Shown piece by piece: positions 1 to 64,000 of a stretch of 64,000 nucleotides of DNA (the stretch's first letter is position 1; each line of letters opens with the position of its first letter). The stretch comes from Clostridiales bacterium (GTDB lineage: Bacteria > Bacillota > Clostridia > Lachnospirales > WQUN01), in contig JAISWZ010000531.1 in NCBI GenBank assembly GCA_031270945.1, positions 13,473-77,472 of the forward strand. Reading direction: 5' to 3'. Below the pieces are notes generated by a model that saw nothing but the letters and a program-made list of their open reading frames with translations, had not been told where the DNA came from and made no database searches. Both the position numbers and the translations under genes were made by a program.

Positions 1-2
1 CT

Positions 3-692
3 GGAGAGCTCGGCGAGGAAACCTTGGCCTGGCTGGACAATCAGCTTAAAGAGGCGAATCTTCAAGGCGCTAAAGCCATAACAGCCACGCACCACAACCT
101 GTTCTCCCATAACAGGCTTTTTTCTTCGTATGCTGTAAAGAACGGAGGGCAAGTGGCAGAGGTTCTGGCTTCGCATGGAGTGCCAGTCAACTTGAGCGGC
201 CATATACATGTCCAAAACATTGCATCGCAGGAAGTCAAAAATAGGACGATATATGACATAGCGACCAGCTCGCTTGCGGTCTACACAAACCAGTACGGCG
301 TCTTGAAAGTTGGAAGCCAGCTTGAATACCAGTCGAAAGAGCTAAACATGGAGGCCTGGGCCACCGCTAACGGCATTGCAGACCCAAATCTCCTGAACTT
401 TGAAGCCTATTCTTACAAGTTCTTCGGGAACGCCGGAAGCGGAGGATTTATAGAGCGCATAAAAAGCTTGGGCATATCCCAGGAAGAGGCGGCTCTAGCC
501 GCAAACGCCATAAACGAGATAAACGCCAGATATTTCTCAGGCACCTTGCCAATTTACAGGGATGAGATCATGAAAAGCGAAGGGTATAAGCTGCTCACGA
601 ACACGGGTTCGTTTGGAGGAGCTTATGTAGATAGCCTAATGAATGGGCCTTTCATGGACAATGGCAGACTGGTTGTTGATCTGGGGAATTAA
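3..692 (+). CDS. metallophosphoesterase family protein, C-terminal part (5' end outside window)
   Basis: Frame-3 ORF open from the window edge to the stop at 690-692. SGHIHVQN block is typical of calcineurin-like phosphoesterases. Confidence 0.65.
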   Translation, partial: GELGEETLAWLDNQLKEANLQGAKAITATHHNLFSHNRLFSSYAVKNGGQVAEVLASHGVPVNLSGHIHVQNIASQEVKNRTIYDIATSSLAVYTNQYGVLKVGSQLEYQSKELNMEAWATANGIADPNLLNFEAYSYKFFGNAGSGGFIERIKSLGISQEEAALAANAINEINARYFSGTLPIYRDEIMKSEGYKLLTNTGSFGGAYVDSLMNGPFMDNGRLVVDLGN

Positions 693-970
693 AGGCAAGA
701 GACATAAACAAGGGCGTACCGCGTTTGACATTATCAAGGGCATATAGCCAAAAATTTGAGAGCTAAAAAATGCCATAGCAAAAATCTAAATATAAAAATC
801 TAAATATAAAAATAGTAAATTATAACAAATATTAGCATTTGGCCATTCAATAGTGATTTGAACGCTAAAACACTGCGCGTTCAAGGGTTTTTTAACATGC
901 GCAAAGAGTTGACAGCAGATTTGCTATGCTATATATTTTGATTGCGGATTTTTTTGTTTTTATAATTACA

Positions 971-1000
971 AAAAACCGGCGCTTCCAGCGCCGGCTTTTT
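971..1000 (-). terminator. Rho-independent terminator after the alarmone synthetase gene (hairpin also readable on + strand)
   Basis: CCGGCGC-ttcca-GCGCCGG hairpin flanked by A5/T5 runs, about 11 nt beyond the stop at 1011. Confidence 0.7.
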
Positions 1001-1010
1001 GAAAAAGTGC

Positions 1011-1736
1011 TCATTTGTCCAACATTTCGTGATAAATGGACTGCATGCCTAGATCGATCTCAGCGAGCACCTCAGCGCAGTTCTTGAGCCGCTCCGTTGT
1101 TTCTTGGGGAACTTCAACGCCCCTCTTGTACCGGATCTCGTGCTCAAGGCTGGCCCACATGTCCATGGCTATGGTTCTTATTTGAATCTCCACAGGCACG
1201 TGCCCAAAGGATGAAGCGAAGGCGATTGGCGCCCTCACTACCAAGTGCAGGCTTCTGTAGCCGTTGTCCTTGGGCTTTGTGATGTAGTCCCGCTCCTTTA
1301 TGAGCTCTATCTCCTTGTTGGTCAGAAAAAAATCAGCGATGACATGGATGTCTTTGATGTACGGGCAAACAATCCGAAGTCCCGCTATGTCAGTTATGTT
1401 TGCCGTGATGTTGCTGATGGATGGCTCCAATCCCTTCCTGGAGAGCTTTTCAAGGATGCTCAAAGGCGACTTGAGCCTCCGCTCTATATGGTGTATGGGA
1501 TTGTGGTCATGCGTGGCCTGGAACTCATCGCTGACAATCTCAAGCATGGTTCCAACGCTTTTGATGGCGGCGTTGTAGTCAGAGTAAAGCTTGGTGATGG
1601 TTTCAAGCCGTTCGTCCTGCTTGTCGCCGCCTTTGATGTTAGCGAGCATAACGCTGACGAAGGAATCTTTTTCGTGCACCACATAATCCGCCTCCAGCTT
1701 CAGTGCCGTTGCCCTGCCGACTGGCGTCGGCATATG
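1011..1736 (-). CDS. small alarmone synthetase, RelA/SpoT synthetase-domain protein (GTP pyrophosphokinase family)
   Basis: Motifs GLRIVCPYIKD, GYRSLHLVV, PVEIQIRTIAMDMWASLEHEIRYK. ATG at 1736 is preferred because the longer TTG start at 1829 sits in a repeat half-site (LGYAL artefact) and has no SD. Confidence 0.8.
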   Translation of the reverse strand, partial: HMPTPVGRATALKLEADYVVHEKDSFVSVMLANIKGGDKQDERLETITKLYSDYNAAIKSVGTMLEIVSDEFQATHDHNPIHHIERRLKSPLSILEKLSRKGLEPSISNITANITDIAGLRIVCPYIKDIHVIADFFLTNKEIELIKERDYITKPKDNGYRSLHLVVRAPIAFASSFGHVPVEIQIRTIAMDMWASLEHEIRYKRGVEVPQETTERLKNCAEVLAEIDLGMQSIYHEMLDK

Positions 1737-1942
1737 GACGGCCCTTCGGAATCGATCTCTTGATCTGCTTCTATTATAACCTAAAAGCGCGGACAGGGCA
1801 ATACTGGCCAGAATAAGAGCATATCCCAAAATTTATGCGTTTGCATTCAGATATGCGCTAACGGAGCGGAACCAAAGCGTATTCCAACTATGACAGGCGG
1901 ATGATATTTATCGCAACTGAAAAGACAGCGGATCGCTCCGAC

Positions 1943-3307
1943 ATGAGCACGGGGCCTATCCTTAACAAGCTGCTCCTGTTGGCTGCGCCAATGATGGGAA
2001 CGCAGCTTGTGCAAATGCTCTACAACCTGACAGACATGTTCTGGGTTGGACGCCTTGGCAGCAATGAGGTTGCCGCCACTGGCGCGACAGGAATGTACAT
2101 TTGGCTTTCGGTGGCGTTCATGCTCTTTGGAAGCCTGGGCGCAAGCATCGGAGTCTCCCAGTCCATCGGGCGGGGAGATCTGGGCAAGGCGGAATCGTTC
2201 GCCCGCACCGCGCTGGCTTTGGCGCTGGCGTTCGGCTTGGTTTGCGGCTTGGTCATGTTCGTCTTCAAAAGCCCAATGGTGGCTTTTTTCGCTTTCAAGG
2301 AAGAAGATGTTTCAGAGCATGCCAGGCGATATCTTGCCATAGTTGCGGCCTCGGTGCCCTTTTCCTATGTGTCCGCCTCCCTTGCCAGCGTATTCAACGC
2401 TTCAGGAAGATCTAAGGTTCCGCTCGCTTGCAGCCTTGTTGGAACAGGCTTGAACGTCATCTTGGATCCTATTTTTATTATTGTTTTAGGTCTGGGAGTA
2501 TCCGGGGCGGCTATAGCCACGGTCATAGGAAACGCCGTAGGCGCCGCGCTCCTTTTGTTTTGCCTCAAGAGAAGCAAAAGCAGGCCCTTTGAAAATTTCA
2601 AGATATTCAAGAAGCTTGATTTCAAGGACGTCAGGCAGATCCTCAAATGGGCGGCCCCTGTTTGCCTTGAAAGCTTTCTCTTCACGTCCCTGGCCATGAT
2701 AACTTCAAGACGCGAGGCTTCCTTTGGCGCTGACGCAATGGCGGTAAGCCGCGTTGGATCACAGATTGAATCCCTCACCTGGCTTGTGGGCGCTTCCTTC
2801 GGCACAGCCCTCACAGCTTTCGCTGGGCAGAATTACGGGGCTGGAAAGTGGGATCGCATCCATAAGGCGTTTAAGATATCAAGCGTAGGCATGGCGGCCT
2901 ACGGGCTGTTTGTAAGCTCAGTGCTGGTGTTCGCGGGACGGTTCCTGTTCACGCTGTTCTTGCCTGATTCAGGGCTTGAGGATCTGAGCTCGAAGTATCT
3001 GTCAATAATAGCGATCTGCCAGGTCCCAGTCTGCATGGAGGCTACCGCCTCAAGCATGTTCCGTGGCCTGGGGAGGACATTGCCGCCCTCAATCGTGAAC
3101 ACCACATGCAACATCATACGGGTTCCGCTTTGCTACCTATTGTCCATGACATCCCTGGGCCTGGTAGGAGTATGGGCGGGAATATCCTTTGCGGCCTGCC
3201 TTAAGGGGGCCTGGTCATACCCATGGTTCTTCCTGTCAAGGAAAAGGCTTCAGCGCGAAAACCCGCTCGGGCTTAAAGCGCCGGATCCTGAGCCTGTTTC
3301 GGTTTGA
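1943..3307 (+). CDS. MATE family efflux transporter
   Basis: Polytopic membrane profile. N-terminus ILNKLLLLAAPMMGTQLVQMLYNLTDMFWVGRLG is the typical MATE start. The start could instead be 1901. Confidence 0.85.
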   Translation: MSTGPILNKLLLLAAPMMGTQLVQMLYNLTDMFWVGRLGSNEVAATGATGMYIWLSVAFMLFGSLGASIGVSQSIGRGDLGKAESFARTALALALAFGLVCGLVMFVFKSPMVAFFAFKEEDVSEHARRYLAIVAASVPFSYVSASLASVFNASGRSKVPLACSLVGTGLNVILDPIFIIVLGLGVSGAAIATVIGNAVGAALLLFCLKRSKSRPFENFKIFKKLDFKDVRQILKWAAPVCLESFLFTSLAMITSRREASFGADAMAVSRVGSQIESLTWLVGASFGTALTAFAGQNYGAGKWDRIHKAFKISSVGMAAYGLFVSSVLVFAGRFLFTLFLPDSGLEDLSSKYLSIIAICQVPVCMEATASSMFRGLGRTLPPSIVNTTCNIIRVPLCYLLSMTSLGLVGVWAGISFAACLKGAWSYPWFFLSRKRLQRENPLGLKAPDPEPVSV

Positions 3308-3352
3308 GCGGCGGATTGCCCCCGGGCGAAAGCCTGGGGGCGCATGCTCTGA

Positions 3353-3430
3353 TAAAAATAAAAAAAAATAAAAAAATAAAATAAAAAATAAATAAAAAAA
3401 TTAATAAAAATAAAAAAATAAATAAAAAAG
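3353..3430. repeat. 78-bp almost pure A (T on minus strand) low-complexity tract
   Basis: Read directly: aaaaataaaaaaaataaaaaaataaaataaaaaataaat... It abuts the tRNA terminator hairpin, so it is a long U-rich tail on the minus strand. Confidence 0.9.
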
Positions 3431-3453
3431 AATCCCGCATAAAATGCAGGATT
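3431..3453 (-). terminator. terminator hairpin of tRNA-Gln
   Basis: AATCCTGCA-tttta-TGCGGGATT on the minus strand (one mismatch), followed by the long T-rich tract. Confidence 0.65.
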
Positions 3454-3458
3454 CCCAA

Positions 3459-3530
3459 CTAGGCTGGTAGGATTCGAACCTACGAATGACGGAGTCAGAG
3501 TCCGTTGCCTTACCGCTTGGCGACAGCCCA
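3459..3530 (-). tRNA. tRNA-Gln (anticodon CUG)
   Basis: Manual cloverleaf: acceptor UGGGCUG/CAGCCUA, D-arm UCGCCAAGCGGUAAGGCA (matches E. coli tRNA-Gln as I recall it), anticodon stem ACGGA/UCCGU with loop CU-CUG-AC, T-arm GUAGG-UUCGAAU-CCUAC, discriminator G. No encoded CCA. Confidence 0.9.
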
Positions 3531-3567
3531 ATGCGTTTTTGCTCCCTGGAGCATCACGACAAAAAGT

Positions 3568-3596
3568 ATTATACTAGCAACCGGTTCACATGTCAA
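3568..3596 (-). promoter_or_regulatory. consensus sigma-A/sigma-70 promoter of tRNA-Gln
   Basis: Minus strand reads TTGACA-17 nt-TATAAT, about 35-40 nt upstream of the tRNA 5' end. Confidence 0.65.
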
Positions 3597-3770
3597 GCCC
3601 TATTTAAAAAAATTTTTTTGGGGGGCGCTCGGTGATCTGCGGCGAGGGGCGAAGCTTTTTAAATAAAAAACCCCTTGTTCTGGCGGACGAGCGCTTGTCG
3701 GCAAGCTGAAGCCGACACTTGGACAGTGGCTTGAGTTATAAATTGGCAAAAAACTAATGTAGGCGTAAGC

Positions 3771-3892
3771 CCCTTAGCGCCCTAAAGCGCCGAGCAACCT
3801 AAAGCGTCTAGCGCCCCAAAGCGTCTAGCGTCAACAAGCGCCGAGCGTCAACAAACGAGCGTCAACAAACGCCTAGCGTCAACAAACGCCAA
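3771..3892. repeat. degenerate 13-17 bp tandem repeats (AGCGTCAACAAACG-type)
   Basis: agcgtcaacaa recurs at about 3827, 3844, 3858 and 3875, preceded by related cctaaagcg/ccaaagcg units. Confidence 0.8.
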
Positions 3893-4198
3893 AGGCTTGC
3901 CCCCTAGAAACAAGAAATCCAGAAAAATCAAGACCAAAGCAAAGAGCGACAAATTCGCTCCATCGCCCGCAGACGCTTAGCGCCTATCGGGCCCGCGCAT
4001 ATAAAACCCAAGGCCGCATCTTAGCCCCTTGGGATATGCCGCAACTTGGGCTGCCCGCCATTTCCATTTGGACGCTCAAGCATACTGACGAGCGCTAGAT
4101 TAAGCATTTTCTTGCCGTTGGCAGAGGCATTGCTTGCTTCTGAGGCGACAAAATATTTGCGTTTAGCGTTTGCCAGTATAGAACAGGAGGCTCTTGGG

Positions 4199-4789
4199 AT
4201 GCCGAAACTTCTTTATCAAGGACACGGAAGCTATCGCCTTGAATCAAACGCCGGGCTTGTCATCTACGTGGATCCATACGCAGGGGACGGCTACAGGGCG
4301 CCCGCCGACATCATTCTGGTCACTCACCAGCACAGCGACCACAACCAGATAGACCGCTGCTTCAAGAAGCGCGACTGCGATATCGTAACAAACGCGGAAG
4401 CCCTCGAGGGCGGAACCCACAACAGCTTTTCTATCAAGGGAGTGAAGATCCAAGCTGTGGAAGCAAGCAACATCAACCATGACCCCAGGAGATGCGTAGG
4501 CTACATAATAGAGCTGGACGGCGTTTTGATCTATGCCGCAGGAGACACGTCCAAAACCGCGCAAATGGATGAGTTCGCGAAGCTTAACCTAGACTACGCT
4601 CTCCTGCCCGCTGACGGCGTGTACAACATGGATTTGCGCGAGGCGGCGCAGTGCGCCAGGCTCATTAACGCTAAGCATAACATAGCGATCCACCTTAAGC
4701 CCGGCGCCCTGTTCGACTTCAAGAAGGCGGAAAAATGGGACGCGCCCAACAAGCTCATAATCGAGCCGGGAGAGGAAATCGAGCTTTAA
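4199..4789 (+). CDS. MBL-fold metallo-hydrolase
   Basis: HQHSDHN (HxHxDH) motif. ATG at 4199 lies 8 nt after AGGAGG. The upstream part of the 4046 ORF has no coding-like features. Confidence 0.75.
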   Translation: MPKLLYQGHGSYRLESNAGLVIYVDPYAGDGYRAPADIILVTHQHSDHNQIDRCFKKRDCDIVTNAEALEGGTHNSFSIKGVKIQAVEASNINHDPRRCVGYIIELDGVLIYAAGDTSKTAQMDEFAKLNLDYALLPADGVYNMDLREAAQCARLINAKHNIAIHLKPGALFDFKKAEKWDAPNKLIIEPGEEIEL

Positions 4790-4925
4790 GATATTTAAGG
4801 CTATCATAATCGAGAGTTTAGCGCTCTCATAATATTTAGCGCTAGGGGCTAGGGTGCCCAGCGCCCGCCTGCGCTTGATTGGAAAGTTGAAACGCTATAA
4901 GGAGACAAGCTTGCTTGACAAAAAA

Positions 4926-4955
4926 GAAAGCCCGTTTTTACGGGCTTTCTTTTTT
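4926..4955 (+). terminator. Rho-independent terminator (bidirectional shape)
   Basis: GAAAGCCCG-ttttta-CGGGCTTTC followed by T6 and preceded by A-run. Confidence 0.7.
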
Positions 4956-4985
4956 GCGCTTCGGTCTTTAGGTTTTTTGCAGACA

Positions 4986-5222
4986 AACCAAAGCCCTAAA
5001 ACCGAAGCCATAAAATCAAAGCCCTAAAACCAAAGCCCTAAAACCAAAGCTCTATAACCGAAGCCCTAAAATCGAAGCGCCAGGGACATCTCTCTTGACT
5101 CATCCAAAAATCCCCTCTATCGCCGATTCCAAACCGCAAGCCCCAAATCCCCTATATCGCTAATCCCAAACCGCAAGCCCCTTTGCCCCTCTTTACCCTT
5201 CTTTGCCCCTCCTTTGCCCTCC
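4986..5222. repeat. block of short tandem/direct repeats (AAAGCCCTAAAACC units, CCAAACCGCAAGCCCC x2, CTTTGCCCCT x4)
   Basis: Read directly in the mtlA upstream region. Confidence 0.8.
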
Positions 5223-5372
5223 AATAATTTTCGGCAAAAGCAAGCATCACCATGTCGATTGAAAAATGTTTTACCATGAAATTTGACGGAAAACAGAAAT
5301 TGAGCTAGCAATTAATATAAATTTAAAGCTTTCAAGCCTCTCATTAACGCCCTTTAGCCCAACATATTCTAT

Positions 5373-5415
5373 ATATTCATGTTTGGCGCTGATGACAAGT
5401 GCCAAACATGAATAT
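5373..5415. promoter_or_regulatory. perfect 15-bp inverted repeat upstream of mtlA (candidate operator or leader hairpin)
   Basis: ATATTCATGTTTGGC - 13 nt - GCCAAACATGAATAT, about 85 nt upstream of the mtlA start. Confidence 0.4.
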
Positions 5416-5499
5416 GAAATGCTTGAATGGGCGCATGCAAAAGCATTAAAATATAAGCAAGCAAAGCTAAGGCGTCAAAAATGCGAGGAGGAGAAAGCA

Positions 5500-6882
5500 A
5501 TGAAAGAAAAGATCCAAAGCGCAGGACGGTTCTTAAGCGGCATGATAATGCCAAACATCGGAGCTTTCATCGCTTGGGGGCTTATCACGGCCCTGTTCAT
5601 ACCTACGGGCTGGTTGCCCTATGCGAAGTTTGCAACTCTTGTGGATCCGATGCTCAAGTACCTGCTTCCAGTCCTGATTGGCTATACAGGCGGAAATATG
5701 GTAGGAAAGCAGCGTGGCGCTGTTGTTGGCGCAATCGCCACAATAGGCGTAATCGTTGGAGCGGATATCCCGATGTTCCTGGGCGCCATGATAATGGGCC
5801 CGATAGGCGGCTTGTGCATAAAGAAAGTCGACAAGCTGCTTGAGAGCAAAATCCCCGCTGGCTTTGAAATGCTCGTCAACAACTTTTCCGCAGGCATTCT
5901 GGGCGCGATCCTTGCCTTGTTAGCCATGATAGTCATCAACCCGTTCTGCGTGTTCCTTACCAACGCTCTCGCCTCTGGAGTCCAGGTATTCGTCAATCTT
6001 GGCCTTCTTCCTCTTACAGCCATATTCGTTGAGCCCGCCAAAGTTCTTTTCCTTAACAATGCCATCAACCACGGCATATTCACTCCGCTTGGCCTGGAAG
6101 ACGCCAACCAGCTTGGCAAATCCATATTCTTCATGATAGAGTCCAACCCGGGCCCAGGCTTGGGGCTCCTGCTTGCCTACAGCATCGCTGGCAAAGGCAA
6201 CGCCAAGAGCAGCGCTCCTGGAGCTGCAATCATACATTTCCTCGGAGGAATCCACGAGGTTTACTTCCCATACGTAATGATGAATCCGCTTGTTATCCTT
6301 GCCACCATAGCCGGAAACGCTGTCGGCATCTTCACCCTTCAGATTTTTGGAGGCGGGCTTATTGCCGCCGCGTCCCCAGGAAGCATTTTCGCTGAGCTCA
6401 TGATGACTCCTAGAGGCGCTCATGTAGCAAACATACTAGGAATTCTTCTTTCCGCCGCTGTTTCCTTCGGCCTTTCCCTTGTAATACTCAAGGCGTTTGG
6501 CAAAGAGGGAGACCTTGAAGCTTCAAAGAGAAAGACCGCTGAACTTAAGGCTGAATCCAAGGGCTTCACTCCCAACAAGCCAGCTGGGCTCGTAAAGAAG
6601 ATCATCTTCGCTTGCGACGCAGGCATGGGCTCAAGCGCAATGGGCGCGTCAGTTCTTCGCAAGAAGCTTAAAGCGGCAGGCGTTACCGATGTTGAAGTCG
6701 CCCATTCCCCAGTCAGCGAGGTTCCACCGGACACTGACGTAATACTTACGCACCATGAGCTCAGGGATAGGGCCGCCACAAGTTGCCCGACCGCAAGGCT
6801 TATAACAATCCAGAACTTCATGAACGCGCCAGAGTACGACGCGCTGGCGAAAGAGCTCGCTGAGAGCAAAGTGCTGTCATAG
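5500..6882 (+). CDS. mtlA: PTS mannitol-specific transporter subunit IICB
   Basis: Near colinear with E. coli MtlA as I recall it (GRFLSGMIMPNIGAFIAWGLITALFIPTGWLP, FEMLVNNFSAGI, FVEPAKVLFLNNAINHGIF, IIHFLGGIHEVYFPYV, IIB Cys in IIFACDAGMGSSAMGA). ATG at 5500 follows GAGGAGGAG. Confidence 0.92.
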   Translation: MKEKIQSAGRFLSGMIMPNIGAFIAWGLITALFIPTGWLPYAKFATLVDPMLKYLLPVLIGYTGGNMVGKQRGAVVGAIATIGVIVGADIPMFLGAMIMGPIGGLCIKKVDKLLESKIPAGFEMLVNNFSAGILGAILALLAMIVINPFCVFLTNALASGVQVFVNLGLLPLTAIFVEPAKVLFLNNAINHGIFTPLGLEDANQLGKSIFFMIESNPGPGLGLLLAYSIAGKGNAKSSAPGAAIIHFLGGIHEVYFPYVMMNPLVILATIAGNAVGIFTLQIFGGGLIAAASPGSIFAELMMTPRGAHVANILGILLSAAVSFGLSLVILKAFGKEGDLEASKRKTAELKAESKGFTPNKPAGLVKKIIFACDAGMGSSAMGASVLRKKLKAAGVTDVEVAHSPVSEVPPDTDVILTHHELRDRAATSCPTARLITIQNFMNAPEYDALAKELAESKVLS

Positions 6883-7045
6883 TTTTTATCTTTAGGGAAA
6901 ACGGCATAGGCGCCGGCGCGTACGCGCTGGCGCCTATAGGATTTAATGGGGTGGTTTGACCGAGAAAGCTGAACATGCCAAAAGCCTTTGCTTGCGGTTA
7001 CAAAGTTTTCGCGGCGGATCACGCCCATTGGATAGGAGGATAACA

Positions 7046-7306
7046 TTGGTTGAGCTAAGCTATTTAGTCACAGACGAGGCTGGCATCCACGCTAGGCCGG
7101 CTGGGCGCATTGTCAAAAAGGCGCAAGGGATGAAAAGCGAGATCACCTTGACAAAAGGCGAAAAAACCGTTAGCTTAAAGAAGCTGTTCGCGCTAATGGG
7201 TTTGGCCGTCAAGAAGGGCGAGACCGTTCTTTTGAAATTTGATGGCGAAGATGAGGAGCTAGCGGCGGCAGAGATAAAGAAGGCGATGGAATCTGAGGGC
7301 CTGTGA
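7046..7306 (+). CDS. ptsH: HPr-family phosphocarrier protein
   Basis: GIHARPAG active-site His block and a Ser46-like VSLKKLF segment. TTG start at 7046 is preceded by GGATAGGAGGA. Confidence 0.8.
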   Translation: MVELSYLVTDEAGIHARPAGRIVKKAQGMKSEITLTKGEKTVSLKKLFALMGLAVKKGETVLLKFDGEDEELAAAEIKKAMESEGL

Positions 7307-7316
7307 GGCTAGGGGA

Positions 7317-9305
7317 GTGGCGCTGATGCTCACGCCGAGGACGGCCCAAATGCTAAGCGCGCTAGTGGACAGCGCAACTCCAGTTTCGGTGAACGAGTTG
7401 GGAGAACGGCTTGGAGTTAGCCGTCGAACTGTGTTTAGAGAGCTTGAGAGCGCTGACTCTGCGCTTAGGAGGTTTGGCCTTAGGCTGGGGAGCGTAAGCG
7501 GAAAAGGCATATCCCTGGAGGGCGACAGCTCAGGCTTCAGCAGGCTGAGGAAAGAGCTTGGCAAGCAGGGGGCGGAGCCGTCTAGCAGACAGGAGCGCTG
7601 GTCTAGGCTGGCGCTTGCGCTGGCGTTATCCGGTGTGCCCCAAAAGCTGTTTTACTACGCGGACATACTGAAAGTTAGCGACGCAACGATAAGCAACGAC
7701 ATGGATCGGCTTGAGCCATGGCTGGAAGAGTATGGGCTGGCTCTAACAAGGCGGCAGAGCTTTGGGGTGCTTCTGGAGGGCAAGGAGATCAGGATGAGGC
7801 GGGCTATCATGTCCGTGCTTCGCCAAAGCTCTGGATACCGCCTGGTCTGGGACAGCTTGTCCCCGGATCTGACCGTGGAGGACTTCGCGCCTTGCGCAAA
7901 GGCGGCAAGGGAGATATGCTCCTGGGCCACGCCAGAGTCCCTGGACTCGCTTGAGAGATACCTGCTTGTGACATCACGAAGGATAATGGATGAGCATGAG
8001 CTTGAAGACGAGACTCCGGGAGGAGAATTCCGGGGCATGGCGGTTCAGATCGCAAACGTTGTCGCAAATCACCTGCCCATAGAGTTTTCGCGGGGAGAGC
8101 TGGCGGCGCTGTCTCTTGAGCTTTCGGCTTGCAGGAACAACATGCTCTCGCGGGCTTCGGGCTGCGAGGAAAGCTTGCTAAAACTGAGCCATCAGCTGAT
8201 AGAGGCGTTTGACCCGGTGACCGCGCCAGCGCTGAAGCTGGATGAAGACCTGCTTCAAGGGCTTGGAGCTCATCTTAAGTCAGCGCTAATTAGGCTGAAA
8301 AACAAAGTGGAGCTTTTTGATCCGCTGTACGACCAGATTGCTGAGGGATACCCCGGACTGATGGAGAAGACCGCGAAAGCGGCCAGGCTTCTTTCAAAAG
8401 ACGGCTGGCTCCCGGAGAGCGAGGTCAGCTTTCTGGCCACGCACTTTGGAGGCGCGCTTCACAGGCTTGAAATGAGGGGCGCTCAGCGCAGAAGAGCCAG
8501 GATTGGAATCGTATGCGTAAACGGCATTGGAACATCGCATCTTTTGGCCGCGCAAGTGAGAAAGCACATTCCGGAGGCGGCTGTTGACGTGATAGGCTGG
8601 GAGTCCCAGCCCCAACGATTGGACCTTATAATAAGCTCTGTGCCATTGGAGAGCCCATCCGCTCCGTGCTTTATAGCTCCGCCATTCTTAAGCGACGAGT
8701 TCATAGTGAAGATCAGATCTGAGCTAAGCAGGATAACGTTAAGCTCTTCAGAGCCAGCGAGAGCGGCGGGCGGGGAGTCTACCCTAAGCAGGATTGAGAA
8801 GCTGAAAAACGTGGCCACAGACATCCAAGGCCTTTTGAAGAAGTTCTGCGCGATTTCAATACCAAGAAATGTGACCTACAAAGAGCTGGCTGAGATGGTT
8901 GGCCGGATGCTTGGAGAAGGGGAAAAGGGAGCGGAGCTCATTTGCGAGGGATTGCTGGAGCGGGAGCGCATAGCCAGCCAAGCGGTGCCAGAGCTTGGGA
9001 TAGCGCTTTTGCACTGCCAAAACGATGGAGTGAGCGCTCCTGTGTTTGCGGTTATAAGGCCTGAATCCGGAAATTTCACGATGAAAGGCTATGAAGGCAT
9101 TTGCGAGGCGATAGCGCTGCTGACCCCGAAGGGGTCCAACTCAGACAGGCTGGAGCTTATGGGCGCGATAAGCGCCGCGATAGTGGAGAAAGACGCGTTC
9201 TTGGAAGCGCTCAGGGACGGCGATGGCGACAGCATTCTCAAGTGCCTGGATGAAATATTGGCAGGGCATATGCAGGGGTTCATAAATAGGCACTGGAAAG
9301 ACTAA
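7317..9305 (+). CDS. mtlR: PRD-containing transcriptional regulator, MtlR/BglG family (HTH-PRD-PRD-EIIB-like-EIIA-like)
   Basis: N-terminal HTH (LGERLGVSRRTVFRELE), EIIB-like IGIVCVNGIGTSHLLA, EIIA-like C-terminus (ALLHCQNDG). Sits between the PTS genes. Confidence 0.8.
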   Translation: MALMLTPRTAQMLSALVDSATPVSVNELGERLGVSRRTVFRELESADSALRRFGLRLGSVSGKGISLEGDSSGFSRLRKELGKQGAEPSSRQERWSRLALALALSGVPQKLFYYADILKVSDATISNDMDRLEPWLEEYGLALTRRQSFGVLLEGKEIRMRRAIMSVLRQSSGYRLVWDSLSPDLTVEDFAPCAKAAREICSWATPESLDSLERYLLVTSRRIMDEHELEDETPGGEFRGMAVQIANVVANHLPIEFSRGELAALSLELSACRNNMLSRASGCEESLLKLSHQLIEAFDPVTAPALKLDEDLLQGLGAHLKSALIRLKNKVELFDPLYDQIAEGYPGLMEKTAKAARLLSKDGWLPESEVSFLATHFGGALHRLEMRGAQRRRARIGIVCVNGIGTSHLLAAQVRKHIPEAAVDVIGWESQPQRLDLIISSVPLESPSAPCFIAPPFLSDEFIVKIRSELSRITLSSSEPARAAGGESTLSRIEKLKNVATDIQGLLKKFCAISIPRNVTYKELAEMVGRMLGEGEKGAELICEGLLERERIASQAVPELGIALLHCQNDGVSAPVFAVIRPESGNFTMKGYEGICEAIALLTPKGSNSDRLELMGAISAAIVEKDAFLEALRDGDGDSILKCLDEILAGHMQGFINRHWKD

Positions 9306-9384
9306 GTGCATATCCCAAAATTCCAAAAAAGGTGCTTTAACGCGTTACTTTCACAAGCCATAAATTTAATTTTGGGATATGCTT
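9306..9384. repeat. MITE/REP-like palindromic element (class with internal GCTTTAACGCGT...CACAAGCC module)
   Basis: GTGCATATCCCAAAATT ... AATTTTGGGATATGCTT. Begins 1 nt after the mtlR stop. Confidence 0.85.
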
Positions 9385-9465
9385 TGAGCGCTTGTCCTGA
9401 TGCGTATTGCCATACTTTGATTAGGGATCTAGTCGCCTAAATTTAATCCGAAGGGAAAAGAGACA

Positions 9466-9906
9466 ATGGGCAAAGCTGTTTTGGCAAGGGAAAACGTAGT
9501 GGCGGGATGCGTGGCGAACAGCTTCGAGGACGCGATAAAAGATTGCGGAGACATGCTTGTGAAGGCAGGCTATGTGAATGAAAAGTACATCGAGGGGATG
9601 CTGAAAAGAGAAGAGGAGTTTTCTACAGCGATAGGAAACTCCCTGGCCATCCCCCACGCGGTGATGGACTACAAGAAAGAGATTATTGAGACAGGGCTTG
9701 TTATCAGGGCTTACCCCGACGGGATCGACTGGAATGGCGAAAGCGTCAAGCTGGTTATCGGCATAGCCGCGAAGGGCGACGAGCACTTGGAGATCCTTGA
9801 GAAGATCGCCAATACCTTCGAGGAGCCTGAAACTGCGGGAGAGCTGGCAGCGAAGAACGACCCTGGCTTGATATACGACTTGCTGACAATGGAGGGCTCT
9901 TTTTGA
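9466..9906 (+). CDS. mtlF: PTS mannitol-specific EIIA component
   Basis: Aligns with the C-terminal IIA domain of E. coli MtlA (LVKAGYV, GNSLAIPHA phospho-His, LVIGIAAKGDEHL). Confidence 0.85.
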   Translation: MGKAVLARENVVAGCVANSFEDAIKDCGDMLVKAGYVNEKYIEGMLKREEEFSTAIGNSLAIPHAVMDYKKEIIETGLVIRAYPDGIDWNGESVKLVIGIAAKGDEHLEILEKIANTFEEPETAGELAAKNDPGLIYDLLTMEGSF

Positions 9907-10832
9907 TAGTTACAGTTACGGCGAACCCCGCTCTTGACAAGACTGTGGAGATAAAGGAACTTTTGCCAGGCGAGCTTAACAGGGTGCAGAGCGTTTTTGT
10001 TGACGCGGCCGGAAAAGGGGTAAACGTTTCAAAGACCATAGCCGCCCTTGGCGGCAAGTCAACAGCAACCGGGTTCATTGGCGGCGCTGGCGGCGACGTC
10101 ATAGAAAAAGCGCTTGAAAAAGCGGGAATAGATTTCAGCTTCATCCATGTGGCAGGAGAAACCCGCACCAACCTGAAAGTGATTGACCGGGGTTCACGAA
10201 TGACAGAGATAAATGAGCCGGGGATCCTGGCGACATCCGAAGAAGCCAGGCAGCTCGAAGAGAAGCTGGAAAAGCTCTCAAAGCCTGGCGTGACAGTTGT
10301 TATTGCCGGAAGCCTGTGCAGGGGAGTCGAGCCCGATTACTACGCCAGGCTGGTGCGGGCGGTTCACTCAGGCGGAGGCAGGGCGTTCCTGGACGCTGAC
10401 GGAGAAGCGTTCAGGCTGGCCTTGTTAGAGAAGCCTGATTTCATAAAGCCCAACACCTTTGAGATAATGCAGTATTTCGGCGCTACTGGAGATCTGTCTT
10501 TAATAGATCTAAAAGGGCTTTGCATGCGACTCGTTTCCCAGGGCGTTTCACGCTTCGCTCTCTCCATGGGAAAAGAGGGCGCCATGTTTATTAACGGCAA
10601 CGAAGCCTTGTTTGCGCCAGGGCTAAAAGTGGACGCTCATTCCTCCGCTGGGGCAGGAGACAGCATGACGGCCGCTATAGCGCATGCCGACGATTCAGGG
10701 CTAAGCTGGAGAGAAGCTTGCATCCTGGCTATGGCCACTTCCGCTGGAAGCGTAACCACAAAGGGCACAAAGCCTCCGTCAAGAGAGCTGGTCGAGAGCC
10801 TGAAGGCCCAGGTGAAGCTGGAAGAAGTATAA
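9903..10832 (+). CDS. fruK: 1-phosphofructokinase-family hexose-phosphate kinase (PfkB family)
   Basis: TVTANPALDKT start, AAGKGVNVSK, GAGDSM near the C-terminus. TTG start overlaps the mtlF stop and GGAGGG lies 6-7 nt upstream. Confidence 0.75.
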   Translation: MIVTVTANPALDKTVEIKELLPGELNRVQSVFVDAAGKGVNVSKTIAALGGKSTATGFIGGAGGDVIEKALEKAGIDFSFIHVAGETRTNLKVIDRGSRMTEINEPGILATSEEARQLEEKLEKLSKPGVTVVIAGSLCRGVEPDYYARLVRAVHSGGGRAFLDADGEAFRLALLEKPDFIKPNTFEIMQYFGATGDLSLIDLKGLCMRLVSQGVSRFALSMGKEGAMFINGNEALFAPGLKVDAHSSAGAGDSMTAAIAHADDSGLSWREACILAMATSAGSVTTKGTKPPSRELVESLKAQVKLEEV

Positions 10833-10924
10833 AATAAAAAAATAAAAATAAAAAAATAAATAAAAAAACAAAAACAAAAACAAAAAACAAAAAACAAAAA
10901 ACAAAAAAACAAAAATATATATTT
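10831..10924. repeat. about 90-bp A-rich low-complexity tract inside the PTS operon
   Basis: aaaataaaaaaataaaaataaaaaaataaataaaaaaacaaaaacaaaaacaaaaaac... starts at the fruK stop codon. Confidence 0.9.
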
Positions 10925-10975
10925 GGCTGGGTGGCGGGCGTCCGGCGGCCCAAGCCAAGAAAGGGGTGGCTGCAT

Positions 10976-12235
10976 TTGAAAACAAGAGGTGTGCGCCTTT
11001 ATGGGGCAGATGACCTGAAGCTTGAAGAGTTCGAGCTTCCGGAGATAAAAGACGACGAGATTCTTGTGAAAGTGGTTAGCGACAGCGTATGCATGTCCAC
11101 TTACAAGCTTCTAAGACAGGGCAAGGCGCACAAGCGCTGCCCGCAGAACGTCGACACGAATCCAGTAATAATCGGGCACGAGTTCGCTGGAGACATCGTA
11201 AAAGTGGGCAAGAAGTGGCAAGGCGAGTTTGTTGAAGGCGAAAAGTTCGCCCAGCAGCCGGCCTTGAACTACAAGGGCAAGCTCGACAGCCCTGGCTACT
11301 CGTACGAGTTCTTTGGCGGCGCATGCACATACTGCATAATCCCCCAGGAAGTTATGGAGCTGGGATGCCTGCTGCATTACGCTGGGGAAAGCTACTTTGA
11401 CGCCTCCCTTGGAGAGCCTATGTCTTGCATAATAGGCGGGTACAACGCAAACTACCATACGAACAAGAGAAATTACGACCACGCCATGGGCGCGAAAGAG
11501 GGCGGCTCGGTCTTGATCCTTGGCGGCTGCGGCCCGATGGGCCTTGGCGCCGCCGAATATCCGATGGCTATAGAAAAAAAGCCGGCCCGTGTTGTTGTGA
11601 CCGATGTTGACAACGCCAGGATCGAGCGGGCCAAGAAGCTGGTCTCGCCAGAGCTGGCACTGGAAAAAGGGATAGAGCTGATCTACGTCAACCCCAGGGA
11701 AGTTGGAGGGGATCAATACGAATACCTGCTTGGGCTTACTGGCGGAAAGGGCTATGACGACGTGTTCGTGTACGCTCCAATCAGGGAGCTGGCTGAGCTT
11801 GGAGACAGGCTCATGGCTTTCGACGGATGCATGAACTTCTTCGCCGGCCCTGCTGACAGCGGGTTCAAGGCTAACATAAATCTCTACAACTGCCATTACA
11901 CCAGCACCCATATCATGGGCACGACTGGCGGGAATACCGACGACCTGAAAGAAGCCTTGGCGCTTTCAGCTACAGGAAAGATCCATCCTTCGGTCATGGT
12001 GACGCACGTCGGAGGCATTGACTCGATCATCTACGCGACATCAAACCTTCCAAGCATTCCGGGAGGGAAGAAGCTGACCTACACTCACATAGAAATGCCA
12101 TTGACTGCGATAGACGACTTTGCGAAGCTTGGGGAGACCGATCCGCTTTTCGCGAAATTGGCTGAGTGCTGCGAAAGGCACAACGGGCTCTGGAACGTCG
12201 AGGCCGAGAAGATCTTGTTAAACAGCAAGAAATAA
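10976..12235 (+). CDS. long-form Zn-dependent dehydrogenase (MDR family), ketose-1-phosphate/L-sorbose-1-phosphate reductase-like
   Basis: GHEFAG Zn motif, catalytic Cys in DSVCMST, GGCGPMGLG Rossmann motif. About 419 aa, longer than classical 340-350 aa MDRs. TTG at 10976 after AAAGGGGTGG; start uncertain. Confidence 0.6.
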   Translation: MKTRGVRLYGADDLKLEEFELPEIKDDEILVKVVSDSVCMSTYKLLRQGKAHKRCPQNVDTNPVIIGHEFAGDIVKVGKKWQGEFVEGEKFAQQPALNYKGKLDSPGYSYEFFGGACTYCIIPQEVMELGCLLHYAGESYFDASLGEPMSCIIGGYNANYHTNKRNYDHAMGAKEGGSVLILGGCGPMGLGAAEYPMAIEKKPARVVVTDVDNARIERAKKLVSPELALEKGIELIYVNPREVGGDQYEYLLGLTGGKGYDDVFVYAPIRELAELGDRLMAFDGCMNFFAGPADSGFKANINLYNCHYTSTHIMGTTGGNTDDLKEALALSATGKIHPSVMVTHVGGIDSIIYATSNLPSIPGGKKLTYTHIEMPLTAIDDFAKLGETDPLFAKLAECCERHNGLWNVEAEKILLNSKK

Positions 12236-12280
12236 AGGGTTTCACGAAAATGGCTTTTTTAAAGACAGGAGGCTGGCGTC

Positions 12281-13906
12281 ATGAAGCTGGCTGGCAAAAG
12301 CGCAAGCGCTGGAGTGGCGATGGGCCCGCTTTACTTCTTCCACAGAACCCCTGGGCAAGTGAGAAGACGGCACATCGATGAGCCAAAGGCCGAGCTTGAG
12401 CGCCTGGGAACGGCAAAGGATCTGGCGTTCGCGCAACTGGGCGAACTCTATGAAAAGGCCCTTGTTGAAGTGGGGGAGCAAGGGGCCGCGCTTTTTGAAG
12501 TCCACCAGATGATGCTTGAAGACGAGGACTTCATTAGCGCCATAGAGCAGATTATAAATACGGAAAGCGTCAACGCCGAGTTTGCGGCATCTCGGGCTGG
12601 CGACACGTTTGCCAAAGTCTTCTCTGAGATGGATGACGCCTACATGAGAGAGCGGGCCGCTGACGTAAAGGATGTGGCGCAGAGGCTTGTCAACTGCCTT
12701 ACTGGAGAGACGGCTGGCTCAATAGAAAGCGACATCCCTGTCATAGTTGCGGCGGATGATCTAAGCCCGAGCGAGACAGTGCAGATGGACAAGACGAAGA
12801 TACTGGCTTTCGTCACTTCAGGCGGCGCTACCAACTCGCACGCCGCAATACTTGCGAGAACCATGGGCATACCTGCGGTAATGAGCGCAAAAGGCCTGGA
12901 CGCAAGCATGGATGGGCGATTCTGCATAGTGGACGGATCAACTGGAGAAGCCTTTGTGGATCCGGATCCAGAGCAAACCGAAAGGCTCTCAAAAAAGAAG
13001 GCTGAAGAGGAAAGCCACGCCAGGCTTCTGGAAGAGTACAAAGGCAAGCCCAATAAGACTAAAGACGGAATTGAAGTCTTGGTTTACGCCAACATAGGCA
13101 GACCCTCCGACCTGGGCTTGGTTTTGCAGAATGACGCTGGAGGCATTGGCCTGTTCCGAAGCGAGTTCCTGTACCTTGAAAGAGACAGCTATCCGACTGA
13201 AGACGAACTGTTCCTGGCTTACAAGACAGTGGCCCAAACCATGGCTGGCAAGCGCGTGGTATTTCGAACTCTGGACATAGGGGCGGACAAGAGGATCGAC
13301 TACTTTGATCTTCCGGTTGAGGAAAACCCCGCTCTTGGCATTAGGGGCCTCAGGCTTTGCCTCGAGCGCCCATGGCTACTGCACAGCCAGCTTAGAGCGC
13401 TTTACCGCGCCTCGGCTTTTGGCAAGACCGCCATTATGTTTCCAATGGTCTCTTCCCTCTGGGAAGTCGCAAAGGCCAAGGAGATTGCGGAAGCGGCAAG
13501 AAAAGAGCTGGAGGCGGAAGGGATAGCCTTCGATCCAAGCGCAGAAATAGGGATCATGGTTGAGACGCCAGCCGCCGCCGTGATCAGCGACTTGCTGGCC
13601 CCGGAAGTGGACTTCTTCAGCATAGGCACCAACGACTTGACCCAGTACACGCTGGCGGTTGACAGGCAGAACCCTGGAATGGAAAAGTACGCAGACACGC
13701 GCCATGAGGCCGTTCTCAGGCTGATAAAGACCGTAGCTGACAACGCCCACCAGCATGGCATCTGGGTTGGGATATGCGGAGAGCTGGCCGCTGATCTGAC
13801 ATTGACGAAGAGATTTCTTGAAATGGGAATAGATGAGCTCTCAGTCTCGCCAGCTTCTGTGCTGAAGCTTAGGAAAGCGGTTTGCGATACGGAGCTTGGA
13901 TCTTAA
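12281..13906 (+). CDS. ptsI: phosphoenolpyruvate-protein phosphotransferase (PTS Enzyme I)
   Basis: GGATNSHAAILARTMGIPAV phospho-His block, GLFRSEFLY, FFSIGTNDLTQYTLAVDR. Confidence 0.92.
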   Translation: MKLAGKSASAGVAMGPLYFFHRTPGQVRRRHIDEPKAELERLGTAKDLAFAQLGELYEKALVEVGEQGAALFEVHQMMLEDEDFISAIEQIINTESVNAEFAASRAGDTFAKVFSEMDDAYMRERAADVKDVAQRLVNCLTGETAGSIESDIPVIVAADDLSPSETVQMDKTKILAFVTSGGATNSHAAILARTMGIPAVMSAKGLDASMDGRFCIVDGSTGEAFVDPDPEQTERLSKKKAEEESHARLLEEYKGKPNKTKDGIEVLVYANIGRPSDLGLVLQNDAGGIGLFRSEFLYLERDSYPTEDELFLAYKTVAQTMAGKRVVFRTLDIGADKRIDYFDLPVEENPALGIRGLRLCLERPWLLHSQLRALYRASAFGKTAIMFPMVSSLWEVAKAKEIAEAARKELEAEGIAFDPSAEIGIMVETPAAAVISDLLAPEVDFFSIGTNDLTQYTLAVDRQNPGMEKYADTRHEAVLRLIKTVADNAHQHGIWVGICGELAADLTLTKRFLEMGIDELSVSPASVLKLRKAVCDTELGS

Positions 13907-13930
13907 ATTTACGCGCTGTTTTGGGCGTAG

Positions 13931-13962
13931 GCGGGAGGCTGATAAAGCTTCCCGCTTTTTTT
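13931..13962 (+). terminator. Rho-independent terminator of the PTS operon
   Basis: GCGGGAGGC-tgataaa-GCTTCCCGC followed by a T-run that continues into an 80-nt T-rich tract. Confidence 0.7.
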
Positions 13963-14036
13963 GTTTTTTTAATTTTTTGTATTTTTTAATTTTAATTTTT
14001 TTATTTTAATTTTTATTTTTATTTTATTTTTTTATT
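13956..14036. repeat. about 80-bp T-rich low-complexity tract
   Basis: ttttttgtttttttaattttttgtattttttaattttaattttttt... read directly. Confidence 0.9.
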
Positions 14037-14146
14037 CAAAAAGCGAGCGGCACACTGCCGCCCGCTTTTTGCTATACTTAGACATCGCGTCTTCGCGCGC
14101 AAAACAAAAGAGGGGCTCAGCGCCCCTCTTGGAATTGAGGTCTTTC

Positions 14147-14530
14147 ATGAATTTCCTTTATGTTGGAATAGGCGGTTTCCTAGGCGCTTGCCTCAGGTAT
14201 CTGGCAACAACCGCCATGGCTTCTCTTGCCCCCCAATTTCCTTTTGGAACGCTTCTCGCGAACGCGGCCGCCGGGTTCATGGCGGGGCTTGCGACAGGGG
14301 CCGGAAGGGAGGCCGGGCTTCTTCCGGAGAAAGCGAGGCTTTTTATTGTTACCGGCTTTCTTGGCGGGCTTAGCACATTTTCAACCTTTAGCCTGGAGAC
14401 TGCCAGCATGATAGAGTCCGGGAAATTTGTCCGGGCTGGGGTGAACGTTGCGCTAAACCTGGCGTTTTGCCTGTCGTTTGTGTTTGCCGGGCTCTTTGCG
14501 GCAAAGTGCTTGTTCCAAAACGCGAGATAG
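14147..14530 (+). CDS. crcB: fluoride ion channel CrcB/FluC
   Basis: 127 aa, 4-TM. MNFLYVGIGGFLGACLRY and GFLGGLSTFSTF signature segments. Confidence 0.85.
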   Translation: MNFLYVGIGGFLGACLRYLATTAMASLAPQFPFGTLLANAAAGFMAGLATGAGREAGLLPEKARLFIVTGFLGGLSTFSTFSLETASMIESGKFVRAGVNVALNLAFCLSFVFAGLFAAKCLFQNAR

Positions 14531-14569
14531 GCTAAACGCTCGGCATTTAATTGAACGCTCCGCGTTCAA

Positions 14570-15007
14570 CTAAATGCTCGGCGGTGTTCCCTGCGGTGGC
14601 GCTTCGGGCTGGGGCATGTGGCGAGCTATCAAGTCGTCAATGGGCCCAATGGCCAAAGTCTGCCTTTTGAGGGCGGAGACTATAAGCAGCACGTAGACAA
14701 TCGCCTCCGCGAGTTCTATAGCCAGAATTATAAACGACAGAATCCCTGCAATGGCGGCATGAAGCGGGCGAATGAATGCTGGCACAACAGCGTAGGGCAA
14801 ATTGATCGCGCTCAGAAAGATGGTCGGCACCTGGAAAACGATGTAGACCACAAGCGACTTAACCGCCGCGTTCCTCAGCCAGGAATCCTTTTCGGAAATG
14901 AGGACGTACCCTGCGATAAGGACCAGTACCGTTGAGTTGCTGGCAAGGCCAAAGAAATACATTATGGCCGCCAGCAAGCCAGCTGAAATACCAAGCTTGG
15001 TTTTCAT
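14570..15007 (-). CDS. hypothetical integral membrane protein
   Basis: 145-aa ORF with about 4 hydrophobic helices and a Pro-rich C-tail. No recognised family. Confidence 0.5.
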   Translation of the reverse strand: MKTKLGISAGLLAAIMYFFGLASNSTVLVLIAGYVLISEKDSWLRNAAVKSLVVYIVFQVPTIFLSAINLPYAVVPAFIRPLHAAIAGILSFIILAIELAEAIVYVLLIVSALKRQTLAIGPIDDLIARHMPQPEAPPQGTPPSI

Positions 15008-15330
15008 GCTATCCCTCCATGATTCATCAGAATACTTGCTTTATCATTATTGCATGCAGACGTAAATTAGTCAATAGGCTCGAATTGCGAAAAATTGTGG
15101 CGGATTTTAAAAGCGGGGGAGGATGGCGTGATCCCGGGCAAACACAGGATTTTGTAGCGCAAGCCGGGCGGCGTTGGGTACGGTCAGGTTTCTTGCCTTG
15201 TCGCAAGTCCAGTAAAAGAATCCCACTAGTGTCGATGCTTCTACGCTTGATTTTGCAAGCCAAAAATTAATTTGGGATGCGCTCTTAGGCCTGCCTCTGA
15301 AGCCAGGCGAGCCCGTGCCGCAGTTTTTTC

Positions 15331-15375
15331 AAAAAAAAGCAAAAAGAAGCCGCTCGCCTGAGACAGGCGAGCGGC
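15331..15375 (-). terminator. Rho-independent terminator of the XRE regulator gene
   Basis: Perfect 12-bp stem GCCGCTCGCCTG/CAGGCGAGCGGC, followed on the minus strand by TTCTTTTTGCTTTTTTTT. Confidence 0.7.
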
Positions 15376-15510
15376 AGGATGGGAGCGTACGGTCCGGATG
15401 GGAGCCTACGGTCCGGCAAGGCTTTTTTGGGATCCAGTCGCGCCTGGATTCCAATTTTCTTTTATTGGCGAGCGAATAGCTTCGCTTCACCCGCTTTAAA
15501 CTTCAAGCGC

Positions 15511-15990
15511 CTAGAAAAGCGCTGATGACGTCATGCCGTCTGAGGAGACGCATGGGCCGGGCGGCAGGTATTCCGCTATCATTTTCATCTGGACTGTGCT
15601 TGACACCGTCTTGGCGGCTGCGAACAAGGCGTTTGGATCAACGCCTTCGCTGAAGTCCAAGATAGCTGTCCTTATCGATCCGCGAGTGTCAGCAGATTTT
15701 GAGGAGACGAGCCGCAAGCGGTTCTGGAAGAAGAACGGGATCTTTTCGGCGATGTGCTCGTAGGCTGGGCTTTCTCTCGCGAGGATGCTGTCCACGCTTA
15801 CCTGGAACATGTTCGCGATGAATACCAGAGCTTCTACAGAGGGGGCTCTTTCTCCGCTTTCGATGTTTTCCAAAGACTTCGGCGCCATGTAGATATTCGC
15901 GGCAAGCTCTTCCAGCGTGAGCCCAGATTTGAGCCTGAGAGTGCGAATCCGGTCGCCGATGGTTTTCTTGTCGTATCGCAAATTGACCAT
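15511..15990 (-). CDS. XRE-family helix-turn-helix transcriptional regulator
   Basis: N-terminal IGDRIRTLRLKSGLTLEELAANIYMAPKSLENIESGERAPSVEALVFIANMFQVSVDSIL is a typical HTH_3/XRE domain. Confidence 0.8.
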   Translation of the reverse strand: MVNLRYDKKTIGDRIRTLRLKSGLTLEELAANIYMAPKSLENIESGERAPSVEALVFIANMFQVSVDSILARESPAYEHIAEKIPFFFQNRLRLVSSKSADTRGSIRTAILDFSEGVDPNALFAAAKTVSSTVQMKMIAEYLPPGPCVSSDGMTSSALF

Positions 15991-16381
15991 GTTTACTCCT
16001 CCTTGAGCAGCTTCTGTAATAAGCGCTGCGATTGAAGTGTTTTAGGTGCGCCTGTGGCGCGGCCTGGCAAAACAGTGCTTTTGTGCGCCGTTAGGCGCGT
16101 CTGCGCGTTGCCGCGCAACTGGGTTGCGAGGTGCATCTATCCCAGAATTCCTAAAAAGGCCAGGATTTGGGCATGGCTGAGCTCGTCCAAACCCGTCTTG
16201 GGAGATGCGTGAATTGAGCGAAGGTTGAATTGGCAATGGTGCGCCTCCGAGTCTGCCGAGTGCGCGGATATTTTCCCAGAAGCAGCGCGTTATCGCCAAA
16301 TTTCGCCAATTATGCCCTAAAGCCTCAGAAAGCTTGCAATTTGGCCAATGTTTGGACTTTCGGGCCAGGTTTTGAGACTGG

Positions 16382-16510
16382 GAGCATATCCCAAAATTCC
16401 GAAATGGCGCCGGAAAAATCCTGGCGAATGCTTCAACTAGTTTGCTCGGGCTTTTACGAGCAAACATCCGGATTTTTCCGGTGCCTCGGATAAAATTTTG
16501 GGATATGCTC
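16382..16510. repeat. MITE/REP-like palindromic element (long form with CCGGAAAAATCC and GTTTGCTCG hairpin modules)
   Basis: GAGCATATCCCAAAATTCCGAAATGGCGCCGGAAAAATCC ... GGATTTTTCCGG...AAAATTTTGGGATATGCTC. Confidence 0.85.
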
Positions 16511-16624
16511 TTGGGGCATGCGTTTGAAGTCGCAACAATCCAGGTCATTATATCATGCAAAATCAGATGCAGCAAGGACAAAATGCAAAAAAATAGAAGA
16601 TGATGGCGAAACGTGCTGAGATAA

Positions 16625-16835
16625 CGAAATGCAAAAAACACGCAAAAGCTTGAAGCTGTTGGAGAAACGCGTTGTCTCAACGAAACGCTAAAGCTTGAAG
16701 CTGTTGGGAAAACGCATTTAGCCAGCAAGACGCAAAAACTTGAATCTGTTGGAGAAATGCGCAGCGCCAACGAAACTGTGCTTACGCAACCCCAACGAAA
16801 TGCAAAAACTTGAAGCCGTTCAAGAAACACGCAAG
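16625..16835. repeat. four copies of a 45-70 bp tandem repeat (core CTTGAAGCTGTTGGAGAAACGC)
   Basis: Core at 16648, 16693, 16739 and 16809, each preceded by a GCAAAA(A)-type segment. Confidence 0.8.
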
Positions 16836-16909
16836 GCTAATAATTGGAGTATTATGCCAAAACAAAAAAGCCCAGTTTCCTGGACTCAAGAGTCTGTTTT
16901 TTGTATGCC

Positions 16910-17581
16910 CTATGCGTCTACCCGCGCCAGAAGCTCAAACGCGAGCCTGGACGCGTTGTTGAACCGCGACTGCCTTTCGGCTTCGTCTATTCTCCGTCCT
17001 GATATGGCGTCTTCTGAGACTGTGAGAATTGACAAGGCTTTGATGCCCTCGAATGCTGACTTCCAATAAAAGGCGTCTGTCGCGAAATCTATCGCTGGCT
17101 TACCGGAATTGGCGGCTTTGTCTTCATCAAGCCAGTATGTGTCGTCTGTGAAAACTTCAGCTAGACGCGCAACGAAGTCCAGCTTCTTGGCGACAAGAGC
17201 GGCTTCATCGACCAATCCGGCGTCCGCCGCGGCAAAGCCTCTGGCGCCGTAGGCGGCTGAGGCCAGAACGACATCCCTGAGGCTTAGATCTTCTGACTGG
17301 GAAACGCATTCCCCGATGTAAACCGCAGCGCTTGCGCCGTACTCAATCGCTTCAGAAAGCCAAGCCAAAAGGGCAGGCTCGCCATATCCAACTCCTAGCA
17401 CGGCAATCCTGGCAGACTCGTATTCGCCCACGTAGGCTGACATGCCCCGCAGTTCGCTGACAAGCCTCGCATATTCCAAATGATGAGCTACGAGCATCTT
17501 CACGCGCAATGGGTCGTCGGTCAAAATGATCCGTTTAGGCAGTCCGCCCTCCATCGCTTCTAGAAACTTTCCCAAACTCAT
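16910..17581 (-). CDS. divergent nucleoside phosphorylase-family protein (DeoD/PNP-UDP-like)
   Basis: DDPLRVKMLVAHHLEYARLVSELRGMSAYVGEY..IAVLGVGYGEP parallels the DeoD GDPLRAK..RGM..TG.Y.G..I.V.G.GMG.PS pattern. ATG at 17581; the upstream extension runs into a repeat. Confidence 0.55.
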   Translation of the reverse strand: MSLGKFLEAMEGGLPKRIILTDDPLRVKMLVAHHLEYARLVSELRGMSAYVGEYESARIAVLGVGYGEPALLAWLSEAIEYGASAAVYIGECVSQSEDLSLRDVVLASAAYGARGFAAADAGLVDEAALVAKKLDFVARLAEVFTDDTYWLDEDKAANSGKPAIDFATDAFYWKSAFEGIKALSILTVSEDAISGRRIDEAERQSRFNNASRLAFELLARVDA

Positions 17582-17615
17582 CACCCTTTCTGCATGCTGG
17601 TAGAACTGCACTTTT

Positions 17616-17737
17616 AGAGCATATCCCAAATTTCTGGAAAACGCGCTGGATGGCGCTGCCTATGTTAAGGCGGTCGCCAAAGTCTCGCGAACGATTCAAC
17701 GCGGATTTTTCCAAGGCTAATATTTTCGGGATATGCT
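17616..17737. repeat. MITE/REP-like palindromic element (diverged copy)
   Basis: AGAGCATATCCCAAATTTCTGG ... TATTTTCGGGATATGCTTT. Confidence 0.75.
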
Positions 17738-17987
17738 TTTCATTCTGATCACACGCTGGCGAGCGCCAACAATTTATCAATTTATGATCATAACGCTCGT
17801 TAGTATGGATCACTCGCAAGCGAGGCATGCCAAAAAATCGTTCCAACATTATTTTAATTCATGCCAAGCAAATTTGAAATAGCTATGTCTTTTTTGTAAT
17901 ATAACTGAAATATTTCGAGATTGTAAAAGGAATATAATGGGCGAAATAAGCGAATTGGGTCGAATATTGGGGGAATCAAGCGTCACT

Positions 17988-18020
17988 GAGCGCCTCCAGC
18001 GCTGCGGGCTGGAGGCGCTC
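17988..18020. other. perfect 13-bp GC-rich hairpin
   Basis: GAGCGCCTCCAGC-gctgcgg-GCTGGAGGCGCTC. Not followed by a T-run, and function is unknown. Confidence 0.6.
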
Positions 18021-18036
18021 AGATCTGCAGAGAGCG

Positions 18037-18113
18037 AAAGAAAGAAAAATAAAATAAAATAAAATAAAATAAAGAAAATAACGACAAAAATTGAAAAATC
18101 AAAAAAGAAAAAG
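18037..18113. repeat. about 75-bp A-rich low-complexity tract (T-rich tail after the minus-strand terminator)
   Basis: aaagaaagaaaaataaaataaaataaaataaaataaagaaaataacgacaaaaattgaaaaatcaaaaaagaaaaag. Confidence 0.9.
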
Positions 18114-18115
18114 CA

Positions 18116-18144
18116 AGGCATGCGCGGACAAGTCGCGCATGCCT
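18116..18144 (-). terminator. terminator hairpin of the ricin-lectin protein gene
   Basis: AGGCATGCGCG-7 nt-CGCGCATGCCT, 6 nt after the stop at 18151, followed on the minus strand by the T-rich tract. Confidence 0.7.
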
Positions 18145-18150
18145 AAAGAT

Positions 18151-19701
18151 TTACGGTTTCACGCTGTCATAATTCGTGGCCCTATAGAGCGTCGCTCCGC
18201 CTTTTCTTATCGAGGCCACGTCTGCGTAGGTTACATGCTTGTTGTACCTGATGGTATTATTGTTGTCAGAATTTGCGTCTATCACCGAAAACCCGCTTGA
18301 GTCTTTGGACATTATGATGTATGTGTGAGCGCCGCTTGTTGTAGCCTTTGAAACCTGCAGAACATCGCCTGCCTTGGCTTTTGAGACCAGATCCTTTAGC
18401 TGGCTGGATGTAAAGATATCTTTTAGCTGGCCGATCTGGGAGACAACGCTGCTTGAGACGTATGCGTAAGCCAGGCCGGAGGAGCTGTTGGTGTTTCCGG
18501 TTGCAGGAAGCGGTGAGCCGAAAACTTTGTTGAAAACATAGGATGCGAATCCTTTGCACTGGTTGTCTCCCTGGTACTGCTTTCCATTTTGGGAAGAAAT
18601 CGAGGAGAGCCTGGAAAGCACAGCACTCTCGTTCCCAGCGTTTGATGGGGCGGCAAGCTTGAAAGTCCCCGTTGTGTTGCCTTGAGAGTAGTTTTTCCAG
18701 GTGTGCACAGGGTTGTCTGATTGAGCCTGCCCGTTGTCATTGTCAATAAAAAGGGAGTCGCTTATGTTGCTGCCGGATTTGAGCCAGCTGGACTTGTTTA
18801 GGATGCGATAGTATTTCCCGTCCTGGATCACGTACCAGCGCTGGTTGTGTGCCTGGTCTCCGCTTGTGCGCCCCCATATCTGCAGGCGGGTGGCGTTGTT
18901 GTTGATCCCTCCAGCGTCCAGGTCAAGCACTCCATCTGTTCGGCTAAGCGGCACTATATAATAGGAGTAGCCGTCGCTGCTCAATTCAAAGCGCCAAGAG
19001 TCGCTGGGATTAGAAAGTACGATGGTTGACTGGCCGTTGTCATAGTTCCCGCTCTTTACCTTTAGGCCAAGGCTGGAGTCCCTGTAGTTGATAGCGAAGG
19101 TCTGCCCGTTAAGGTTTGTCACTGCGCCTGCGGGAGCGGAATCGCCAAGCTTGGAAAGGGTGAACCTGGAGTAGTCGCCGTCAGTTTTCCAGGAATGAAC
19201 CAGCGTTCCGGATCCGGTCTCTCCGTTGTCAACGTTCAAAAACAAGGACTGGGAAAGAGACCCGGATTTCTGGTAGCTGTTCTTGTTGATCAGGCAGTAG
19301 TAATTCCCGCGCTTGACCAGGTACCAGTACATGCAATTGGCCTGGGAGCTGTGTTCCCAGATCTGAGTGCGGCTGCCGTTTTCAGTCCCAGAGTTTGAGA
19401 TCTCAAGGGAGGCGCTTGGCGCGTACTTAGGAGAGATCCGATATGAATTGTCTGATTGCCTGGAGAAGTAGAAGATTTCGTTGTCCTCGCTGTTGAACGA
19501 GTCGAGCACTGTCAGCGCCCCGTTGTACGCTTTCGGCCTGTACTGGATGTTTACGGCCATGTTGGTGTTCAGGTACTTTATGGCGTACCAGCCGTCATCA
19601 ACGACGGCCCAGCTTTCAGCGCCATAGCTGCGCTGAGGGATGATCGCCAGGAGCAAGGCTATCATCACAAATACGAAAAACGATTTTTTGACTGCGCTCA
19701 T
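18151..19701 (-). CDS. secreted protein: two ricin-type beta-trefoil lectin regions plus C-terminal CHAP/NlpC-P60-like cysteine peptidase domain
   Basis: Signal peptide MSAVKKSFFVFVMIALLLAIIPQRSYGA. Repeated QxW-type motifs (TQIWEHS, LQIWGRT, NQRWYV). C-terminal NQCKGFASYVF ... GAHTYIIM ... VIDANSD resembles a Cys-His-Asp/Asn triad. Confidence 0.55.
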   Translation of the reverse strand: MSAVKKSFFVFVMIALLLAIIPQRSYGAESWAVVDDGWYAIKYLNTNMAVNIQYRPKAYNGALTVLDSFNSEDNEIFYFSRQSDNSYRISPKYAPSASLEISNSGTENGSRTQIWEHSSQANCMYWYLVKRGNYYCLINKNSYQKSGSLSQSLFLNVDNGETGSGTLVHSWKTDGDYSRFTLSKLGDSAPAGAVTNLNGQTFAINYRDSSLGLKVKSGNYDNGQSTIVLSNPSDSWRFELSSDGYSYYIVPLSRTDGVLDLDAGGINNNATRLQIWGRTSGDQAHNQRWYVIQDGKYYRILNKSSWLKSGSNISDSLFIDNDNGQAQSDNPVHTWKNYSQGNTTGTFKLAAPSNAGNESAVLSRLSSISSQNGKQYQGDNQCKGFASYVFNKVFGSPLPATGNTNSSSGLAYAYVSSSVVSQIGQLKDIFTSSQLKDLVSKAKAGDVLQVSKATTSGAHTYIIMSKDSSGFSVIDANSDNNNTIRYNKHVTYADVASIRKGGATLYRATNYDSVKP

Positions 19702-20052
19702 TTCTCATCTCTCCTTAAAATATATGTTGCTCCCGCTGGGAAAGCCCTGGCGTTTGAGGCAAGAAGCTATTGTTCATGCCTAACGCGGGCGCAGGGGAGC
19801 GGCTCCCGTCAGCCTTATGTGAGGGGAACCTTATGCAAGAATTATATCATGCCTCGATATTTGTGTCAATAGTTTTCTGAAAAAGTTTTGAGAAATATAG
19901 ATTTGAAAAATTTTAGCAAAATTTATGGAAAACCTGGCATGTCTAACACCAATCCCGCAGCCGCGCTAAAAACGATTTCAAAAGCTTGGACAGGCTTCTT
20001 AAGCAATAATTCTAAAAAAGTATGAACCACAGCATTTTTAGGGCATACTATA

Positions 20053-20649
20053 TTGGAATCATTTTTAGGAGGCTTGACTTTGGCGGAACAAGCATTAGAA
20101 AAGTCGAGGACAGATGATGCGCTGCAAGAAACCTTGCTAGAGCGCGATTTTAAGAACGTGTGCAAAGCTTTCATGGCTTTGCGCGAGTTTGAGGGGGAAC
20201 TGTTCCAGCTCGAAGAGGACTATGACGAAAGCGTTAAATACTACGACACAGCTACATGGATAAACTTTACTGAGAACCCGGAAAGGGCTGACCTGCTTTC
20301 GAAAAAAACCTTGACAGGGATCAGGTACGCGGCTAGTCGCATGGAGGACGCCAGCAACATAGCGTTTGACAACCTGACAAGGCTTCTGAAGAAGGCGCTA
20401 AGCTCATCGCAGAGAATGCAGAAGAGGATTTTTGGAAGAGCATATACGTTGTCAAAAGCTGAGATGAACGACTTCATCGAGCATGAGCTGGAAGACCAGT
20501 TCCTGGAGGAAGACTTTCCAGAACACGGCGAATGGTACGACTACTTCATCATGGCTATAAATGAAAGACTGGAAAGCTACTTGAACCAAGAAGAAGAAAG
20601 CTTTGTCAGGATTGCCAATTGGAAGAGAGCGTTCAAGAAGGGGTTTTAA
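20053..20649 (+). CDS. hypothetical protein
   Basis: 198-aa ORF followed by a strong terminator. No recognised motif; start uncertain. Confidence 0.4.
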   Translation: MESFLGGLTLAEQALEKSRTDDALQETLLERDFKNVCKAFMALREFEGELFQLEEDYDESVKYYDTATWINFTENPERADLLSKKTLTGIRYAASRMEDASNIAFDNLTRLLKKALSSSQRMQKRIFGRAYTLSKAEMNDFIEHELEDQFLEEDFPEHGEWYDYFIMAINERLESYLNQEEESFVRIANWKRAFKKGF

Positions 20650-20663
20650 TGTTAATATTTCTG

Positions 20664-20703
20664 GAAAAAAATAAGGCTCTGAATTTCAGAGCCTTATTTT
20701 TTT
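20664..20703. terminator. bidirectional Rho-independent terminator between convergent genes
   Basis: AAAAAAATAAGGCTCTGAA-TTCAGAGCCTTATTTTTTT. Confidence 0.75.
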
Positions 20704-20863
20704 GCTAAAACTTTTGGCTAAACTTATCTAATGATTCTACCGTGACAACCACTGGACAAATAGACGTAAATGGCGTAAACGCAAGCTTTGTCCGCCGCAT
20801 CGGACTTTAGTCAAAGCCTTGATAATAGGGCCTTGATGGAGTTCTTACGGCAGAATCATCTAA

Positions 20864-21526
20864 TTAAGACTTATCCGACTCATTGGCTTTTTTTCTGGCC
20901 GCTTTTCTTGCCGCTAAATTTGTCCGCCCATTTACATAGTCAGCCTGGATCTGCGCTCTTTTTACCGCTCTGTCATGGAAGTCCACAACATCCTCGTGCA
21001 TTCTCTCTATGAATTTAAAAGCGCGTTTCGCTTGGGCGAACGGCGTTTTCAGCATGGCGTTTGTTGGCTTGCCTTCAGCGACTTCCACAGCTTTTTCGAT
21101 TGTGGCCATGTGCTCTTTCGTTTTGGCGTTGTTCCTTTCTGAGTAATTGGCGAGCGACCGGAGCACGTTAGCTGCCGTTATGTACTGGTTATACTCGCTG
21201 CAGGGCACTTGCTCCGGATCAATCTTCGCAAGATCCGCTTCCGCCGCCACTGCCAGAGCTTCCGCCGCCTCGGTCATAGCCTTGATTTGCCCAGCCAATT
21301 CCGTGGCCCAGATGCTCCGCTCCTGAATTCCAGAGCCCAGCCGGCTGCCCGATGGCCTTGAGCGGCGCCTCACGACTTTAGAGGATTTCGCTTTGACGGC
21401 TGGCATCGGAAACTCAGGCGCTGGATTCTCGCCAGGAGCGCGTGTTTCGAGAGGTGCGTTTTCTGCGCTAGCGCTACCGCTGCTTAAATCAAAATTTTCC
21501 ATCAGTGAATCCTCCGCGATGCGCAT
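20864..21526 (-). CDS. hypothetical protein (low-complexity N-terminal half, helical C-terminal half)
   Basis: 220-aa ORF. No recognised family. Confidence 0.4.
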   Translation of the reverse strand: MRIAEDSLMENFDLSSGSASAENAPLETRAPGENPAPEFPMPAVKAKSSKVVRRRSRPSGSRLGSGIQERSIWATELAGQIKAMTEAAEALAVAAEADLAKIDPEQVPCSEYNQYITAANVLRSLANYSERNNAKTKEHMATIEKAVEVAEGKPTNAMLKTPFAQAKRAFKFIERMHEDVVDFHDRAVKRAQIQADYVNGRTNLAARKAARKKANESDKS

Positions 21527-21905
21527 TTTATTTGGATTATGCTTTAAATTTATTATAGATCAAAAAAGTTATGAACGCCAGCGAGAAAAAAATAAAATAA
21601 TCGTGGCCAGACATTGCCACCTTGAGTTTGAACGCATGATAAAAGTCCGGGAAAATCGGGAGCTCTTTAATTGTCGAAACATTGATATGTTTTGAAGTTA
21701 TTAAAACAATACAAGGCCAGGGCTCTTTAGACTTGCCATCCCGGGATTTTTGCCGCTCTCCAAGCTGCCTGTCGCATCAAACTTAGATTTCACGCGTTTC
21801 CCGCATCCAAGATCCCAAGCATGTATTTTCAAGCATTATCAATATTTCGACACTCAAAAAGCCCTGGCATGCGCCAGGGCTTTTCTCATAAAGCATATTC
21901 AAATG

Positions 21906-22226
21906 CTAATTTTCGTAATCCTCCAGGCCGTTCCAGCCGTAGACGCCAAGATCCACTCGCCCATTTTCAAATTTGACGCCTTCCGCTTCAAGTCTGCCTC
22001 TTTGAACATTTTCCCCGCCAAACAGGTGCCCGGGGCATGTTTCGCCTAGCCTGTTAAGCACCCTGTGGCAAGGGAGGCCCATCGAACTGTCGCACGAATA
22101 CATGGCGTAGCCGACAACTCTTGCCCAGTGGGGATTTCCTGAAAACCGCGCTATGTCTCCGTACGTTGAAACCTTGCCTTTTGGTATTTTTCTGACCGTC
22201 TCGTAAATCTTCTCGTAAGCGTTCAT
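21906..22226 (-). CDS. MGMT-family protein (methylated-DNA-protein-cysteine methyltransferase DNA-binding domain)
   Basis: VSTYGDIA and PCHRV active-site block. ATG at 22226; the longer ORF version reads through a repeat copy. Confidence 0.75.
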   Translation of the reverse strand: MNAYEKIYETVRKIPKGKVSTYGDIARFSGNPHWARVVGYAMYSCDSSMGLPCHRVLNRLGETCPGHLFGGENVQRGRLEAEGVKFENGRVDLGVYGWNGLEDYEN

Positions 22227-22254
22227 AGTCGCCCTTTCGCCTGAACTGGCGCTT

Positions 22255-22288
22255 GAGCATATCCCAAAACAAGAAATTGGGATATGCA
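22255..22288. repeat. minimal MITE/REP-like element (termini only)
   Basis: GAGCATATCCCAAAAC-aaga-AATTGGGATATGCA. Confidence 0.8.
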
Positions 22289-22345
22289 TCAAAGGTTTGA
22301 TTCACTGGAATCACGCGATAGGCATCCCACTGCGATTGGGTTCGC

Positions 22346-22909
22346 CTATTTCTCTACAAGAGTCTCCCCGGCTTTCCTTCCCTCCGCCATGGCTTTCGCG
22401 GCAGAGTAGACAGCTTTTGACTTGTAGTCGTTGTTCCAGCGGTTGACGCTGACGTAATCAAAAATGGTTGCGCCAGTGTGGCGGCAGAAGCGATCCATCT
22501 GATCCATGCATTCGATGGCCCCGTTGCCGGATCCGCCTGGGGACGCCACGAGAAGCGTCTCCTTTTTGCAGAGCGCCCCTTGGCCAAACTCGCACCTGCG
22601 CAAGCGGTCAAAGAATGACTTCAGGGTTTCGTTCATTTCAGCCCAGTAGACTGGAGTGATAACGATGAGCTTGTCTGCGGCTTTGACGCTTTCTTGAGCC
22701 TTGGTGAATCCGTCATTGCCAAACGCGCACTTGTGCCAGCTGCGGCAAGAACCCCAACCGTCGCCGCAAACTTTGCACCTTTCTATGCCTGAAAGGGAAA
22801 GGATCTCAACTTCGCCGCCGCCGTCGCGAACCCCTTGGGCCGCGATTTCTATGATCTTGTTGCAAAGCCCGTCTTTCTTTGGGTTTCCTGAGATGATTAA
22901 AAACTTCAT
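22346..22909 (-). CDS. flavodoxin-fold NAD(P)H-dependent FMN reductase / iron-sulfur flavoprotein-like
   Basis: MKFLIISGNPKKDGL start typical of the FMN_red/flavodoxin_2 fold. Cys cluster CKVCGDGWGSCRSWHKC. Confidence 0.65.
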   Translation of the reverse strand: MKFLIISGNPKKDGLCNKIIEIAAQGVRDGGGEVEILSLSGIERCKVCGDGWGSCRSWHKCAFGNDGFTKAQESVKAADKLIVITPVYWAEMNETLKSFFDRLRRCEFGQGALCKKETLLVASPGGSGNGAIECMDQMDRFCRHTGATIFDYVSVNRWNNDYKSKAVYSAAKAMAEGRKAGETLVEK

Positions 22910-23080
22910 GCCATTGCCTCCTGATAAAAACGCGTTTACATAGAGAGCAGTTCCCTTCGCTCCAGAGAAGGCCTGCGAAACCTTTTTAGAGCGGAAAGTT
23001 TAGCCTTTTTCGATCACAAGTATATCACGCGGAATTGTATTTCGCAACAAGAAAAAGCGGCAGGAAGCCCGCCGCTTTAG

Positions 23081-23158
23081 GAGCATATCCCAAAATTATA
23101 TCCGAGGCGCGTTCGCCAGGATTTTTCCGCTGCCATTTCGGAATTTTGGGATATGCTC
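23081..23158. repeat. MITE/REP-like palindromic element
   Basis: GAGCATATCCCAAAATTATATCCGAGGCGC...GGATTTTTCCGC...TTTCGGAATTTTGGGATATGCTC. Ends 10 nt from the stop of the giant surface-protein gene. Confidence 0.85.
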
Positions 23159-23168
23159 TAGATTATGC

Positions 23169-26100
23169 TTATGCTTGCTGCAATTCTGAGAACCGCATCA
23201 GCGCTTCGGCCGCCTCGGATCTGGTGACAACGCTCTTTGGAGACAATGCGCCTTTCTCGTCCAGCTCGAACACGCCTGAAGAGACAGCCCAGTCAGCCGC
23301 GTTTGCCGCCCATGGGGAAACCTGTGAAGCGTCTGCCAAAACGGCTTTCTCGTACTTTGAAATTCTCCCGTAAACTCCAAGCGTGTTGTAAAGCATGACA
23401 GCCAGCTGCTCTTTAGTGATCTCGCTTTCAGGAGAAAAAGAGTTATTTCCAGTGCCGGTTGCGATGCCTGCAGAAACCGCCCACTGAACGTAAGGGGCGT
23501 AGTACTGGTTAGATGCGACGTCTGAGAAAGTTCTTTCGGTGTAGGCTGATACATCCGCTTTTTCAAGCCTTCCAAGCACTGTGGCTATCATCCCGCGAGT
23601 CATGGCGACTTCAGGGGAGAAGCTGGTGGGGCTGGTTCCAGCGAACAAGCCGTTTTCGTAAACATAGCGAACCGCTTCGCTCTTGGGAGATGATTCTGGA
23701 ATGTCTATAAATGGGCTGAACCATGGGGTGACAACTGGCTCAGTGTAGCTTATGGCGTATAGGCCAGGCTCGTCAGCTTTAACAATGGCTGCTTTCGCCT
23801 TCTTGTCATAAGACGCTTTCACTGGGACAAGCTTTCCGGTTTTGTCCAGCCTGCTTGCCTCTATCCCCTCAGCCTTCTCGCCAGCCTTGAGCTCATAGGG
23901 AATCTTCAGCTCAACTGGGACTATTGCGGGAACGTTGCCTACTGTAACAACAAGGCTTATTACCAGGCTGTCAGCGGTAGCTTTCTGCTGGCTTGCGGTT
24001 AGGCTTGCAACCTCAGCCTCTTTGACGCTCACTTGTATGATGCCCTTTGAAACCTCAGCTAGCTGAGCCAAAGACTCAGGGGCAAAAATGGCGGATCCTT
24101 GAGAGAACGCCACTTCCAATGGATTTCCGGCATTTGCGAATGCAGCTGCCGCAGTCTTGGCCATGACAGCCGAGCTTACGTCGCCAATGTTGGAGAAGTT
24201 GATGATTCCTCCGCTTTCGGCTATATGGTTGACCATGGCCGTAGACAGGGCCAAATAGGCCTTGCTTCCCTCAGGAGTGTAAGGCGCTTGAACAACGCCG
24301 TTTTCTGAAGCGGGCACTGTATGGACTGGATTCGACGGAGGAGTGTATGGAGCGCTGGCTGCAGGAGGCGCTGGAGTGGCAGAAGGCTCGGGTGCTTCAG
24401 GCACCTCGGGTGCTTCTGTCGGAGTCGGAGTAGCTGGAACCTCAGGCGCCTCTGTCGGAGTCGGAGTAGCTGGAACCTCAGGCGCTTCAGTCGGAGTCGG
24501 AGTAGCTTCAGGCACCTCAGGCGCTTCTGTCGGAGTCGGAGTCACTTCAGGCTCTTCAGGCGTTTCAGGAACTTCAGGCGGCGTCGGCTCCGCAGGGCTC
24601 GGAGTCACTTCAGGCTCAGCCGCCAATACAGTGAAGCTGACCTTAAAGCTTTTCTCTTCAGCCAGATCAGAACCGGACACTGTTACGTCAGCATTATAAA
24701 CTCCGGCAGAAAGGCCTTCTTTGGGGCTGACTGAAAACGCTGCGGGTTCCCCAAGGGGCTCAATGGAGCTGATTGCTGTTATATTTAACACAAAGTCAGC
24801 GCTTGACACTGAGATCAAAAGATCTCCAGTGGGCTGGTTTCCGATGTTGGTTACTTTCACTTCCAGAACGGGAACTTCGTACCCTTCAATCAATTCTGGG
24901 AACGCGTATTCGCCTTGGCGATCAAGCGCGATATCCCAAACCGGATCTGGAGGCGCGTCTACAATAGAAACTGAGGCTGCGCCTGAGAATGCGGGATCAA
25001 AAACGGATGTTGCAATGACTTCAAGGGCTGATCCAGACGTCTCGCGGGAGTCCAGGGTCAGTATCCCTGTGTCGCTTATGGCTGTGTCAAAGGATCCGCC
25101 GGAAACGCTCCACAAGACTTCAGAATTATAGTCTCCAACCCCTTCGACAGTTGCCTGGAACTGCTGCGAGCTTCCGGCGATCAGGTCGACTGAGCTTGGA
25201 CTGACTGTGACGGACAGAATCTTTGGAATAAGCTCGAATGAGGCTTCCAAAGCCACGGGCTGATCTGGCATCTCGAATTCGGCTTCGGAAGCCGCTTCTG
25301 AAGCCGCGTCCAATTCAATGCCTTCTGCGGTCCAGCCGGCAAACCTGTACCCATCTTCTGGCACGGCCAAGACTGATATGGGGGCGCCTTTTTTGTAGCT
25401 TCCGGATTCAGTGCCTGACACGCTTCCGCCTTCGCCCGCTGATACGGCGAATTCGTAGAGCTTTGCAAGGACAATGAATTTAAGGGTGAGGGCAATGCCT
25501 GCCACGCTTACGGTTTCAGAGTAATCGCCAGGCTCAAGGCCAAGGGCGGGCTTTATCGAAAGCGCTGTGGAACTGCCGGGAAGCAGACCGTCTGGGCTTT
25601 CAAAGGCAATATTAAAGGATTCGCTTTCGGGTTCGACCACGAGCTCTTCCGATACGTCCGTGCCCAGGTTCTTTAGGACAAGCTGCGCTTCTTCCAGATC
25701 TTCGTCTGCGTACCCTTCAGTCAACGCAGGGAACTCATATTGGGAAACCTCGGATTCGTATTGGTCAAGCAAAACCAGCAGCGGGCTAAGGTTTTGGATC
25801 GCGATCCAGCTGACCGCTGGGGCCTGGCTGCCAGTTGACGTAACGCTGTAAGTGACTGTTTGATCCTCCGCCAGCTCAAAGGTGAATGATCTTACAGTGG
25901 TGCTTACCGTTGCAGGAACAGTTCCGGCTTCAAGCGAAGTGTCGCCGTATGAGACTGTCAGCCTCATGGGGCGATTTGACCCGCTCCACCATTCGCGATG
26001 GGCGCTTGTGATTACGTACTTGCCAGCCTTAAGCTCGAATGAATAAGACAGGGATACCCCTGACGCATTGGACGTCCCATAGATGCCAGTGGCGGTTTTG

Positions 26101-29100
26101 TCGTAAACGTTCATGTTTCCGCCCTTTTGCGAGAAGGCTGAGGTGATGCCCCAGGCAGTATCGGCTGTCTTCACTTGGTCGGAAGTCTCATTTAAAAGCG
26201 TGTCGCCAACAAGCTCCTTGACCGCCGCAAACGGAGGCGATTGCCCTGGCGCGCTGGGGTTGTCAATGTCAACAAAGTAGACGAGGCCTCTTGGAACAAC
26301 CTCGTAAACCGCAGTGACAGAATAGGTGTCAGTCAAGCCAGTTCCCGTAAAGGTGTCATAGGCTTTCGCTTGGGCAAAAGCGGCTATGGTATCATCGCTC
26401 CAAAGGATATCCGCAAGCTCCCCTTTGATCTTCACTTGGCTTGGGAGCTCTTCTCCTGCGTAAGCGGCGCCTGCCAGCCCTAGCTCCAGGTCAATCGGGC
26501 CTGGCGTATATTCGCCTAAGATATAGATGCCATCAATAGTGAGGGTGCCTGACTTCAAAGTGCCGATGATTGTATGAGGCCCGTTGTCCAAGCCTCCAAG
26601 CAAGAATGAGATGTACCTCGCATCTGATGCGCTTGTGGAAGCGCTTGAAACCGCTGGCTCTCCGTCAACAGTGACGTCAAGAACGGCGGCTGTGCTTGCC
26701 GCGCCAGACAAGGCGATGCCTGTTCCTGTTATGTCCAGCTCAAAAGTGCTTCCAGCAGTAGAAGACTGGGCGATAGTCCGGTACCAGTTGTTGGCGTCTC
26801 CGCCTCCAGGCCCGCTCAATGTGAAGCCGGAATACGCGACTGAATCGTCATGGCTGTCAACAAAAGCTGTGCCATAAGGAACCGTGCCCGGGACAGTCTC
26901 AACAAGCAGGTTGTCAAAGTAGGTGAGAGCCCAGGAGCTTCCAAGCTTCACGCGGCCAAAGAGCAGGGACTTGTCTGTGTCCAGGTACTGGCTGACTTGA
27001 ATGCCGTCAACATACGCCGTGATGTTTGCGTTCTTTCCTTGCAAGGCTATTCTGTACTTTCCTTCAGTGTTTGCAGCCACTGTTCCGGTGGCCACTGTCG
27101 CGCTATGCCGCTTGAGCGTCCATGCGCCGTTTCCGTCTATGCGAAAGTTGTAGCCGCTTTCAAGTGACATGCCGGTTTGCTGGCGGATGGCTATGGCGGC
27201 GTAGTTGGCTGTGCCAGGGGTAACCTCGACATCGACGCTTGCCTTGTAGTTGCTCCAGCGGTGATCGCCTACTCCAGCGTTTGGCGTGTTGTTGTTCCAC
27301 TGGCTGACGCTTGCGGTTAAGATCTGGCCAAGCTTTTGCCCGGAGGGGCTGTCTTGTACAACAAACGCTCCAGATCCGTCAACGAAATAGCGGGGCTCAT
27401 TGCCCCTGGATTCGAGATAGGAAATATTTGATTTTTTTGCTCCGTTTTGGGTTCCGACTTCTACGTTTCCATAACCTTCATACTCAAAATCGTCTGCATA
27501 GAGGATCTCGTCAGTGTCGTCAAGAACCCGTCCAGTTGAATCAGTGTCCAGAACTGCCTTTTCGTTGTCTTCTGGCAATGACATGCCTGGATTGCCTGTT
27601 GTCGTTAAAGTAGCCATGGAAAACGGCTCAAGCGTGTAGTTGTAGTATCCGCTTCCGGACTGGGATATTGTCTTGTCAAGCTGCATGTAGCTGTCCGTCT
27701 TTGTCAGCCAGACCTTGAGATCCGTGCTGGAAAGAGCCATGTCCTCAAACTTGATGTGGTACGTCCGGCTAAGCGGGCTGTTGTTGACCGCTACAATGGA
27801 AACCGCCGACTTGTCAGGCGCGGCCAATGTCATGTAGCTGTAAGCGCCAGAAAGGTTTGAAAGGTGCTCATTCATGTTGTTGTTTCCAGCGTATCCGCCG
27901 CTTGCCTGAGGGATGGCCCTCCAGATGCCGCTGGTGTTGCTTTCGTTTTCCCAGCCTGTCTTCGCGAACTTCGAGAAATGTCCAAGGGTGTAAAGCCCTT
28001 CATCATAGTGCAGGTATCCAGCCCAAGGCTCTCTTGCGCTGACATACTCTTTGTGCCCGTATTGAGGCCCTTCATAAAACGCGCCTATGGCTGGCTGGAA
28101 GATGTAATGGGTCTGGCGGGAGTACACAAAGGTGTTGATGTAGGTGTCCACGATAGCCAAGGGGCTCTGGTATCCGCCAAGCGTTCCGGCGCCGCCGCCA
28201 TTGCTGTCAACAGTCTTGTTCTCCTGGTGTTCGGTGTATCCGAAAGTTGCGACTCCTTCGCTGTTCCACACTTCCTTGTCGCTAACGTCAGCCATGTTCC
28301 TGACTGACTGGTCAGCGCCAGAAACGTAGTGGAACCCTATGGCGTCAACTATGTCAAAGAATTCAGGATCGCTGTTCATGCGCGCCACTGCTGGCCAAGC
28401 GTCAATGGCGTCATCGGTTATGATCTTTATCGCGTTGTACTTGTCTCGCGCCGCTTGATTCATGTAGTCCGGGAAGGCTGTTTCATTCTTGATTCTCCCG
28501 GCCATGTCCTTTATCATTGCGACGTTTGCGCTTGACTCGTTTACGTTGGGGTTCACGTAGTCAACTACATACCCGTACTTTTCGTAAGCGTCAAAGAAGG
28601 TCTGGCTGTACCATTTGTAGAGCTTTGCGTAGTCGCTTCCCGTCCAGTTGGGCGCGTTCCAGCGAAGCACGGACACTTTCACGTCCGGGTTGAAAAGCTT
28701 GGCGTCAGCGGCCAGCTGGAAGCCAGGAGACCTGGATGCGTCAGCCTCTTCGTCTTCATATCGCATGGTGCAGGAGTCAGAGCCTGTGGAGTTGTTTCCG
28801 TCATTGCCCATCTCGATCTTTACATGGGTAACTATCGGGTTGTCTCCCCCGAAAAGGACTTCCAGCAGCTCCCAGTACTTCTCTGGCGCCTCGGACTTGT
28901 AGTCCATAAGCAGGTTGCTGGTGCTGTTGCAGCTCAGTACGCCCCAGCCTTTGTAAGTCAGGCCATTCTTGTTCAAGGCGGCCGCGTCCACGTCAGCGCC
29001 TCGCACCACAATCTCTTGCCCCGCTTGGGCAACGCCCTTTCGCAGGACTATTACGTTAAATTCCCTGGTCATTCCGTCGATAGAGGCGGTAAATACAGTC

Positions 29101-29921
29101 TCTGTGTCATCGCTTGCCGACACGGCCTTTGCGCCGTCAAGAAGCTCTGGCTTGCTTGAAGTCCATGTTATGGCATAGCGATCCTGGGAAACGGGAAGCT
29201 CGTCTCCGTCAGCCATGAAGGTCGGCACTGTTATGTGAGACAAAGCTATCTCAGGCGTTCTCTCCTCAAGCAAAAACTGGGGGCGATTGGCCGGGGTCGC
29301 GTTTGTGCTGTCGTAAAGCGAAAGCATGACGCCGTTCACAAGCATCTCAAATTCATAAGTGGTCTTGCTGGGATTGGCCAAAATGTAGTCCGTCAGATCA
29401 AACTCCAGCGGGACGCCCGCGTTCATGGATGTGATGACGTTTGAGTTGGCGGCCAGGGACTTGAAGGAATAGTCCTTCTTGACAGGCCCTCCGTTAGTGA
29501 GAGTCGCCGGCAAAGGCTCGTTCAGCTCGAAAAGCGTAGCCACAACAGGCGCTCCGTTATGGACATACTGAACCATAAATTTTACAGTCAGCTTGCTTAT
29601 TTGATCAAGAGATATCCCGCTTGGAAGCGAGAAGCGGATAAACGCCGCTCTGCTGCTTCCAACATTTCCTGCGGCTGTTCTGTTCTCGGTCACTCCTGAC
29701 CAGTAGCCCTCAGGGTTTTTCGTGAAGTTGGTGGAATCGTCCTCGTTGCCCGCTAGCCCTGCCCTTATGAGGCCAGCGTCGGTTGAGCCAATGGTTGCAT
29801 GCTCGGTGATGTAGTAAGGGCCTGGATTGAAATCTGCCGCCTTGGCTTCGACTGTGAAAGCCGCAGCGGAAAAGGCCATGATCAATGCCATAACCAGGCT
29901 TGCAATCTTTTTAGGTTTCAT
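23169..29921 (-). CDS. giant SLH-anchored cell-surface glycoside hydrolase (GH59 galactosylceramidase-like catalytic region, Ig-like/CBM modules, Pro/Thr-rich linker, 3 C-terminal SLH domains)
   Basis: Signal peptide MKPKKIASLVMALIMAFSAAAFTVEAKA after GAGGAG. GWGVLSCNSTSNLLMDYKSEAPEKYWELLEVLFGG..THVKIEMGNDGNSTGSDSCTM parallels the GALC/GH59 N-terminal signature as I recall it. C-terminal FSDV..YYAPYVQWAVSAGIATG-type SLH repeats. Confidence 0.75.
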   Translation of the reverse strand: MKPKKIASLVMALIMAFSAAAFTVEAKAADFNPGPYYITEHATIGSTDAGLIRAGLAGNEDDSTNFTKNPEGYWSGVTENRTAAGNVGSSRAAFIRFSLPSGISLDQISKLTVKFMVQYVHNGAPVVATLFELNEPLPATLTNGGPVKKDYSFKSLAANSNVITSMNAGVPLEFDLTDYILANPSKTTYEFEMLVNGVMLSLYDSTNATPANRPQFLLEERTPEIALSHITVPTFMADGDELPVSQDRYAITWTSSKPELLDGAKAVSASDDTETVFTASIDGMTREFNVIVLRKGVAQAGQEIVVRGADVDAAALNKNGLTYKGWGVLSCNSTSNLLMDYKSEAPEKYWELLEVLFGGDNPIVTHVKIEMGNDGNNSTGSDSCTMRYEDEEADASRSPGFQLAADAKLFNPDVKVSVLRWNAPNWTGSDYAKLYKWYSQTFFDAYEKYGYVVDYVNPNVNESSANVAMIKDMAGRIKNETAFPDYMNQAARDKYNAIKIITDDAIDAWPAVARMNSDPEFFDIVDAIGFHYVSGADQSVRNMADVSDKEVWNSEGVATFGYTEHQENKTVDSNGGGAGTLGGYQSPLAIVDTYINTFVYSRQTHYIFQPAIGAFYEGPQYGHKEYVSAREPWAGYLHYDEGLYTLGHFSKFAKTGWENESNTSGIWRAIPQASGGYAGNNNMNEHLSNLSGAYSYMTLAAPDKSAVSIVAVNNSPLSRTYHIKFEDMALSSTDLKVWLTKTDSYMQLDKTISQSGSGYYNYTLEPFSMATLTTTGNPGMSLPEDNEKAVLDTDSTGRVLDDTDEILYADDFEYEGYGNVEVGTQNGAKKSNISYLESRGNEPRYFVDGSGAFVVQDSPSGQKLGQILTASVSQWNNNTPNAGVGDHRWSNYKASVDVEVTPGTANYAAIAIRQQTGMSLESGYNFRIDGNGAWTLKRHSATVATGTVAANTEGKYRIALQGKNANITAYVDGIQVSQYLDTDKSLLFGRVKLGSSWALTYFDNLLVETVPGTVPYGTAFVDSHDDSVAYSGFTLSGPGGGDANNWYRTIAQSSTAGSTFELDITGTGIALSGAASTAAVLDVTVDGEPAVSSASTSASDARYISFLLGGLDNGPHTIIGTLKSGTLTIDGIYILGEYTPGPIDLELGLAGAAYAGEELPSQVKIKGELADILWSDDTIAAFAQAKAYDTFTGTGLTDTYSVTAVYEVVPRGLVYFVDIDNPSAPGQSPPFAAVKELVGDTLLNETSDQVKTADTAWGITSAFSQKGGNMNVYDKTATGIYGTSNASGVSLSYSFELKAGKYVITSAHREWWSGSNRPMRLTVSYGDTSLEAGTVPATVSTTVRSFTFELAEDQTVTYSVTSTGSQAPAVSWIAIQNLSPLLVLLDQYESEVSQYEFPALTEGYADEDLEEAQLVLKNLGTDVSEELVVEPESESFNIAFESPDGLLPGSSTALSIKPALGLEPGDYSETVSVAGIALTLKFIVLAKLYEFAVSAGEGGSVSGTESGSYKKGAPISVLAVPEDGYRFAGWTAEGIELDAASEAASEAEFEMPDQPVALEASFELIPKILSVTVSPSSVDLIAGSSQQFQATVEGVGDYNSEVLWSVSGGSFDTAISDTGILTLDSRETSGSALEVIATSVFDPAFSGAASVSIVDAPPDPVWDIALDRQGEYAFPELIEGYEVPVLEVKVTNIGNQPTGDLLISVSSADFVLNITAISSIEPLGEPAAFSVSPKEGLSAGVYNADVTVSGSDLAEEKSFKVSFTVLAAEPEVTPSPAEPTPPEVPETPEEPEVTPTPTEAPEVPEATPTPTEAPEVPATPTPTEAPEVPATPTPTEAPEVPEAPEPSATPAPPAASAPYTPPSNPVHTVPASENGVVQAPYTPEGSKAYLALSTAMVNHIAESGGIINFSNIGDVSSAVMAKTAAAAFANAGNPLEVAFSQGSAIFAPESLAQLAEVSKGIIQVSVKEAEVASLTASQQKATADSLVISLVVTVGNVPAIVPVELKIPYELKAGEKAEGIEASRLDKTGKLVPVKASYDKKAKAAIVKADEPGLYAISYTEPVVTPWFSPFIDIPESSPKSEAVRYVYENGLFAGTSPTSFSPEVAMTRGMIATVLGRLEKADVSAYTERTFSDVASNQYYAPYVQWAVSAGIATGTGNNSFSPESEITKEQLAVMLYNTLGVYGRISKYEKAVLADASQVSPWAANAADWAVSSGVFELDEKGALSPKSVVTRSEAAEALMRFSELQQA
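24390..24610. repeat. in-frame tandem repeats (about 39 bp) encoding the (PEVPATPTPTEA)n linker
   Basis: ggagtcggagtagctggaacctcaggcgc units repeated. Protein repeats TPTPTEAPEVP(E)A. Confidence 0.85.
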
Positions 29922-30734
29922 ATGACGCTCCTCTCTTAAATAAGCGTCATCCATGCTTGCGAGCTGCGCTCGAAAGCAAAGGCTGGGTAGGCCTGCAGAC
30001 GCTTCATGCGCTTTGTCGGCCCGAAATCCCTCCTTTCTTCAAATCCGTGTTATCCTAAGCTTGCCAATTTGCAAAGCTTTTGCATTACGGGCGCGGGCAT
30101 TCTGGAAAATGCTCAAAATCGCGCCTCTGGTTTGCACTGACTATATCAAATTTGCCTAAACAATTGAATAGAATATTTGCAGCACTTTATGCAAAATTTG
30201 AATGAGTTTATCATAGCAAAGCTGTTTGGATCGCCAACCATTGCTTTGGGAAGTAGAAAAATTTAAAGTGCGATCATGTTATTTTGAATTTTCAAGCCGC
30301 AAGGCGTTTTGAAACATGCAATATTTATATATAAACCTGCCATATCTTGATAAATTTATAGGTTTTCCGATATAACAAATATTGGTCAATAGACGCAGCT
30401 GCGTTGCGGCTGGATATTCTTGGTGCTTGTCAAGCTAACGATTATACTTTTGGACGGAGAGCTATCAAATTCTCTGCTTGCAAAAGCATCAGCCTCACAT
30501 ATTTCACGCTTTTTCCAATAACCCGGCATCTCCAGCCCCCTATGTATTGCTTGAGGCAAAATTTGCACCATCCCTCAACTTTTTCCCAGTTCTGAAAAGC
30601 CCGAAATACCGCCCCTCATTTGCTTATGCCTCCCGCTATTCTTGTTGCGCGGCCGCGCTGGTTGTGATAAAGTGGTACTGAAAAACGCGAGCTGTCACAG
30701 CTCGCGCATATCAATGCAAAGCCGGGAGGGCAAT

Positions 30735-32183
30735 ATGGCTATAACACCTAAAATAAACGGCTCACTCAAAGAGTCTGGCGACTTGTTCACTCTTCCCAAA
30801 GACAGGCTGTCCGCAAAAGGGGCGACAGAAAAAGCCTTGGTTTTGGCGGAGCGCCTTCAGAGACTGCCAGGCTATGAAAACCTGGAGCTTGCGCCAGTGG
30901 ATAGCGCAGAGGCGACGCTTGAGATAGCGTTCGCAGAAGGGCCTGAAGGCGGATACAAGCTGAAGGTAGAGCAAGAAAAGGTGACAGTAGAAGCATACGG
31001 CGAAGAGGGGGCGGCCAACGCCTTGGCTACCCTGTACTGGATGCTCAGGGACGGAAAAGGAACAGCCTCCGGATGCGAGATCATAGACATTCCCGAATGC
31101 GGATACAGAGGGTTTGAGATAGACTCCAGCAGGCACTTCTTTGACACGGATACAGTAAAAAGCATGATAGAGCAACTCTCCCTGCGGAAGATGAACAGGC
31201 TTCACTGGCACTTGAGCGATGACCAAGGGTACAGGGTGGAAAGCAAGGCGTTCCCGTCCCTTAACAGCATAAGCTCATACAGGATCGAAGAAGACGGCAA
31301 TAAGTACGGAGGGTACTATACCCAAGAGCAGATAAAAGAGATCGTAAGCTACGCCAAGGCTCGCGGCATTGAGATAATCCCCGAGATAGACGTGCCTGGG
31401 CATGTCGTAAGCATTCTGGCGGCATACCCAAATCTGAGCTGCAGAGAATTGCCTATTGCGGTCACGCCAAAGTTTGGGGTCATGAAGACAGTCTTTTGCG
31501 CCGGAAAAGACGAAGCCTTGGATTTTGCCATAAAAGTCATAGACGAGGTGGCTGGGCTATTCCCCTTCGAATACTTTCATACAGGCGGAGACGAAGTGCC
31601 AAAAGATGAATGGAAGGCTTGCCCGCATTGCCAAGAGAGGATCAAGAAAGAGGTGCTTGCTGACGAGGAAGAGCTCCAGTCCTGGTTTGCGGAGAAGATC
31701 ATTGGCCGCCTGAGAGAGCTGGGCAAGACCTCCATCTGCTGGAACGACGCCTTGGTGTCCGGCAAGCAGAGCGACGACATCATCATACAGTACTGGCGGG
31801 AGCAGGGGACATACTGTTCAGACGAGCTCAAAAAAGGCCGCAAATGGATCTACTCCTGCTTCTCGAACTTCTACTTGGACTACACTCCTGACGTCACGCC
31901 GCTTAGAACCGCGTTTGCCTTCAAGCCTGTTCTCAACTCCGGAGAGCTTCTCACCAAAGAGACTGGGCTTCTGGGCTTTGAAGCGGAGCTTTGGTCTGAG
32001 TGGATACCCACAAAGGTGCGCCTGGAGCAGATGGCATTCCCCAGGATTTTTGCGCTGGCCGACAGGGCCTGGAACGGCAGCGACTCTTATGTGGAGTTTT
32101 TGGAAAGATGCAACAAGGAGGTTGAGCGGCTGAGGGAAGACGGGATAGCATGCTTTAGCATGGAGGAAGCTGATCCGGAATAA
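30735..32183 (+). CDS. beta-N-acetylhexosaminidase (GH20)
   Basis: RLHWHLSDDQGYR and FHTGGDEV catalytic blocks. ATG at 30735 after GGGAGGG. Confidence 0.85.
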   Translation: MAITPKINGSLKESGDLFTLPKDRLSAKGATEKALVLAERLQRLPGYENLELAPVDSAEATLEIAFAEGPEGGYKLKVEQEKVTVEAYGEEGAANALATLYWMLRDGKGTASGCEIIDIPECGYRGFEIDSSRHFFDTDTVKSMIEQLSLRKMNRLHWHLSDDQGYRVESKAFPSLNSISSYRIEEDGNKYGGYYTQEQIKEIVSYAKARGIEIIPEIDVPGHVVSILAAYPNLSCRELPIAVTPKFGVMKTVFCAGKDEALDFAIKVIDEVAGLFPFEYFHTGGDEVPKDEWKACPHCQERIKKEVLADEEELQSWFAEKIIGRLRELGKTSICWNDALVSGKQSDDIIIQYWREQGTYCSDELKKGRKWIYSCFSNFYLDYTPDVTPLRTAFAFKPVLNSGELLTKETGLLGFEAELWSEWIPTKVRLEQMAFPRIFALADRAWNGSDSYVEFLERCNKEVERLREDGIACFSMEEADPE

Positions 32184-32262
32184 AGAAATATAAAAAATAA
32201 AAAAAAATAAAAAATAAATAAAAAAAATACAAAAAATAAAAAAACAAAAAATAAAAAGCAAA
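32184..32262. repeat. about 78-bp A-rich low-complexity tract
   Basis: aaagaaatataaaaaataaaaaaaaataaaaaataaataaaaaaaatacaaaaaataaaaaaacaaaaaataaaaag. On the minus strand it is the T-rich tail after the 32263-32291 hairpin. Confidence 0.9.
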
Positions 32263-32296
32263 GCAAGGGCTCCCCTCCGGGGAGCCCTTGCTTTGT
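32263..32296. terminator. bidirectional terminator between GH20 (+) and GH13 (-)
   Basis: GCAAGGGCTCCCC-tcc-GGGGAGCCCTTGC, a perfect 13-bp stem. Confidence 0.75.
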
Positions 32297-32323
32297 AGCT
32301 TTTTAATGCTTTGTCTTTAGAGC

Positions 32324-33631
32324 TTACTGCGCGGCCGCCTTGAGCGGCGCCTCAAATATGATTGGCCCGCCCTTGCAGCTGAGTTTCCCAGCCTCCACAT
32401 TTACAGGCTCCCCGTCTATCAGGTTCGAGTAGATGCCGTCAGGCACCTGGGACGAAACCAGGGAGGAGTGGCCCTTGACGCTGAAGACGCCAACCATTTG
32501 GGTCTGGGTGGCTATGGACTTGTGGACAGCAAGAAGAATCTCGTTTGGAAGAGCTGTGACCTTATACGAGGAGTCGGTGAAAATCCGGCTCTTTTTGATG
32601 TTGTAAAGGATCCGCATTAAGCCTGAGATGTCAAAGCCCGTGTTCCACTTGATCTCGTCTCTGCCGAAGAGATCCGGGTGTTTGGTGTTTCCCGTCTCCT
32701 GCCCTGCGTAAACAAGAGCAGCGCCTTTCTGGAAGTAGAGGAACGCTGTCCAGTTCCTGAGCTGGAGCTCGTCAGGTATCATGAACCTGGCCCGCATGTT
32801 GTCGTGGTTTTCAAGGAAGCGAAGCTTTACGTAGTTTCCGGGATATATCCCTTCCTGCCCGCTTATCCTGTCGGCATATTCGGCGAGGGTGTTTTTTCCC
32901 TCCAAATAGCCATGGAAATAGGAGTTAATGTCGTAGTCGTAGCAAATGTCAAACGCCTGGTAGGTCTCGGAGTCAGAAAGGCTGTTGAAGCCCAGCGCCC
33001 TGTTGTATACAGTAAATCCTGGATCCACAGTCTCGCTTAGCCAGATGAAGCCAGGGTGGACTTTTTCCACCTCAGCCCTTGCCTTCAGCCAGAACTCAAG
33101 GGGGACTAGCGGCGCCACGTCACAGCGGAACCCGTCAATCACTTTCGCCCACATGGCGAGCGTCTCGATCTGGTAGTCCCAAAGGCTGGTCTGGCCGTAG
33201 TCCAGATCTATGACATCAGCCCAGTCTCCTGTCTTGTTGCCGAATCGGCCCTCGGGAGTCTTGTAGAACCATTCCGGGTGGTTCTCAGCCAGCCAAGAGT
33301 CAGGAGAGGTGTGGTTGTATACCACATCTATCATGCACAGCATCCCCCGCTTGTGAATACTGGCTACAAGGGAAGCGAAGTCCTCAGTGGTGCCAAACTC
33401 CGGGTTCACTTTGCGGTAGTCCTTGATGGCATAAGGCGATCCCAGAAGCCCCTTCCTGTTCTTTTCGCCAGTCGGGTGAATGGGGAGCAACCATATGATG
33501 TCTGCCCCAAGTTCCTTGATCCTGTCAAGATCAGCCTCAACGGCCTTGAAAGAGCCCGAGGCGCTGTGGTTCCTAACGTAGACGGAATAGATGACCTGGT
33601 TTCTCAGGGACTTGCCGGTATCTAGCGCCAT
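32324..33631 (-). CDS. alpha-amylase family glycoside hydrolase (GH13)
   Basis: DVVYNHTS (region I), DGFRCDVA (II), IWLSE (III), FLENHD (IV). ATG at 33631 after AAGGAGAG. Confidence 0.85.
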   Translation of the reverse strand: MALDTGKSLRNQVIYSVYVRNHSASGSFKAVEADLDRIKELGADIIWLLPIHPTGEKNRKGLLGSPYAIKDYRKVNPEFGTTEDFASLVASIHKRGMLCMIDVVYNHTSPDSWLAENHPEWFYKTPEGRFGNKTGDWADVIDLDYGQTSLWDYQIETLAMWAKVIDGFRCDVAPLVPLEFWLKARAEVEKVHPGFIWLSETVDPGFTVYNRALGFNSLSDSETYQAFDICYDYDINSYFHGYLEGKNTLAEYADRISGQEGIYPGNYVKLRFLENHDNMRARFMIPDELQLRNWTAFLYFQKGAALVYAGQETGNTKHPDLFGRDEIKWNTGFDISGLMRILYNIKKSRIFTDSSYKVTALPNEILLAVHKSIATQTQMVGVFSVKGHSSLVSSQVPDGIYSNLIDGEPVNVEAGKLSCKGGPIIFEAPLKAAAQ

Positions 33632-33905
33632 TTGTATCTCTCCTTGGTGTTTGCAGAACACCCGTGAACTTAAGGGCACATCCCAATGTATTATGGCTTG
33701 TAAAAGCGCGAAACGTATCGTTGCTGTCAACGAGAAATCCCGCTTTTCCGCCATTCTTGTTTTTTAGGACATGCCCTCAGTGCTTTTCTAGCTTTGCGCA
33801 GAGGATTTTTTTTCTTGCGAGTGGTATCGCTCGCAAGCATAAGAAAAGCGCAACGCTTTTCGACCGTAGTATACCAGAACCCCAACAGGAATTCAACGAC
33901 CAACT

Positions 33906-34919
33906 TTACGTTCGGATTCTGGGCCTCACGAGATTGTCGGCTTCCACTAGCTCATCCATGCTTCTATCCCACTCCGTGTTGACTTCCTGAATCTCTGGAT
34001 GCGCGAGGAAGTAGCTGATGGTGCGCCTTATGCCCTCAGAGAAGGGAACCTCGCAAATGAAGCTTGGAACAAGCCTTTTCAGCTTTGAGCAGTCTATTAT
34101 GCAGCTGCTGGACTTGTCTCCAAGAAGGTCGCCTAGCTTCTCCGGGATAAACCTGGCTATCTGGTCAGCGCTCATGTGGACGATCTTTGGCGTCTTGCCA
34201 AGCGCGTCTCCAATTGCCAGCGCTATCTGATCCCAGGACAGCACCTCGTCAGTGGCTATGTTGAAGGCCTCTCCTATCGCTTGGGTTCGGCCCATCAGGC
34301 CAACAAAGCCCTTTGCGAAATCTGAGTTGTGCGTGACAGACCAAAGAGAGGTGCCATCGCCATGGCATATGATTGGCTTTCCGTCAAGAATCCTTCGGGC
34401 TAGAGACCAAGGCTTGTCCCAGCAACCCATGGCGTACGGTATCTGCGTGTCTCCATAGGTAAGGGATGGCCTCACGATTGTAGCTGGAAATCCCAACTGC
34501 CTGTAAGCCTGCATCAAGGCTTCCTCACAGCGGCGCTTCTGCCTTCCGTACTCCCAGTAGGTGTTGTTAAGCGGCAGGTCTTCCGTGACAATGTGCCTTT
34601 TCATCGGGCGCTCGTATGCGGCGCACGAGGATACGAAGATGTATTGCTTGGTTTTTCCTAGAAGCAGCCTGACGTCTCGCTCGATTCTCTCAGGCGCGAA
34701 CCCTATCCACTGGGCAACGACGTCAAAACTTTTGCCAGCTAAAAATCCCTTCAAAGAATCGATGTCGTCAGCGTCACAAACGAACACTTCAGCTTCCTTC
34801 GGCACGTGCGCCGGCCTTTTTCCCCTGTTGACTAACGTGAGCTCCCAGCCCTTTTCTATCGCGAGCTGTGAGACTGCGGAAGAAATGAGGCCGGAGCCTC
34901 CTATGAATAACGCTTTCAT
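33906..34919 (-). CDS. NAD-dependent epimerase/dehydratase family protein (extended SDR)
   Basis: MKALFIGGSGLISSAV Rossmann GxxGxxG start; YxxxK-type segment YGRQKRRCE. Confidence 0.8.
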   Translation of the reverse strand: MKALFIGGSGLISSAVSQLAIEKGWELTLVNRGKRPAHVPKEAEVFVCDADDIDSLKGFLAGKSFDVVAQWIGFAPERIERDVRLLLGKTKQYIFVSSCAAYERPMKRHIVTEDLPLNNTYWEYGRQKRRCEEALMQAYRQLGFPATIVRPSLTYGDTQIPYAMGCWDKPWSLARRILDGKPIICHGDGTSLWSVTHNSDFAKGFVGLMGRTQAIGEAFNIATDEVLSWDQIALAIGDALGKTPKIVHMSADQIARFIPEKLGDLLGDKSSSCIIDCSKLKRLVPSFICEVPFSEGIRRTISYFLAHPEIQEVNTEWDRSMDELVEADNLVRPRIRT

Positions 34920-35282
34920 GTCAACCCCCCATTGAGCTTACTTGTGAGCGATAATTCGAAAATATAACTGATGAACGCTCAAACCGGCACCTATTGAAGA
35001 AAGGACAACCAATTTGGCAAAATGTCGATATTTGCGCGGTTTAATTGGATATTTGAATCATAAATATTCATATGGGCCGCCAAAGCGCTGCCCCAAACAT
35101 TCAAGCGTGTCCTGAAGCCCTGGGCTTATGGACGCGCTTTTATACTCGCTGTGATCGGCTGCCGGCTCTTTTAGTCCTATAAAAAACGGCTAACGGCTAA
35201 GAAAAGGCCGCCCTTAGAGCCGCATCATCCTCAAGCCTCGAAAGATGGCAACTCTTTTTGAAAAATGCTGGAGGTGCTTAGC

Positions 35283-35570
35283 ATGATGACAACATGTCCC
35301 AACTGCAATGCGCCGCTCAAGGCAAACTCGGTGTTTTGCGTGAAATGCGGAGAGCGCATAGCGGAGTACAGGTATTGCGCAAACCCGGAGTGCAAGGCTA
35401 AAGACGCTCGCTGCGATGACGATGACATTCACTGCAGGGTCTGCGGAAGCCCGACCGTCGCGCAGTACCCCGCGCCGCCGCCAGAGCCTCCCAAAGTGGA
35501 GGAGGATCGGACTTGGATCGTGATACTAACCTTTATAGCCGCCTTGGTGATGTTTTACTTGACCAAGTGA
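35283..35570 (+). CDS. zinc-ribbon domain membrane protein
   Basis: CPNC..(13)..CVKCG and C..C..CRVCG pairs, C-terminal TM helix. ATG at 35283 lies 6 nt after GGAGGTG. Confidence 0.5.
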   Translation: MMTTCPNCNAPLKANSVFCVKCGERIAEYRYCANPECKAKDARCDDDDIHCRVCGSPTVAQYPAPPPEPPKVEEDRTWIVILTFIAALVMFYLTK

Positions 35571-35741
35571 GGCGCTTTTTTATGGCGAATGCATGTTAGC
35601 GCTATGCCGAAATTTCGCAAACGCCGGACTTTGCAGCCTCAGAAATAAATTTCGGATACCTATTAATTTAGCGCTTGGAATAGCCGATCTCCTTCTTGAG
35701 ATATGCCAAGCTCTTTATTGAGATACGCGAAGGCGCGTCTT

Positions 35742-35842
35742 AGAGCATATCCCAAAATTCCTAAAGAGGCGCAGCGAAAGTCAAAGCACTGCTTTAACGC
35801 GTGACTTTCGCAAGCCCTAAGATTAATTTTGGGATATGCTCT
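35742..35842. repeat. MITE/REP-like palindromic element (GCTTTAACGCGT class)
   Basis: AGAGCATATCCCAAAATTCC ... GCTTTAACGCGTGACTTTCGCAAGCCC ... TTAATTTTGGGATATGCTCT. Confidence 0.85.
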
Positions 35843-36498
35843 TCAGGAAAAGCTTGCATAGCGAGTTTTTCCTTTTTTTAGATCGAACAAAATATTGGAA
35901 ACACAAATGTAACAAAAGTTCCTCGTAAAAATCAGACTATTTTTTAGCAGCATTCGTATTTAGGTTAGTTATTGTTGCTAGATGAACCATGGTCGGACAT
36001 CTGTCTCAAGGATGTGCCTGGAGGGAAGCGCCCCGCCAGCGCGCTCGAAATTGTTCTGGAAGAATCGGCCAGGCAGCCTTGATAAGGAAGGGGAGATGCT
36101 GGTGCGCATGATATAGGGATGCAGACCCGTTAAGCGCATATCCAGAGGCATGAAAATGCTTGAAATAGTATTTGGCCATATTTGAAAAACCGAAGCGGAC
36201 AGCCTTGCACCACAGGCGGGCCCGCTTTAACGCGCTCATCAGTTGAAAACGCAAAGATACGCCCTAAAAAGTGCGAGGATAACCCCTGAACGCTTCAAGG
36301 CCTAAAACTTCGGATTACAAGCCATGACCAATTTTGGGATATGCCCCAAATCTTCGGATTATAAAAGTCGAATCTGCCACCCTGAAAGGCACTCAAGAAG
36401 CGTAGGAATTCGCGAGCGCATGAGAATTGCGGCCTTGCGCTTGCGAGCCATTCGGGCGCGCGTTTGGGCGCGCCAAGATTTACAGGGGGTTGACTCAA

Positions 36499-36771
36499 AT
36501 GATTGTAACTTGCCGGAACTGCGGATCCAAATGCGAAATAGTGGACAACTATTGCAGGCATTGCGGAGCGCTGCTGGAATTGGGTTCTATTACAGGTACA
36601 GAAAGCCCTATTCATAGCGTGCCAAATCTTCCGAGCATCCCTAACATTCCTAGCACAGGGGAATCGCTACCGGAGCCCACTGAGACTATTGAGCCGCACG
36701 AGGACAACACTTTGGTGAACGTCTTGATGATCTTGACATTGATTATCATAATACGCCTTCTCGTGGGGTAG
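36499..36771 (+). CDS. zinc-ribbon domain membrane protein
   Basis: CRNCGS..(9)..CRHCG, Pro/Ser linker, C-terminal TM (VLMILTLIIIIRLLV). Confidence 0.45.
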   Translation: MIVTCRNCGSKCEIVDNYCRHCGALLELGSITGTESPIHSVPNLPSIPNIPSTGESLPEPTETIEPHEDNTLVNVLMILTLIIIIRLLVG

Positions 36772-36996
36772 CCAGGACGGCAGGCCGAATGCGCAAGAGC
36801 GCGTTCAGGCCTTATTTTGGCATCAGCAATTAGCCGGAATACAGGCTGATTTGCGCCAGGACGGCATTGAATCACACAGAGCCTAAGGAAAACTCCTAGG
36901 CTCTTTTTTGTTGCCTTTTTTAGGCGAGGACTGCCCTTGCGAGGACTGCAAAAGAATCGCGCCGGAACATGCCGACGCTTGGATGTGCCGACGCTT

Positions 36997-37052
36997 AGTG
37001 CATATCCCAAAAATCCTTCAGAGCCCTAAAATTAATTTTGGGATATGCACTT
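36997..37052. repeat. short MITE/REP-like palindromic element at the left edge of the AT-rich insert
   Basis: AGTGCATATCCCAAAAATCC...CCTAAAATTAATTTTGGGATATGCACTT. Confidence 0.85.
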
Positions 37053-37246
37053 GGACGCGGATCAATTATAACAGCAGACATATGCTTGCACAATACCAAT
37101 TCTGAAATCGGAAGCGCAGGAGGCCTTGCTGGCAACCACATGCAACGGCTTTTTTTAAGGACACGCTCGTTATTTCGTCAGCCCCCAGCAGATGCTTGCA
37201 AGCGGGATCCTTTTTCGACGACTGGGTTCTGACGCGCGATTGACCC

Positions 37247-37275
37247 TTGAACAAATTTCTGCCGTATGTTAAACT
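37247..37275 (+). promoter_or_regulatory. candidate sigma-A promoter upstream of the defence cassette leader
   Basis: TTGAAC - 17 nt (ending TGT) - TAAACT. An alternative TTGACC lies at 37240. Confidence 0.45.
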
Positions 37276-37281
37276 AGGTTT

Positions 37282-37450
37282 AAAGCCGTGCGAGGGCTCC
37301 GAGAGCGAGTTGGAAAGCGCGGAAACCCGGGCTTTTGAAACCCAAAATTGTAAAAAAGTATACCTTTTTTCCGCCCATGAGAAACTGCAACTCCATAAAG
37401 TCACTTTGCCGGAATTACGGGCTTCGTCCATTGGACGAAGTTCTTTTTTT
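37282..37450 (+). ncRNA. candidate about 170-nt terminated transcript (small RNA or regulatory leader), class unknown
   Basis: Bounded by the promoter above and the terminator at 37422-37450. No SD-preceded ORF and no riboswitch class recognised. Confidence 0.25.
37422..37450 (+). terminator. Rho-independent terminator 1
   Basis: CTTCGTCC-att-GGACGAAG followed by TTCTTTTTTT. Confidence 0.65.
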
Positions 37451-37462
37451 GGGCTTTTTTAG

Positions 37463-37500
37463 GGATTGGAAAAACGTATACCTTTTTCCAATCCGTTTTT
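37463..37500 (+). terminator. Rho-independent terminator 2 (12-bp stem)
   Basis: GGATTGGAAAAA-cgtatacc-TTTTTCCAATCC followed by GTTTTT. Confidence 0.6.
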
Positions 37501-37616
37501 AATTGAGACAAAAGTCTCGAAATGCTAGAAAAGGTCTATCGCGCAAAGCGTATCAGGGGGCAAGTTTCAACATAGGGCCGTTGCGTTTTGCGAAAAAAGC
37601 CAAACCAGACCGGGGG

Positions 37617-40600
37617 ATGCAAATGCAGACGATAGCGAAGCTTTGTGAACCAAGAAAAAACGTCTTTGATGACACCAGCCGTGATGATGTTTTGAACTTA
37701 AGCGATTTCATACAAGGCAAAATCGACCCGACAAAGTTCTTTGATGAGAACTTTACGACCAAGGGCATGGAGATTCTTCTAGAGACTGCGTTCAAGAGGT
37801 TCTCTGGCAAATCTGACACAGGAGTGATAAAGCTCACCCAGGCGATGGGCGGAGGCAAGACGCACAATATGCTCGCTTTGGCGTTGCTTGCTCAAAACCC
37901 TGAATTGCGAAAGCAGATGGTTAACGGGAATTTCGATAACATCGGCGAGATTACGGTAGTAGCGTTTTCTGGGCGAGAGAGCGATGCAAAGTTTGGAGTT
38001 TGGGGGAGCATTGCTGAGCAGCTTGGGAAAAGAGAGTTTTTTGCAAGCTACTACTCTCCTCTGCAAGCCCCTGGCGAAAGCGCATGGGTAAACTTGCTCA
38101 AAGGCAAAAAGGTGCTTATCCTGCTCGATGAACTGCCGCCTTACCTTGTAGACGCAAAATCAAAATTGATAGGAAACTCCGATCTCTGCAACGTGACTGT
38201 TACAGCCTTGTCAAATCTCTTTACTGCAATAGGAAAGGGAGAGTTGGCAAAGGTATGCCTTGTCTTTTCTGATCTGAGGGCAACGTACGAATCTGGCAGC
38301 GTTCTCCTGTCAGAAAGCTTTAAGGAGCTTGAGAGCGAAGCCAATAGAGTTGCGCTGAACCTTGAGCCAGTGGCTTTGAATTCGGACGAGGTATATGACA
38401 TCCTTCGCAAGCGGCTGTTTGTGCGATATCCGAAAGCAGGCTCAAGCGAGGTCAATGAGATCGCAATGGCATACAAGGAAGCGGTAGTTAAGGCAGGGAA
38501 ATCCGGGCTGACAGGGTATCAAGGAGAGAGCGTATACCTTGGGATAAAGGATTCTTACCCCTTTCACCCATGCATCAAGGAATTGTATGCCCGTTTCAAA
38601 GAAAATTCCGGTTTCCAGCAGACGCGAGGCCTTATAAGGCTGATGAGGCAAGTGGTTAGAGACTTTTATGAAAGCGGCAAGGCGGACAAGCAGAACGTCA
38701 TCAACGTATTTGACGTTAACTTGAACGAGAGAGCCATGATTTCTCTCATAAAACAGATCAAGCCTTCTCTTGACTCCGCGATCGACCATGACATCGCTAA
38801 CGGCAACAAAGGCGTTGCTGAAGAAATCGACTTCCACAACAGCGAAAAGAAGGAGCAGTACGCTCAAAGCGTGGCGAAGCTTCTGCTGATGTCATCTCTC
38901 AATGCAACGCCCAATGGCATCTTGGGACTGTCAAGCTCGGATCTGCTGGGGTTTCTCTGCAAGCCAGATACAGACCTCAACGTTTACAAGAAGGCGCTTG
39001 ATGAGCTCCTAAACAAATGCTGGTACCTAAAAACTGACAGTCGTGGCCGCATGTATTTTCAGGACACAAAAAACTTAATTGCCGATATGAACGAACGTGT
39101 GCAAATGTGTACCATTGTTGACACGATAAAAGAACTTAAGAAGATCCTTGGGGCAACTTTCGAGCCGAGGATCAAAAAGTGCTATGAAAAGCTTTTTGTG
39201 CTTCCTGCTATTGATGAGATCCACATTGAGCAAGGCAAGCTTTCTCTTGTGATTTCGGAACCTCATGCTGGATCTGGCCTTCACCCTGATTTGCTGAAGT
39301 TTTACGAAAACTGCCCTTATAAGAATCGCGTCATGTTTCTCTCGGGGCAGTACAACATCATGGAAAAGCTCTATGATAACGTCAATCGCTTCAAGGCTAT
39401 CAGCGATATAATGAACAACATGAGAAAAGAGCATGTTCCAGAGACCGACCAGCAATACAAAGAAGGCGAAAGCCTTTTTGACAAAAATTCAGCTGCATTG
39501 CTGTCGACAATAAGAGAGGCTTTCATAACTTTGTACTATCCAGTTAAAAGCGGGTCATCAACTGTGTTGTCAAATGTTAACATCAAGTTTGAGTTCGTTG
39601 CGAACAAGTGTAATGGAGAAGAGCAAATCGTAAAGGCGCTCACAGAAGAGATGAAGTTTGAGGACTTAAAAACCGATGAGCGCACCCTTGATGCATTGCG
39701 AAGGAAATGTGAAGCCCGCATATTCACGCAAAAAGAAATGCCATGGTCACAGATTCTTGAGAGGGCAGCGACAGAAGTCCAGTGGCAGTGGTATCACCCA
39801 AGGCAGTTGGAAGAGCTTCGCGCGAAGAGCCTCAAGTGCGACGCTTGGAGGGAAGTGGGCGGATATATAGTCAAGGGGCCTTTCCAGAAAGAACCGACGG
39901 AAGTAGTGGTAGTACAGGATGACTACGATTTCCAGACGGCTGTTTTCAAGCTTAAAGTCAAGCCTGTTCGCGGTGACACAGTATACTACGATTTTGGCGC
40001 TGTTCCTACTAAAGCTTCAAACATAGCCCCAGCAACCCTCAATCTCAAAGAGCCGACGGCGAACTTTCTTTGCATAGACAACGCAGACAGCGACAACCCT
40101 CATCCTACCGGGAAGATGCTAACTTGGAAGGGTAAAGTTTCTTTGAAGCGTGATCAAAGGCAAAATGCCAATGGCAACCAGACTTTGGAACTGAAAACCC
40201 ATCCGGATTTCGAGATTCGCTATACTACTGACGGCTCGAACCCGAAGGAAAGCGGTGGCTTGTATAGCGGAGAGATAATTCTTCAGCCAGGCTGCAAGTA
40301 TGTTAAAACTGCTGTCTACTATAACGACGATTTGATTAGCGAAGAAGACATACCCATTATAGCCGCGCCGCAAGGCAAGAAGCTGCTTGCAATCAAAGAC
40401 GACAAACCTCTTGAATACACTTTGAATACGCAAAAGAAGTGCGGCGACACTAGGCTTGCCTATGCTGAGTTTGCAAAGATGGAGCAATTGCCAGGAACTC
40501 GTGTGCACAAATTTACTGTTGTAATCAGCGAAAAGAGCAATTCTGAGAATTACATGGAGATCCAAGCTGTCCAAGTGCCATGGGATGTTAACAACTTGCG

Positions 40601-40769
40601 GTCGATGGTTGACCTTATCAGAGACAAGGCCTTTGCGGCTAAAGATGTTGAGGTCGAGTTTTCGTACAAGATCATCCTTTTTGAAACTGGGGCGGCGTTC
40701 AAACGATGGATAGAAATAAACAAGATAAACGCGAATGAACTTGAGAAAGAGGGCGCAATTAAACAATGA
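37617..40769 (+). CDS. large P-loop ATPase, DUF499-like (defence cassette gene 1)
   Basis: Walker A AMGGGKTHNM, Walker B VLILLDELPPYL. The N-terminal CEPRKNVFDD..RDDVLNLSDF segment matches my memory of DUF499/COG1483. ATG at 37617 or 37623. Confidence 0.8.
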   Translation: MQMQTIAKLCEPRKNVFDDTSRDDVLNLSDFIQGKIDPTKFFDENFTTKGMEILLETAFKRFSGKSDTGVIKLTQAMGGGKTHNMLALALLAQNPELRKQMVNGNFDNIGEITVVAFSGRESDAKFGVWGSIAEQLGKREFFASYYSPLQAPGESAWVNLLKGKKVLILLDELPPYLVDAKSKLIGNSDLCNVTVTALSNLFTAIGKGELAKVCLVFSDLRATYESGSVLLSESFKELESEANRVALNLEPVALNSDEVYDILRKRLFVRYPKAGSSEVNEIAMAYKEAVVKAGKSGLTGYQGESVYLGIKDSYPFHPCIKELYARFKENSGFQQTRGLIRLMRQVVRDFYESGKADKQNVINVFDVNLNERAMISLIKQIKPSLDSAIDHDIANGNKGVAEEIDFHNSEKKEQYAQSVAKLLLMSSLNATPNGILGLSSSDLLGFLCKPDTDLNVYKKALDELLNKCWYLKTDSRGRMYFQDTKNLIADMNERVQMCTIVDTIKELKKILGATFEPRIKKCYEKLFVLPAIDEIHIEQGKLSLVISEPHAGSGLHPDLLKFYENCPYKNRVMFLSGQYNIMEKLYDNVNRFKAISDIMNNMRKEHVPETDQQYKEGESLFDKNSAALLSTIREAFITLYYPVKSGSSTVLSNVNIKFEFVANKCNGEEQIVKALTEEMKFEDLKTDERTLDALRRKCEARIFTQKEMPWSQILERAATEVQWQWYHPRQLEELRAKSLKCDAWREVGGYIVKGPFQKEPTEVVVVQDDYDFQTAVFKLKVKPVRGDTVYYDFGAVPTKASNIAPATLNLKEPTANFLCIDNADSDNPHPTGKMLTWKGKVSLKRDQRQNANGNQTLELKTHPDFEIRYTTDGSNPKESGGLYSGEIILQPGCKYVKTAVYYNDDLISEEDIPIIAAPQGKKLLAIKDDKPLEYTLNTQKKCGDTRLAYAEFAKMEQLPGTRVHKFTVVISEKSNSENYMEIQAVQVPWDVNNLRSMVDLIRDKAFAAKDVEVEFSYKIILFETGAAFKRWIEINKINANELEKEGAIKQ

Positions 40770-41347
40770 GGAAGCAAACCTACGGCTTTGGCGTTGATCC
40801 TGCGCAAAGCAAGAACCACTTCTTTGTGCTGATGCCACAAAAAGAGCTGGACGATGCGCCTCTTGTGCAGATATATGAACGATACTCGTGGACGAATAGC
40901 GACGAGCAAAATCTGGAAGACTCTGATGTTTTGCGCATTGAAATATCGAAGCATAAATGGGGAGAGGTAAAGCTTGCCTTGATTAATGAGTTCAATGCCC
41001 GGCTTAAAAAGGAAGGGTTAAAAGTCGGGAAATTTGCTGCAACTGGAGGCACTCCCATAGAAAGATTGTTCGGCAAAGAGATGATGGTGCTTCTTTGGGG
41101 CATAGAGAACGCCGATCCTTCATACATCCCGACGGCGATACGCAATTGGAGAGGGCTCATGCCAGAAGAGCGTTGGTGGCTATATACGATGACCAACGCC
41201 GCAACCGGAAACATAAATGACAAAACAGGCTGGCGAGCTGCCCTAAGGTTTGCGCTGTGCGAAAACCCTGTGGTGGACCGCCTACAGGTAACCGTGTTTG
41301 ATGATGATATTGGCAAGGGGCCTATAATATATGATCAGTTTCATTGA
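40766..41347 (+). CDS. DUF3780-like small protein (defence cassette gene 2)
   Basis: 193 aa. ATGA start/stop overlap with gene 1. The size and position between the DUF499 and DUF1156 genes fit the recalled operon pattern, but family assignment from memory is weak. Confidence 0.6.
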   Translation: MRKQTYGFGVDPAQSKNHFFVLMPQKELDDAPLVQIYERYSWTNSDEQNLEDSDVLRIEISKHKWGEVKLALINEFNARLKKEGLKVGKFAATGGTPIERLFGKEMMVLLWGIENADPSYIPTAIRNWRGLMPEERWWLYTMTNAATGNINDKTGWRAALRFALCENPVVDRLQVTVFDDDIGKGPIIYDQFH

Positions 41348-44135
41348 AAAACAGTTCCCGGTATCGAAACTCTCAAAAGAGAGCTTTAAAGAGCGAAACG
41401 CAAAAAATGGGCAAACTATTACCGGCCTGGGCAAGTGGTGGGGAAGAAAGCCACTTGTCCTTGTTAGAGCTGCTATCCTCGGATGCTTGATGCCCACAAG
41501 CGACAATCCTCAACGGGACATGGATGTCTTTCTTAAAATTATGAGCATGGATGCCCAAGGGCTATGGTTGCGCCATATGGATAAGATAAACAAATCTGAC
41601 CGATATTGGCAATTAAAAGGAAACGAGTTAAAAAATGACTTTGAAGTGCTTAGCTATGACGAAAAGCTAAAAGCCTGTGTTAGGCCTGAGCAATTTACGC
41701 GCCCCTCTAATGATCAAGTGTGGGATGACATAAACTTGCATCTGGGCACACAGGCGAACAATCTGCAAGACCTCATGCGTCAACTATCAGAAAAGCGCTA
41801 TGGCAAGGGGGCTGTTATAGGTGACTGCTTTTGCGGCGGTGGATCCGTGCCGTTTGAAGCGGCTCGCATGGGGCTTGATGTATACGCTTCGGATTTAAAT
41901 CCTGTTGCCGCACTTTTAACTTGGGCTACGCTAAATATATGTGGCGCGAGTGAAGATGAGCTGAAAGAGATAGAAAAATTCCGAAAAGAAATATATGACA
42001 AAGTAGACAAAGAGATAACTGATTTGGGTATCGAGCATGACGACAATGGAGACCGCGCCTATATGTATCTTTATTGCGTTCAAGTGCGTTGCCCGGAATG
42101 TGGAACTCTTGTTCCTATGTCTCCAAGCTGGGTCATTGGAAAAGGTACAAAAACTGTAGCGCAACTCATAGAAAACGGGGATAAGTATGATATAGCGATT
42201 AAAATGAACGCTAGCGATGATGAGATAAAAACCGCTGAAATTGGCACTGCAACAGACAAAGGTTTGCGTTGTCCGCATTGTGGACGGACAACGCCAATAA
42301 GCGCCTTGCGCCATGACCGTGTTGATGAAAATGGAAATGTAATCTATGGCTTGCGAATGTGGGAGAAGACCGATTTCGAACCTCGTTCTGATGATATACT
42401 CCAGGAAAGGCTATACTGCATCAAATACGAGAAACCCTCGCTCAACCAAAAAAAGGCTGAACGGTATTATCGCGCTCCAAATGCCCGTGATTTGCAGAAC
42501 GAAGAAAAAGTGCGTGAAATTGTTGCTGAAAACATAGAACATTGGCAACGCAATGGGTATATACCAAGTACAGCTATCGAACCTGGCGAAAAGACGATGG
42601 AGGTTATTCGGAATCGCGGCTGGAGTTACTGGCATCATCTTTTTAACGCAAGGCAGTTGCTGCTTATAAGCAGTCTTTCTAAAGCTATTGAAAAAACTCA
42701 AGAATTGAAGCTTCGAGTAACTGGAATGCTGGGATTAAACAAATGCGCTGACTGGAATTCTCGTTTGTGCCGGTGGCATTCGAGCGCCGCAAATGAGAAG
42801 ACAGAACAAACATTCTATAATCAAGCACTGAACACCTTATATAACTGGGGGACACGAAGCCTTATTGGTGCTGAAACTTCCTGGCTTTATGATATAAATA
42901 AGTATCCAACCAATAAAGCTGTGACATGCAAAACTTGCGATGCGCGAACAATTGCTGAGCAATCGGCGCTTTGGATAACGGATCCTCCTTATGCAGATGC
43001 AGTTGTGTATCACGAGCTATCTGAATTATTCCTTTCTTGGGACAAGCGTCAAATCAAAGAAGCCTTCCCTGACTGGTATGCCGACAGCAAGCGAGTTCTT
43101 GCGGTTCGCGGCGATGGCAACTTTGCGCAGGGCATGATAGAAATCTACACCAACCTCACGAACCACATGCCTGATGACGGCATGCAAGTCGTGATGTTCA
43201 CTCATTCTGACTCTGCGGTATGGGCTCAGCTAGCCTTGATCATGTGGAAGGCAGGGCTAAAGGTCACAGCGGCTTGGAACATTGCCACCGAGACCGAAGC
43301 TGGAGGGTTAAAGGAAGGCAACTTCGTTAAAGGGACTGTGCTGTTGGTCTTGCGCAAGAGAACGGGAACCGACGAGGCGTTTCTCGACGAGATAAACGCA
43401 GAAATTAAAAGAGAGGTTGTCAGCCAGATAGAAAGCATGCGAGAACTGGATGAAAAGGAAGAACCCAACTTCGCTGATCCAGACTTTGTTCTAGCGGCGT
43501 ATGCCGCAAGCTTGAAAGTGCTGACATCGTATTCATCAATAGGGGAAATAGACCTTGACTATGAGCTTGAACTGGCTATTGCCAAGTCTCCGCTATCAAA
43601 GATAGTCGAATTGATAGAGCGAGCCAAGAAACAGGCTTACGACTGCATTATCCCTATAGGATTCGATGGCTTCTTGTGGAGAGACCTCTTCCCTTCTGAG
43701 CGGTTCTATATCAAGGGATTGGAAGCCGAGAAAAAAGGCGATTACCAAGTTTCAACTTACCAAGAATATGCAAGGGGCTTTGCGTTAACGAGCTACAAGT
43801 CGCTTTTAGCTAAAGCCAAGGCAAATGAGTGCCGCCTGAAAACACCCTCGGAGTTTGCCATGAGGACAACCAATGATGTGCCTGGTTTTGAGAACTCCAC
43901 ATTGAGGCTTGTGCTTGCGTCAATATACGTCTCGATAAAGGAGGACGAGCAGCCTGCAAAGGGTTTGTCGCATTTGAAAAACAACCTTGTTGACTATTGG
44001 GGCAAGCGCGACTTGCTAAAGCAGCTCCTGACATTCCTGAAGGACACAAAGAACATAACCAATATGCCTCACTGGAGCCAAGCGGCTGCCATGGCTGAGC
44101 ATATATACGTGCTTCTTGACAACGACAATATTTGA
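41331..44135 (+). CDS. DUF1156-type Zn-ribbon DNA amino-methyltransferase (defence cassette gene 3)
   Basis: N-terminus IEKQFPVSKLSKES...GLGKWWGRKPLVLVRA (DUF1156 signature). SAM motif I DCFCGGGSVPFEA, motif IV TDPPYAD. CPECG and CPHCG Zn-ribbon pairs. 17-nt overlap with gene 2. Confidence 0.88.
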   Translation: MISFIEKQFPVSKLSKESFKERNAKNGQTITGLGKWWGRKPLVLVRAAILGCLMPTSDNPQRDMDVFLKIMSMDAQGLWLRHMDKINKSDRYWQLKGNELKNDFEVLSYDEKLKACVRPEQFTRPSNDQVWDDINLHLGTQANNLQDLMRQLSEKRYGKGAVIGDCFCGGGSVPFEAARMGLDVYASDLNPVAALLTWATLNICGASEDELKEIEKFRKEIYDKVDKEITDLGIEHDDNGDRAYMYLYCVQVRCPECGTLVPMSPSWVIGKGTKTVAQLIENGDKYDIAIKMNASDDEIKTAEIGTATDKGLRCPHCGRTTPISALRHDRVDENGNVIYGLRMWEKTDFEPRSDDILQERLYCIKYEKPSLNQKKAERYYRAPNARDLQNEEKVREIVAENIEHWQRNGYIPSTAIEPGEKTMEVIRNRGWSYWHHLFNARQLLLISSLSKAIEKTQELKLRVTGMLGLNKCADWNSRLCRWHSSAANEKTEQTFYNQALNTLYNWGTRSLIGAETSWLYDINKYPTNKAVTCKTCDARTIAEQSALWITDPPYADAVVYHELSELFLSWDKRQIKEAFPDWYADSKRVLAVRGDGNFAQGMIEIYTNLTNHMPDDGMQVVMFTHSDSAVWAQLALIMWKAGLKVTAAWNIATETEAGGLKEGNFVKGTVLLVLRKRTGTDEAFLDEINAEIKREVVSQIESMRELDEKEEPNFADPDFVLAAYAASLKVLTSYSSIGEIDLDYELELAIAKSPLSKIVELIERAKKQAYDCIIPIGFDGFLWRDLFPSERFYIKGLEAEKKGDYQVSTYQEYARGFALTSYKSLLAKAKANECRLKTPSEFAMRTTNDVPGFENSTLRLVLASIYVSIKEDEQPAKGLSHLKNNLVDYWGKRDLLKQLLTFLKDTKNITNMPHWSQAAAMAEHIYVLLDNDNI

Positions 44136-44170
44136 TGAAAGAATTCGCGATTGGCGCTGCCTATGCTTTG

Positions 44171-44187
44171 AGAGCATATCCCAAAAC
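44171..44187. repeat. solitary half-site of the MITE/REP-like family inside the cassette
   Basis: AGAGCATATCCCAAAAC between the methyltransferase stop (44135) and the helicase start (44229). Confidence 0.7.
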
Positions 44188-44228
44188 ATGGGACAAGCTC
44201 TTGATTGCGAAGCGAGGAGTTTTTCAAT

Positions 44229-46982
44229 GTGAATCGGTACTCATCTCGCACAAACAAGCTGGGAGAGCTCCTTGTCAAAAAGCTTGAGAACGCTGCAAGC
44301 TATGACCGCATAGCTGGGTACTTCTGCTCATCCATTTTGGAAGTGGCGGGAGAGGCGATTGAAAAGGTCACAGGAAAAGTCCGGGTGATCTGCAACTCAG
44401 GCCTTTCGCCTGAGGATGTGAAGACAGCCGCTCTCGCCAAGACTACCATGAGGCAAGCATGGAATGACTTTAGGCCAGAGGCGGTTTATACGTCAAGCGG
44501 AGCTACGAACAGACTTAGGCGGCTATACAACCTTTTAAAATCAGGGAAGATGGAAGTCAAAGTCTTGCCTGATGAGATCTTTGGGCTGATGCATGGCAAA
44601 GCGGGCATTGTGACATACCGTGACGGCAGCAAAATTTGCTTTCTGGGCAGCGTCAATGAAACAAAGAGCGCTTTTACCACAAACTATGAGATCATGTGGG
44701 AAGACAGCGACCCAGTCTCAGTTGAATGGGTGCAGTCCGAGTTTGACGCGTTTTGGCGCGACAAGAACGCAGTGCCTCTTTCGGAATATGTGATAGAGGA
44801 CATTAAGCGCGTGTCTGAGCGGCGCACCATCTCCTTGAAAGACTGGAGAGAGGTTGGAGAAAACGCTGTTCAGGCTGTAGCTGTAGAAGAGCCCATTTAC
44901 CGGAACGAGTTGGGTTTATGGGCTCACCAGAAGTATTTCGTAGCTCGCGCCTTTAAGGAGCATAAGCAGAGAGGCGGCGCCAGGCTATTGCTGGCAGATC
45001 AGGTTGGGCTGGGCAAGACCATTCAGCTTGCGATGGTTGCAAAACTGATAGCGCTTTATGATGAGAAGCCCATTCTGATAATTGTTCCCAAAACGCTATT
45101 GCTCCAATGGCAGAGCGAGCTCAAAGCCATGCTAAACATGCCGTCAGCCATATGGACGGGACGGTTGTGGATCGATGAAAACGGATATGAATATCCAGCT
45201 GACAGCCTGAAAGCGATCACCAAGTGCCCCAGAAAAGTAGGGATTGTCTCGCAAGGGCTGATAACAGCCAAAACTGAATCGTCAGAACTTTTGAAGTCAT
45301 TGCGCTACTCATGCGTGATACTGGATGAAGCCCACAGAGCCAGGCGCAAGAACCTTGGCAAAGACCATGACAAGAACAAGGCGCAAATGAACAACCTGCT
45401 TCAGTACATGACAGAGATATCTGGAAGAACCAAAAGCATGCTCCTGGCAACGGCAACCCCTGTGCAAATTGACCCGATTGAGGCGTTTGACCTTCTCATG
45501 GCGCTGTCGATACCCAGAGAGGCTGAAAAGGTGCTTGGAGACAATTACAGCGTATGGAGAAGAACTCCAGCGCTTGCCATCAAATACATTGAGGAAGAAG
45601 CGCCTTGGCCGACTGCTGACGCCGAGATGTGGGAAATTGTCCGAAACCCCTTTCCTTTGCAATCCGAGAACAATACGCGAATAGGCACTTTGCGCTCCCA
45701 ATTGGACATTTCAGAAGATGTTTCCGTGTTGCCGCAAAGCCTGTTTGATGAGATGAGTGTGCCTCAAAAAAATAGGGTGAAGGCGCTCTATTACGATGAC
45801 AGATTTATCAAAACTCATAACCCCTATATTCGGTCGATAGTCAGGAGAACTCGCGACTTTCTGGAGAGCAACGCCAATCCTGAAACTGGCGAGCCATATT
45901 TGAAGAAAATTGAGGCTGTGCTCCTTGGCGAAAATGACTCCGAGTCGTTGGAACTGGTCGGCTACCAGCTTCAGGCATATCAAATCGCTGAGGAATTCTG
46001 CAAATTGCTCGTGTCCAGGGTAAGAACCGGAGGATTCATGGCAGTTCTGATCTTGAAAAGAATCGGAAGCACAATGTTTTCAGGTGAAAGCACTGCCAAA
46101 AAACTTCTGTCAAGGGCAACAGAAGGGAAAGATAAGTTGCGACAGGCATTTGAAGAGCTTGAAGAAGAAGACGGATCTGATGACTCAGCTTCGAACGAAA
46201 TCCTGGATCTGTCACAAGAAGAGATAGAATGCTTGGAAAAGTTGGTAGCGGTACTTAACTCCAATACAGACACTGACCCCAAATACAATCGCATCAAAGA
46301 GATTCTCACAAAGGGCGTCGATGACGAGGGCGCTTGGAAAGACAAAGGCTGCATCCTGTTCACCCAGTATTTTGACAGCGCGGTATTTGTGGCTGAAAGC
46401 TTGTCCAGGGATTTTGCTGGCTTGCCTATAGGCCTTTACGCTGGCGGAGACAAATCTGGCATATATAAAGACGGCCTTTTCAAGCGCGAGGGAAAGGACG
46501 ATATTAAGAGCCTTGTTAAAGATCGAGCACTCACATTGCTTGTGGGAACTGACGCCGCTTCAGAAGGGCTGAACCTTCAAGCCCTAGGAACGCTAATCAA
46601 CATCGATCTCCCATGGAACCCCACAAGGCTTGAGCAACGCAAAGGGCGCATCCAGCGCATTGGGCAGTTGGCGGACAAAATATACATTTACAATATGCGG
46701 TACAAGGATTCGGTTGAGGACAATGTTCACATAAAGCTGTCAAAGAGGCTGAAGGATATTCATGCTCTCTTTGGCCAAATTCCTGATGTTCTTGAGGATG
46801 TCTGGGTTTCGATTGCGCTCGACGACGAAGCTCAGGCGGAGCTTGCCATAAACAAGCTGCCGACAAAGAATCCATTTGTGCTCAAGTACGAAGAGTCCAT
46901 TCCTGATTGTGGAGATTGGGAAAAGTGCTCATTGGTGCTGGATGAAAAAGACAAGCTAAAAGAGCTTTTGAAGTGCTGGTAA
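44229..46982 (+). CDS. PLD(HKD)-nuclease-like domain fused to SNF2-family helicase (defence cassette gene 4)
   Basis: Single HKD motif HGKAGIV...GSVNET. Helicase motifs LLADQVGLGKT (I), VILDEAHRARR (II), LLATATPVQ (III), GTDAASEGLNLQ (V), RLEQRKGRIQRIGQ (VI). GTG at 44229 lies 9 nt after GAGGAG. Confidence 0.88.
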   Translation: MNRYSSRTNKLGELLVKKLENAASYDRIAGYFCSSILEVAGEAIEKVTGKVRVICNSGLSPEDVKTAALAKTTMRQAWNDFRPEAVYTSSGATNRLRRLYNLLKSGKMEVKVLPDEIFGLMHGKAGIVTYRDGSKICFLGSVNETKSAFTTNYEIMWEDSDPVSVEWVQSEFDAFWRDKNAVPLSEYVIEDIKRVSERRTISLKDWREVGENAVQAVAVEEPIYRNELGLWAHQKYFVARAFKEHKQRGGARLLLADQVGLGKTIQLAMVAKLIALYDEKPILIIVPKTLLLQWQSELKAMLNMPSAIWTGRLWIDENGYEYPADSLKAITKCPRKVGIVSQGLITAKTESSELLKSLRYSCVILDEAHRARRKNLGKDHDKNKAQMNNLLQYMTEISGRTKSMLLATATPVQIDPIEAFDLLMALSIPREAEKVLGDNYSVWRRTPALAIKYIEEEAPWPTADAEMWEIVRNPFPLQSENNTRIGTLRSQLDISEDVSVLPQSLFDEMSVPQKNRVKALYYDDRFIKTHNPYIRSIVRRTRDFLESNANPETGEPYLKKIEAVLLGENDSESLELVGYQLQAYQIAEEFCKLLVSRVRTGGFMAVLILKRIGSTMFSGESTAKKLLSRATEGKDKLRQAFEELEEEDGSDDSASNEILDLSQEEIECLEKLVAVLNSNTDTDPKYNRIKEILTKGVDDEGAWKDKGCILFTQYFDSAVFVAESLSRDFAGLPIGLYAGGDKSGIYKDGLFKREGKDDIKSLVKDRALTLLVGTDAASEGLNLQALGTLINIDLPWNPTRLEQRKGRIQRIGQLADKIYIYNMRYKDSVEDNVHIKLSKRLKDIHALFGQIPDVLEDVWVSIALDDEAQAELAINKLPTKNPFVLKYEESIPDCGDWEKCSLVLDEKDKLKELLKCW

Positions 46983-47066
46983 GCCTGCTCTGTGTGGCAA
47001 GAACTCCTGCCGCTCTGGGAATGCGAAAGAAAAGCGGAACTGGCGTGAACACGTTGCTTTTTATAA

Positions 47067-47168
47067 AGAGCATATCCCAAAATTTTATCCGAGGCGCCGG
47101 AAAAATCCGGCGTTGAAGCATTCGCCAGGATTTTTCCGGCGCCATTTCGGAATTTTGGGATATGCACT
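47067..47168. repeat. MITE/REP-like palindromic element (near-perfect long palindrome) just after the cassette
   Basis: AGAGCATATCCCAAAATTTTATCCGAGGCGCCGGAAAAATCCGGCG...CGCCAGGATTTTTCCGGCGCCATTTCGGAATTTTGGGATATGCACT. Confidence 0.9.
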
Positions 47169-47469
47169 AAGAGATGCGTCTTGTGATTTACAAGGCTCAT
47201 CTCTTTTTTGTGTGCGACGATATTTTTGCTATTGCCGTCATGCCAGAATATTTTAATGCGAGCCAACAAAATCACTTGCAATAAGCTTTTGAAAGATGTA
47301 TGCTTTAACCGTAAAACAAATTTGGATGGAATTCTAGTCAGGTGCATATTCATGGAAATAACGGGTTGCGACGAAAATAACCTTCTAAACCTTGCAAACC
47401 CTGCAACTCATGAAACCCCTCTAAGCCCCCAAGCCGCAAGATGAAACAAAGAAATGGAGCTGAACAAAG

Positions 47470-47751
47470 ATGTCGCTAACAAAATCTGTGGTACGAACGA
47501 GAGAAAATGTCAGGACGCATAGGGGCCTGAAAGATAAAATCGCTGAATTGGAACGGGAGCTGGTGCGCAAGGACGAAGAGATCAAAGGCAAAGAGCGCGA
47601 ATTAGAATATAAGGAAGTACTGCTGAAGCACAAAGATGGATGGCTTGAAGGCAAGAACAAAGTGATCGCAAGCAAGGATGAAATTATAAGGATTTTAAAA
47701 CTGCATATAAACATTGTGGTATCCAGGCAAGAAAAGAAGAGGATGCCATAA
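47470..47751 (+). CDS. small coiled-coil protein (paralogue A)
   Basis: 93 aa, heptad-rich. Shares LK(D/E)KIAEL...LKHKD...(N/D)(K/R)VIASKDE.I.IL...V.SR.E with the 48197 ORF. Confidence 0.45.
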   Translation: MSLTKSVVRTRENVRTHRGLKDKIAELERELVRKDEEIKGKERELEYKEVLLKHKDGWLEGKNKVIASKDEIIRILKLHINIVVSRQEKKRMP

Positions 47752-47771
47752 ACTTAAAACTGGGTTTCTGG

Positions 47772-48143
47772 TTGGAAGCATCTAGCGAATGGAGGGCTGA
47801 ATCATTGACTACTAATATGATAGTTGACGATGAAAGAAAGCGCCTTTTGGCAAATGCAGTCTTGCGATTGGACCATGCCCGAGAAATGAGGATACAGGCC
47901 AAAATAATAGCGGATTTGGAAGAAAAATGCAAAGTCAAAGCTGAAGAGATTAGAATTTTAAGGGAAGAAAATAAAGATCGCGCTCAATGGTTTGCAGCCT
48001 TGGTTGAATCTGATAAAGCTGAGGCTGAAGAGAGAAAGGCCAGAGAAGAGATCTTTGAGTCTCTTGAGTTTGACAAGATAATAAGGGAGAAAATTGAGTC
48101 TTTGGCAAAAATCACTCCGATCACTTCGGCAAGAGAAAGTTAA
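47772..48143 (+). CDS. small coiled-coil protein (start uncertain)
   Basis: 123-aa charged helical ORF between the two paralogues. TTG 47772 and ATG 47817 both lack a convincing SD. Confidence 0.35.
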   Translation: MEASSEWRAESLTTNMIVDDERKRLLANAVLRLDHAREMRIQAKIIADLEEKCKVKAEEIRILREENKDRAQWFAALVESDKAEAEERKAREEIFESLEFDKIIREKIESLAKITPITSARES

Positions 48144-48196
48144 GGTGTTTAGGATACAAGCTTGCTGTTGAGAAAGTTGAGAAAGGAAAGCTTATA

Positions 48197-48490
48197 ATGA
48201 AGTTGTCTGCCGTAATTGAAGAGAAATACAAGTTGTTCAAGAATAATAAGAAATTAAAAGAAAAAATCGCCGAATTAAACAAGAAGTTAGAAGCCAAGGA
48301 CTGTGAGCAAAAAGACAGGGACGCCGACCTGAGACGCAAGGATGCTGAGCTGAAGCACAAGGATAAGATGTTTGAAAGCAAGGACAGAGTGATCGCAAGC
48401 AAGGATGAAAGCATCGAGATTTTAGACGCTACGCTGCAGTTTGTCTTGTCAAGAGCCGAGAACGAGAACGCGATTCCAATATCCAATTAA
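48197..48490 (+). CDS. small coiled-coil protein (paralogue A')
   Basis: 97 aa, roughly half identical by eye to the 47470 ORF over the central 70 aa. ATG after GAAAGGAAAG. Confidence 0.45.
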   Translation: MKLSAVIEEKYKLFKNNKKLKEKIAELNKKLEAKDCEQKDRDADLRRKDAELKHKDKMFESKDRVIASKDESIEILDATLQFVLSRAENENAIPISN

Positions 48491-48513
48491 CAGCCCGACA
48501 CGTCCTAACACTC

Positions 48514-48542
48514 AAAGCCCCAGCCATTGACTGGGGCTTTTC
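48514..48542. terminator. bidirectional terminator between the coiled-coil genes (+) and GH2 (-)
   Basis: AAAGCCCCAG-ccattga-CTGGGGCTTTT. Confidence 0.7.
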
Positions 48543-48576
48543 ATATCCGTGAGAAGCTTTCACTGCATGCCAGCTA

Positions 48577-51036
48577 TCAGCTAATGTCAAAAACGCTCCT
48601 AACCTTCAACCCCGACGGATCCCCTTTGAGGATCTTCACTGTCTTCACCCCAGCATTTATGCTGAAGAAGTTGTCGTCAAGGAGAAGATCCGGGTCATCG
48701 CTGTAGATCTCAACTGACATGGCAAGAGCCTGGGCGGTGACGGTCACTTCTTTGCCGCATTCGGACAATGAGACAGAAAGCTTTGGATCAATGAACTCAA
48801 AGTGCTTGGGCGGGCTGAACAGCACGACGTTTGAGGAGACAAGCTCTCCGTCTGACTCAAACGAGACATGGACGTAGTTGCTTTTCATGTCGGCGGTCGG
48901 GAGATCCACTTTGTCAAGCCAGAGGCTTGAAAGCGGAGCTACAATGACCGGAGAAGAAGACTCTTCAATGATCGATGAGTCTGGGTTTCTCAGCTGCCAG
49001 CTTACAACGCCTTGGACCTCTTTCAGTGTTTCGTTGGAGACGCAAGCCTTGAAGCTCTTCTCGTAAACGAAAGGCTCGGTGTTAACGTTTGCGCCTTGGG
49101 TATCAAAGCTTTCTTCTTGCGCCGATACCAGGACGGGGGCGAAGAAGCGCTTCGCGCTGTATTGAAGGGCTTTCCAGCGCCCGAAATAGTCAATGGAAGC
49201 CCAGGATGCAACCGGCCAGCAGTCGTTGAGCTGCCAATAGACAGCGCCCATGCAGCGGCCCCTGTTTCTCCTGAAGTGCTCAACTCCGTACCTAACTGCG
49301 TCCGCTTGCAGGAGCTGGGTTGCGTAGACCAGTTCCTCAAAGCCCTTGGGGTACCTGTAGGTCAGCCCCATGTAGCGCAAAATCGTGCCGTTTGCGGACT
49401 TGTTGCGCTGGTGCTTCTCCATTACGTAGGAGAACATGTTCCTGTCTTCCGGCAGGGTGAAAGTTTCAATTGTTTTTACGCTCGGGAGCGACTGGAAGCC
49501 AAACTCTGAAGCGAAGCGGAAGAAGTGTTTGCGGTATGCAGTGAACGGCAAGCCTCCATGCCATACTTCCCAGTAGTGGGCGTCGCCCCTGTTCTCGTCG
49601 TTTGGAGCGTCAAAGCTTCCGCCTGATGATGGCGAGGCTGGCCAATAGAAAGTCTGCGGCGCGTGAAGCTTGACCAGATCAGGCATTATTGACTGGTAGA
49701 GCCTGAAGTAGTCCCCAAGCTGCTTGGGAGTGTAGTTCCAAGATCTGAAGCCCAGCTGAGCCTTTCTGCCGCGAAGTGATATCTCTTGATTGTCCAGCAT
49801 CTGCCACTCCATCTCGTTGTTGCCGCAGAAGAGCCCCAACGACGGGTGGTGCCTAAGCCTCTTTATGTTCTGCTCAATCTCCGACCTGAATGACGCCTCG
49901 AACTCCGGCGTAAGGTCAATGACAGCGCATGCCACCATAAAGTCCTGCCAGACAAGCAGTCCCAGCTCATCGCAAGCGTCATAGAACCAGTCGAACGGGT
50001 AGAAGCCGCCGCCCCAAATGCGTATGCAGTTCATGTTCGCCAGCGCCGCAGACTCAAGTAGCTCCCTGGTTCTCTCTGCAGTCATCCTGGGAAGGAGGTG
50101 ATCTTCTGGAATGTAGTCAGCGCCCATGGCAAAGACAGAGTATCCGTTCACGTTTATCTCAAAGGACTCGCCCCACTCGTCTTTCTCCTTGCGGACAGTC
50201 ACGTCCCTGATTCCAATCCTTCTTTTCCAAGAGTCTATCTTTTCCCCGTCCTTGAGCAGGTCAACCTCTACAGAGTAAAGCGGGTGATCGCCATAGCCGT
50301 TGGGATGCCACAGCTGCGGGTACGGGATTTCAATTCGAAGCCCATCAGCCTCAAATATCTCGCCTGATGGAGAGATTGCCCTGGCCTCGTAGGTGTAATT
50401 GCCAGACCGCTTTATCGATGGTTCCGGAACAAGCAAAAGCACCGCCAGCAAATCGGTGTGGCTCTGCGACACAAGCACGTCAGGCAGGGTAGCCCCTTCG
50501 TCAACCTCAAAGTACATGTCCTTCCAGATGCCAGCGTCAGGCAGCCTCGCGCCCCAGTCCCAGCCAAACATGCAGTGGGCTTTTCTTAAGTGCGCGAACC
50601 CTTTCATTGCGTCTGAGGATCCGTCAGCGAAGCTTATCTCGTTCAACTCTTTTATGCGCTTCGTAGGAGACTTCAGCCTCACTGAGAGCAGAGCTTTGGT
50701 TCCCTTTGGAAGCCCCAGCTCATAGCTGTAGCGCAGGTGCATGTTGTCCGCTGTCCCGATCAGCCTTCCGTCTAACGCAAGCTCGGCCACTGTGTCCAAG
50801 CCCTCGCAAACCAGCCTTGCGCCGTCTTCCGGGATTTCAATCTCTCTTGAGTAGGTGTAATCATAGCCAATCAGTTTCAGGGCAGCTTCTTCGTTGTCCC
50901 GCCAATAGGGATCTTCCATGAGGCCAGCGTCAAGAAGGGCTGAGTAAACAGATCCTGGAACTCTCGCGGGGATGGAGCTAGGTATGGTTCCCCCAGATAG
51001 GGCCCATTCTCCGCCTAAACTTGATGTCTTTTTCAT
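48577..51036 (-). CDS. glycoside hydrolase family 2, beta-mannosidase-like
   Basis: N-terminus GGEW..SIPARVPGSVYSALLDAGLMEDPYWRDNE is typical of GH2 beta-mannosidases; NCIRIWGGG, GNNEMEW and YWEVWHG blocks. ATG at 51036; the longer ORF runs into a repeat. Confidence 0.78.
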   Translation of the reverse strand: MKKTSSLGGEWALSGGTIPSSIPARVPGSVYSALLDAGLMEDPYWRDNEEAALKLIGYDYTYSREIEIPEDGARLVCEGLDTVAELALDGRLIGTADNMHLRYSYELGLPKGTKALLSVRLKSPTKRIKELNEISFADGSSDAMKGFAHLRKAHCMFGWDWGARLPDAGIWKDMYFEVDEGATLPDVLVSQSHTDLLAVLLLVPEPSIKRSGNYTYEARAISPSGEIFEADGLRIEIPYPQLWHPNGYGDHPLYSVEVDLLKDGEKIDSWKRRIGIRDVTVRKEKDEWGESFEINVNGYSVFAMGADYIPEDHLLPRMTAERTRELLESAALANMNCIRIWGGGFYPFDWFYDACDELGLLVWQDFMVACAVIDLTPEFEASFRSEIEQNIKRLRHHPSLGLFCGNNEMEWQMLDNQEISLRGRKAQLGFRSWNYTPKQLGDYFRLYQSIMPDLVKLHAPQTFYWPASPSSGGSFDAPNDENRGDAHYWEVWHGGLPFTAYRKHFFRFASEFGFQSLPSVKTIETFTLPEDRNMFSYVMEKHQRNKSANGTILRYMGLTYRYPKGFEELVYATQLLQADAVRYGVEHFRRNRGRCMGAVYWQLNDCWPVASWASIDYFGRWKALQYSAKRFFAPVLVSAQEESFDTQGANVNTEPFVYEKSFKACVSNETLKEVQGVVSWQLRNPDSSIIEESSSPVIVAPLSSLWLDKVDLPTADMKSNYVHVSFESDGELVSSNVVLFSPPKHFEFIDPKLSVSLSECGKEVTVTAQALAMSVEIYSDDPDLLLDDNFFSINAGVKTVKILKGDPSGLKVRSVFDIS

Positions 51037-51092
51037 AAACACGTTTTCACGCGCCAATGGCGCGTCTCCTTTCGGATCAGGCTCGCAGGATA

Positions 51093-51203
51093 AGAGCATA
51101 TCTTGAAAAAGTCCAGGTGTTTGCTCGCGGAATCCCGAGCAAACATAGTTAAAGCATCGCTGAGACTTTTTCGGCGCCTTAACGGAGTTTTGGGATATGC
51201 GCT
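51093..51203. repeat. MITE/REP-like element (left terminus degenerate)
   Basis: AAGAGCATATCTTGAAAAAG...GTTTGCTCGCGGAATCCCGAGCAAAC...GGAGTTTTGGGATATGCGCT. Confidence 0.7.
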
Positions 51204-51399
51204 AGGGCCTGCGGCTTATCGGTATCAATATATCACAGTTCCTTAAGGATTAATAGTGGAAAATAAGAGCCAAAAATCTCGGCATGCAGACGAGATTTTT
51301 GGCCTTTAGGCGAAAATATAAGGATGAGGCGTTAGCCTCATCCTTATATAAATCTTTTTCTTTTGAGCCAGCAACGGAAGGCCCTATGTAACGACTGGG

Positions 51400-52749
51400 C
51401 TATTCTTTGTCCAAGACCGCTACCACGGCGTTTTCCAGCCTGTGCTCCTTGATGTCGGTTACTTTTATGGCAAGGCCGTATTCCTCAATCTCAGGCGTTT
51501 GGCCGTCATCTGGAACAGTGCCCAAAATGCCAAGCACCATGCCAGCGAATGTCTGGTACTCCTCGTCAGGAAGGGGGATTGCCAAGCTTGCGGAAACCAA
51601 GTCCAGAGGGGCGCTTCCGCTTATCCTCCAGGTCTTGGAATCTATGCGCTCGATAAGGGGCTCATCTTCAGGTATGCTGGAGTCGTCTTCAAGATCTCCG
51701 ACGATCTCTTCCAGCAGGTCGTTCATTGTCACAACTCCGCTCATCCCGCCATACTCGTCAAGCACTACGGCAAAATGGTTCCGGCTCTTTTTCATGTTCT
51801 TGAAAAGAACGTCGGCATGAACAGACTCGGGAACAAACTGGGGCGGCCTTACCGCCTTCTTCAAGACTTCCTCCCTTGATCTCTCCTTAAGTCGGAAGAA
51901 GTCCTTCGCATACAAGACTCCGTATATGTCGTCCGCGCTTTCATCGCATATAGGATAGCAAGAGTAGCGGCTTTCCTCGATGGTGACCTGCCATTCCTCA
52001 TCGCTTTCCTCAAGCCAGAGCATAGACACTTCCGTGCGGTGAGTCATTATCTCGTTTGCCGTCTTGTCGTCAAACTCGAAGACGTTGTTTATGAAATACT
52101 TTTCGTCCTCGTCTATCGCGCCTTTCTCGCTTCCGACATCAACCATCATCCGGATTTCCTCTTCTGAAATCTCATCCCCTTGCGCGTGGGGGTCTACCCT
52201 CATAAGGCGCAAAAGGCCGTTTGTGGATTTTGTCAAAAGCCAAACGACAGGCGAGGCTGCCTTGGATAGGGCGTATATTAGGCCTGACAGCGCCAAGCCG
52301 AGCTTTTCAGCGTTTTGCATCGCCACTCTTTTGGGCACGAGCTCGCCAACTACCAATGAAAAGTAGGACAGAATCAGGGTAATGGCAACTATGGAAAACG
52401 GCTCAAGCGTATCCATGGAAACCATAGGGAAGATTCCTTGCAGCCACCCTGACAGCCTCTCGGAAAAGTTCCCCGCCGCGAAGGCGCTTCCCAAGTAGCC
52501 AGCCAATGTGATTCCGATCTGTATGGTGGCCAGGAACTTCGCTGGCTGGCTTGTGAGGCTTTTAAGCTTCTGGGCCCTCTTGTCGCCAGTGGCCGCCATT
52601 TTGTCCAGCTTGTTGTCATTTATTGATATTATCGCTATCTCGGCGCACGCGAATACCGCGTTGAGCGCCACGAGAGCCACTTGCAGCAAGAGCTGCGATA
52701 ATAGGGGATCATCTTCTGGCAATTCCATAGCCTCCAGTTCTTGCCTCAT
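51400..52749 (-). CDS. HlyC/CorC (CNNM/TlyC) family transporter: DUF21 membrane domain, CBS pair, CorC_HlyC domain
   Basis: LNAVFACAEIAIISIN.. DUF21 start, central IMTHRTEV../HFAVVLDEYGGMSGVVTMNDLLEEIVG CBS pair, C-terminal transporter-associated domain. Confidence 0.85.
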   Translation of the reverse strand: MRQELEAMELPEDDPLLSQLLLQVALVALNAVFACAEIAIISINDNKLDKMAATGDKRAQKLKSLTSQPAKFLATIQIGITLAGYLGSAFAAGNFSERLSGWLQGIFPMVSMDTLEPFSIVAITLILSYFSLVVGELVPKRVAMQNAEKLGLALSGLIYALSKAASPVVWLLTKSTNGLLRLMRVDPHAQGDEISEEEIRMMVDVGSEKGAIDEDEKYFINNVFEFDDKTANEIMTHRTEVSMLWLEESDEEWQVTIEESRYSCYPICDESADDIYGVLYAKDFFRLKERSREEVLKKAVRPPQFVPESVHADVLFKNMKKSRNHFAVVLDEYGGMSGVVTMNDLLEEIVGDLEDDSSIPEDEPLIERIDSKTWRISGSAPLDLVSASLAIPLPDEEYQTFAGMVLGILGTVPDDGQTPEIEEYGLAIKVTDIKEHRLENAVVAVLDKE

Positions 52750-52772
52750 TGCCGATGAACTGGCAAGCTCTT

Positions 52773-52832
52773 AGCGCATATCCCAAAATTCCATCTTTCA
52801 CAAGCCATAAAATTAATTTTGGGATATGATCT
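52773..52832. repeat. short MITE/REP-like palindromic element
   Basis: AGCGCATATCCCAAAATTCC...CACAAGCCATAAAATTAATTTTGGGATATGATC. Confidence 0.85.
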
Positions 52833-53237
52833 TAACCGATGACGCTTGCATGTGGAATTTTCTTATAGTTGCCCGCCTCAGAACCCAGTCGGGCCGCTCC
52901 CGCTAACGATAAGAATATTCTAAATCATGCCGATCATCAGTATAACCGAGCTTGCCCATGCGCCCTTTGCGGGCCGCTTTTGTGAAAAACGAAAAGCATG
53001 GCTTTCCGCTTGCTATTGCAGCGCACCCCAATCAAAACTAAGAGGCAGGGATACGCATTTAGTATGTCCCTTTAGAGCAGAGTTTCATTAACTAAAATCT
53101 CCCATGCGCCCTCTAGGGATTAGCCGCGCCTAGCGCGTCAAATCAAACGCATTTGCATCTCTCTCTTTCTGTCTGCGCGGCTTTGCCGCTAAATGCCGCT
53201 ATTGTACGGCCAGCAAAAGAACTAAGCGCTTATATAA

Positions 53238-53360
53238 GGCATATGCCAATCGAATCCCGGATTTGAAGCCCGGGCCGGTTTGCTTCTTGCAAAAGTCACG
53301 CGTTAAAGCGTCTCGATGACTTTGCTGCGCCTTTGATGGAATTTCGCGTATGCGCCTAGT
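53238..53360. repeat. degenerate, inverted copy of the GCTTTAACGCGT-class element
   Basis: GGCATATGCCAATCG...AAAGTCACGCGTTAAAGCG...GGAATTTCGCGTATGCGCC. The internal module is recognisable but the termini are decayed. Confidence 0.4.
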
Positions 53361-53548
53361 CTTGCCGCTCGCCAGCACCAAGTATCAATAATGAGTATAC
53401 TAGAAGACGCGAATAAAATCAACATTATGGGCACAAACCAAATTTATTTTTGTGGCGCGCCTTGAAATTTCGAGCCAAGCCCTTATTAAAATTTGCGCGA
53501 ATGCCGCACTTGCGCCATTTGGCTGAAAATGCAAATTTATGGTGAGTC

Positions 53549-53576
53549 TTGCGAATTGGCGTGGTTATGCTATAAT
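53549..53576 (+). promoter_or_regulatory. candidate sigma-A promoter of the SWIM protein gene
   Basis: TTGCGA - 16 nt (ending TGC) - TATAAT. Confidence 0.4.
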
Positions 53577-53748
53577 ATATTGGCGATATAAGAGAGTTGC
53601 GGCGTGTCCAAAAGCGTTAAAAAGGATCAAAAGGGCTTAAAAAGGCTTAAAATAAAGTCTTTTGCCAATTTCAGCGCCTGTTTTAAGCTTTGGGATGCCA
53701 TTTTTGCGCAAGGCGCGCAAACTTGCGCCTTGCATTGGGAGGATTGCC

Positions 53749-55353
53749 ATGAATCTGCGAAACTTTGAAGAATGCGCAGATCCGAAAGCGCTGGAGAGCG
53801 GGCATGCCTGCTTCTTGGGCAGCGCCATGAAGCCGGTCCGCTATGAGGGCGGACAATGGATATCTGCGCTTAAAGAGGATGAGGACTGTGAGGTCCGCGT
53901 CAATCTCACTGAAAAAGACGACATATTAAGCTCGGCATGCTCATGCCAGGATGGAGGGAAGCTCTGCTCGCACCAGGTTGCGGTAATGTATGAGCTCCGC
54001 AAGGTAGACAGGGCCAGGGCCCAACGGTTGCCTGATCTGGCGGCTAAGCTTGTGGAGCTGGACAAGCACGAGCTTGTGAGCCTGCTTCTCAGGTGCGCCG
54101 AGAGCGACAAAGAGGTAATGGCTGAGCTTATGATGATCAAGGCGGGAGAGCGCGAAGCGCTGGCCATGGCTCGGGAGATGGTGAAGGCCTCAATTGAGAA
54201 GCGCTCGGAGCGCGGCTACGTGAAGTACTCAGAAGTCGAAAGCGCCGTGAAAGGCGCCGAAAAGGTCCTGGATAACCTCAGGGGCAGCGGCTACAGCATA
54301 AGCGCTAAGATCAAGATCGCTGAAATTGTTATAGAAGAGATGATGGCGCTCCTGGGAGACGCTGATGACTCATCCGGCCACATTTGCACAATGGTTGAGC
54401 AGGCTGTTGAGATTCTTGCGGCCATGCCCGAAGAGCCTGGGTTTGACGACTTTGGAAGCATCTTTTCCATAGCTGTCAACTCTGTGTTTGACGGCTGGTC
54501 TGAATGGCGCTTCGCGCTCTTGGAATCCCTGATCCCCATGTGCCACAGCAAGGATCTGCGCGAGCGCCTGGAGGGCTGCCTGAACCAGATTTCAGGAAAG
54601 AAGAAATCGTCCAAGTACGACAAGGAAAAAGCGGAGCAGATGATGCACGACCTGATTCTGGCGTTTGACGGAGAAAGCGCTGCTTGGAGCTACATATGCA
54701 TGCACTTGTCCAATAGCGAGTTCAGGGAGATGGCGATAGAAGCCACGCTTGAGAAAAACGACGCTCAAGCGGCGCTAGAGCTTTGCCTTGCCGGCGAGCT
54801 CGAAGACAGCGAGCTCTCGGGCCTTGTAGAGAAATGGAAAAAGTTGCGCTACCGCGCTTGCGGGATCTTGGGGGACACCCAGTCCCAGAAGAAGATTGCG
54901 CTTGAGTTTGCCAGGGACAGCGACCACTTTTACTTCACTGAGCTCAAAAGGCTGACAGCTCCCGAAGAGTGGGCCAAGACCTTAAACAAGTTCCTGGATG
55001 ACCACGGAGCGAAGCTCAGGCAAAGCGTTCTGGAAAAGATCCTGGTCCAAGAAGGGCTCACTGCCAGGCTCATGGCATTTTGCAAGAAGCATCCCGAGAA
55101 GGTGACTACGCACCACAGGCTGCTTGTCCCGGAATTTGAGGAAGAAGCATGCGCCCTGTTTGAAGACCAGATCAAAGTGGAGGCCCTGAAGGCCTCAAAC
55201 CGCACCCAGTACGCCAGCGTCTGCAACCTGGTAGAGGAGTTCGCGAAAACCTTTGGCAAGCAGAGGGGCGAGAAGATCCTTCACAGCCTGCTTAGCGTTT
55301 ACAGCAAAAGAGCCGCCTTCAAGGAAGAGCTCAAACAGATCTCTTTGCTTTAG
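53749..55353 (+). CDS. SWIM zinc-finger domain protein
   Basis: CSCQDGGKLCSHQVAVMYEL (CxC..CxH SWIM motif) followed by a long helical-repeat region. ATG at 53749 after GGGAGG. Confidence 0.7.
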   Translation: MNLRNFEECADPKALESGHACFLGSAMKPVRYEGGQWISALKEDEDCEVRVNLTEKDDILSSACSCQDGGKLCSHQVAVMYELRKVDRARAQRLPDLAAKLVELDKHELVSLLLRCAESDKEVMAELMMIKAGEREALAMAREMVKASIEKRSERGYVKYSEVESAVKGAEKVLDNLRGSGYSISAKIKIAEIVIEEMMALLGDADDSSGHICTMVEQAVEILAAMPEEPGFDDFGSIFSIAVNSVFDGWSEWRFALLESLIPMCHSKDLRERLEGCLNQISGKKKSSKYDKEKAEQMMHDLILAFDGESAAWSYICMHLSNSEFREMAIEATLEKNDAQAALELCLAGELEDSELSGLVEKWKKLRYRACGILGDTQSQKKIALEFARDSDHFYFTELKRLTAPEEWAKTLNKFLDDHGAKLRQSVLEKILVQEGLTARLMAFCKKHPEKVTTHHRLLVPEFEEEACALFEDQIKVEALKASNRTQYASVCNLVEEFAKTFGKQRGEKILHSLLSVYSKRAAFKEELKQISLL

Positions 55354-55354
55354 G

Positions 55355-55450
55355 CGGCACCCAAAATTCAAAAAAGGGCGAAGGAAAAGTCATGCGATGC
55401 TTTAACGCATTACTTTTCCAAGCCCTATAATAAATTGTGGGATATGCACT
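55355..55450. repeat. MITE/REP-like element (GCTTTAACGC class, left terminus decayed)
   Basis: GCGGCACCCAAAATTC...GCTTTAACGCATTACTTTTCCAAGCCC...AAATTGTGGGATATGCACT. Starts 2 nt after the SWIM gene stop. Confidence 0.75.
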
Positions 55451-55558
55451 AATAAAAAAGATTGCCGCAAGCCATCCAGGATAAAAAGCGCCGCTTGGAA
55501 ATACCAAGACGGCGCTTTTTTGCCCCTTTCGAAGCTCGAGGTAATGGCGCTGGCTGCT

Positions 55559-55846
55559 CTATTGCTTCATCCCTACCTTCTTCATGAGATATTCGGAGAA
55601 CAAATCGATTACTGAAGGTCCTATCCAACCGCACAAACCCGAGAAGGCGAATGCGAGGTTAGCCTCGAGATGAATGCTCGCGGTTATGAAGTAGTTCATA
55701 GCGCCTATAAATGCTGCTATCGCGCAACCTTTGAGCAAAGCCACGTTGCCAAGCCTCTTGTTCTCCTTGCTGTACAGCTGCCTGGCAAGGCCCCCGAAAG
55801 ACGCGAGAAGAACCTGGATTAGAACCATGTATGCGGCTTCAATCAC
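55559..55846 (-). CDS. small 3-TM membrane protein (holin-like topology, unassigned)
   Basis: 95 aa with three hydrophobic helices and a basic C-tail. 4-nt overlap with the upstream ORF. Confidence 0.45.
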   Translation of the reverse strand: MIEAAYMVLIQVLLASFGGLARQLYSKENKRLGNVALLKGCAIAAFIGAMNYFITASIHLEANLAFAFSGLCGWIGPSVIDLFSEYLMKKVGMKQ

Positions 55847-56496
55847 GTAGCATCCTCCGTCCTTGTAGGTGGATCGGTCTTGTCGTCCTTTTTCAAGTTG
55901 GTTGTGATTTGGTTAACCAGGACAAAATCGAGGATTGAGGTGAGCATGACTATGAATATGCCAGCCATGAAAACCCCGTCAGCAACGCTGTCTCCAATCG
56001 CGCTTTCGGATACGCCTACCACTACGAGAAAGCGGTTTTTCAGTGCGCTGTCGGACGGTATCCATCGGTAATGGACCTTCATTGTCTCTCCGTCGACAAG
56101 AATCTCTGTGTCTCCGGATCTGCCGGTTGAGATGAAACGGCTTATCGTCAGATTCTTTAAAGGATCAAACTTCAGCTCCGTTTGCGGGGACAGCCGGTTC
56201 AGGCTGCCGTCATAAAGAACCGCCAAATCCGCTGACTGGTTTGAAATCATTGTTTCCACTGATATTTCTAAGTGCCTCTTGTAGTAAGCATATTCCTCTA
56301 TCCAGTCGTTGTCTTGCGCTATAAAGCCATCAGTGAGCTCTGACATCAGGTTGACTTCCCCTTTCACGGACCTGAATGCCGTCTTGAACCTGGAGTCATA
56401 GAACAGTCCGTGAAGTGTGACAAAGAAGAAGCTGAGCGCTATCATCAAGAGCAGAGGCAAAAGATAAATATATCTTAGAATTTTGCTTTTAAGCAT
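55843..56496 (-). CDS. bitopic membrane protein with an extracytoplasmic domain of about 140 aa
   Basis: N-terminal TM (YIYLLPLLLMIALSFFFV), second TM near the C-terminus. SD AGGGGG lies 8 nt upstream of the ATG. Confidence 0.5.
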   Translation of the reverse strand: MLKSKILRYIYLLPLLLMIALSFFFVTLHGLFYDSRFKTAFRSVKGEVNLMSELTDGFIAQDNDWIEEYAYYKRHLEISVETMISNQSADLAVLYDGSLNRLSPQTELKFDPLKNLTISRFISTGRSGDTEILVDGETMKVHYRWIPSDSALKNRFLVVVGVSESAIGDSVADGVFMAGIFIVMLTSILDFVLVNQITTNLKKDDKTDPPTRTEDAT

Positions 56497-56749
56497 GCCA
56501 TTTACCCCCTTTAGACAAATCCAGGCGGCAGCCCTTGCCCGCCTGGCGCGCGTTCGCGCGGCGGTGGTCTTGTTATCAATCTATGGCGCAAGCTGAAAAA
56601 AGTGATACATGTTGCGTTAAGATTTGTGGCAAGCGCTTCGCCAGGCTGAAGAGGAGGGTAAGGCGGGAGGCGTTTCGAAACTCATGGGTTCTTGGTTTCA
56701 TGAATTCTGGAATCGTCCTTAAAAGCGTGTTTAGGGCGAAGGCTTGTCT

Positions 56750-56870
56750 GAGCGCATATCCCAAAATTCCATAAAAGGTGCCGGATGCTTCAACAGTGTT
56801 TGTCTCGGGCTTCATCGGGCAAACTTGTGCGGCTTTTCCAGCGCCATAAAATTGATTTGTGATATGCTCT
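56750..56870. repeat. MITE/REP-like palindromic element
   Basis: GAGCGCATATCCCAAAATTCC...GTTTGTCTCGGGCTTCATCGGGCAAAC...AAAATTGATTTGTGATATGCTCT. Confidence 0.8.
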
Positions 56871-57327
56871 TAGGCTGTAAATGCGTTCGACCTTCGTCTT
56901 GAACGAAATTCTTTGTCTTTTGCATTAAGCGGGCGCATAGCGCCCGCTTATATAAATCGCCTTGTTGCTCGCATATGGCTAATTGCTGCTGTACAAATGG
57001 AATCGCGCGCGACGCGCGCTTAGCCGGCCGAGAGCGCATGCTCCAGGGCCAGCGGCCGCAAGGCTTTTCTTGAGTGCTTCATCCAATTGCCATATGTACG
57101 TCTTATATAAATTTTTTTATATAAGCTTTTTTAGGGCTATACGTGCGGGGAAGCCTCAGATTGCGCGGGCAATCTGAGCTTCCTCTTAACGCTAGCGCCA
57201 GGGCTTGCACCATGCCCTGGCAGCGGAGTTTTCGCTTTTTGGGTTGGCCGTAAAAGTTTAGGGAAAAATCAGAAAATGCCAGCTTGAAAATCTCCAAAAA
57301 TTAGAATCGTTATTAGCGCCATCCTCC

Positions 57328-58026
57328 TCAAGCCAAAAGGAAGCTGACTTCTTTAGCGTATTTCGTGAACCTGTCGATATCTGATTCCGTGAATTGCGTG
57401 TCTTTTTTCAAGGCGGTGTAGCCAATAGGCTTGGAGTCTTTGTCTCTAATGCTTACGCAGAGCGACATCTTTTCATCTTGAGCTCTTACAAGGTCATATC
57501 CGGATTGTGAATTCGCGGCTTGATCTTCCGTGTTTAGTATCACATATGGCGCGGTTTGGAGGTTCACCAGGAATTTTGAGAACAGGGAGGTTGAGATGTT
57601 CTGCATGATATGTGAGACAGGCAGCTTTTTCTCCCTGAAGATGTCATAAGTGCAGCTCATGAATTGGAAAGGCAGAAGCGACAGGTTTGGAGCGTTAGGA
57701 GTGTTGAATTCCATGATTGTGACCCTGTCGCCTCCGCAGTCTCTCATGATTCTATCCATAAGGGTTCTTATCTCGGCGTCTCTTCTCACCGGAGGAGATG
57801 AAGCTTCCTCTGCGGAGGCAGGCGTCTTGTTAGGGTCCGGCTGGGGCGTTTTGCTGTTCGCGTTGTTGTGCGTTAGCGCTTCAAGAGCGACTTTCTGCTT
57901 TGCCTTCAGCATGTTTATGCCTATATTGATGAACTGCAGCGCGGCGTACAGGAAAACGCCGTTTATCACTAGAGACACGCCGAGATCCTTGAATTGCGTG
58001 AGCATATCGTTTATTTCCAAATACAT
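57328..58026 (-). CDS. membrane-anchored protein: N-terminal TM helix, linker, C-terminal domain of about 150 aa (GAF-like pattern, unverified)
   Basis: LGVSLVINGVFLYAALQFINIGINML TM segment. Starts 13-16 nt after the amidase stop. Confidence 0.45.
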   Translation of the reverse strand: MYLEINDMLTQFKDLGVSLVINGVFLYAALQFINIGINMLKAKQKVALEALTHNNANSKTPQPDPNKTPASAEEASSPPVRRDAEIRTLMDRIMRDCGGDRVTIMEFNTPNAPNLSLLPFQFMSCTYDIFREKKLPVSHIMQNISTSLFSKFLVNLQTAPYVILNTEDQAANSQSGYDLVRAQDEKMSLCVSIRDKDSKPIGYTALKKDTQFTESDIDRFTKYAKEVSFLLA

Positions 58027-58042
58027 CACCTTCCTGTCTTTG

Positions 58043-58777
58043 TTATTTGGGCAGTTTAGACAGGCTTCTGCGGATCAGCGCTATGCACTGCTCCCTGGTC
58101 ACGGGATCCCTGGGGTTGGTTCCATCTGTGATGCCTTCGGAAACAGCCCATTCCCAATCAGCCTTCGCCCAATCTGATGGTGTCTGCGGGGTTGGCGCGG
58201 GAGCGGGAGCTGGCGCGGGCGCAGGTGCGGGCGCTGGCGCAGGAGCGGCTGTCGCGGCTTTGTAGGCGGCGACGATTTTAGCTTTGAGGACTGCCCAGTC
58301 TGACGGGTTTTTCACGTAATACAGAGGGCAGGACTTTCCTGTTACATCGTAGTGGCGCTTTACAGCTGTCTCTGGGTTGAACTTCCACCTTATGCACATG
58401 TCGACTACAAGCTCGATCAGGCTTTTGGTGGTCGCGTCGTTGAACTTGCCGTCTGCGGCAGGGTGGCAGCACTCTATGCCGATATAGGTTGAGTTGTTTG
58501 TCTTCGCCATTGTCGCGTATTCCGAAGAGTAGCTCTTCCCGGCGTGCATCGCGCATTCCTTTTCAGGGACGCACAAGAGAATCTCGCCATTTAGTCCGAT
58601 GATATAGTGCGCGGACACGTGGTTGCCGCCGGAGCCGGCTTCGAAATAGTTCCTGTTCGCCAAGGCGCTGGAGCCAGGGTTTCCTACGTAATGCACAAGC
58701 ACCCCTTTGGGGTTCAAAGTTGTGCCTGGTCTGCCGTGAGCGGAGCCAGGGGTCAACAGTTTGTCTTCAATCTTCAC
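58043..58777 (-). CDS. N-acetylmuramoyl-L-alanine amidase (Amidase_2/PGRP fold), endolysin-like, with (AP)n linker and SLH-like C-terminal module
   Basis: KGVLVHYVGNPG..NRNYF..VSAHYIIG..ECAMHAG..YIGIECCH..HYDVTGKSCP blocks. APAPAPAPAPAPAPAPTP linker. C-terminal WAVSEGITDG..PVTREQCIALIRR. GTG start after GGGAGATGG. Confidence 0.82.
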   Translation of the reverse strand: MKIEDKLLTPGSAHGRPGTTLNPKGVLVHYVGNPGSSALANRNYFEAGSGGNHVSAHYIIGLNGEILLCVPEKECAMHAGKSYSSEYATMAKTNNSTYIGIECCHPAADGKFNDATTKSLIELVVDMCIRWKFNPETAVKRHYDVTGKSCPLYYVKNPSDWAVLKAKIVAAYKAATAAPAPAPAPAPAPAPAPAPTPQTPSDWAKADWEWAVSEGITDGTNPRDPVTREQCIALIRRSLSKLPK

Positions 58778-59666
58778 TTTTCCATCTCCCTTTCGGTTTT
58801 GTGTTAGAACTGGCGGACTATCCCAGCCGCGCTAGGCGGCAGCCAGCCAAGCGCCCCTTGCCCAAAGTGTCTAGTTCAGGAGGATAGGCCCCCCACATAT
58901 GGGTTAGGACAACTTTCATTACTATCCTATGTGTCCCTGCTAAAAGAGTTACATGAAGCGGAAGAAATTTTCGTATCGGCGGATAACCAGCGTTTTTTTT
59001 ATTTTTATGGGCATATGGGCAAGCTGGCCGCAGCGCGTGAAACAAAGCGCTAAGCGAAACGCCTAGTCTTAAAGGCAATTTTTTCTTCCGGGCGCGTACG
59101 GGAACGCAGTCTTTGGCGATTTTGGGCAGCGCTGTACGTTATTGAGATGTTGTTCCGCGCTGAGCGCCTGAACTCTTGATAGCATATTTGTCGGCTTGTC
59201 ATATTCTATGTGCGGCTGCCCGTGGGGTTGCAGCAATAAGCATGAACTTTTGATTACAGATCGCATGCTTGCCCGGTTTATGACATTCGTTAGGAGTGTT
59301 TTTGTACGGGCATTTCTGCTATAAAATTTTTGGGGGAGGGGGCGAATGAAAAAGTTGGCTTTTTCAAAGCGCATGGGATCAAATAAACGCTTTAAACGCT
59401 TGTCTGTCTGACATTTTCGTGGTTAAATTTATGACTAAAAAGCACATTATTTGACATAAGGGCTTCGAGAGACGCGTGCATTGATTTAGGACGGAATTTG
59501 ATGATTTTGGGTGGCTTTGATGAAAGGAATTCCTTGAGGAGAAGAAGTAAAGGCTTTGATTAAAACCCAAAGCGGTGATTGTGTGCAAGCGATTTGCGTT
59601 TGGCAGATAAATGGCAAAGCAAGATGACGGATTCGCCAAAATGCGCCAGGCTATTCTATGCGTTGC

Positions 59667-59771
59667 AAACCCAGATCCAGATCCAAACCAAACCGAACCC
59701 AAACCCAAACCAAACCAAACCAAACCAAACCAAACCAACCCCAAACCCCAAACCCCAAACCCCAAACCAAA
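59667..59771. repeat. C/A microsatellite: (CCAAA)n merging into (CCCCAAA)4
   Basis: caaacccagatccagatccaaaccaaaccgaacccaaacccaaaccaaaccaaaccaaaccaaaccaaaccaaccccaaaccccaaaccccaaaccccaaacc. Confidence 0.9.
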
Positions 59772-59775
59772 TTCG

Positions 59776-59803
59776 CAACAAAAAAGAGCCGCTGCGCGGC
59801 TCT
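59776..59803 (-). terminator. Rho-independent terminator of the 59817-60251 gene
   Basis: AGAGCCGC-gca-GCGGCTCT on the minus strand, followed by TTTTTTGTT. Confidence 0.7.
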
Positions 59804-59816
59804 TGCTTTGGCTCTC

Positions 59817-60251
59817 TCAGCATGATTTCTCTGAAAGCGAGATGTGGCTGAGCTTTACTGCATTCATCTGGTTGTCCGCCAGAAGCTCAAGGCAGATGTC
59901 CTTTATCTCTATCGGCGCTCCGCTGTAGAGCCTCAGGTAGATGTCCGCGTCATCCAATATCGTGAAAAGCATGCTTTCGCAGCCTTCGGCCAGGCTTTCC
60001 GGCAGCTCAGGGGCTGGCCCCTGGGTTGGATGGGCGTCATTGCCAGTCATTGCCTTGTAGGCTGTCGCCAAGAGATGCGTGTGCTTTCTCGCGTCTAGCC
60101 GGATAAGCCTGAGCTGGTCTTTGAACAGCTCATTTTTTGCCTTGCATCCAAGCTTCGCGAACGTAGCCTCATTTCCTAGCTCGGTTTCAAGGGCACCAAG
60201 CAGCACCCCTGGAATATAGATGCTTGAGCCAAGCATAGCCTTTTCTGCCAT
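59817..60251 (-). CDS. hypothetical helical protein (possibly ferritin-like four-helix bundle)
   Basis: 144-aa ORF from ATG 60251. The longer version starts inside a repeat half-site. No firm motif. Confidence 0.35.
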   Translation of the reverse strand: MAEKAMLGSSIYIPGVLLGALETELGNEATFAKLGCKAKNELFKDQLRLIRLDARKHTHLLATAYKAMTGNDAHPTQGPAPELPESLAEGCESMLFTILDDADIYLRLYSGAPIEIKDICLELLADNQMNAVKLSHISLSEKSC

Positions 60252-60546
60252 AGTCTGTACCTCCTGTAGAGCATATCCCAAAAGCATTATATGTTTCGGA
60301 AAAGCTTTTGTTCTAAGCTTTTGCTCTAAGCTTTAGCCTTTCGTGCGCTTCGGGATTGGGGCATTGGCGAGCGTCAATCCAGAAATATCTCGCCGCTTCT
60401 AGCCGCTTCGTTAGTAAAAAAAGCTTCTTTATATTCTATGCTCGCTATTGGCATAATTTGCTATCATTCCTTCCAGTATATTTATTGAATGTTAATCAAT
60501 AATAATAATGGGAATATAAGGCTAAATTATGCTTGAGGTGACAGCC

Positions 60547-61527
60547 ATGGCTCTACGATTTTCAACATTCCTAATGGCGCTGGCGGCATACGCAAATATC
60601 GCGATATCCGCGCAGACGCCTGCATTTACGGAGACCCTGGAAAAAGAGGCGGTCGTGTCAGCCCCTTTGCTAAACATACGCTCAGGCCCTGGGATGCAAT
60701 ATCCAGTCCTCTCAGCGCAGAAGAAGGGGACTGTTCTCCAGGTGATAGGCTCAATGGGAGGCTGGCGGCTGGTTCTCCTTCCTGACAATTCGGTCGGGGC
60801 CGCATATGCCAAGCACTTGGAGACCACAAAGATGGACGAGCCCCAGAGGGTTGAGATCTTTGAGGACGAGGCGGAGATTTCTGAAGAAGGCTCAGAGCTT
60901 TTAGCCGAAAAGACTGATCTTTCGGACGGAACAGAGGAGCTCTCTGACGAAGGCTCAGAAGCTGATTCTCAAGCGGTCGACGCCGATCTGGACGCTGAGC
61001 AGGAAATAGAGGACGGCTCAAGCCTCGACAAAGAGCTGGTGTCCGGCAGGCCTTTCAAAGTGATGGCTCAAGGCGATGACGATGAATACGACCCAGCTGA
61101 AGAGATGTTCTATGACGAGGAAGCCGATCAGGAAGACTTATCCGACAGCGCCAGCATCTTCTTTGGCTTGGTGAACGAGGCCAGGATAAAGGAAGGGCTT
61201 GAGCCCTACACATGGGATGAGAGACTTAACAAAGTGGCCAAGCTGAAAGCCAACGACATGATTAAGAACAAATATTTCAACCATTCATCTCCTGAGTATG
61301 GCACCCCTTTCATAATGCTGAAGAACCTCGGGATACTGTACAAGACAGCGTCTGAAAACATCGCCAAGGACACGTCTCCAGAAAGCGCGTTCCAGAAGAT
61401 GATGGACAGTCTGCCGCACAGATCCAACCTGACAAGCGCCAGGTTCAACAAAATGGGCGTAGCCTCAAGCGATGAGCCTAATGAGGAAGGCAAGACCCTC
61501 ATGGTTCAGATTTTCATAGAAGAATGA
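60547..61527 (+). CDS. secreted SH3b domain - acidic linker - CAP/SCP (YkwD-like) domain protein
   Basis: Signal peptide MALRFSTFLMALAAYANIAISAQT. SH3_3-like VVSAPLLNIRSGPGMQYPVLSAQKKGTVLQVIG..GWRLV. C-terminal CAP block VNEARIKEGLEPYTWDERL..AKLKANDM...FNHSSPEYG...ENIA. ATG at 60547 after GAGGTG. Confidence 0.75.
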   Translation: MALRFSTFLMALAAYANIAISAQTPAFTETLEKEAVVSAPLLNIRSGPGMQYPVLSAQKKGTVLQVIGSMGGWRLVLLPDNSVGAAYAKHLETTKMDEPQRVEIFEDEAEISEEGSELLAEKTDLSDGTEELSDEGSEADSQAVDADLDAEQEIEDGSSLDKELVSGRPFKVMAQGDDDEYDPAEEMFYDEEADQEDLSDSASIFFGLVNEARIKEGLEPYTWDERLNKVAKLKANDMIKNKYFNHSSPEYGTPFIMLKNLGILYKTASENIAKDTSPESAFQKMMDSLPHRSNLTSARFNKMGVASSDEPNEEGKTLMVQIFIEE

Positions 61528-63050
61528 TCCAGGCCGGGAAAACAGAGGCGGCTTCGGTTCGCCAGCAGATCCTGCCCCAGGCGCTGGAGCAACTGACAAA
61601 GCTTCCAAAGCCTCCTCCCCCAAGCCACGGGCTGGCGTCTGCCGCAGTGACAGGAGACCTTAAGGCTGAGCTTGAAGAGCTTTTAAAGTCGCTGGGGCTA
61701 CAGGCAGGAAAGGAAAACTTGGAGCTTCTTGAAGCCTTGCTGGACAACGGATTTCCGCTAGACAAAGAGACTGTTTCAAAAATGCGCCAATACGCCCTTC
61801 TGTCCAAAGATCCTGGGAAGGCTGTCTTTTTTCTGAAAAACGGGGAAACTATGACCCAGAAGAGTCTTGGGCGATTGAATGCCGCGCTTGATGGAGCTGG
61901 CGGACTTGTGGTTGACTTTGAAGGGCTCTCAGAAGCGGTTGAAGGCCTGCCTCCGGGAGATCTTAAGAGCCAGATGGAAAAGCTTTTAAACGCAGCAATG
62001 GGTGACGCAGACGCTCAAGTCTCTGAAAAAGCAGCGCTTCCTCGCGCCGTGGCGGGGCGGGGAAGCGTAAATGAAACACATGAAGCTGGAGCGCAGGAGC
62101 TGGGATCTGATTCTCAAGAGGCCGAACTCTTGAAGCCCACAGGCACACCGGCTCAGGCCGCTGGACAGAAAGCGGACGCTGAGATCGCTAACGCGAATTC
62201 TAATTCAAAGGCGAATGCGGGCCTGGAAAAAGAAAGTGGAGCGGCGCCTGGTGAAGTTGAGGCAGATGGGTTCAAAGAGGTTGAGGCGAGCATAAAAACA
62301 GCGCAAGAGCCGGATCTGGAAGAAAAACTTGTTGACGTCAATAAAAAGGCGATAGCTCAAGCAAAAGCTTTGGGCAAGGATCAGATCGAGCCTGAAGAGA
62401 AGGGCCTGTTTGAAGTAGCCGAGATGGGGGCCAAAGATGGCCGCGAGGCTGGGAAAGCCATGCCTCTAGGCGCAAAGGCCAAGCGGTTCGCCATCAAAAG
62501 CTTGGGAAAGTCGCCCCAGGTTCTTGAACGTTTTCTTGAAGAGACAGTCAGGTTCCTCCAAGAAGCTAAAGAGATCGCAAGCGGAAGCCCTGAAGGGGAG
62601 AAAGTGAGAGAGGCTCTGGACAAGCTTTTGAGCCGCTTTGAATTTTTGGCCGAGGCCAAGTCCGCTGTCTTGGTTCAAGTGCCAGCGCTTTTAAATGGAC
62701 AGGCTATGCCTTTAGAGCTTTACGTGTTCCGGGAGAAGTCCGGAAAGAAGCTCAAAAAGGCGACGTCTGCCCTTTTGGCACTTGACTCGGCAAGGCTGGG
62801 GCGGATTGAGGCTTACGTGCAAAAGGCCGATTCTTCTGTAAGAGTGTCCTTTCGGCTTGAAACAGGCGAGGCGGCCAAGATCGCGCAAAAAGGGCAGGAA
62901 AAGCTTGCGCGTCTTTTGTCTGAAGCGGGGCTGTCCCTATCAGGCGTTACCTTTTGCCAGATGGAGAAGCCATTCGGGCTATTGAGCCGGGAAGAGGAGC
63001 TTTCCGGCGAGAAGGGGTGCCAGCCTTGCACATTGGAGGCGAGGGCTTGA
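61524..63050 (+). CDS. hypothetical protein with FliK (hook-length control)-like C-terminal region, unverified
   Basis: ATGA overlap with the upstream gene. Low-complexity Ala/Glu/Lys middle. C-terminal LELYVFRE...LGRIEAYVQKADSSVRVSFRLETGEAAK...LLSEAGLSLSGVTF resembles Flg_hook domains. Confidence 0.35.
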   Translation: MIQAGKTEAASVRQQILPQALEQLTKLPKPPPPSHGLASAAVTGDLKAELEELLKSLGLQAGKENLELLEALLDNGFPLDKETVSKMRQYALLSKDPGKAVFFLKNGETMTQKSLGRLNAALDGAGGLVVDFEGLSEAVEGLPPGDLKSQMEKLLNAAMGDADAQVSEKAALPRAVAGRGSVNETHEAGAQELGSDSQEAELLKPTGTPAQAAGQKADAEIANANSNSKANAGLEKESGAAPGEVEADGFKEVEASIKTAQEPDLEEKLVDVNKKAIAQAKALGKDQIEPEEKGLFEVAEMGAKDGREAGKAMPLGAKAKRFAIKSLGKSPQVLERFLEETVRFLQEAKEIASGSPEGEKVREALDKLLSRFEFLAEAKSAVLVQVPALLNGQAMPLELYVFREKSGKKLKKATSALLALDSARLGRIEAYVQKADSSVRVSFRLETGEAAKIAQKGQEKLARLLSEAGLSLSGVTFCQMEKPFGLLSREEELSGEKGCQPCTLEARA

Positions 63051-63092
63051 AACGCGTAGAGAGCGCTTGCCTGCGTTTTTGGGACATGACCT

Positions 63093-63146
63093 AGAGCATA
63101 TCCCCAAATTCCGAAATGGCACCATATATAATTTTGGGATATGCTC
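63093..63146. repeat. short MITE/REP-like palindromic element
   Basis: AGAGCATATCCCCAAATTCCGAAATGGCACCATATATAATTTTGGGATATGCTCC. Confidence 0.85.
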
Positions 63147-63177
63147 CTAAAGCGCTGCGGCAACGTGGAGGTTTCCA

Positions 63178-64000
63178 GTGAGAACGACGAGAAAGCGTTT
63201 GTCAGGCGCTGTGATAATATATGTTATCCTATTTTTCCTTATATTTATTGGGCTTGCGACTGCGGCCTTCGCCACGATATTCGGCAAGCGCGACATGCTT
63301 GTTGAAAACGCGGGAAGGCTTTTGGTGGAGACGCAATCGCTGTCTGACTCCATGACCATGAGCGGGTACAATGAGTTTGATCGAACAGAGAAGGTTGCGC
63401 ATATAGACGGCATAGTCGCGGACTCAAGCGAATGTCTGCCTGGGATCTCGCGGAAAGCGGAAACCGGGATAAAAGCCAGCTGGGCGCTTCTCAAGGATTC
63501 GGTTGAAAGCTCGCCTTTTGAGAATGGCCATGAGACATTCACATTGGCTTTTCTTGAGCAGGTGCAGGACGCCGTGATAGGGGCGATCAGGAAATCTGAC
63601 TCTGAAAGCCGGGTCACAGTGTTTTCTTTACTTTTGGGAAACGCGCTTCTGGCTATCGCTGTTGGCATCGCCTTGTCGAAGATGAAGAAGTTCGGGGACT
63701 CTGGACAGTCAGAGTCTGAAGCGAGAAGGATCATGCTTGACTTGGCGCCTATGGCATGCTCTTTGAGAGACAAGGATTTCACCATTGTAGACTGCAACGA
63801 GGCGGCGGTAAGGCTGTTGGGCGCTTCGGGAAAGGCTGAGATAATAGGCAAGCGCTCTGAAGACCTTCTGGGCAGCCAGCCTGACAAGGAGAGCGCCGCG
63901 CAGCAGATCGACAAGGCCAGAGCCATCGCAGAGGAGAAGGGCCAGCATGTCTTTGACACTTCCTACGAGGATTTCAACGGCGAAATAGTGCCTCTGAAGC
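63178..64000 (+). CDS. membrane sensor protein, N-terminal part (two TM helices bracketing an extracytoplasmic region, then a PAS-like domain); 3' end outside window
   Basis: My own translation from GTG 63178 (GGAGG 6 nt upstream) is open to the window end: VRTTRKRLSGAVIIYVILFFLIFIGLATAAF...LLGNALLAIAVGIALSKM...MLDLAPMACSLRDKDFTIVDCNEAAVRLLG. Not in the supplied ORF track because it has no stop. Confidence 0.6.
   Translation, partial: MRTTRKRLSGAVIIYVILFFLIFIGLATAAFATIFGKRDMLVENAGRLLVETQSLSDSMTMSGYNEFDRTEKVAHIDGIVADSSECLPGISRKAETGIKASWALLKDSVESSPFENGHETFTLAFLEQVQDAVIGAIRKSDSESRVTVFSLLLGNALLAIAVGIALSKMKKFGDSGQSESEARRIMLDLAPMACSLRDKDFTIVDCNEAAVRLLGASGKAEIIGKRSEDLLGSQPDKESAAQQIDKARAIAEEKGQHVFDTSYEDFNGEIVPLK

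Follow-up and report, generated by a model that had tools for sequence, protein, structure and literature searches.

The palindromic repeats dispersed along the 64,000-nt stretch of DNA analysed here (the window) are real MITEs, which have recently jumped and multiplied in the genome of an uncultured termite-gut bacterium. They represent an ordinary kind of element found at an unusually high density. A search with the terminal sequence GAGCATATCCCAAAATT (≤2 mismatches) gave 25 matches in the window against 0.01 expected by chance, a number attained in 0 of 100 shuffled controls. The terminal repeat is 17 nt long, with the core GCATATCCC and the full form G[A/T]GCATATCCCAAAATT; complete copies carry it as paired inverted termini, perfect at both ends in those starting at 16382, 23081 and 35743. 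Thirteen elements in the window are complete, with lengths of 35-129 bp; together with about eight solitary or decayed ends they occupy roughly 1.8% of it, and the reading frames passing through the elements yield short spurious peptides only.

The original prediction had listed 14 full copies, of which 13 proved real, the one placed at 53238 being just an interior fragment. The copy lengths, the modular interiors and, inside the window, the intergenic placement that it described were borne out, and no transposase domain turned up in any of the sizeable ORFs of the window. Among the solitary termini it proposed, four are clear (1817, 36330-36346, 44172 and 60269), three are decayed (4027, 15266 and 63074) and that at 738 is doubtful. 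The elements and related sites of the window are the following:

1817..1833: solitary terminus, a perfect 17-mer flanked by TAA; the TTG inside it is the false start of ORF 1011-1829
4027..4041: decayed solitary terminus, reading CCTTGGGATATGCCG
9306..9384: 79-bp copy, internal-deletion form of the 35743 type, exactly at the stop of the PRD regulator gene 7317-9305
15266..15283: decayed solitary terminus, reading AATTTGGGATGCGCTC
16382..16510: 129-bp copy, the 100-bp type extended by a 28-nt GTTTGCTCG...CGAGCAAAC hairpin insert; both termini perfect; fold energy -74 kcal/mol (z = -11)
17617..17738: 122-bp divergent copy
22255..22289: 35-bp minimal copy with near-abutting termini, directly upstream of an ogt-like gene
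23081..23158: 78-bp copy, 100-bp type with central deletion; perfect termini and perfect direct repeat TAG/TAG
35743..35841: full 99-bp member of the second subfamily (core GCTTTAACGCGT); perfect termini; also in strain contig L030
36330..36346: solitary terminus, also in L030
36998..37050: 53-bp second-subfamily copy shortened by deletion, also in L030
44172..44188: solitary terminus in a strain-variable defence island, between DUF1156 methylase and PLD-SNF2 helicase genes
47068..47167: 100-bp member of the subfamily with the most copies, within the defence island at its right end
51094..51202: 109-bp copy with decayed left terminus and the GTTTGCTCG hairpin module
52774..52831: 58-bp deletion form, perfect direct repeat TTA/TTA; common to contigs L022 and L023
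52920..52922: empty target site TTA, within GATTTAGAATATT (minus-strand reading)
53286..53309: 24-nt interior remnant of the second subfamily, without termini
55363..55449 (about): copy with truncated left end, the outer part of the left terminus missing
56752..56869: 118-bp copy with decayed right terminus, also in L022
60269..60285: solitary terminus
63074..63090: decayed terminus beside the 63094 copy
63094..63146: 53-bp deletion form of the 100-bp type, perfect direct repeat CTA/CTA

The mobility of the elements is evident, since strains differ in their presence or absence and the corresponding empty sites are clean. Two filled/empty pairs were found between conspecific strains, each with a net gain equal to the element plus 3 bp. 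In the first pair, L022, which is 98-99% identical to positions 51182-56915 of the window, harbours an extra 100-bp copy with TTA on both sides; the empty site of the window reads GATTTAGAATATT and the filled one of L022 GATTTA[GTGC...GCTC]TTAGAATATT. In the second pair, the 9306-9384 copy is missing from the conspecific contigs L027 (JGI/NCBI) and L028 (Logan), the net gain being 79+3 bp and the target the TGA stop codon of the upstream gene (empty site GAT TGA GCGC). The flanks of this copy today are TAA on the left and TGA on the right, which calls for either two substitutions close by or a polymorphism that already existed. A third locus is less simple: L022 carries about 95 nt of unrelated sequence in place of the truncated copy at 55363..55449, and this difference is thus an insertion with an adjacent deletion, or a replacement. 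The comparison of strains delivered two insertion polymorphisms with clean empty sites and a 3-bp duplication, supporting the view of the original prediction that these could be non-autonomous transposon derivatives.

A duplication of the target had also been anticipated and is present, with a unit of 3 bp instead of the proposed TA. When the 3-nt flanks of 16 copies were compared as direct repeats, their identity was 75% and five were perfect (three TTA, one TAG, one CTA); no other element boundaries or duplication lengths fitted these 16 copies. Of 26 termini, 21 have A as the directly adjoining base and 16 have T at position -3, resulting in a T-N-A consensus at both termini, with a full fit in 12 of the 26 flanks. 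The perfect TAG and CTA duplications deviate from it. These data bear on whether the family could consist of IS630/Tc1-mariner-type MITEs which, like RUP or Correia, duplicate a TA dinucleotide. Several copies do have TA directly outside one end, and the L022 insertion taken alone would also agree with duplication of TA if an extra T belonged to the element's end. However, no copy has TA directly outside both ends, a 2-nt model gives only two perfect matches in 16 against five for 3 nt, symmetric ends require 3 nt, and the TGA target at 9306 contains no TA and still gained 3 bp. This reading fails on its TA duplication and appears highly improbable.

Conserved 17-nt half-sites in inverted orientation could also be expected from binding sites of a regulator or nucleoid protein. 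Nevertheless, the spacing between paired termini is anywhere between 1 and 95 nt, the interiors share homology, and insertions occur as strain polymorphisms with target duplication and also within coding sequences. The empty-site data contradict such a role, which can be regarded as virtually excluded. The similarity is thus not restricted to 15-nt termini at conserved spacing, an outcome that would have spoken against insertion elements; it runs through the interiors, and short copies can be aligned to long ones as forms that have lost internal sequence. In the terminal repeats, 29 changes affected one arm and two affected both, that is, they were almost never compensated, and conservation acts on sequence, not on pairing. 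Uncompensated arm changes together with the derivation of short forms from long ones point to a transposase-binding DNA element, and not to a structured RNA or a regulator site.

The same observations weigh on the second option of the original prediction, according to which the repeats would be REP/REPIN-like units moved as single-stranded hairpins by a RAYT tyrosine transposase, or BIME-like structures acting on mRNA 3' ends. As a whole, the elements do form long hairpins (dG -15 to -74 kcal/mol, z -3.6 to -11), and they are dense, intergenic and in some cases located just after stop codons. Single termini, however, are neither self-complementary nor hairpins and lack a conserved GTAG-type head, the arm changes are uncompensated, no U-tract follows the hairpins and no terminator-like call coincides with an element in the 44-64 kb region, and no Rfam family matches the elements. 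Copies are moreover found both upstream and downstream of genes as well as within coding sequences. Insertions show a target duplication, which REPINs and IS200/IS605 relatives are not known to make. This option is left unsupported and is scarcely credible.

The MITEs are probably mobilised by a transposase encoded elsewhere, through their terminal repeats and by 3-nt staggered insertion. Such an enzyme would bind the 17-nt terminal inverted repeats, cut out or copy the element and insert it where a cut with a 3-nt stagger has been made, for the most part at T-N-A and there chiefly at TTA; repair of the cut would duplicate the 3 nt. Insertion into stop codons would be harmless, and copies would come to abut them, because TAA and TGA are themselves T-N-A triplets and the codon is regained through duplication. 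Abutment of this kind had been claimed for several copies, and that at 9305/9306 is real. At the 63146 end, a seeming abutment stems from a spurious minus-strand ORF, the real gene there lying on the plus strand and encoding a PAS protein. The effects on neighbouring genes (transcript hairpins, false starts, occasional disruption) are by-products and not a designed function.

As to the nature of the enzyme, there is about an even chance that it would be an IS5-family DDE transposase (IS1031-like subgroup) or one from the PIF/Harbinger-like relatives of that family, in view of the GAG...CAAAA ends and the 3-bp duplication of TNA. In the ISfinder tables, members of the IS1031 subgroup have GAG at their ends and duplicate 3 bp of the form TNA. 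The assignment is made solely from end sequence and duplication length because neither an autonomous element nor a transposase with such termini turned up in the window, in seven related loci (~32 kb), in 68 peptide-bearing proteins or in plasmid, viral and JGI contig collections. Published IS5-family termini read GAGAC.../GAGACCTTTGCAAAA (PMC4596501, Table 2). The terminus GAGCATATCCCAAAA is identical at 9 of 15 positions to GAGACCTTTGCAAAA of ISNme1 and to GAGAC... of ISPg1/4, a weak criterion, the common positions including GAG at 1-3 and CAAAA at 11-15. PIF/Harbinger elements, which are IS5 relatives, make 3-bp duplications (PMC2213677; PMC12730594).

Another DDE family whose duplications are short may instead mobilise the elements, with IS30 (2-3 bp), IS3 (3-5 bp) and unclassified groups as examples, though this is rather less probable. 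A 3-bp duplication is not confined to IS5 subgroups, the transposase search found none, and the TAG and CTA duplications misfit T-N-A. The GAG start and the CAAAA at 11-15 nevertheless agree with published IS5-family termini, the T-N-A/TTA preference is typical of IS1031-like and PIF/Harbinger elements, and the TG...CA ends of the IS3 family count against IS3 as mobiliser.

Several known systems resemble this family. The BrickBuilt/MITEPgRS elements of Porphyromonas gingivalis, derived from the IS5 family (PMC4596501), are likewise short, non-coding, intergenic and strain-variable, with GAG-initial terminal inverted repeats and no internal transposase remnant. Sequence likeness is nonetheless limited to the GAG...CAAAA pattern, the P. 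gingivalis families count 10-20 copies against an estimated ~1,000 here, the duplication is consistently 3 bp in the present family, and the parent IS is known for P. gingivalis (termini matching ISPg1/ISPg4; PMC4596501) whereas none was recovered here. Tourist-type MITEs of PIF-Harbinger and the IS1031 subgroup share the 3-bp duplication, and their TTA/TAA-like (T-N-A) targets recall the preference seen here. Short terminal inverted repeats and deletion derivatives amplified to very high copy number are further points in common, but the hosts of Tourist/PIF-Harbinger elements are eukaryotic, and the present family also shows TAG and CTA duplications. Correia (Neisseria) and RUP (Streptococcus pneumoniae) are likewise dense families, with a size of ~100-150 bp, full-length and internally deleted forms, intergenic location, transcript hairpins and strain variability; they differ in their TA duplication, IS630-type or unknown transposases, ~100-300 copies and unrelated sequences. 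REP/REPIN-RAYT and BIMEs of Proteobacteria are likewise dense, palindromic and intergenic, with hundreds to thousands of copies, yet REP units are hairpins with a conserved tetranucleotide head and no target duplication, and the present family has neither feature.

The family extends far beyond the window, to which its copies might have been confined: in two termite-gut Clostridiales MAGs (locus tags LBT59_ and LBC41_), ORFs on more than 40 further contigs encode peptides derived from the element. Public ORFs with such peptides numbered 49 and then 19, on contigs of up to 138 kb. The dispersed copies are 94-99% identical; that at 47068..47167, for example, shares 99%, 96% and 94% identity with copies at unrelated loci in L025, L022 and L026, respectively. 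In termite-gut run X1, terminus words (k-mers) reached a depth of ~13,000-21,000 against ~6.5 on single-copy flanks, about 2,000 times the single-copy depth, which suggests ~1,000 elements per genome, an estimate from this one run that sums contig depths and could include other hosts of the same gut. Plasmid, phage/viral and large JGI contig collections contained no member of the family, and neither did two sister metagenomes. High copy number combined with very similar copies indicates recent activity, and the data imply a family that is genome-wide, abundant and recently active.

A bolder scenario, which we consider doubtful, is that of a very recent burst to at least ~1,000 copies (~2% of a ~6-Mb genome), driven by an uncatalogued IS group or by a single-copy or since lost transposase, with a T-N-A target rule that would turn stop codons (TAA/TGA) into safe landing pads, and with open frames through the element permitting occasional in-frame insertion into proteins. 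The LBC41 protein P0182, encoded by an ORF running through an element, is the instance cited for the latter. If true, this burst would place the family among the densest MITE families known in any Firmicute.

The family reveals no new mechanism. It has practical consequences for termite-gut MAGs, whose gene calls it corrupts with false MGYAL starts and dozens of spurious "hypothetical proteins", and in which it also leaves truncated or interrupted genes. The false N-terminal extensions that had been foreseen are real, a TTG within the terminus starting ORFs 1011-1829, 16910-17629, 36612-37010 and others, and public gene calls contain '...ILGYAL' peptides. Short-read assemblies are likewise broken by the family. 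It can at the same time serve as a sensitive marker of strains: where these are 98-99% identical, about 3 of the 9 sites compared were different. Finally, it includes a clear example of an element that landed precisely in a stop codon, which the duplication restored, and it indicates that MITE bursts of plant-like intensity are possible in an uncultured gut Clostridium.

The 17-mer GAGCATATCCCAAAATT has 25 matches in the window with at most two mismatches, against 0.01 expected from shuffled sequences. Each place was checked by a looser 13-nt core search and by direct reading, which resolved 13 elements with paired inverted termini, 35-129 bp long, and a smaller set of solitary termini that probably arose from adjacent deletions. 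The alignments revealed three related long forms, all carrying the central motif RTGCTTYAAC, with the short copies being internal deletions of these.

Elements with paired inverted termini and solitary termini of the family in the window, by start position
100-bp form, arms CCGGAAAAATCC/GGATTTTTCCGG: 47068 (further copies in contigs L022, L025 and L026)
99-bp form, GCTTTAACGCGT: 35743, ~55363
Hairpin forms, GTTTGCTCG...CGAGCAAAC: 16382, 51094, 56752
Short copies: 9306, 22255, 23081, 36998, 52774, 63094
Remaining paired-terminus element: 17617
Clear solitary termini: 1817, 36330, 44172, 60269
Decayed solitary termini: 4027, 15266, 63074
Doubtful solitary terminus: 738

The variety of interiors described as modular in the original prediction was borne out, its explanation being a blend of subfamilies and deletions. 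The supposed degenerate copy at 53238 turned out to be merely a 24-nt interior fragment (53286-53309). Altogether, element-derived DNA takes up some 1.2 kb (1.8%) of the window, and every copy lies between genes, as first proposed, at 5' and 3' gene ends alike. The copy ending at 63146 only appears to abut a stop codon, the minus-strand ORF there being spurious: ORFs 63147-63959 (minus strand) and 63178-63999 (plus strand) overlap on opposite strands, and the latter carries PAS domains and is the real gene. An Rfam search of the window gave no family matching the elements, the sole match being a tRNA.

The main 100-bp subfamily has consistently unlike ends (GTGC...CCGAAATGGC versus GAGC...WTATCCGAGGC), recalling the left and right ends of an insertion sequence. 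Copy 55363 lacks the outer part of one terminus and takes part in a replacement polymorphism, in which identical flanks enclose the truncated element in the window (55363-55455) and about 95 nt that are unrelated to it and not repeated in the sister strain's contig (L022, 1460-1555). Two further observations concern contig L026: a cluster of decayed elements, nested or adjacent, occupies positions 1586-1883, and a 38-nt stretch (1074-1111) shares 89% identity with window positions 52861-52898 at an unrelated locus, a similarity that may represent another small repeat family.

Mobility could be followed in two clean comparisons of filled and empty sites. In the first, L022, a conspecific contig, aligns with window positions 56915-51182 and has 100 extra bases, 96% identical to the window copy 47068-47167. 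The empty site in the window reads GATTTAGAATATT and the filled site in L022 reads GATTTA[GTGCATATC...GGGATATGCTC]TTAGAATATT, the difference being a single element and an additional TTA. In the second, copy 9306-9384 is missing from two conspecific contigs, L027 (JGI/NCBI) and L028 (Logan), where the empty site is ...AAA GAT TGA GCGC..., the filled site in the window being ...AAA GAC TAA[79 bp]TGA GCGC..., a net gain of 82 bp (79 + 3). Here the target triplet is the TGA stop codon of a PRD-regulator gene; the left triplet, now TAA, still serves as its stop and the change preceding it is synonymous. The junction requires the assumption of either two substitutions or a polymorphism of older date.

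When all boundary shifts and duplication lengths were tried on the flanks of 16 complete copies, the sole fitting model was an element starting at the G of GAGC with 3 nt duplicated. Under this model left and right triplets are 75% identical and five pairs match perfectly, three of them TTA and the others TAG and CTA. In the inward direction, the base adjoining the element is A in 21 of 26 termini and position -3 is T in 16 of 26; the consensus at both ends is therefore T-N-A followed directly by GAGC. The TA duplication originally suggested did not withstand the same scrutiny, as TA is found immediately outside both ends in none of the copies and is absent from the verified target TGA, and a TA-duplicating type of element was accordingly rejected. 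The related species represented by L029 was also considered as a source of empty sites for 16382 and 17617, and was abandoned with its intergenic regions too diverged. Since about six insertions are common to two strains and three differ over the roughly 15 kb compared, activity of the family is indicated to be recent or continuing.

Two other readings are RNA structures and REP/REPIN-like sequences. Whole elements do fold into long hairpins (dG -15 to -74 kcal/mol, z -3.6 to -11), because of their inverted repeats. Departures from the terminal consensus are one-armed in 29 cases versus two-armed in two, both of the latter being one locus in two strains; it is the sequence that is conserved, not the pairing, as expected of a protein-binding end. 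Moreover, no U-tract or terminator-like call follows any element between 44 and 64 kb, where the elements contain just one promoter-like match. The REP/REPIN reading is very unlikely, as a target duplication is present and single termini are not hairpins.

A mobile DNA element, the reading retained, calls for a transposase. None was found in the window, in agreement with the original prediction, no searched ORF having a transposase domain. The repeat-flanked SWIM zinc-finger protein at 53662-55353 was considered as a MULE-like candidate and set aside: it gave a SWIM match only, with no transposase domain, and MULE/IS256 duplications are 8-9 bp. A synthetic element-peptide query found no transposase-length protein with ends running into the termini and a transposase domain; all that it brought up were host proteins extended by element sequence. 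Likewise, the element ends in X1, a termite-gut run, showed no long high-depth branch, the sign of a parent insertion sequence, and led to single-copy flanks and element variants only. Very probably, the elements are MITEs mobilised by a DDE transposase whose cuts are staggered by 3 nt. Members of the IS1031 subgroup of IS5 have ends of the GAG type and duplicate 3 bp of sequence TNA. Because of these features, the end sequence and the 3-bp duplication, the transposase may belong to the IS5 family, an assignment given an even chance. With GAG at the start and CAAAA at positions 11-15, the element ends resemble the IS5-family termini GAGACCTTTGCAAAA of ISNme1 and GAGAC... of ISPg1/4 (PMC4596501, Table 2). 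In addition, the eukaryotic IS5 relatives PIF/Harbinger make 3-bp duplications at TTA/T-N-A (PMC2213677; PMC12730594), the length and target consensus seen here, apart from the TAG and CTA pairs.

Proteins of the window have similar counterparts in Oscillospiraceae-like Clostridia (about 64-70% identity), and exact or near-exact matches occur solely in termite-gut metagenomes (JGI 3300042605 and 3300042616, and the Logan-assembled run X1). Cluster records connect the 98-kb contig that contains the window with the NCBI "Clostridiales bacterium" MAG, whose locus tags (LBT59_) extend past 29510, which would imply about 5,900 genes. GCA_031283625.1 (tags LBC41_) is a sister MAG, and sister-strain contigs share 98-99% identity with the window. 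The distribution of the family is narrow. The sister metagenomes X2 and X3 gave zero depth on it; L024, from a relative with 78% protein identity, has no copies in 21 kb, and L029, at 85-93% DNA identity, retains decayed traces only. Plasmid and viral contig collections gave chance matches at most. Specific patterns found no match among JGI metagenome contigs, a collection evidently without the termite samples holding the element, and the bare 17-mer searched against genome contigs hit, among the matches listed, only chance coding sequences in unrelated phyla.

A BREX-related defence island at 37103-47250 (DUF499 ATPase, DUF3780, DUF1156 methylase and PLD-SNF2 helicase) is missing from the conspecific contig L030, where about 130 nt of other sequence link 37102 to ~47252; its depth in X1 is about 0-3 versus 5-10 in the flanks. 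Copy 47068 and the solitary end 44172 lie inside it, and the idea that repeats bracket and move the island was dismissed, its borders (~37103 and ~47250) not being at element termini. A 40-bp stretch unrelated to the family (51273-51312, TTTTCGCC...GCCGAGA) is missing from the Logan contig L023 / run X1. The gene for a secreted ricin-lectin protein (18151-19701) has no counterpart in L029 (85-93% identity), which directly joins the flanking genes. Finally, a small lysis-type cassette (55843-58777; L022 101-1354) comprises a phage holin-like gene (PF16083 in L022) and an N-acetylmuramoyl-L-alanine amidase (58043-58777), next to proteins whose function is not known; it may be a prophage remnant.

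Within the genome, the family has spread widely. Used as a query, a spurious 74-aa ORF that spans the insertion in L022 finds 49 public ORFs sharing its element-encoded peptide (VHIPKFRNG..KILANASTPDFSGASD.ILGYAL); their flanks differ, and their contigs reach 138 kb. A further search gave 19 longer proteins with element-derived extensions. For example, an ABC permease of the LBT59 MAG (P0156) is shortened by an element, and an annotated 237-aa protein of the LBC41 MAG (P0182; L026 327-1040; GCA_031283625.1, JAITBK010000274.1) carries a whole 99-bp element in frame mid-protein. Copy 47068 shares 94-99% identity with copies at unrelated loci. In X1 the terminus has a summed word depth of about 13,000 at 95% likeness and of 17,000-21,000 at 90%, against about 5-8 on single-copy flanks. 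These depths correspond to some 2,000-3,000 termini for each genome equivalent; a genome of about 6 Mb with 26 termini in every 64 kb, as in the window, would have about 2,400. Because depth in X1 is summed across contigs and does not measure copy number, the resulting estimate of about 1,000 elements per genome is taken as an order of magnitude only. Very high depth was also seen at 32184-32256 (an A-rich low-complexity spacer) and 59690-59760 (a CCAAA-type repeat inside an ORF); it stems from unrelated organisms, alike in X1-X3, and these peaks are not signs of repeat families.

Searching the literature for the terminal sequence returned primers only and no paper. The elements described here behave as Correia, RUP, BrickBuilt or Tourist elements do, and have no sequence kinship with any of these. 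Bacteria typically hold 10-20 copies per MITE (PMC4596501), in contrast to the roughly 1,000 estimated in this organism. The type of element is well known; the family is new and unusual in its density.

Follow-up and report, generated by a model that had tools for sequence, protein, structure and literature searches.

Organization of the operon and its boundaries

The window considered here, that is, the whole stretch of 64,000 nucleotides that was analysed, carries four tightly coupled genes on the plus strand at 37617-46982, as judged from the ORF list and the translations (all features described below are given on this strand). The first gene, mtsA (37617-40769), codes for a predicted DUF499 AAA+ ATPase of 1050 aa, counted from the ATG; its ORF opens farther upstream, at TTG 37503, and the start was taken at the ATG because both the homologues and the NCBIfam model align from residue 4-5 of the ATG-started protein. 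The start codon of mtsB (40766-41347), which encodes a standalone DUF3780 protein of 193 aa, overlaps the mtsA stop in a 4-nt ATGA (40766-40769), and mtsB shares 17 nt (41331-41347) with mtsC (41331-44135), the gene of a predicted DUF1156 N6-adenine DNA methyltransferase of 934 aa. The last gene, mtsD (44229-46982), is separated from mtsC by a 93-nt gap (44136-44228); it starts with GTG, is preceded at a distance of 9 nt by the ribosome-binding site AGGAG (44215-44219), and specifies a 917-aa protein in which an N-terminal HKD/PLD nuclease domain is followed by an SF2/Snf2-type ATPase. The four co-directional, coupled genes and the junctions between them, as described in the first-pass annotation, are thereby confirmed by the ORFs and translations. 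All four genes are intact, full-length and translationally coupled, and every catalytic residue is present; the ORFs cover 98-100% of their relatives, with no frameshifts or stops.

Besides the mtsD ribosome-binding site, the mtsC-mtsD spacer (44136-44228) contains a degenerate half-copy of a palindromic repeat that is dispersed in the host genome (core at 44174-44186, found by repeat search), and its folding yields a weak hairpin (z = -2.2). The promoter scan returned a sigma-70-like match, TTGACA-17-AAGAAT with TG, at 44116-44144, which, being a match to the consensus, marks a putative promoter. At the upstream boundary (37419-37494), just 5' of the operon leader, the terminator scan found two terminator-like hairpins, one at 37419-37443 and the other formed by a nearly perfect palindrome of 32 nt (37463-37494), each with a T-run after it; these hairpins represent a putative insulator or operator. 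At the downstream boundary (47067-47205), the host palindromic repeat is present in full (47067-47168) and folds into a very stable hairpin (-64.9 kcal/mol, z = -11); behind it, the same terminator scan found, at 47178-47205, another terminator-like hairpin that has a T-run. The small-ORF listing shows no regulator gene (MtsR/CopG, RHH or HTH) within 700 bp upstream of mtsA, and phmmer with the E. coli CopG protein as query retrieved no relative upstream of mtsA. Since neither MtsR nor another regulator is present there, regulation may differ from that in the characterised systems.

Family assignment of the gene products

The protein families named in the first-pass annotation each received HMM support from PADLOC, Pfam and NCBIfam, with E-values between 1e-38 and 1e-282, and the motifs that it had quoted for the first, third and fourth genes are all found in the translations. 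The best PADLOC matches, each essentially full-length, are to the models DUF499 for MtsA (PDLC02192, 8e-174), DUF3780 for MtsB (PDLC02191, 8e-38), DUF1156_MTase for MtsC (PDLC02189, 6e-282) and PLD_Helicase for MtsD (PDLC02193, 3e-231). The Pfam families DUF499, DUF3780, DUF1156, PLDc_2, SNF2-rel_dom and Helicase_C all score above their gathering scores. Judged by these profile scores, the family matches are far beyond chance.

Specifically, MtsA matches Pfam DUF499 with 82.9 bits (cutoff 23) and aligns with the PADLOC DUF499 model over aa 3-1034; additional Pfam matches are to CHB_HEX_C_1 and Fn3_assoc, and the C-terminal tail includes an FnIII-like module at aa 852-908. Its Walker A motif GGGK81TH (within AMGGGKTH) and Walker B motif LLD171E172LPP (within VLILLDELPP) are 100% conserved in 54 homologues. 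MtsB matches PF12635 with 151 bits (cutoff 27) and shows 30 invariant columns, PEERWWL among them, in an 11-sequence cross-phylum alignment. MtsC, which matches Pfam DUF1156 with 77 bits and begins with the segment FPVSKLSKES...GLGKWWGRKPL, carries methyltransferase motif I (F167CGGGS) and motif IV (D551PPY554, within TDPPYAD) about 380 aa apart, with a central insert, the target recognition domain (TRD), in between; F167CGGG and D551PPY554 are 100% conserved in the homologues. In addition to the two CxxC pairs CPEC and CPHC, there is a third one, CKTC, at aa 533, and the conservation profile places the least conserved segments of the protein at aa 76-105, 436-465 and 511-540. In MtsD, PLDc_2 (aa 16-176) is followed by SNF2-rel_dom and Helicase_C; the HKD motif HGKAGIV...GSVNET (H122, K124) and the ATPase motifs GLGK263T, D366EAH, TATP and QRKGRIQRIGQ (motif VI) are 100% conserved in 49 homologues. 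For the operon as a whole, the catalytic residues show 100% conservation in 50-68 homologues. Sequence searches of the PDB retrieved no relatives of MtsA, MtsB or MtsC; the best matches of MtsD were RapA and other eukaryotic-type Snf2 ATPases, i.e., generic Snf2 proteins only.

In NCBIfam, all four proteins match the "anti-phage" equivalog models and no others. MtsC (NF042963, 1278 bits) and MtsD (NF042964, 1203 bits) exceed the respective cutoffs of 1000 and 1100 bits, whereas MtsA (NF042962, DUF499_antiphage, 731 bits) and MtsB (NF042961, DUF3780_antiphage, 140.5 bits) remain below the cutoffs of 1200 and 200 bits, even though both alignments are full-length. Hence PGAP would name the latter two just DUF499 and DUF3780 domain-containing proteins, and such domain-only naming is seen on a Desulfosarcina plasmid. 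This shortfall is a matter of an annotation threshold derived from narrower seeds and not a feature of the system.

Identity of the system

On the strength of these sequence comparisons, we argue that the locus is, with a probability of about 0.93, a complete and apparently functional MANTIS defence operon, mtsA-mtsB-mtsC-mtsD. The same system goes under the names Gao_RL (in DefenseFinder) and Gao_29 or GAO_29, which we take to be the PADLOC name; the mapping of PDLC02189-02193 onto GAO_29 follows from the names of the models and from the equation of Gao_RL with Gao_29 in the preprint referred to below, rather than from a PADLOC system call.

For this system, validation against phages came from Gao et al. 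(Science 2020), with work in E. coli, as cited in 10.64898/2026.09.23.753747. In 2026, it was classified in NAR as the Type-2 DUF499-centred BREX-related (BR) system (PMC12839542), and a bioRxiv preprint of September 2026, with P. aeruginosa AZPAE15024 as the model, renamed it MANTIS, with the components MtsA-D (10.64898/2026.09.23.753747). The Type-2 BR system is defined by a DUF499 ATPase with FnIII-like tail modules, a DUF1156 methyltransferase with a TRD insert, a standalone DUF3780 protein, and a fusion of an HKD domain with a Swi2/Snf2 ATPase (PMC12839542). The DUF499 ATPase, DUF3780, the DUF1156 methyltransferase, the HKD-Snf2 fusion and the A-B-C-D gene order are all found here. The standalone DUF3780 gene, found in 98% of Type-2 taxa, is a marker specific for this type (PMC12839542); here, mtsB is flanked by mtsA and mtsC, each of which it overlaps. 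The residues of the P. aeruginosa proteins that are essential for methylation or restriction, namely, K80 and E174 of MtsA, D621 and Y624 of MtsC, and H122 and K260 of MtsD (10.64898/2026.09.23.753747), have as their counterparts K81, E172, D551, Y554, H122 and K263, all of which are 100% conserved among 50-59 relatives.

Since Gao_RL was validated in 2020 and its mechanism was dissected in 2026 under the name MANTIS, this is not a new system: it is of a known, named and validated kind, and this copy, though somewhat divergent, is an ordinary one. The statement of the first-pass annotation that no validated or mechanistic description existed was, accordingly, wrong, considering Gao et al. 2020, the Gao_RL entry of DefenseFinder, the models NF042961-NF042964, the Type-2 BR class and MANTIS; what was supposed to be an uncharacterised system is already recognised by standard annotation, that is, by the PADLOC models and NCBIfam.

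Relatives and genomic setting

Conservation of the four genes as a unit was assessed by gene-neighbourhood analysis, with an affirmative result: the A-B-C-D order on one strand was found in 45 of the 46 loci that had enough flanking sequence around an MtsB relative. These syntenic loci come from Bacillota, Synergistota, Bacteroidota, Methanosarcina and further groups. In E. coli, UMNK88 and another 16 complete genomes show the same order, as do plasmids of A. baumannii, B. cereus and Desulfosarcina. Full-length identity to the proteins of E. coli UMNK88 is 28% for MtsA, 38% for MtsB, 38% for MtsC and 36% for MtsD, and identity to the nearest public genome is at most 76%; look-ups of the exact sequences of MtsC, MtsB and PTS enzyme I in public assemblies gave no record. 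Megablast of the operon against the complete E. coli genomes gave no match; sensitive blastn against E. coli recovered just a 126-nt stretch of mtsD, which pointed to the annotated E. coli locus. Phages, in turn, carry orphan or captured MtsB-type genes, which, by virtue of being phage-borne, are candidate anti-MANTIS factors and may interest specialists more than the locus in the window. Proteus phage Pm34, for instance, has a truncated MtsB (gp4) and an MtsA tail (gp5). In one orphan DUF3780 ORF, the N-terminal extension was considered as a fragment of an MtsA tail; this was rejected, there being no similarity, and the start assigned to the long ORF is probably not genuine.

The operon stands alone among carbohydrate genes. 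The chromosome is probably of a Gram-positive (Bacillota) type, to judge from the glycoside hydrolases, SLH domains and FliK-like protein that the window encodes and from its PTS genes, and the Rfam scan of the window gave a single match, tRNA-Gln at 3459-3530. It was correctly noted before that no classical restriction endonuclease, S subunit or integrase is nearby, and this holds for both the operon and its neighbourhood. A mobile element was considered and rejected, as integrase, transposase and att-like direct repeats are all absent; the repeats flanking the operon, considered as att sites, turned out to be a genome-wide host element. The defence-island reading was likewise rejected: there are no other PADLOC matches nearby, and tblastx against the relatives revealed neither similarity nor shared flanks outside the four genes.

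The G+C content of the operon is 0.46, compared to about 0.51 in the flanks, which would suit an acquired element, perhaps a declining one. It is therefore worth asking whether the operon might be inactive or decaying, or kept as a solitary modification module, so that it would provide no defence in the present host. The invasion of the mtsC-mtsD spacer by the host repeat and the missing regulator would fit such a state; however, the four ORFs are full-length and unbroken, every catalytic residue is intact, and both the translational coupling and a good mtsD ribosome-binding site have been kept, so that we consider decay quite improbable and retain the interpretation of the locus as a complete MANTIS operon.

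A Cys4 site in the methyltransferase and the divergence of the clade

The central TRD insert of MtsC carries a Cys4 site made up of C254, C257, C314 and C317. This site is 97-100% conserved in 58 members of the clade to which this copy belongs, whereas it is degenerate in the MtsC proteins of E. coli, A. baumannii, B. cereus and Desulfosarcina. Most of the clade, of which at least 58 members were sampled, is made up of Bacillota and Synergistota. The main text of PMC12839542 and that of the preprint 10.64898/2026.09.23.753747 do not mention it. The site is probably a zinc site, that is, a zinc ribbon within the TRD. Tentatively, the Cys4 module of the clade could provide for a distinct way of reading the DNA site or of being loaded with the help of MtsA, in a copy that has no dedicated regulator, although we think this rather unlikely.

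The same evidence bears on the broader question of whether the locus, while belonging to the MANTIS family, represents a Bacillota-type clade that differs in detail from the P. aeruginosa model. The candidate differences may include the length or geometry of the recognised site, via the Cys4 module, a constitutive, MtsR-free expression, and a partial uncoupling of mtsD from mtsABC. In favour of such differences, one could cite the identity of only 28-38% to the E. coli proteins, the distribution of the Cys4 site, the absence of a regulator gene upstream, and the 93-nt mtsC-mtsD gap with its host-repeat remnant and promoter-like match. However, the catalytic motifs and the domain order equal those of the characterised systems, the Cys4 site may have no more than a structural role, only a consensus hit underlies the putative promoter, and the MtsR repressor (Arc/CopG), which is present in some operons, is optional and not a defining feature in the published systems (10.64898/2026.09.23.753747). 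Hence this possibility appears doubtful, and the operon is preferably viewed as a MANTIS copy of the characterised kind. Being specific to the clade, the Cys4 site of the TRD constitutes a minor structural difference that lends itself to testing, and a divergent MANTIS representative of the Gram-positive type could broaden the comparison with regard to the activation of methylation by MtsB and to the question of whether MtsD cuts DNA.

A possible mode of action

The mechanism considered for this copy is based on experiments with the P. aeruginosa homologue only and is transferred here by homology. In that homologue, the MtsA ATPase loads the methyltransferase, the DUF3780 protein co-activates methylation, and restriction needs both; an asymmetric 6-bp site is hemimethylated, as it is by the homologues listed in REBASE; and phage and plasmid restriction depends on all four proteins and both ATPases, with a preference for inverted sites (10.64898/2026.09.23.753747). 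Thus, the roles of the ATPase and of the 193-aa protein, which had been regarded as open, are probably the loading of the methyltransferase and the co-activation of methylation, respectively, if the homologue is a guide (10.64898/2026.09.23.753747). A restriction-modification-like anti-phage system, with the DUF1156 methyltransferase as the marker of self DNA and the PLD-SNF2 protein as an ATP-dependent nuclease effector, essentially as suggested earlier, agrees with what has been described for the homologues (10.64898/2026.09.23.753747; PMC12839542).

By analogy, MtsC would be a monomeric N6-adenine methyltransferase, the central TRD of which would read a short asymmetric site (6 bp in the characterised systems). 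MtsC alone would be unable to engage DNA and would have to be loaded, in a nucleotide-dependent manner, by the AAA+ ATPase MtsA, whereupon the small dimeric DUF3780 protein MtsB would trigger methyl transfer and ATP hydrolysis by MtsA would allow turnover. The host genome would end up hemimethylated at every site, and this would serve as the self mark; a methylated host genome, and not one poor in sites, would thus be expected. On unmodified incoming DNA, the site-bound MtsABC complex would license dimeric MtsD; with two motors of the Snf2 type and a single, shared PLD active site, this dimer is proposed to translocate and to cut upon meeting another MtsABC complex. Inverted (head-on) pairs of sites would be strongly restricted, and direct repeats or single sites only weakly. 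In P. aeruginosa, a catalytically dead MtsC is tolerated only if MtsD has a nuclease mutation as well. The nuclease activity of MtsD of the model system has not been reconstituted in vitro (10.64898/2026.09.23.753747). It is from the homologues that we infer the activity of the operon in its host, its recognition site, and the inverted-site rule for this copy; extending site length, orientation rule and MtsB dependence to it would be a far extrapolation, given the 28-38% identity to the E. coli proteins and the scores of MtsA and MtsB below the NCBIfam cutoffs.

Comparison with known systems

Several neighbouring families share parts of this architecture, and weaker PADLOC matches to their models were obtained, namely, HmaC (7.5e-53), HmaB (1e-32), HmaA (4.5e-38), DrmD (2e-39), BrxHI/II (1e-31) and PglXI (4e-13). 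As far as can be judged from the profiles, these weak matches to Hma, Drm, Brx and Pgl models reflect real but distant homology. Could the operon then belong to Hma (Type-1 BR), Type-3 BREX or class 1 DISARM? With the MANTIS-type models, the bit scores are higher by a factor of 4-8 and the matches extend over the full length, and each of the three families departs from the locus in its own way, which leaves such an assignment hardly credible; the locus is best assigned to MANTIS.

The Hma system consists of the helicase-nuclease HmaA, the DUF1156 methyltransferase HmaB and the DUF499 ATPase HmaC, with the same presumed restriction-modification-like logic. The standalone DUF3780 and the N-terminal HKD domain that are present here are both lacking in this Type-1 system: it has no DUF3780 protein, and in its helicase a TUDOR domain at the N-terminus and a nuclease of the REase type (DUF3883) take the place of HKD (PMC12839542). 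MtsD has no TUDOR domain. On MtsD, the HmaA model scores 129 bits, compared to 768 bits for PLD_Helicase (PADLOC).

BREX resembles MANTIS in that the latter has a BrxC-related AAA+ ATPase of the ORC/Cdc6 clade, asymmetric 6-bp hemimethylation and specificity directed by the methyltransferase. The PglZ phosphatase, BrxC and BrxA/BrxB characterise BREX of Types 1-6, and Type 3 BREX comprises BrxC, PglXI, BrxHII, PglZ, BrxA, BrxB and BrxF; PglZ, BrxA, BrxB and BrxL are absent here, and neither the operon nor the 20 neighbouring ORFs yielded a match to a dedicated PglZ or Brx component beyond the distant homology to BrxHI/II and PglXI. Furthermore, the predicted effector here is a PLD-helicase nuclease, MtsC belongs to the alpha group of methyltransferases, unlike the gamma-group PglX of BREX, and restriction by MANTIS depends on site orientation whereas that by BREX does not.

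Class 1 DISARM (DrmD Snf2 helicase, DrmMI, DrmA, DrmB and the PLD protein DrmC) likewise combines a Snf2-type helicase, an adenine methyltransferase and a PLD nuclease. However, PLD and helicase are fused here, and of the DISARM core, which comprises the DrmA helicase, DrmB and DrmC, DrmA and DrmB (DUF1998) are absent from the operon and its neighbours; the DrmD model gives 164 bits on MtsD, compared to a cutoff of 610 bits, the DrmA and DrmD matches being due to the shared SF2 core only.

Other systems are analogous to MANTIS in mechanism and do not belong to its family. The Type IV enzyme SauUSI is a dimeric PLD nuclease with an SF2 motor, to which MtsD is structurally similar (10.64898/2026.09.23.753747); SauUSI has a TRD of its own, targets modified cytosines and is autonomous, whereas MtsD depends on MtsABC and attacks unmodified DNA. 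With the Type III and Type ISP enzymes, MANTIS has in common hemimethylation, the preference for inverted sites and ATP-driven long-range communication; its orientation rule, however, is graded and not absolute.

By comparison with the characterised MANTIS, the operon differs in a few respects. E. coli MANTIS includes an MtsR (CopG) gene and an extra REase gene downstream, and MtsR is lacking in this copy; MtsB is short (193 aa, compared to 366 aa in E. coli); the TRD of MtsC has the conserved Cys4 site, which the proteins of E. coli, Acinetobacter and B. cereus lack; and the operon is found alone among carbohydrate genes and not in a tRNA-linked island. Otherwise, the four proteins are the same, their genes agree in order and orientation, all residues that are essential in the model are present, and the architecture is shared throughout: an AAA+ DUF499 ATPase with an FnIII-like tail, a standalone DUF3780 protein, a DUF1156 alpha-group methyltransferase with a central TRD, and an HKD domain joined to a Snf2 ATPase.

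Architecture and identity of the operon

The operon comprises four genes, all on the plus strand: mtsA (gene 1, 37617-40769, 1050 aa counted from the ATG), mtsB (gene 2, 40766-41347, 193 aa), mtsC (gene 3, 41331-44135, 934 aa) and mtsD (gene 4, 44229-46982, 917 aa), the last with a GTG start and an AGGAG 9 nt upstream of it. The mtsA frame is open from a TTG at 37503; alignments with homologues and with the NCBIfam model start at residue 4-5 as numbered from the ATG. The first-pass annotation, made from the sequence alone, had described four co-directional genes joined by an ATGA overlap, a 17-nt overlap and a 93-nt gap; the orientation is borne out by the ORF list and the translations, the junctions are exact, and every motif that it quoted is found in the translated proteins. 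The G+C content of the operon is ~0.46 vs ~0.51 in its surroundings.

In PADLOC, the best matches were full-length, namely, DUF499 (8e-174), DUF3780 (8e-38), DUF1156_MTase (5.7e-282) and PLD_Helicase (3.4e-231), with far weaker scores of the same proteins against the Hma, DrmD, BrxH and PglX models. The Pfam families found were DUF499, DUF3780, DUF1156, PLDc_2, SNF2-rel_dom and Helicase_C, and residues 852-908 of MtsA carry CHB_HEX_C_1 and Fn3_assoc modules. Each protein also matched one NCBIfam "anti-phage" equivalog (NF042962, NF042961, NF042963 and NF042964): the methyltransferase (1278 bits vs 1000) and the PLD-helicase (1203 vs 1100) passed the curated cutoff, and the ATPase (731 vs 1200) and the DUF3780 protein (140.5 vs 200) remained below it despite full-length alignment. 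Together, the PADLOC, Pfam and NCBIfam matches support all the families that had been named from the sequence.

We conclude, with a probability of about 0.93, that the operon is a MANTIS, or Type-2 BREX-related (BR), system. MANTIS, with components MtsA-D, is the new name (bioRxiv, 24 September 2026, 10.64898/2026.09.23.753747; hereafter, the MANTIS preprint) for Gao_RL, alias Gao_29, whose validation dates from Gao et al. (Science 2020) and which the preprint equates with BR Type-2. A survey of the Type-2 BR system across 1120 taxa (Rakesh & Krishnan, NAR 2026, PMC12839542) describes a DUF499 AAA+ ATPase with, in 53%, tandem FnIII-like domains ahead of a C-terminal RRM, a standalone DUF3780 gene in 98% of Type-2 taxa, a DUF1156 N6-methyltransferase with an inserted target-recognition domain (TRD), and an HKD plus Swi2/Snf2 helicase (83%). 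The initial view of the operon as undescribed and of unknown mechanism is refuted by the 2020 validation, by PMC12839542 and by the MANTIS preprint; its functional inference, a restriction-modification-like anti-phage system, was good and agrees with the preprint. The Introduction of the latter has "DUF3870" for MtsB, probably a typographical slip, given that Pfam here and PMC12839542 point to DUF3780 (PF12635 / IPR024220); this spelling could conceal the link between MtsB and DUF3780 from text searches.

Conservation of the cassette and its catalytic residues

When the window MtsB was scanned against one genome per GTDB species, 171 relatives were found, 44-76% identical to it, and 80 loci were kept; the hosts include Bacillota, Synergistota, Bacteroidota, Lentisphaerota, Saccharibacteria, Methanosarcina, Methanolobus and others. 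Among the 46 loci with at least 3.3 kb upstream and at least 6.5 kb downstream, tblastn with the four window proteins placed the genes in the order A-B-C-D on one strand in 45, so that their conservation as a unit, on which the sequence-only reading depended, holds. A tblastx comparison of window positions 33000-50000 with all related loci detected no similarity except in the four genes; hence, the inherited unit is exactly the four-gene cassette. The closest relative in the genome collection, a Bacillota MAG, is 68-76% identical, and the public assembly index holds no record of the exact window proteins.

In alignments of 50-68 homologues per protein, the Walker A lysine and Walker B DE of MtsA, the FxGGG and DPPY of MtsC, and H122/K124, GLGKT, E367/H369 of DEAH, TATP and motif VI of MtsD are 100% conserved; these residues are the counterparts of those mutated in the MANTIS preprint. 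The four genes are intact, all the essential residues are there and synteny is conserved, and an inactive window copy seems very improbable.

The system is present in 17 of 5426 complete E. coli genomes (sensitive blastn). Full-length identity between the window and the E. coli UMNK88 proteins is 28% for A, 38% for B, 38% for C and 36% for D. The UMNK88 copy belongs to an integrase-containing tRNA-Phe island, where McrC and IS elements are its neighbours. Its PGAP annotation reads, in order, CopG RHH, DUF499, DUF3780 (366 aa), DUF1156, PLD-like anti-phage protein and restriction endonuclease. MtsC relatives were detected by tblastn on 150 plasmids, full-length in 30, and annotated copies of all four genes occur on conjugative plasmids of A. 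baumannii, one B. cereus plasmid and one Desulfosarcina plasmid. On the conjugative A. baumannii plasmid NZ_CP017649.1, the MANTIS genes adjoin a Tn7-like tnsE and have an XRE regulator upstream.

Some relatives depart from the common layout. A minority (loci L004, L005, L042, L043, L052, L055, L071, L077 and L078; L083, 9925-11382) have a 1.3-2.2 kb insert between mtsC and mtsD, annotated on the Desulfosarcina plasmid as an ATP-binding protein; mtsA of that plasmid is split, with DUF499 and the FN3-associated region in separate pieces.

Genomic surroundings and a dispersed palindromic repeat

Next to the operon are epimerase and alpha-amylase genes at one end and a GH2 mannosidase gene at the other, and the rest of the window encodes PTS components, glycoside hydrolases, a FliK-like protein, a surface protein of 2261 aa that combines a GH59 domain with InlB B-repeats and three SLH domains (23169-29954, minus strand), and a 563-aa SWIM zinc-finger protein otherwise without annotation (53662-55353, plus strand). 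No further defence genes were found near the operon, and no gene for MtsR, the Arc/CopG repressor of some MANTIS operons, or for another small regulator was found upstream of mtsA; some relatives have XRE- or MerR-type HTH genes there. The 2.7 kb upstream of the operon are repeat-rich and poorly coding apart from two plus-strand genes for small proteins, both of which combine a zinc ribbon with a hydrophobic tail at the C-terminus (35265-35570 and 36427-36771). Just 3' of the operon, three short ORFs (47470-47751, 47772-48143 and 48197-48490, plus strand; 93-123 aa) encode coiled-coil paralogues, whose common motifs include KIAEL...KDRVIASKDE.I.IL and which have no match in Pfam or PADLOC.

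Stable hairpins occur on both sides of the operon. Positions 37463-37494, which end 123 nt ahead of the mtsA start codon, form a near-perfect 32-nt palindrome, GGATTGGAAAAACGTA/TACCTTTTTCCAATCC, that may serve as an operator or be no more than a terminator; its core, AAAAA[A/C]GTATACCTTTTT, recurs 118 nt farther upstream, at 37347-37369. A sigma-70-like match, by consensus only (TTGACA-17 nt-AAGAAT with an upstream TG, 44116-44144), spans the mtsC stop codon, and this putative promoter could allow separate transcription of mtsD.

Window-wide, an intergenic palindromic repeat with the core GCATATCCCAAAA occurs 26 times vs 0.15 expected, with a longer form, AGAGCATATCCCAAAATT and its complement; examples lie at 9308-9382, 16384-16508, 23083-23156, 35742-35842, 36997-37051, 47067-47168, 52776-52829 and 63096-63144. 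Most copies are inverted pairs with 23-110 nt spacing and variable hairpins within, and they fold into very stable stem-loops (z = -5 to -11); a degenerate solo half-copy sits in the mtsC-mtsD spacer at 44174-44186. The repeat has no Rfam family, was not found in any of 81 related loci searched, and resembles a host element of the REP or MITE kind.

Phage-borne and orphan MtsB-type genes

DUF3780 genes also occur apart from the cassette. An uncultured Clostridia MAG (L053, 10001-10540) has a DUF3780 gene 49% identical to the window MtsB, with none of the A, C and D genes at the locus; the surrounding module resembles a prophage and includes ORF6N, SSB, a Spo0A_C-like protein, a DUF3799 PDDEXK nuclease and a lysin. 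Orphan copies with no MtsA, MtsC or MtsD nearby are found on two IMG/VR contigs (L085, 28-564; L087, 3569-3913), and a third contig (L086) carries the full four-gene system. In the lambdoid Proteus phage vB_PvuS_Pm34, 1126 bp (KY420199.1, 1114-2239) match the MANTIS locus of E. coli at 92% identity: gp5 (1666-2193) is equivalent to the 175 C-terminal residues of MtsA (93% identity), and gp4 (1105-1620) to the 170 N-terminal residues, the DUF3780 domain, of the 366-aa MtsB (98% identity), whose C-terminal half is absent from gp4. This segment, the sole such case among 50,697 phage records, may be a captured anti-MANTIS decoy or a mere recombination remnant. Since the MANTIS preprint leaves escaper phages unexplained and anticipates factors that counter MANTIS, the phage-borne MtsB-type genes are candidates for this role, which is only a lead.

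Mechanism and comparison with known systems

According to the MANTIS preprint, MtsA, a BrxC-related AAA+ protein of the ORC/Cdc6 clade, is dimeric, as is MtsB, which has no structural relatives; MtsC is a monomer and belongs to the alpha group of methyltransferases, and MtsD is a SauUSI-like dimer with one shared PLD site, the nuclease activity of which is still to be reconstituted. In P. aeruginosa, CAACAC is hemimethylated by MtsC, swapping of the MtsC TRD switches both modification and restriction specificity, restriction requires the four proteins together with the PLD histidine H122 and the Walker A lysine K260 of MtsD, and inverted site pairs are favoured. By homology, the mechanism of the window operon is most likely that of MANTIS. 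MtsA would load MtsC onto an asymmetric site, MtsB and ATP would set off methylation, and ATP hydrolysis would permit turnover, so that the host genome would be hemimethylated; on unmodified incoming DNA, MtsABC would license the MtsD dimer to translocate and cut, with the strongest restriction expected between inverted sites. Activity in the present host, the recognition site and the dependence on site orientation are what we infer for the window operon.

MtsC conservation is lowest at residues 76-105, 436-465 and 511-540; the latter two segments lie within the TRD and, by analogy with the region swapped in P. aeruginosa, are candidate specificity loops. The TRD also holds a Cys4 site, CPEC...CPHC (C254, C257, C314 and C317), 97-100% conserved in 58 clade members, whereas in MtsC of E. 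coli, A. baumannii, B. cereus and Desulfosarcina it is degenerate, with one or two cysteines left. The main texts of PMC12839542 and the MANTIS preprint do not mention a zinc site. Given MANTIS identity, it is possible, albeit rather unlikely, that the clade differs in mechanistically meaningful detail; the Cys4 site sets it apart, and the catalytic residues are common to all the aligned homologues. E. coli UMNK88 differs further in its additional restriction endonuclease gene 3' of mtsD. The window operon is a new, divergent copy of MANTIS, a system that has itself already been described.
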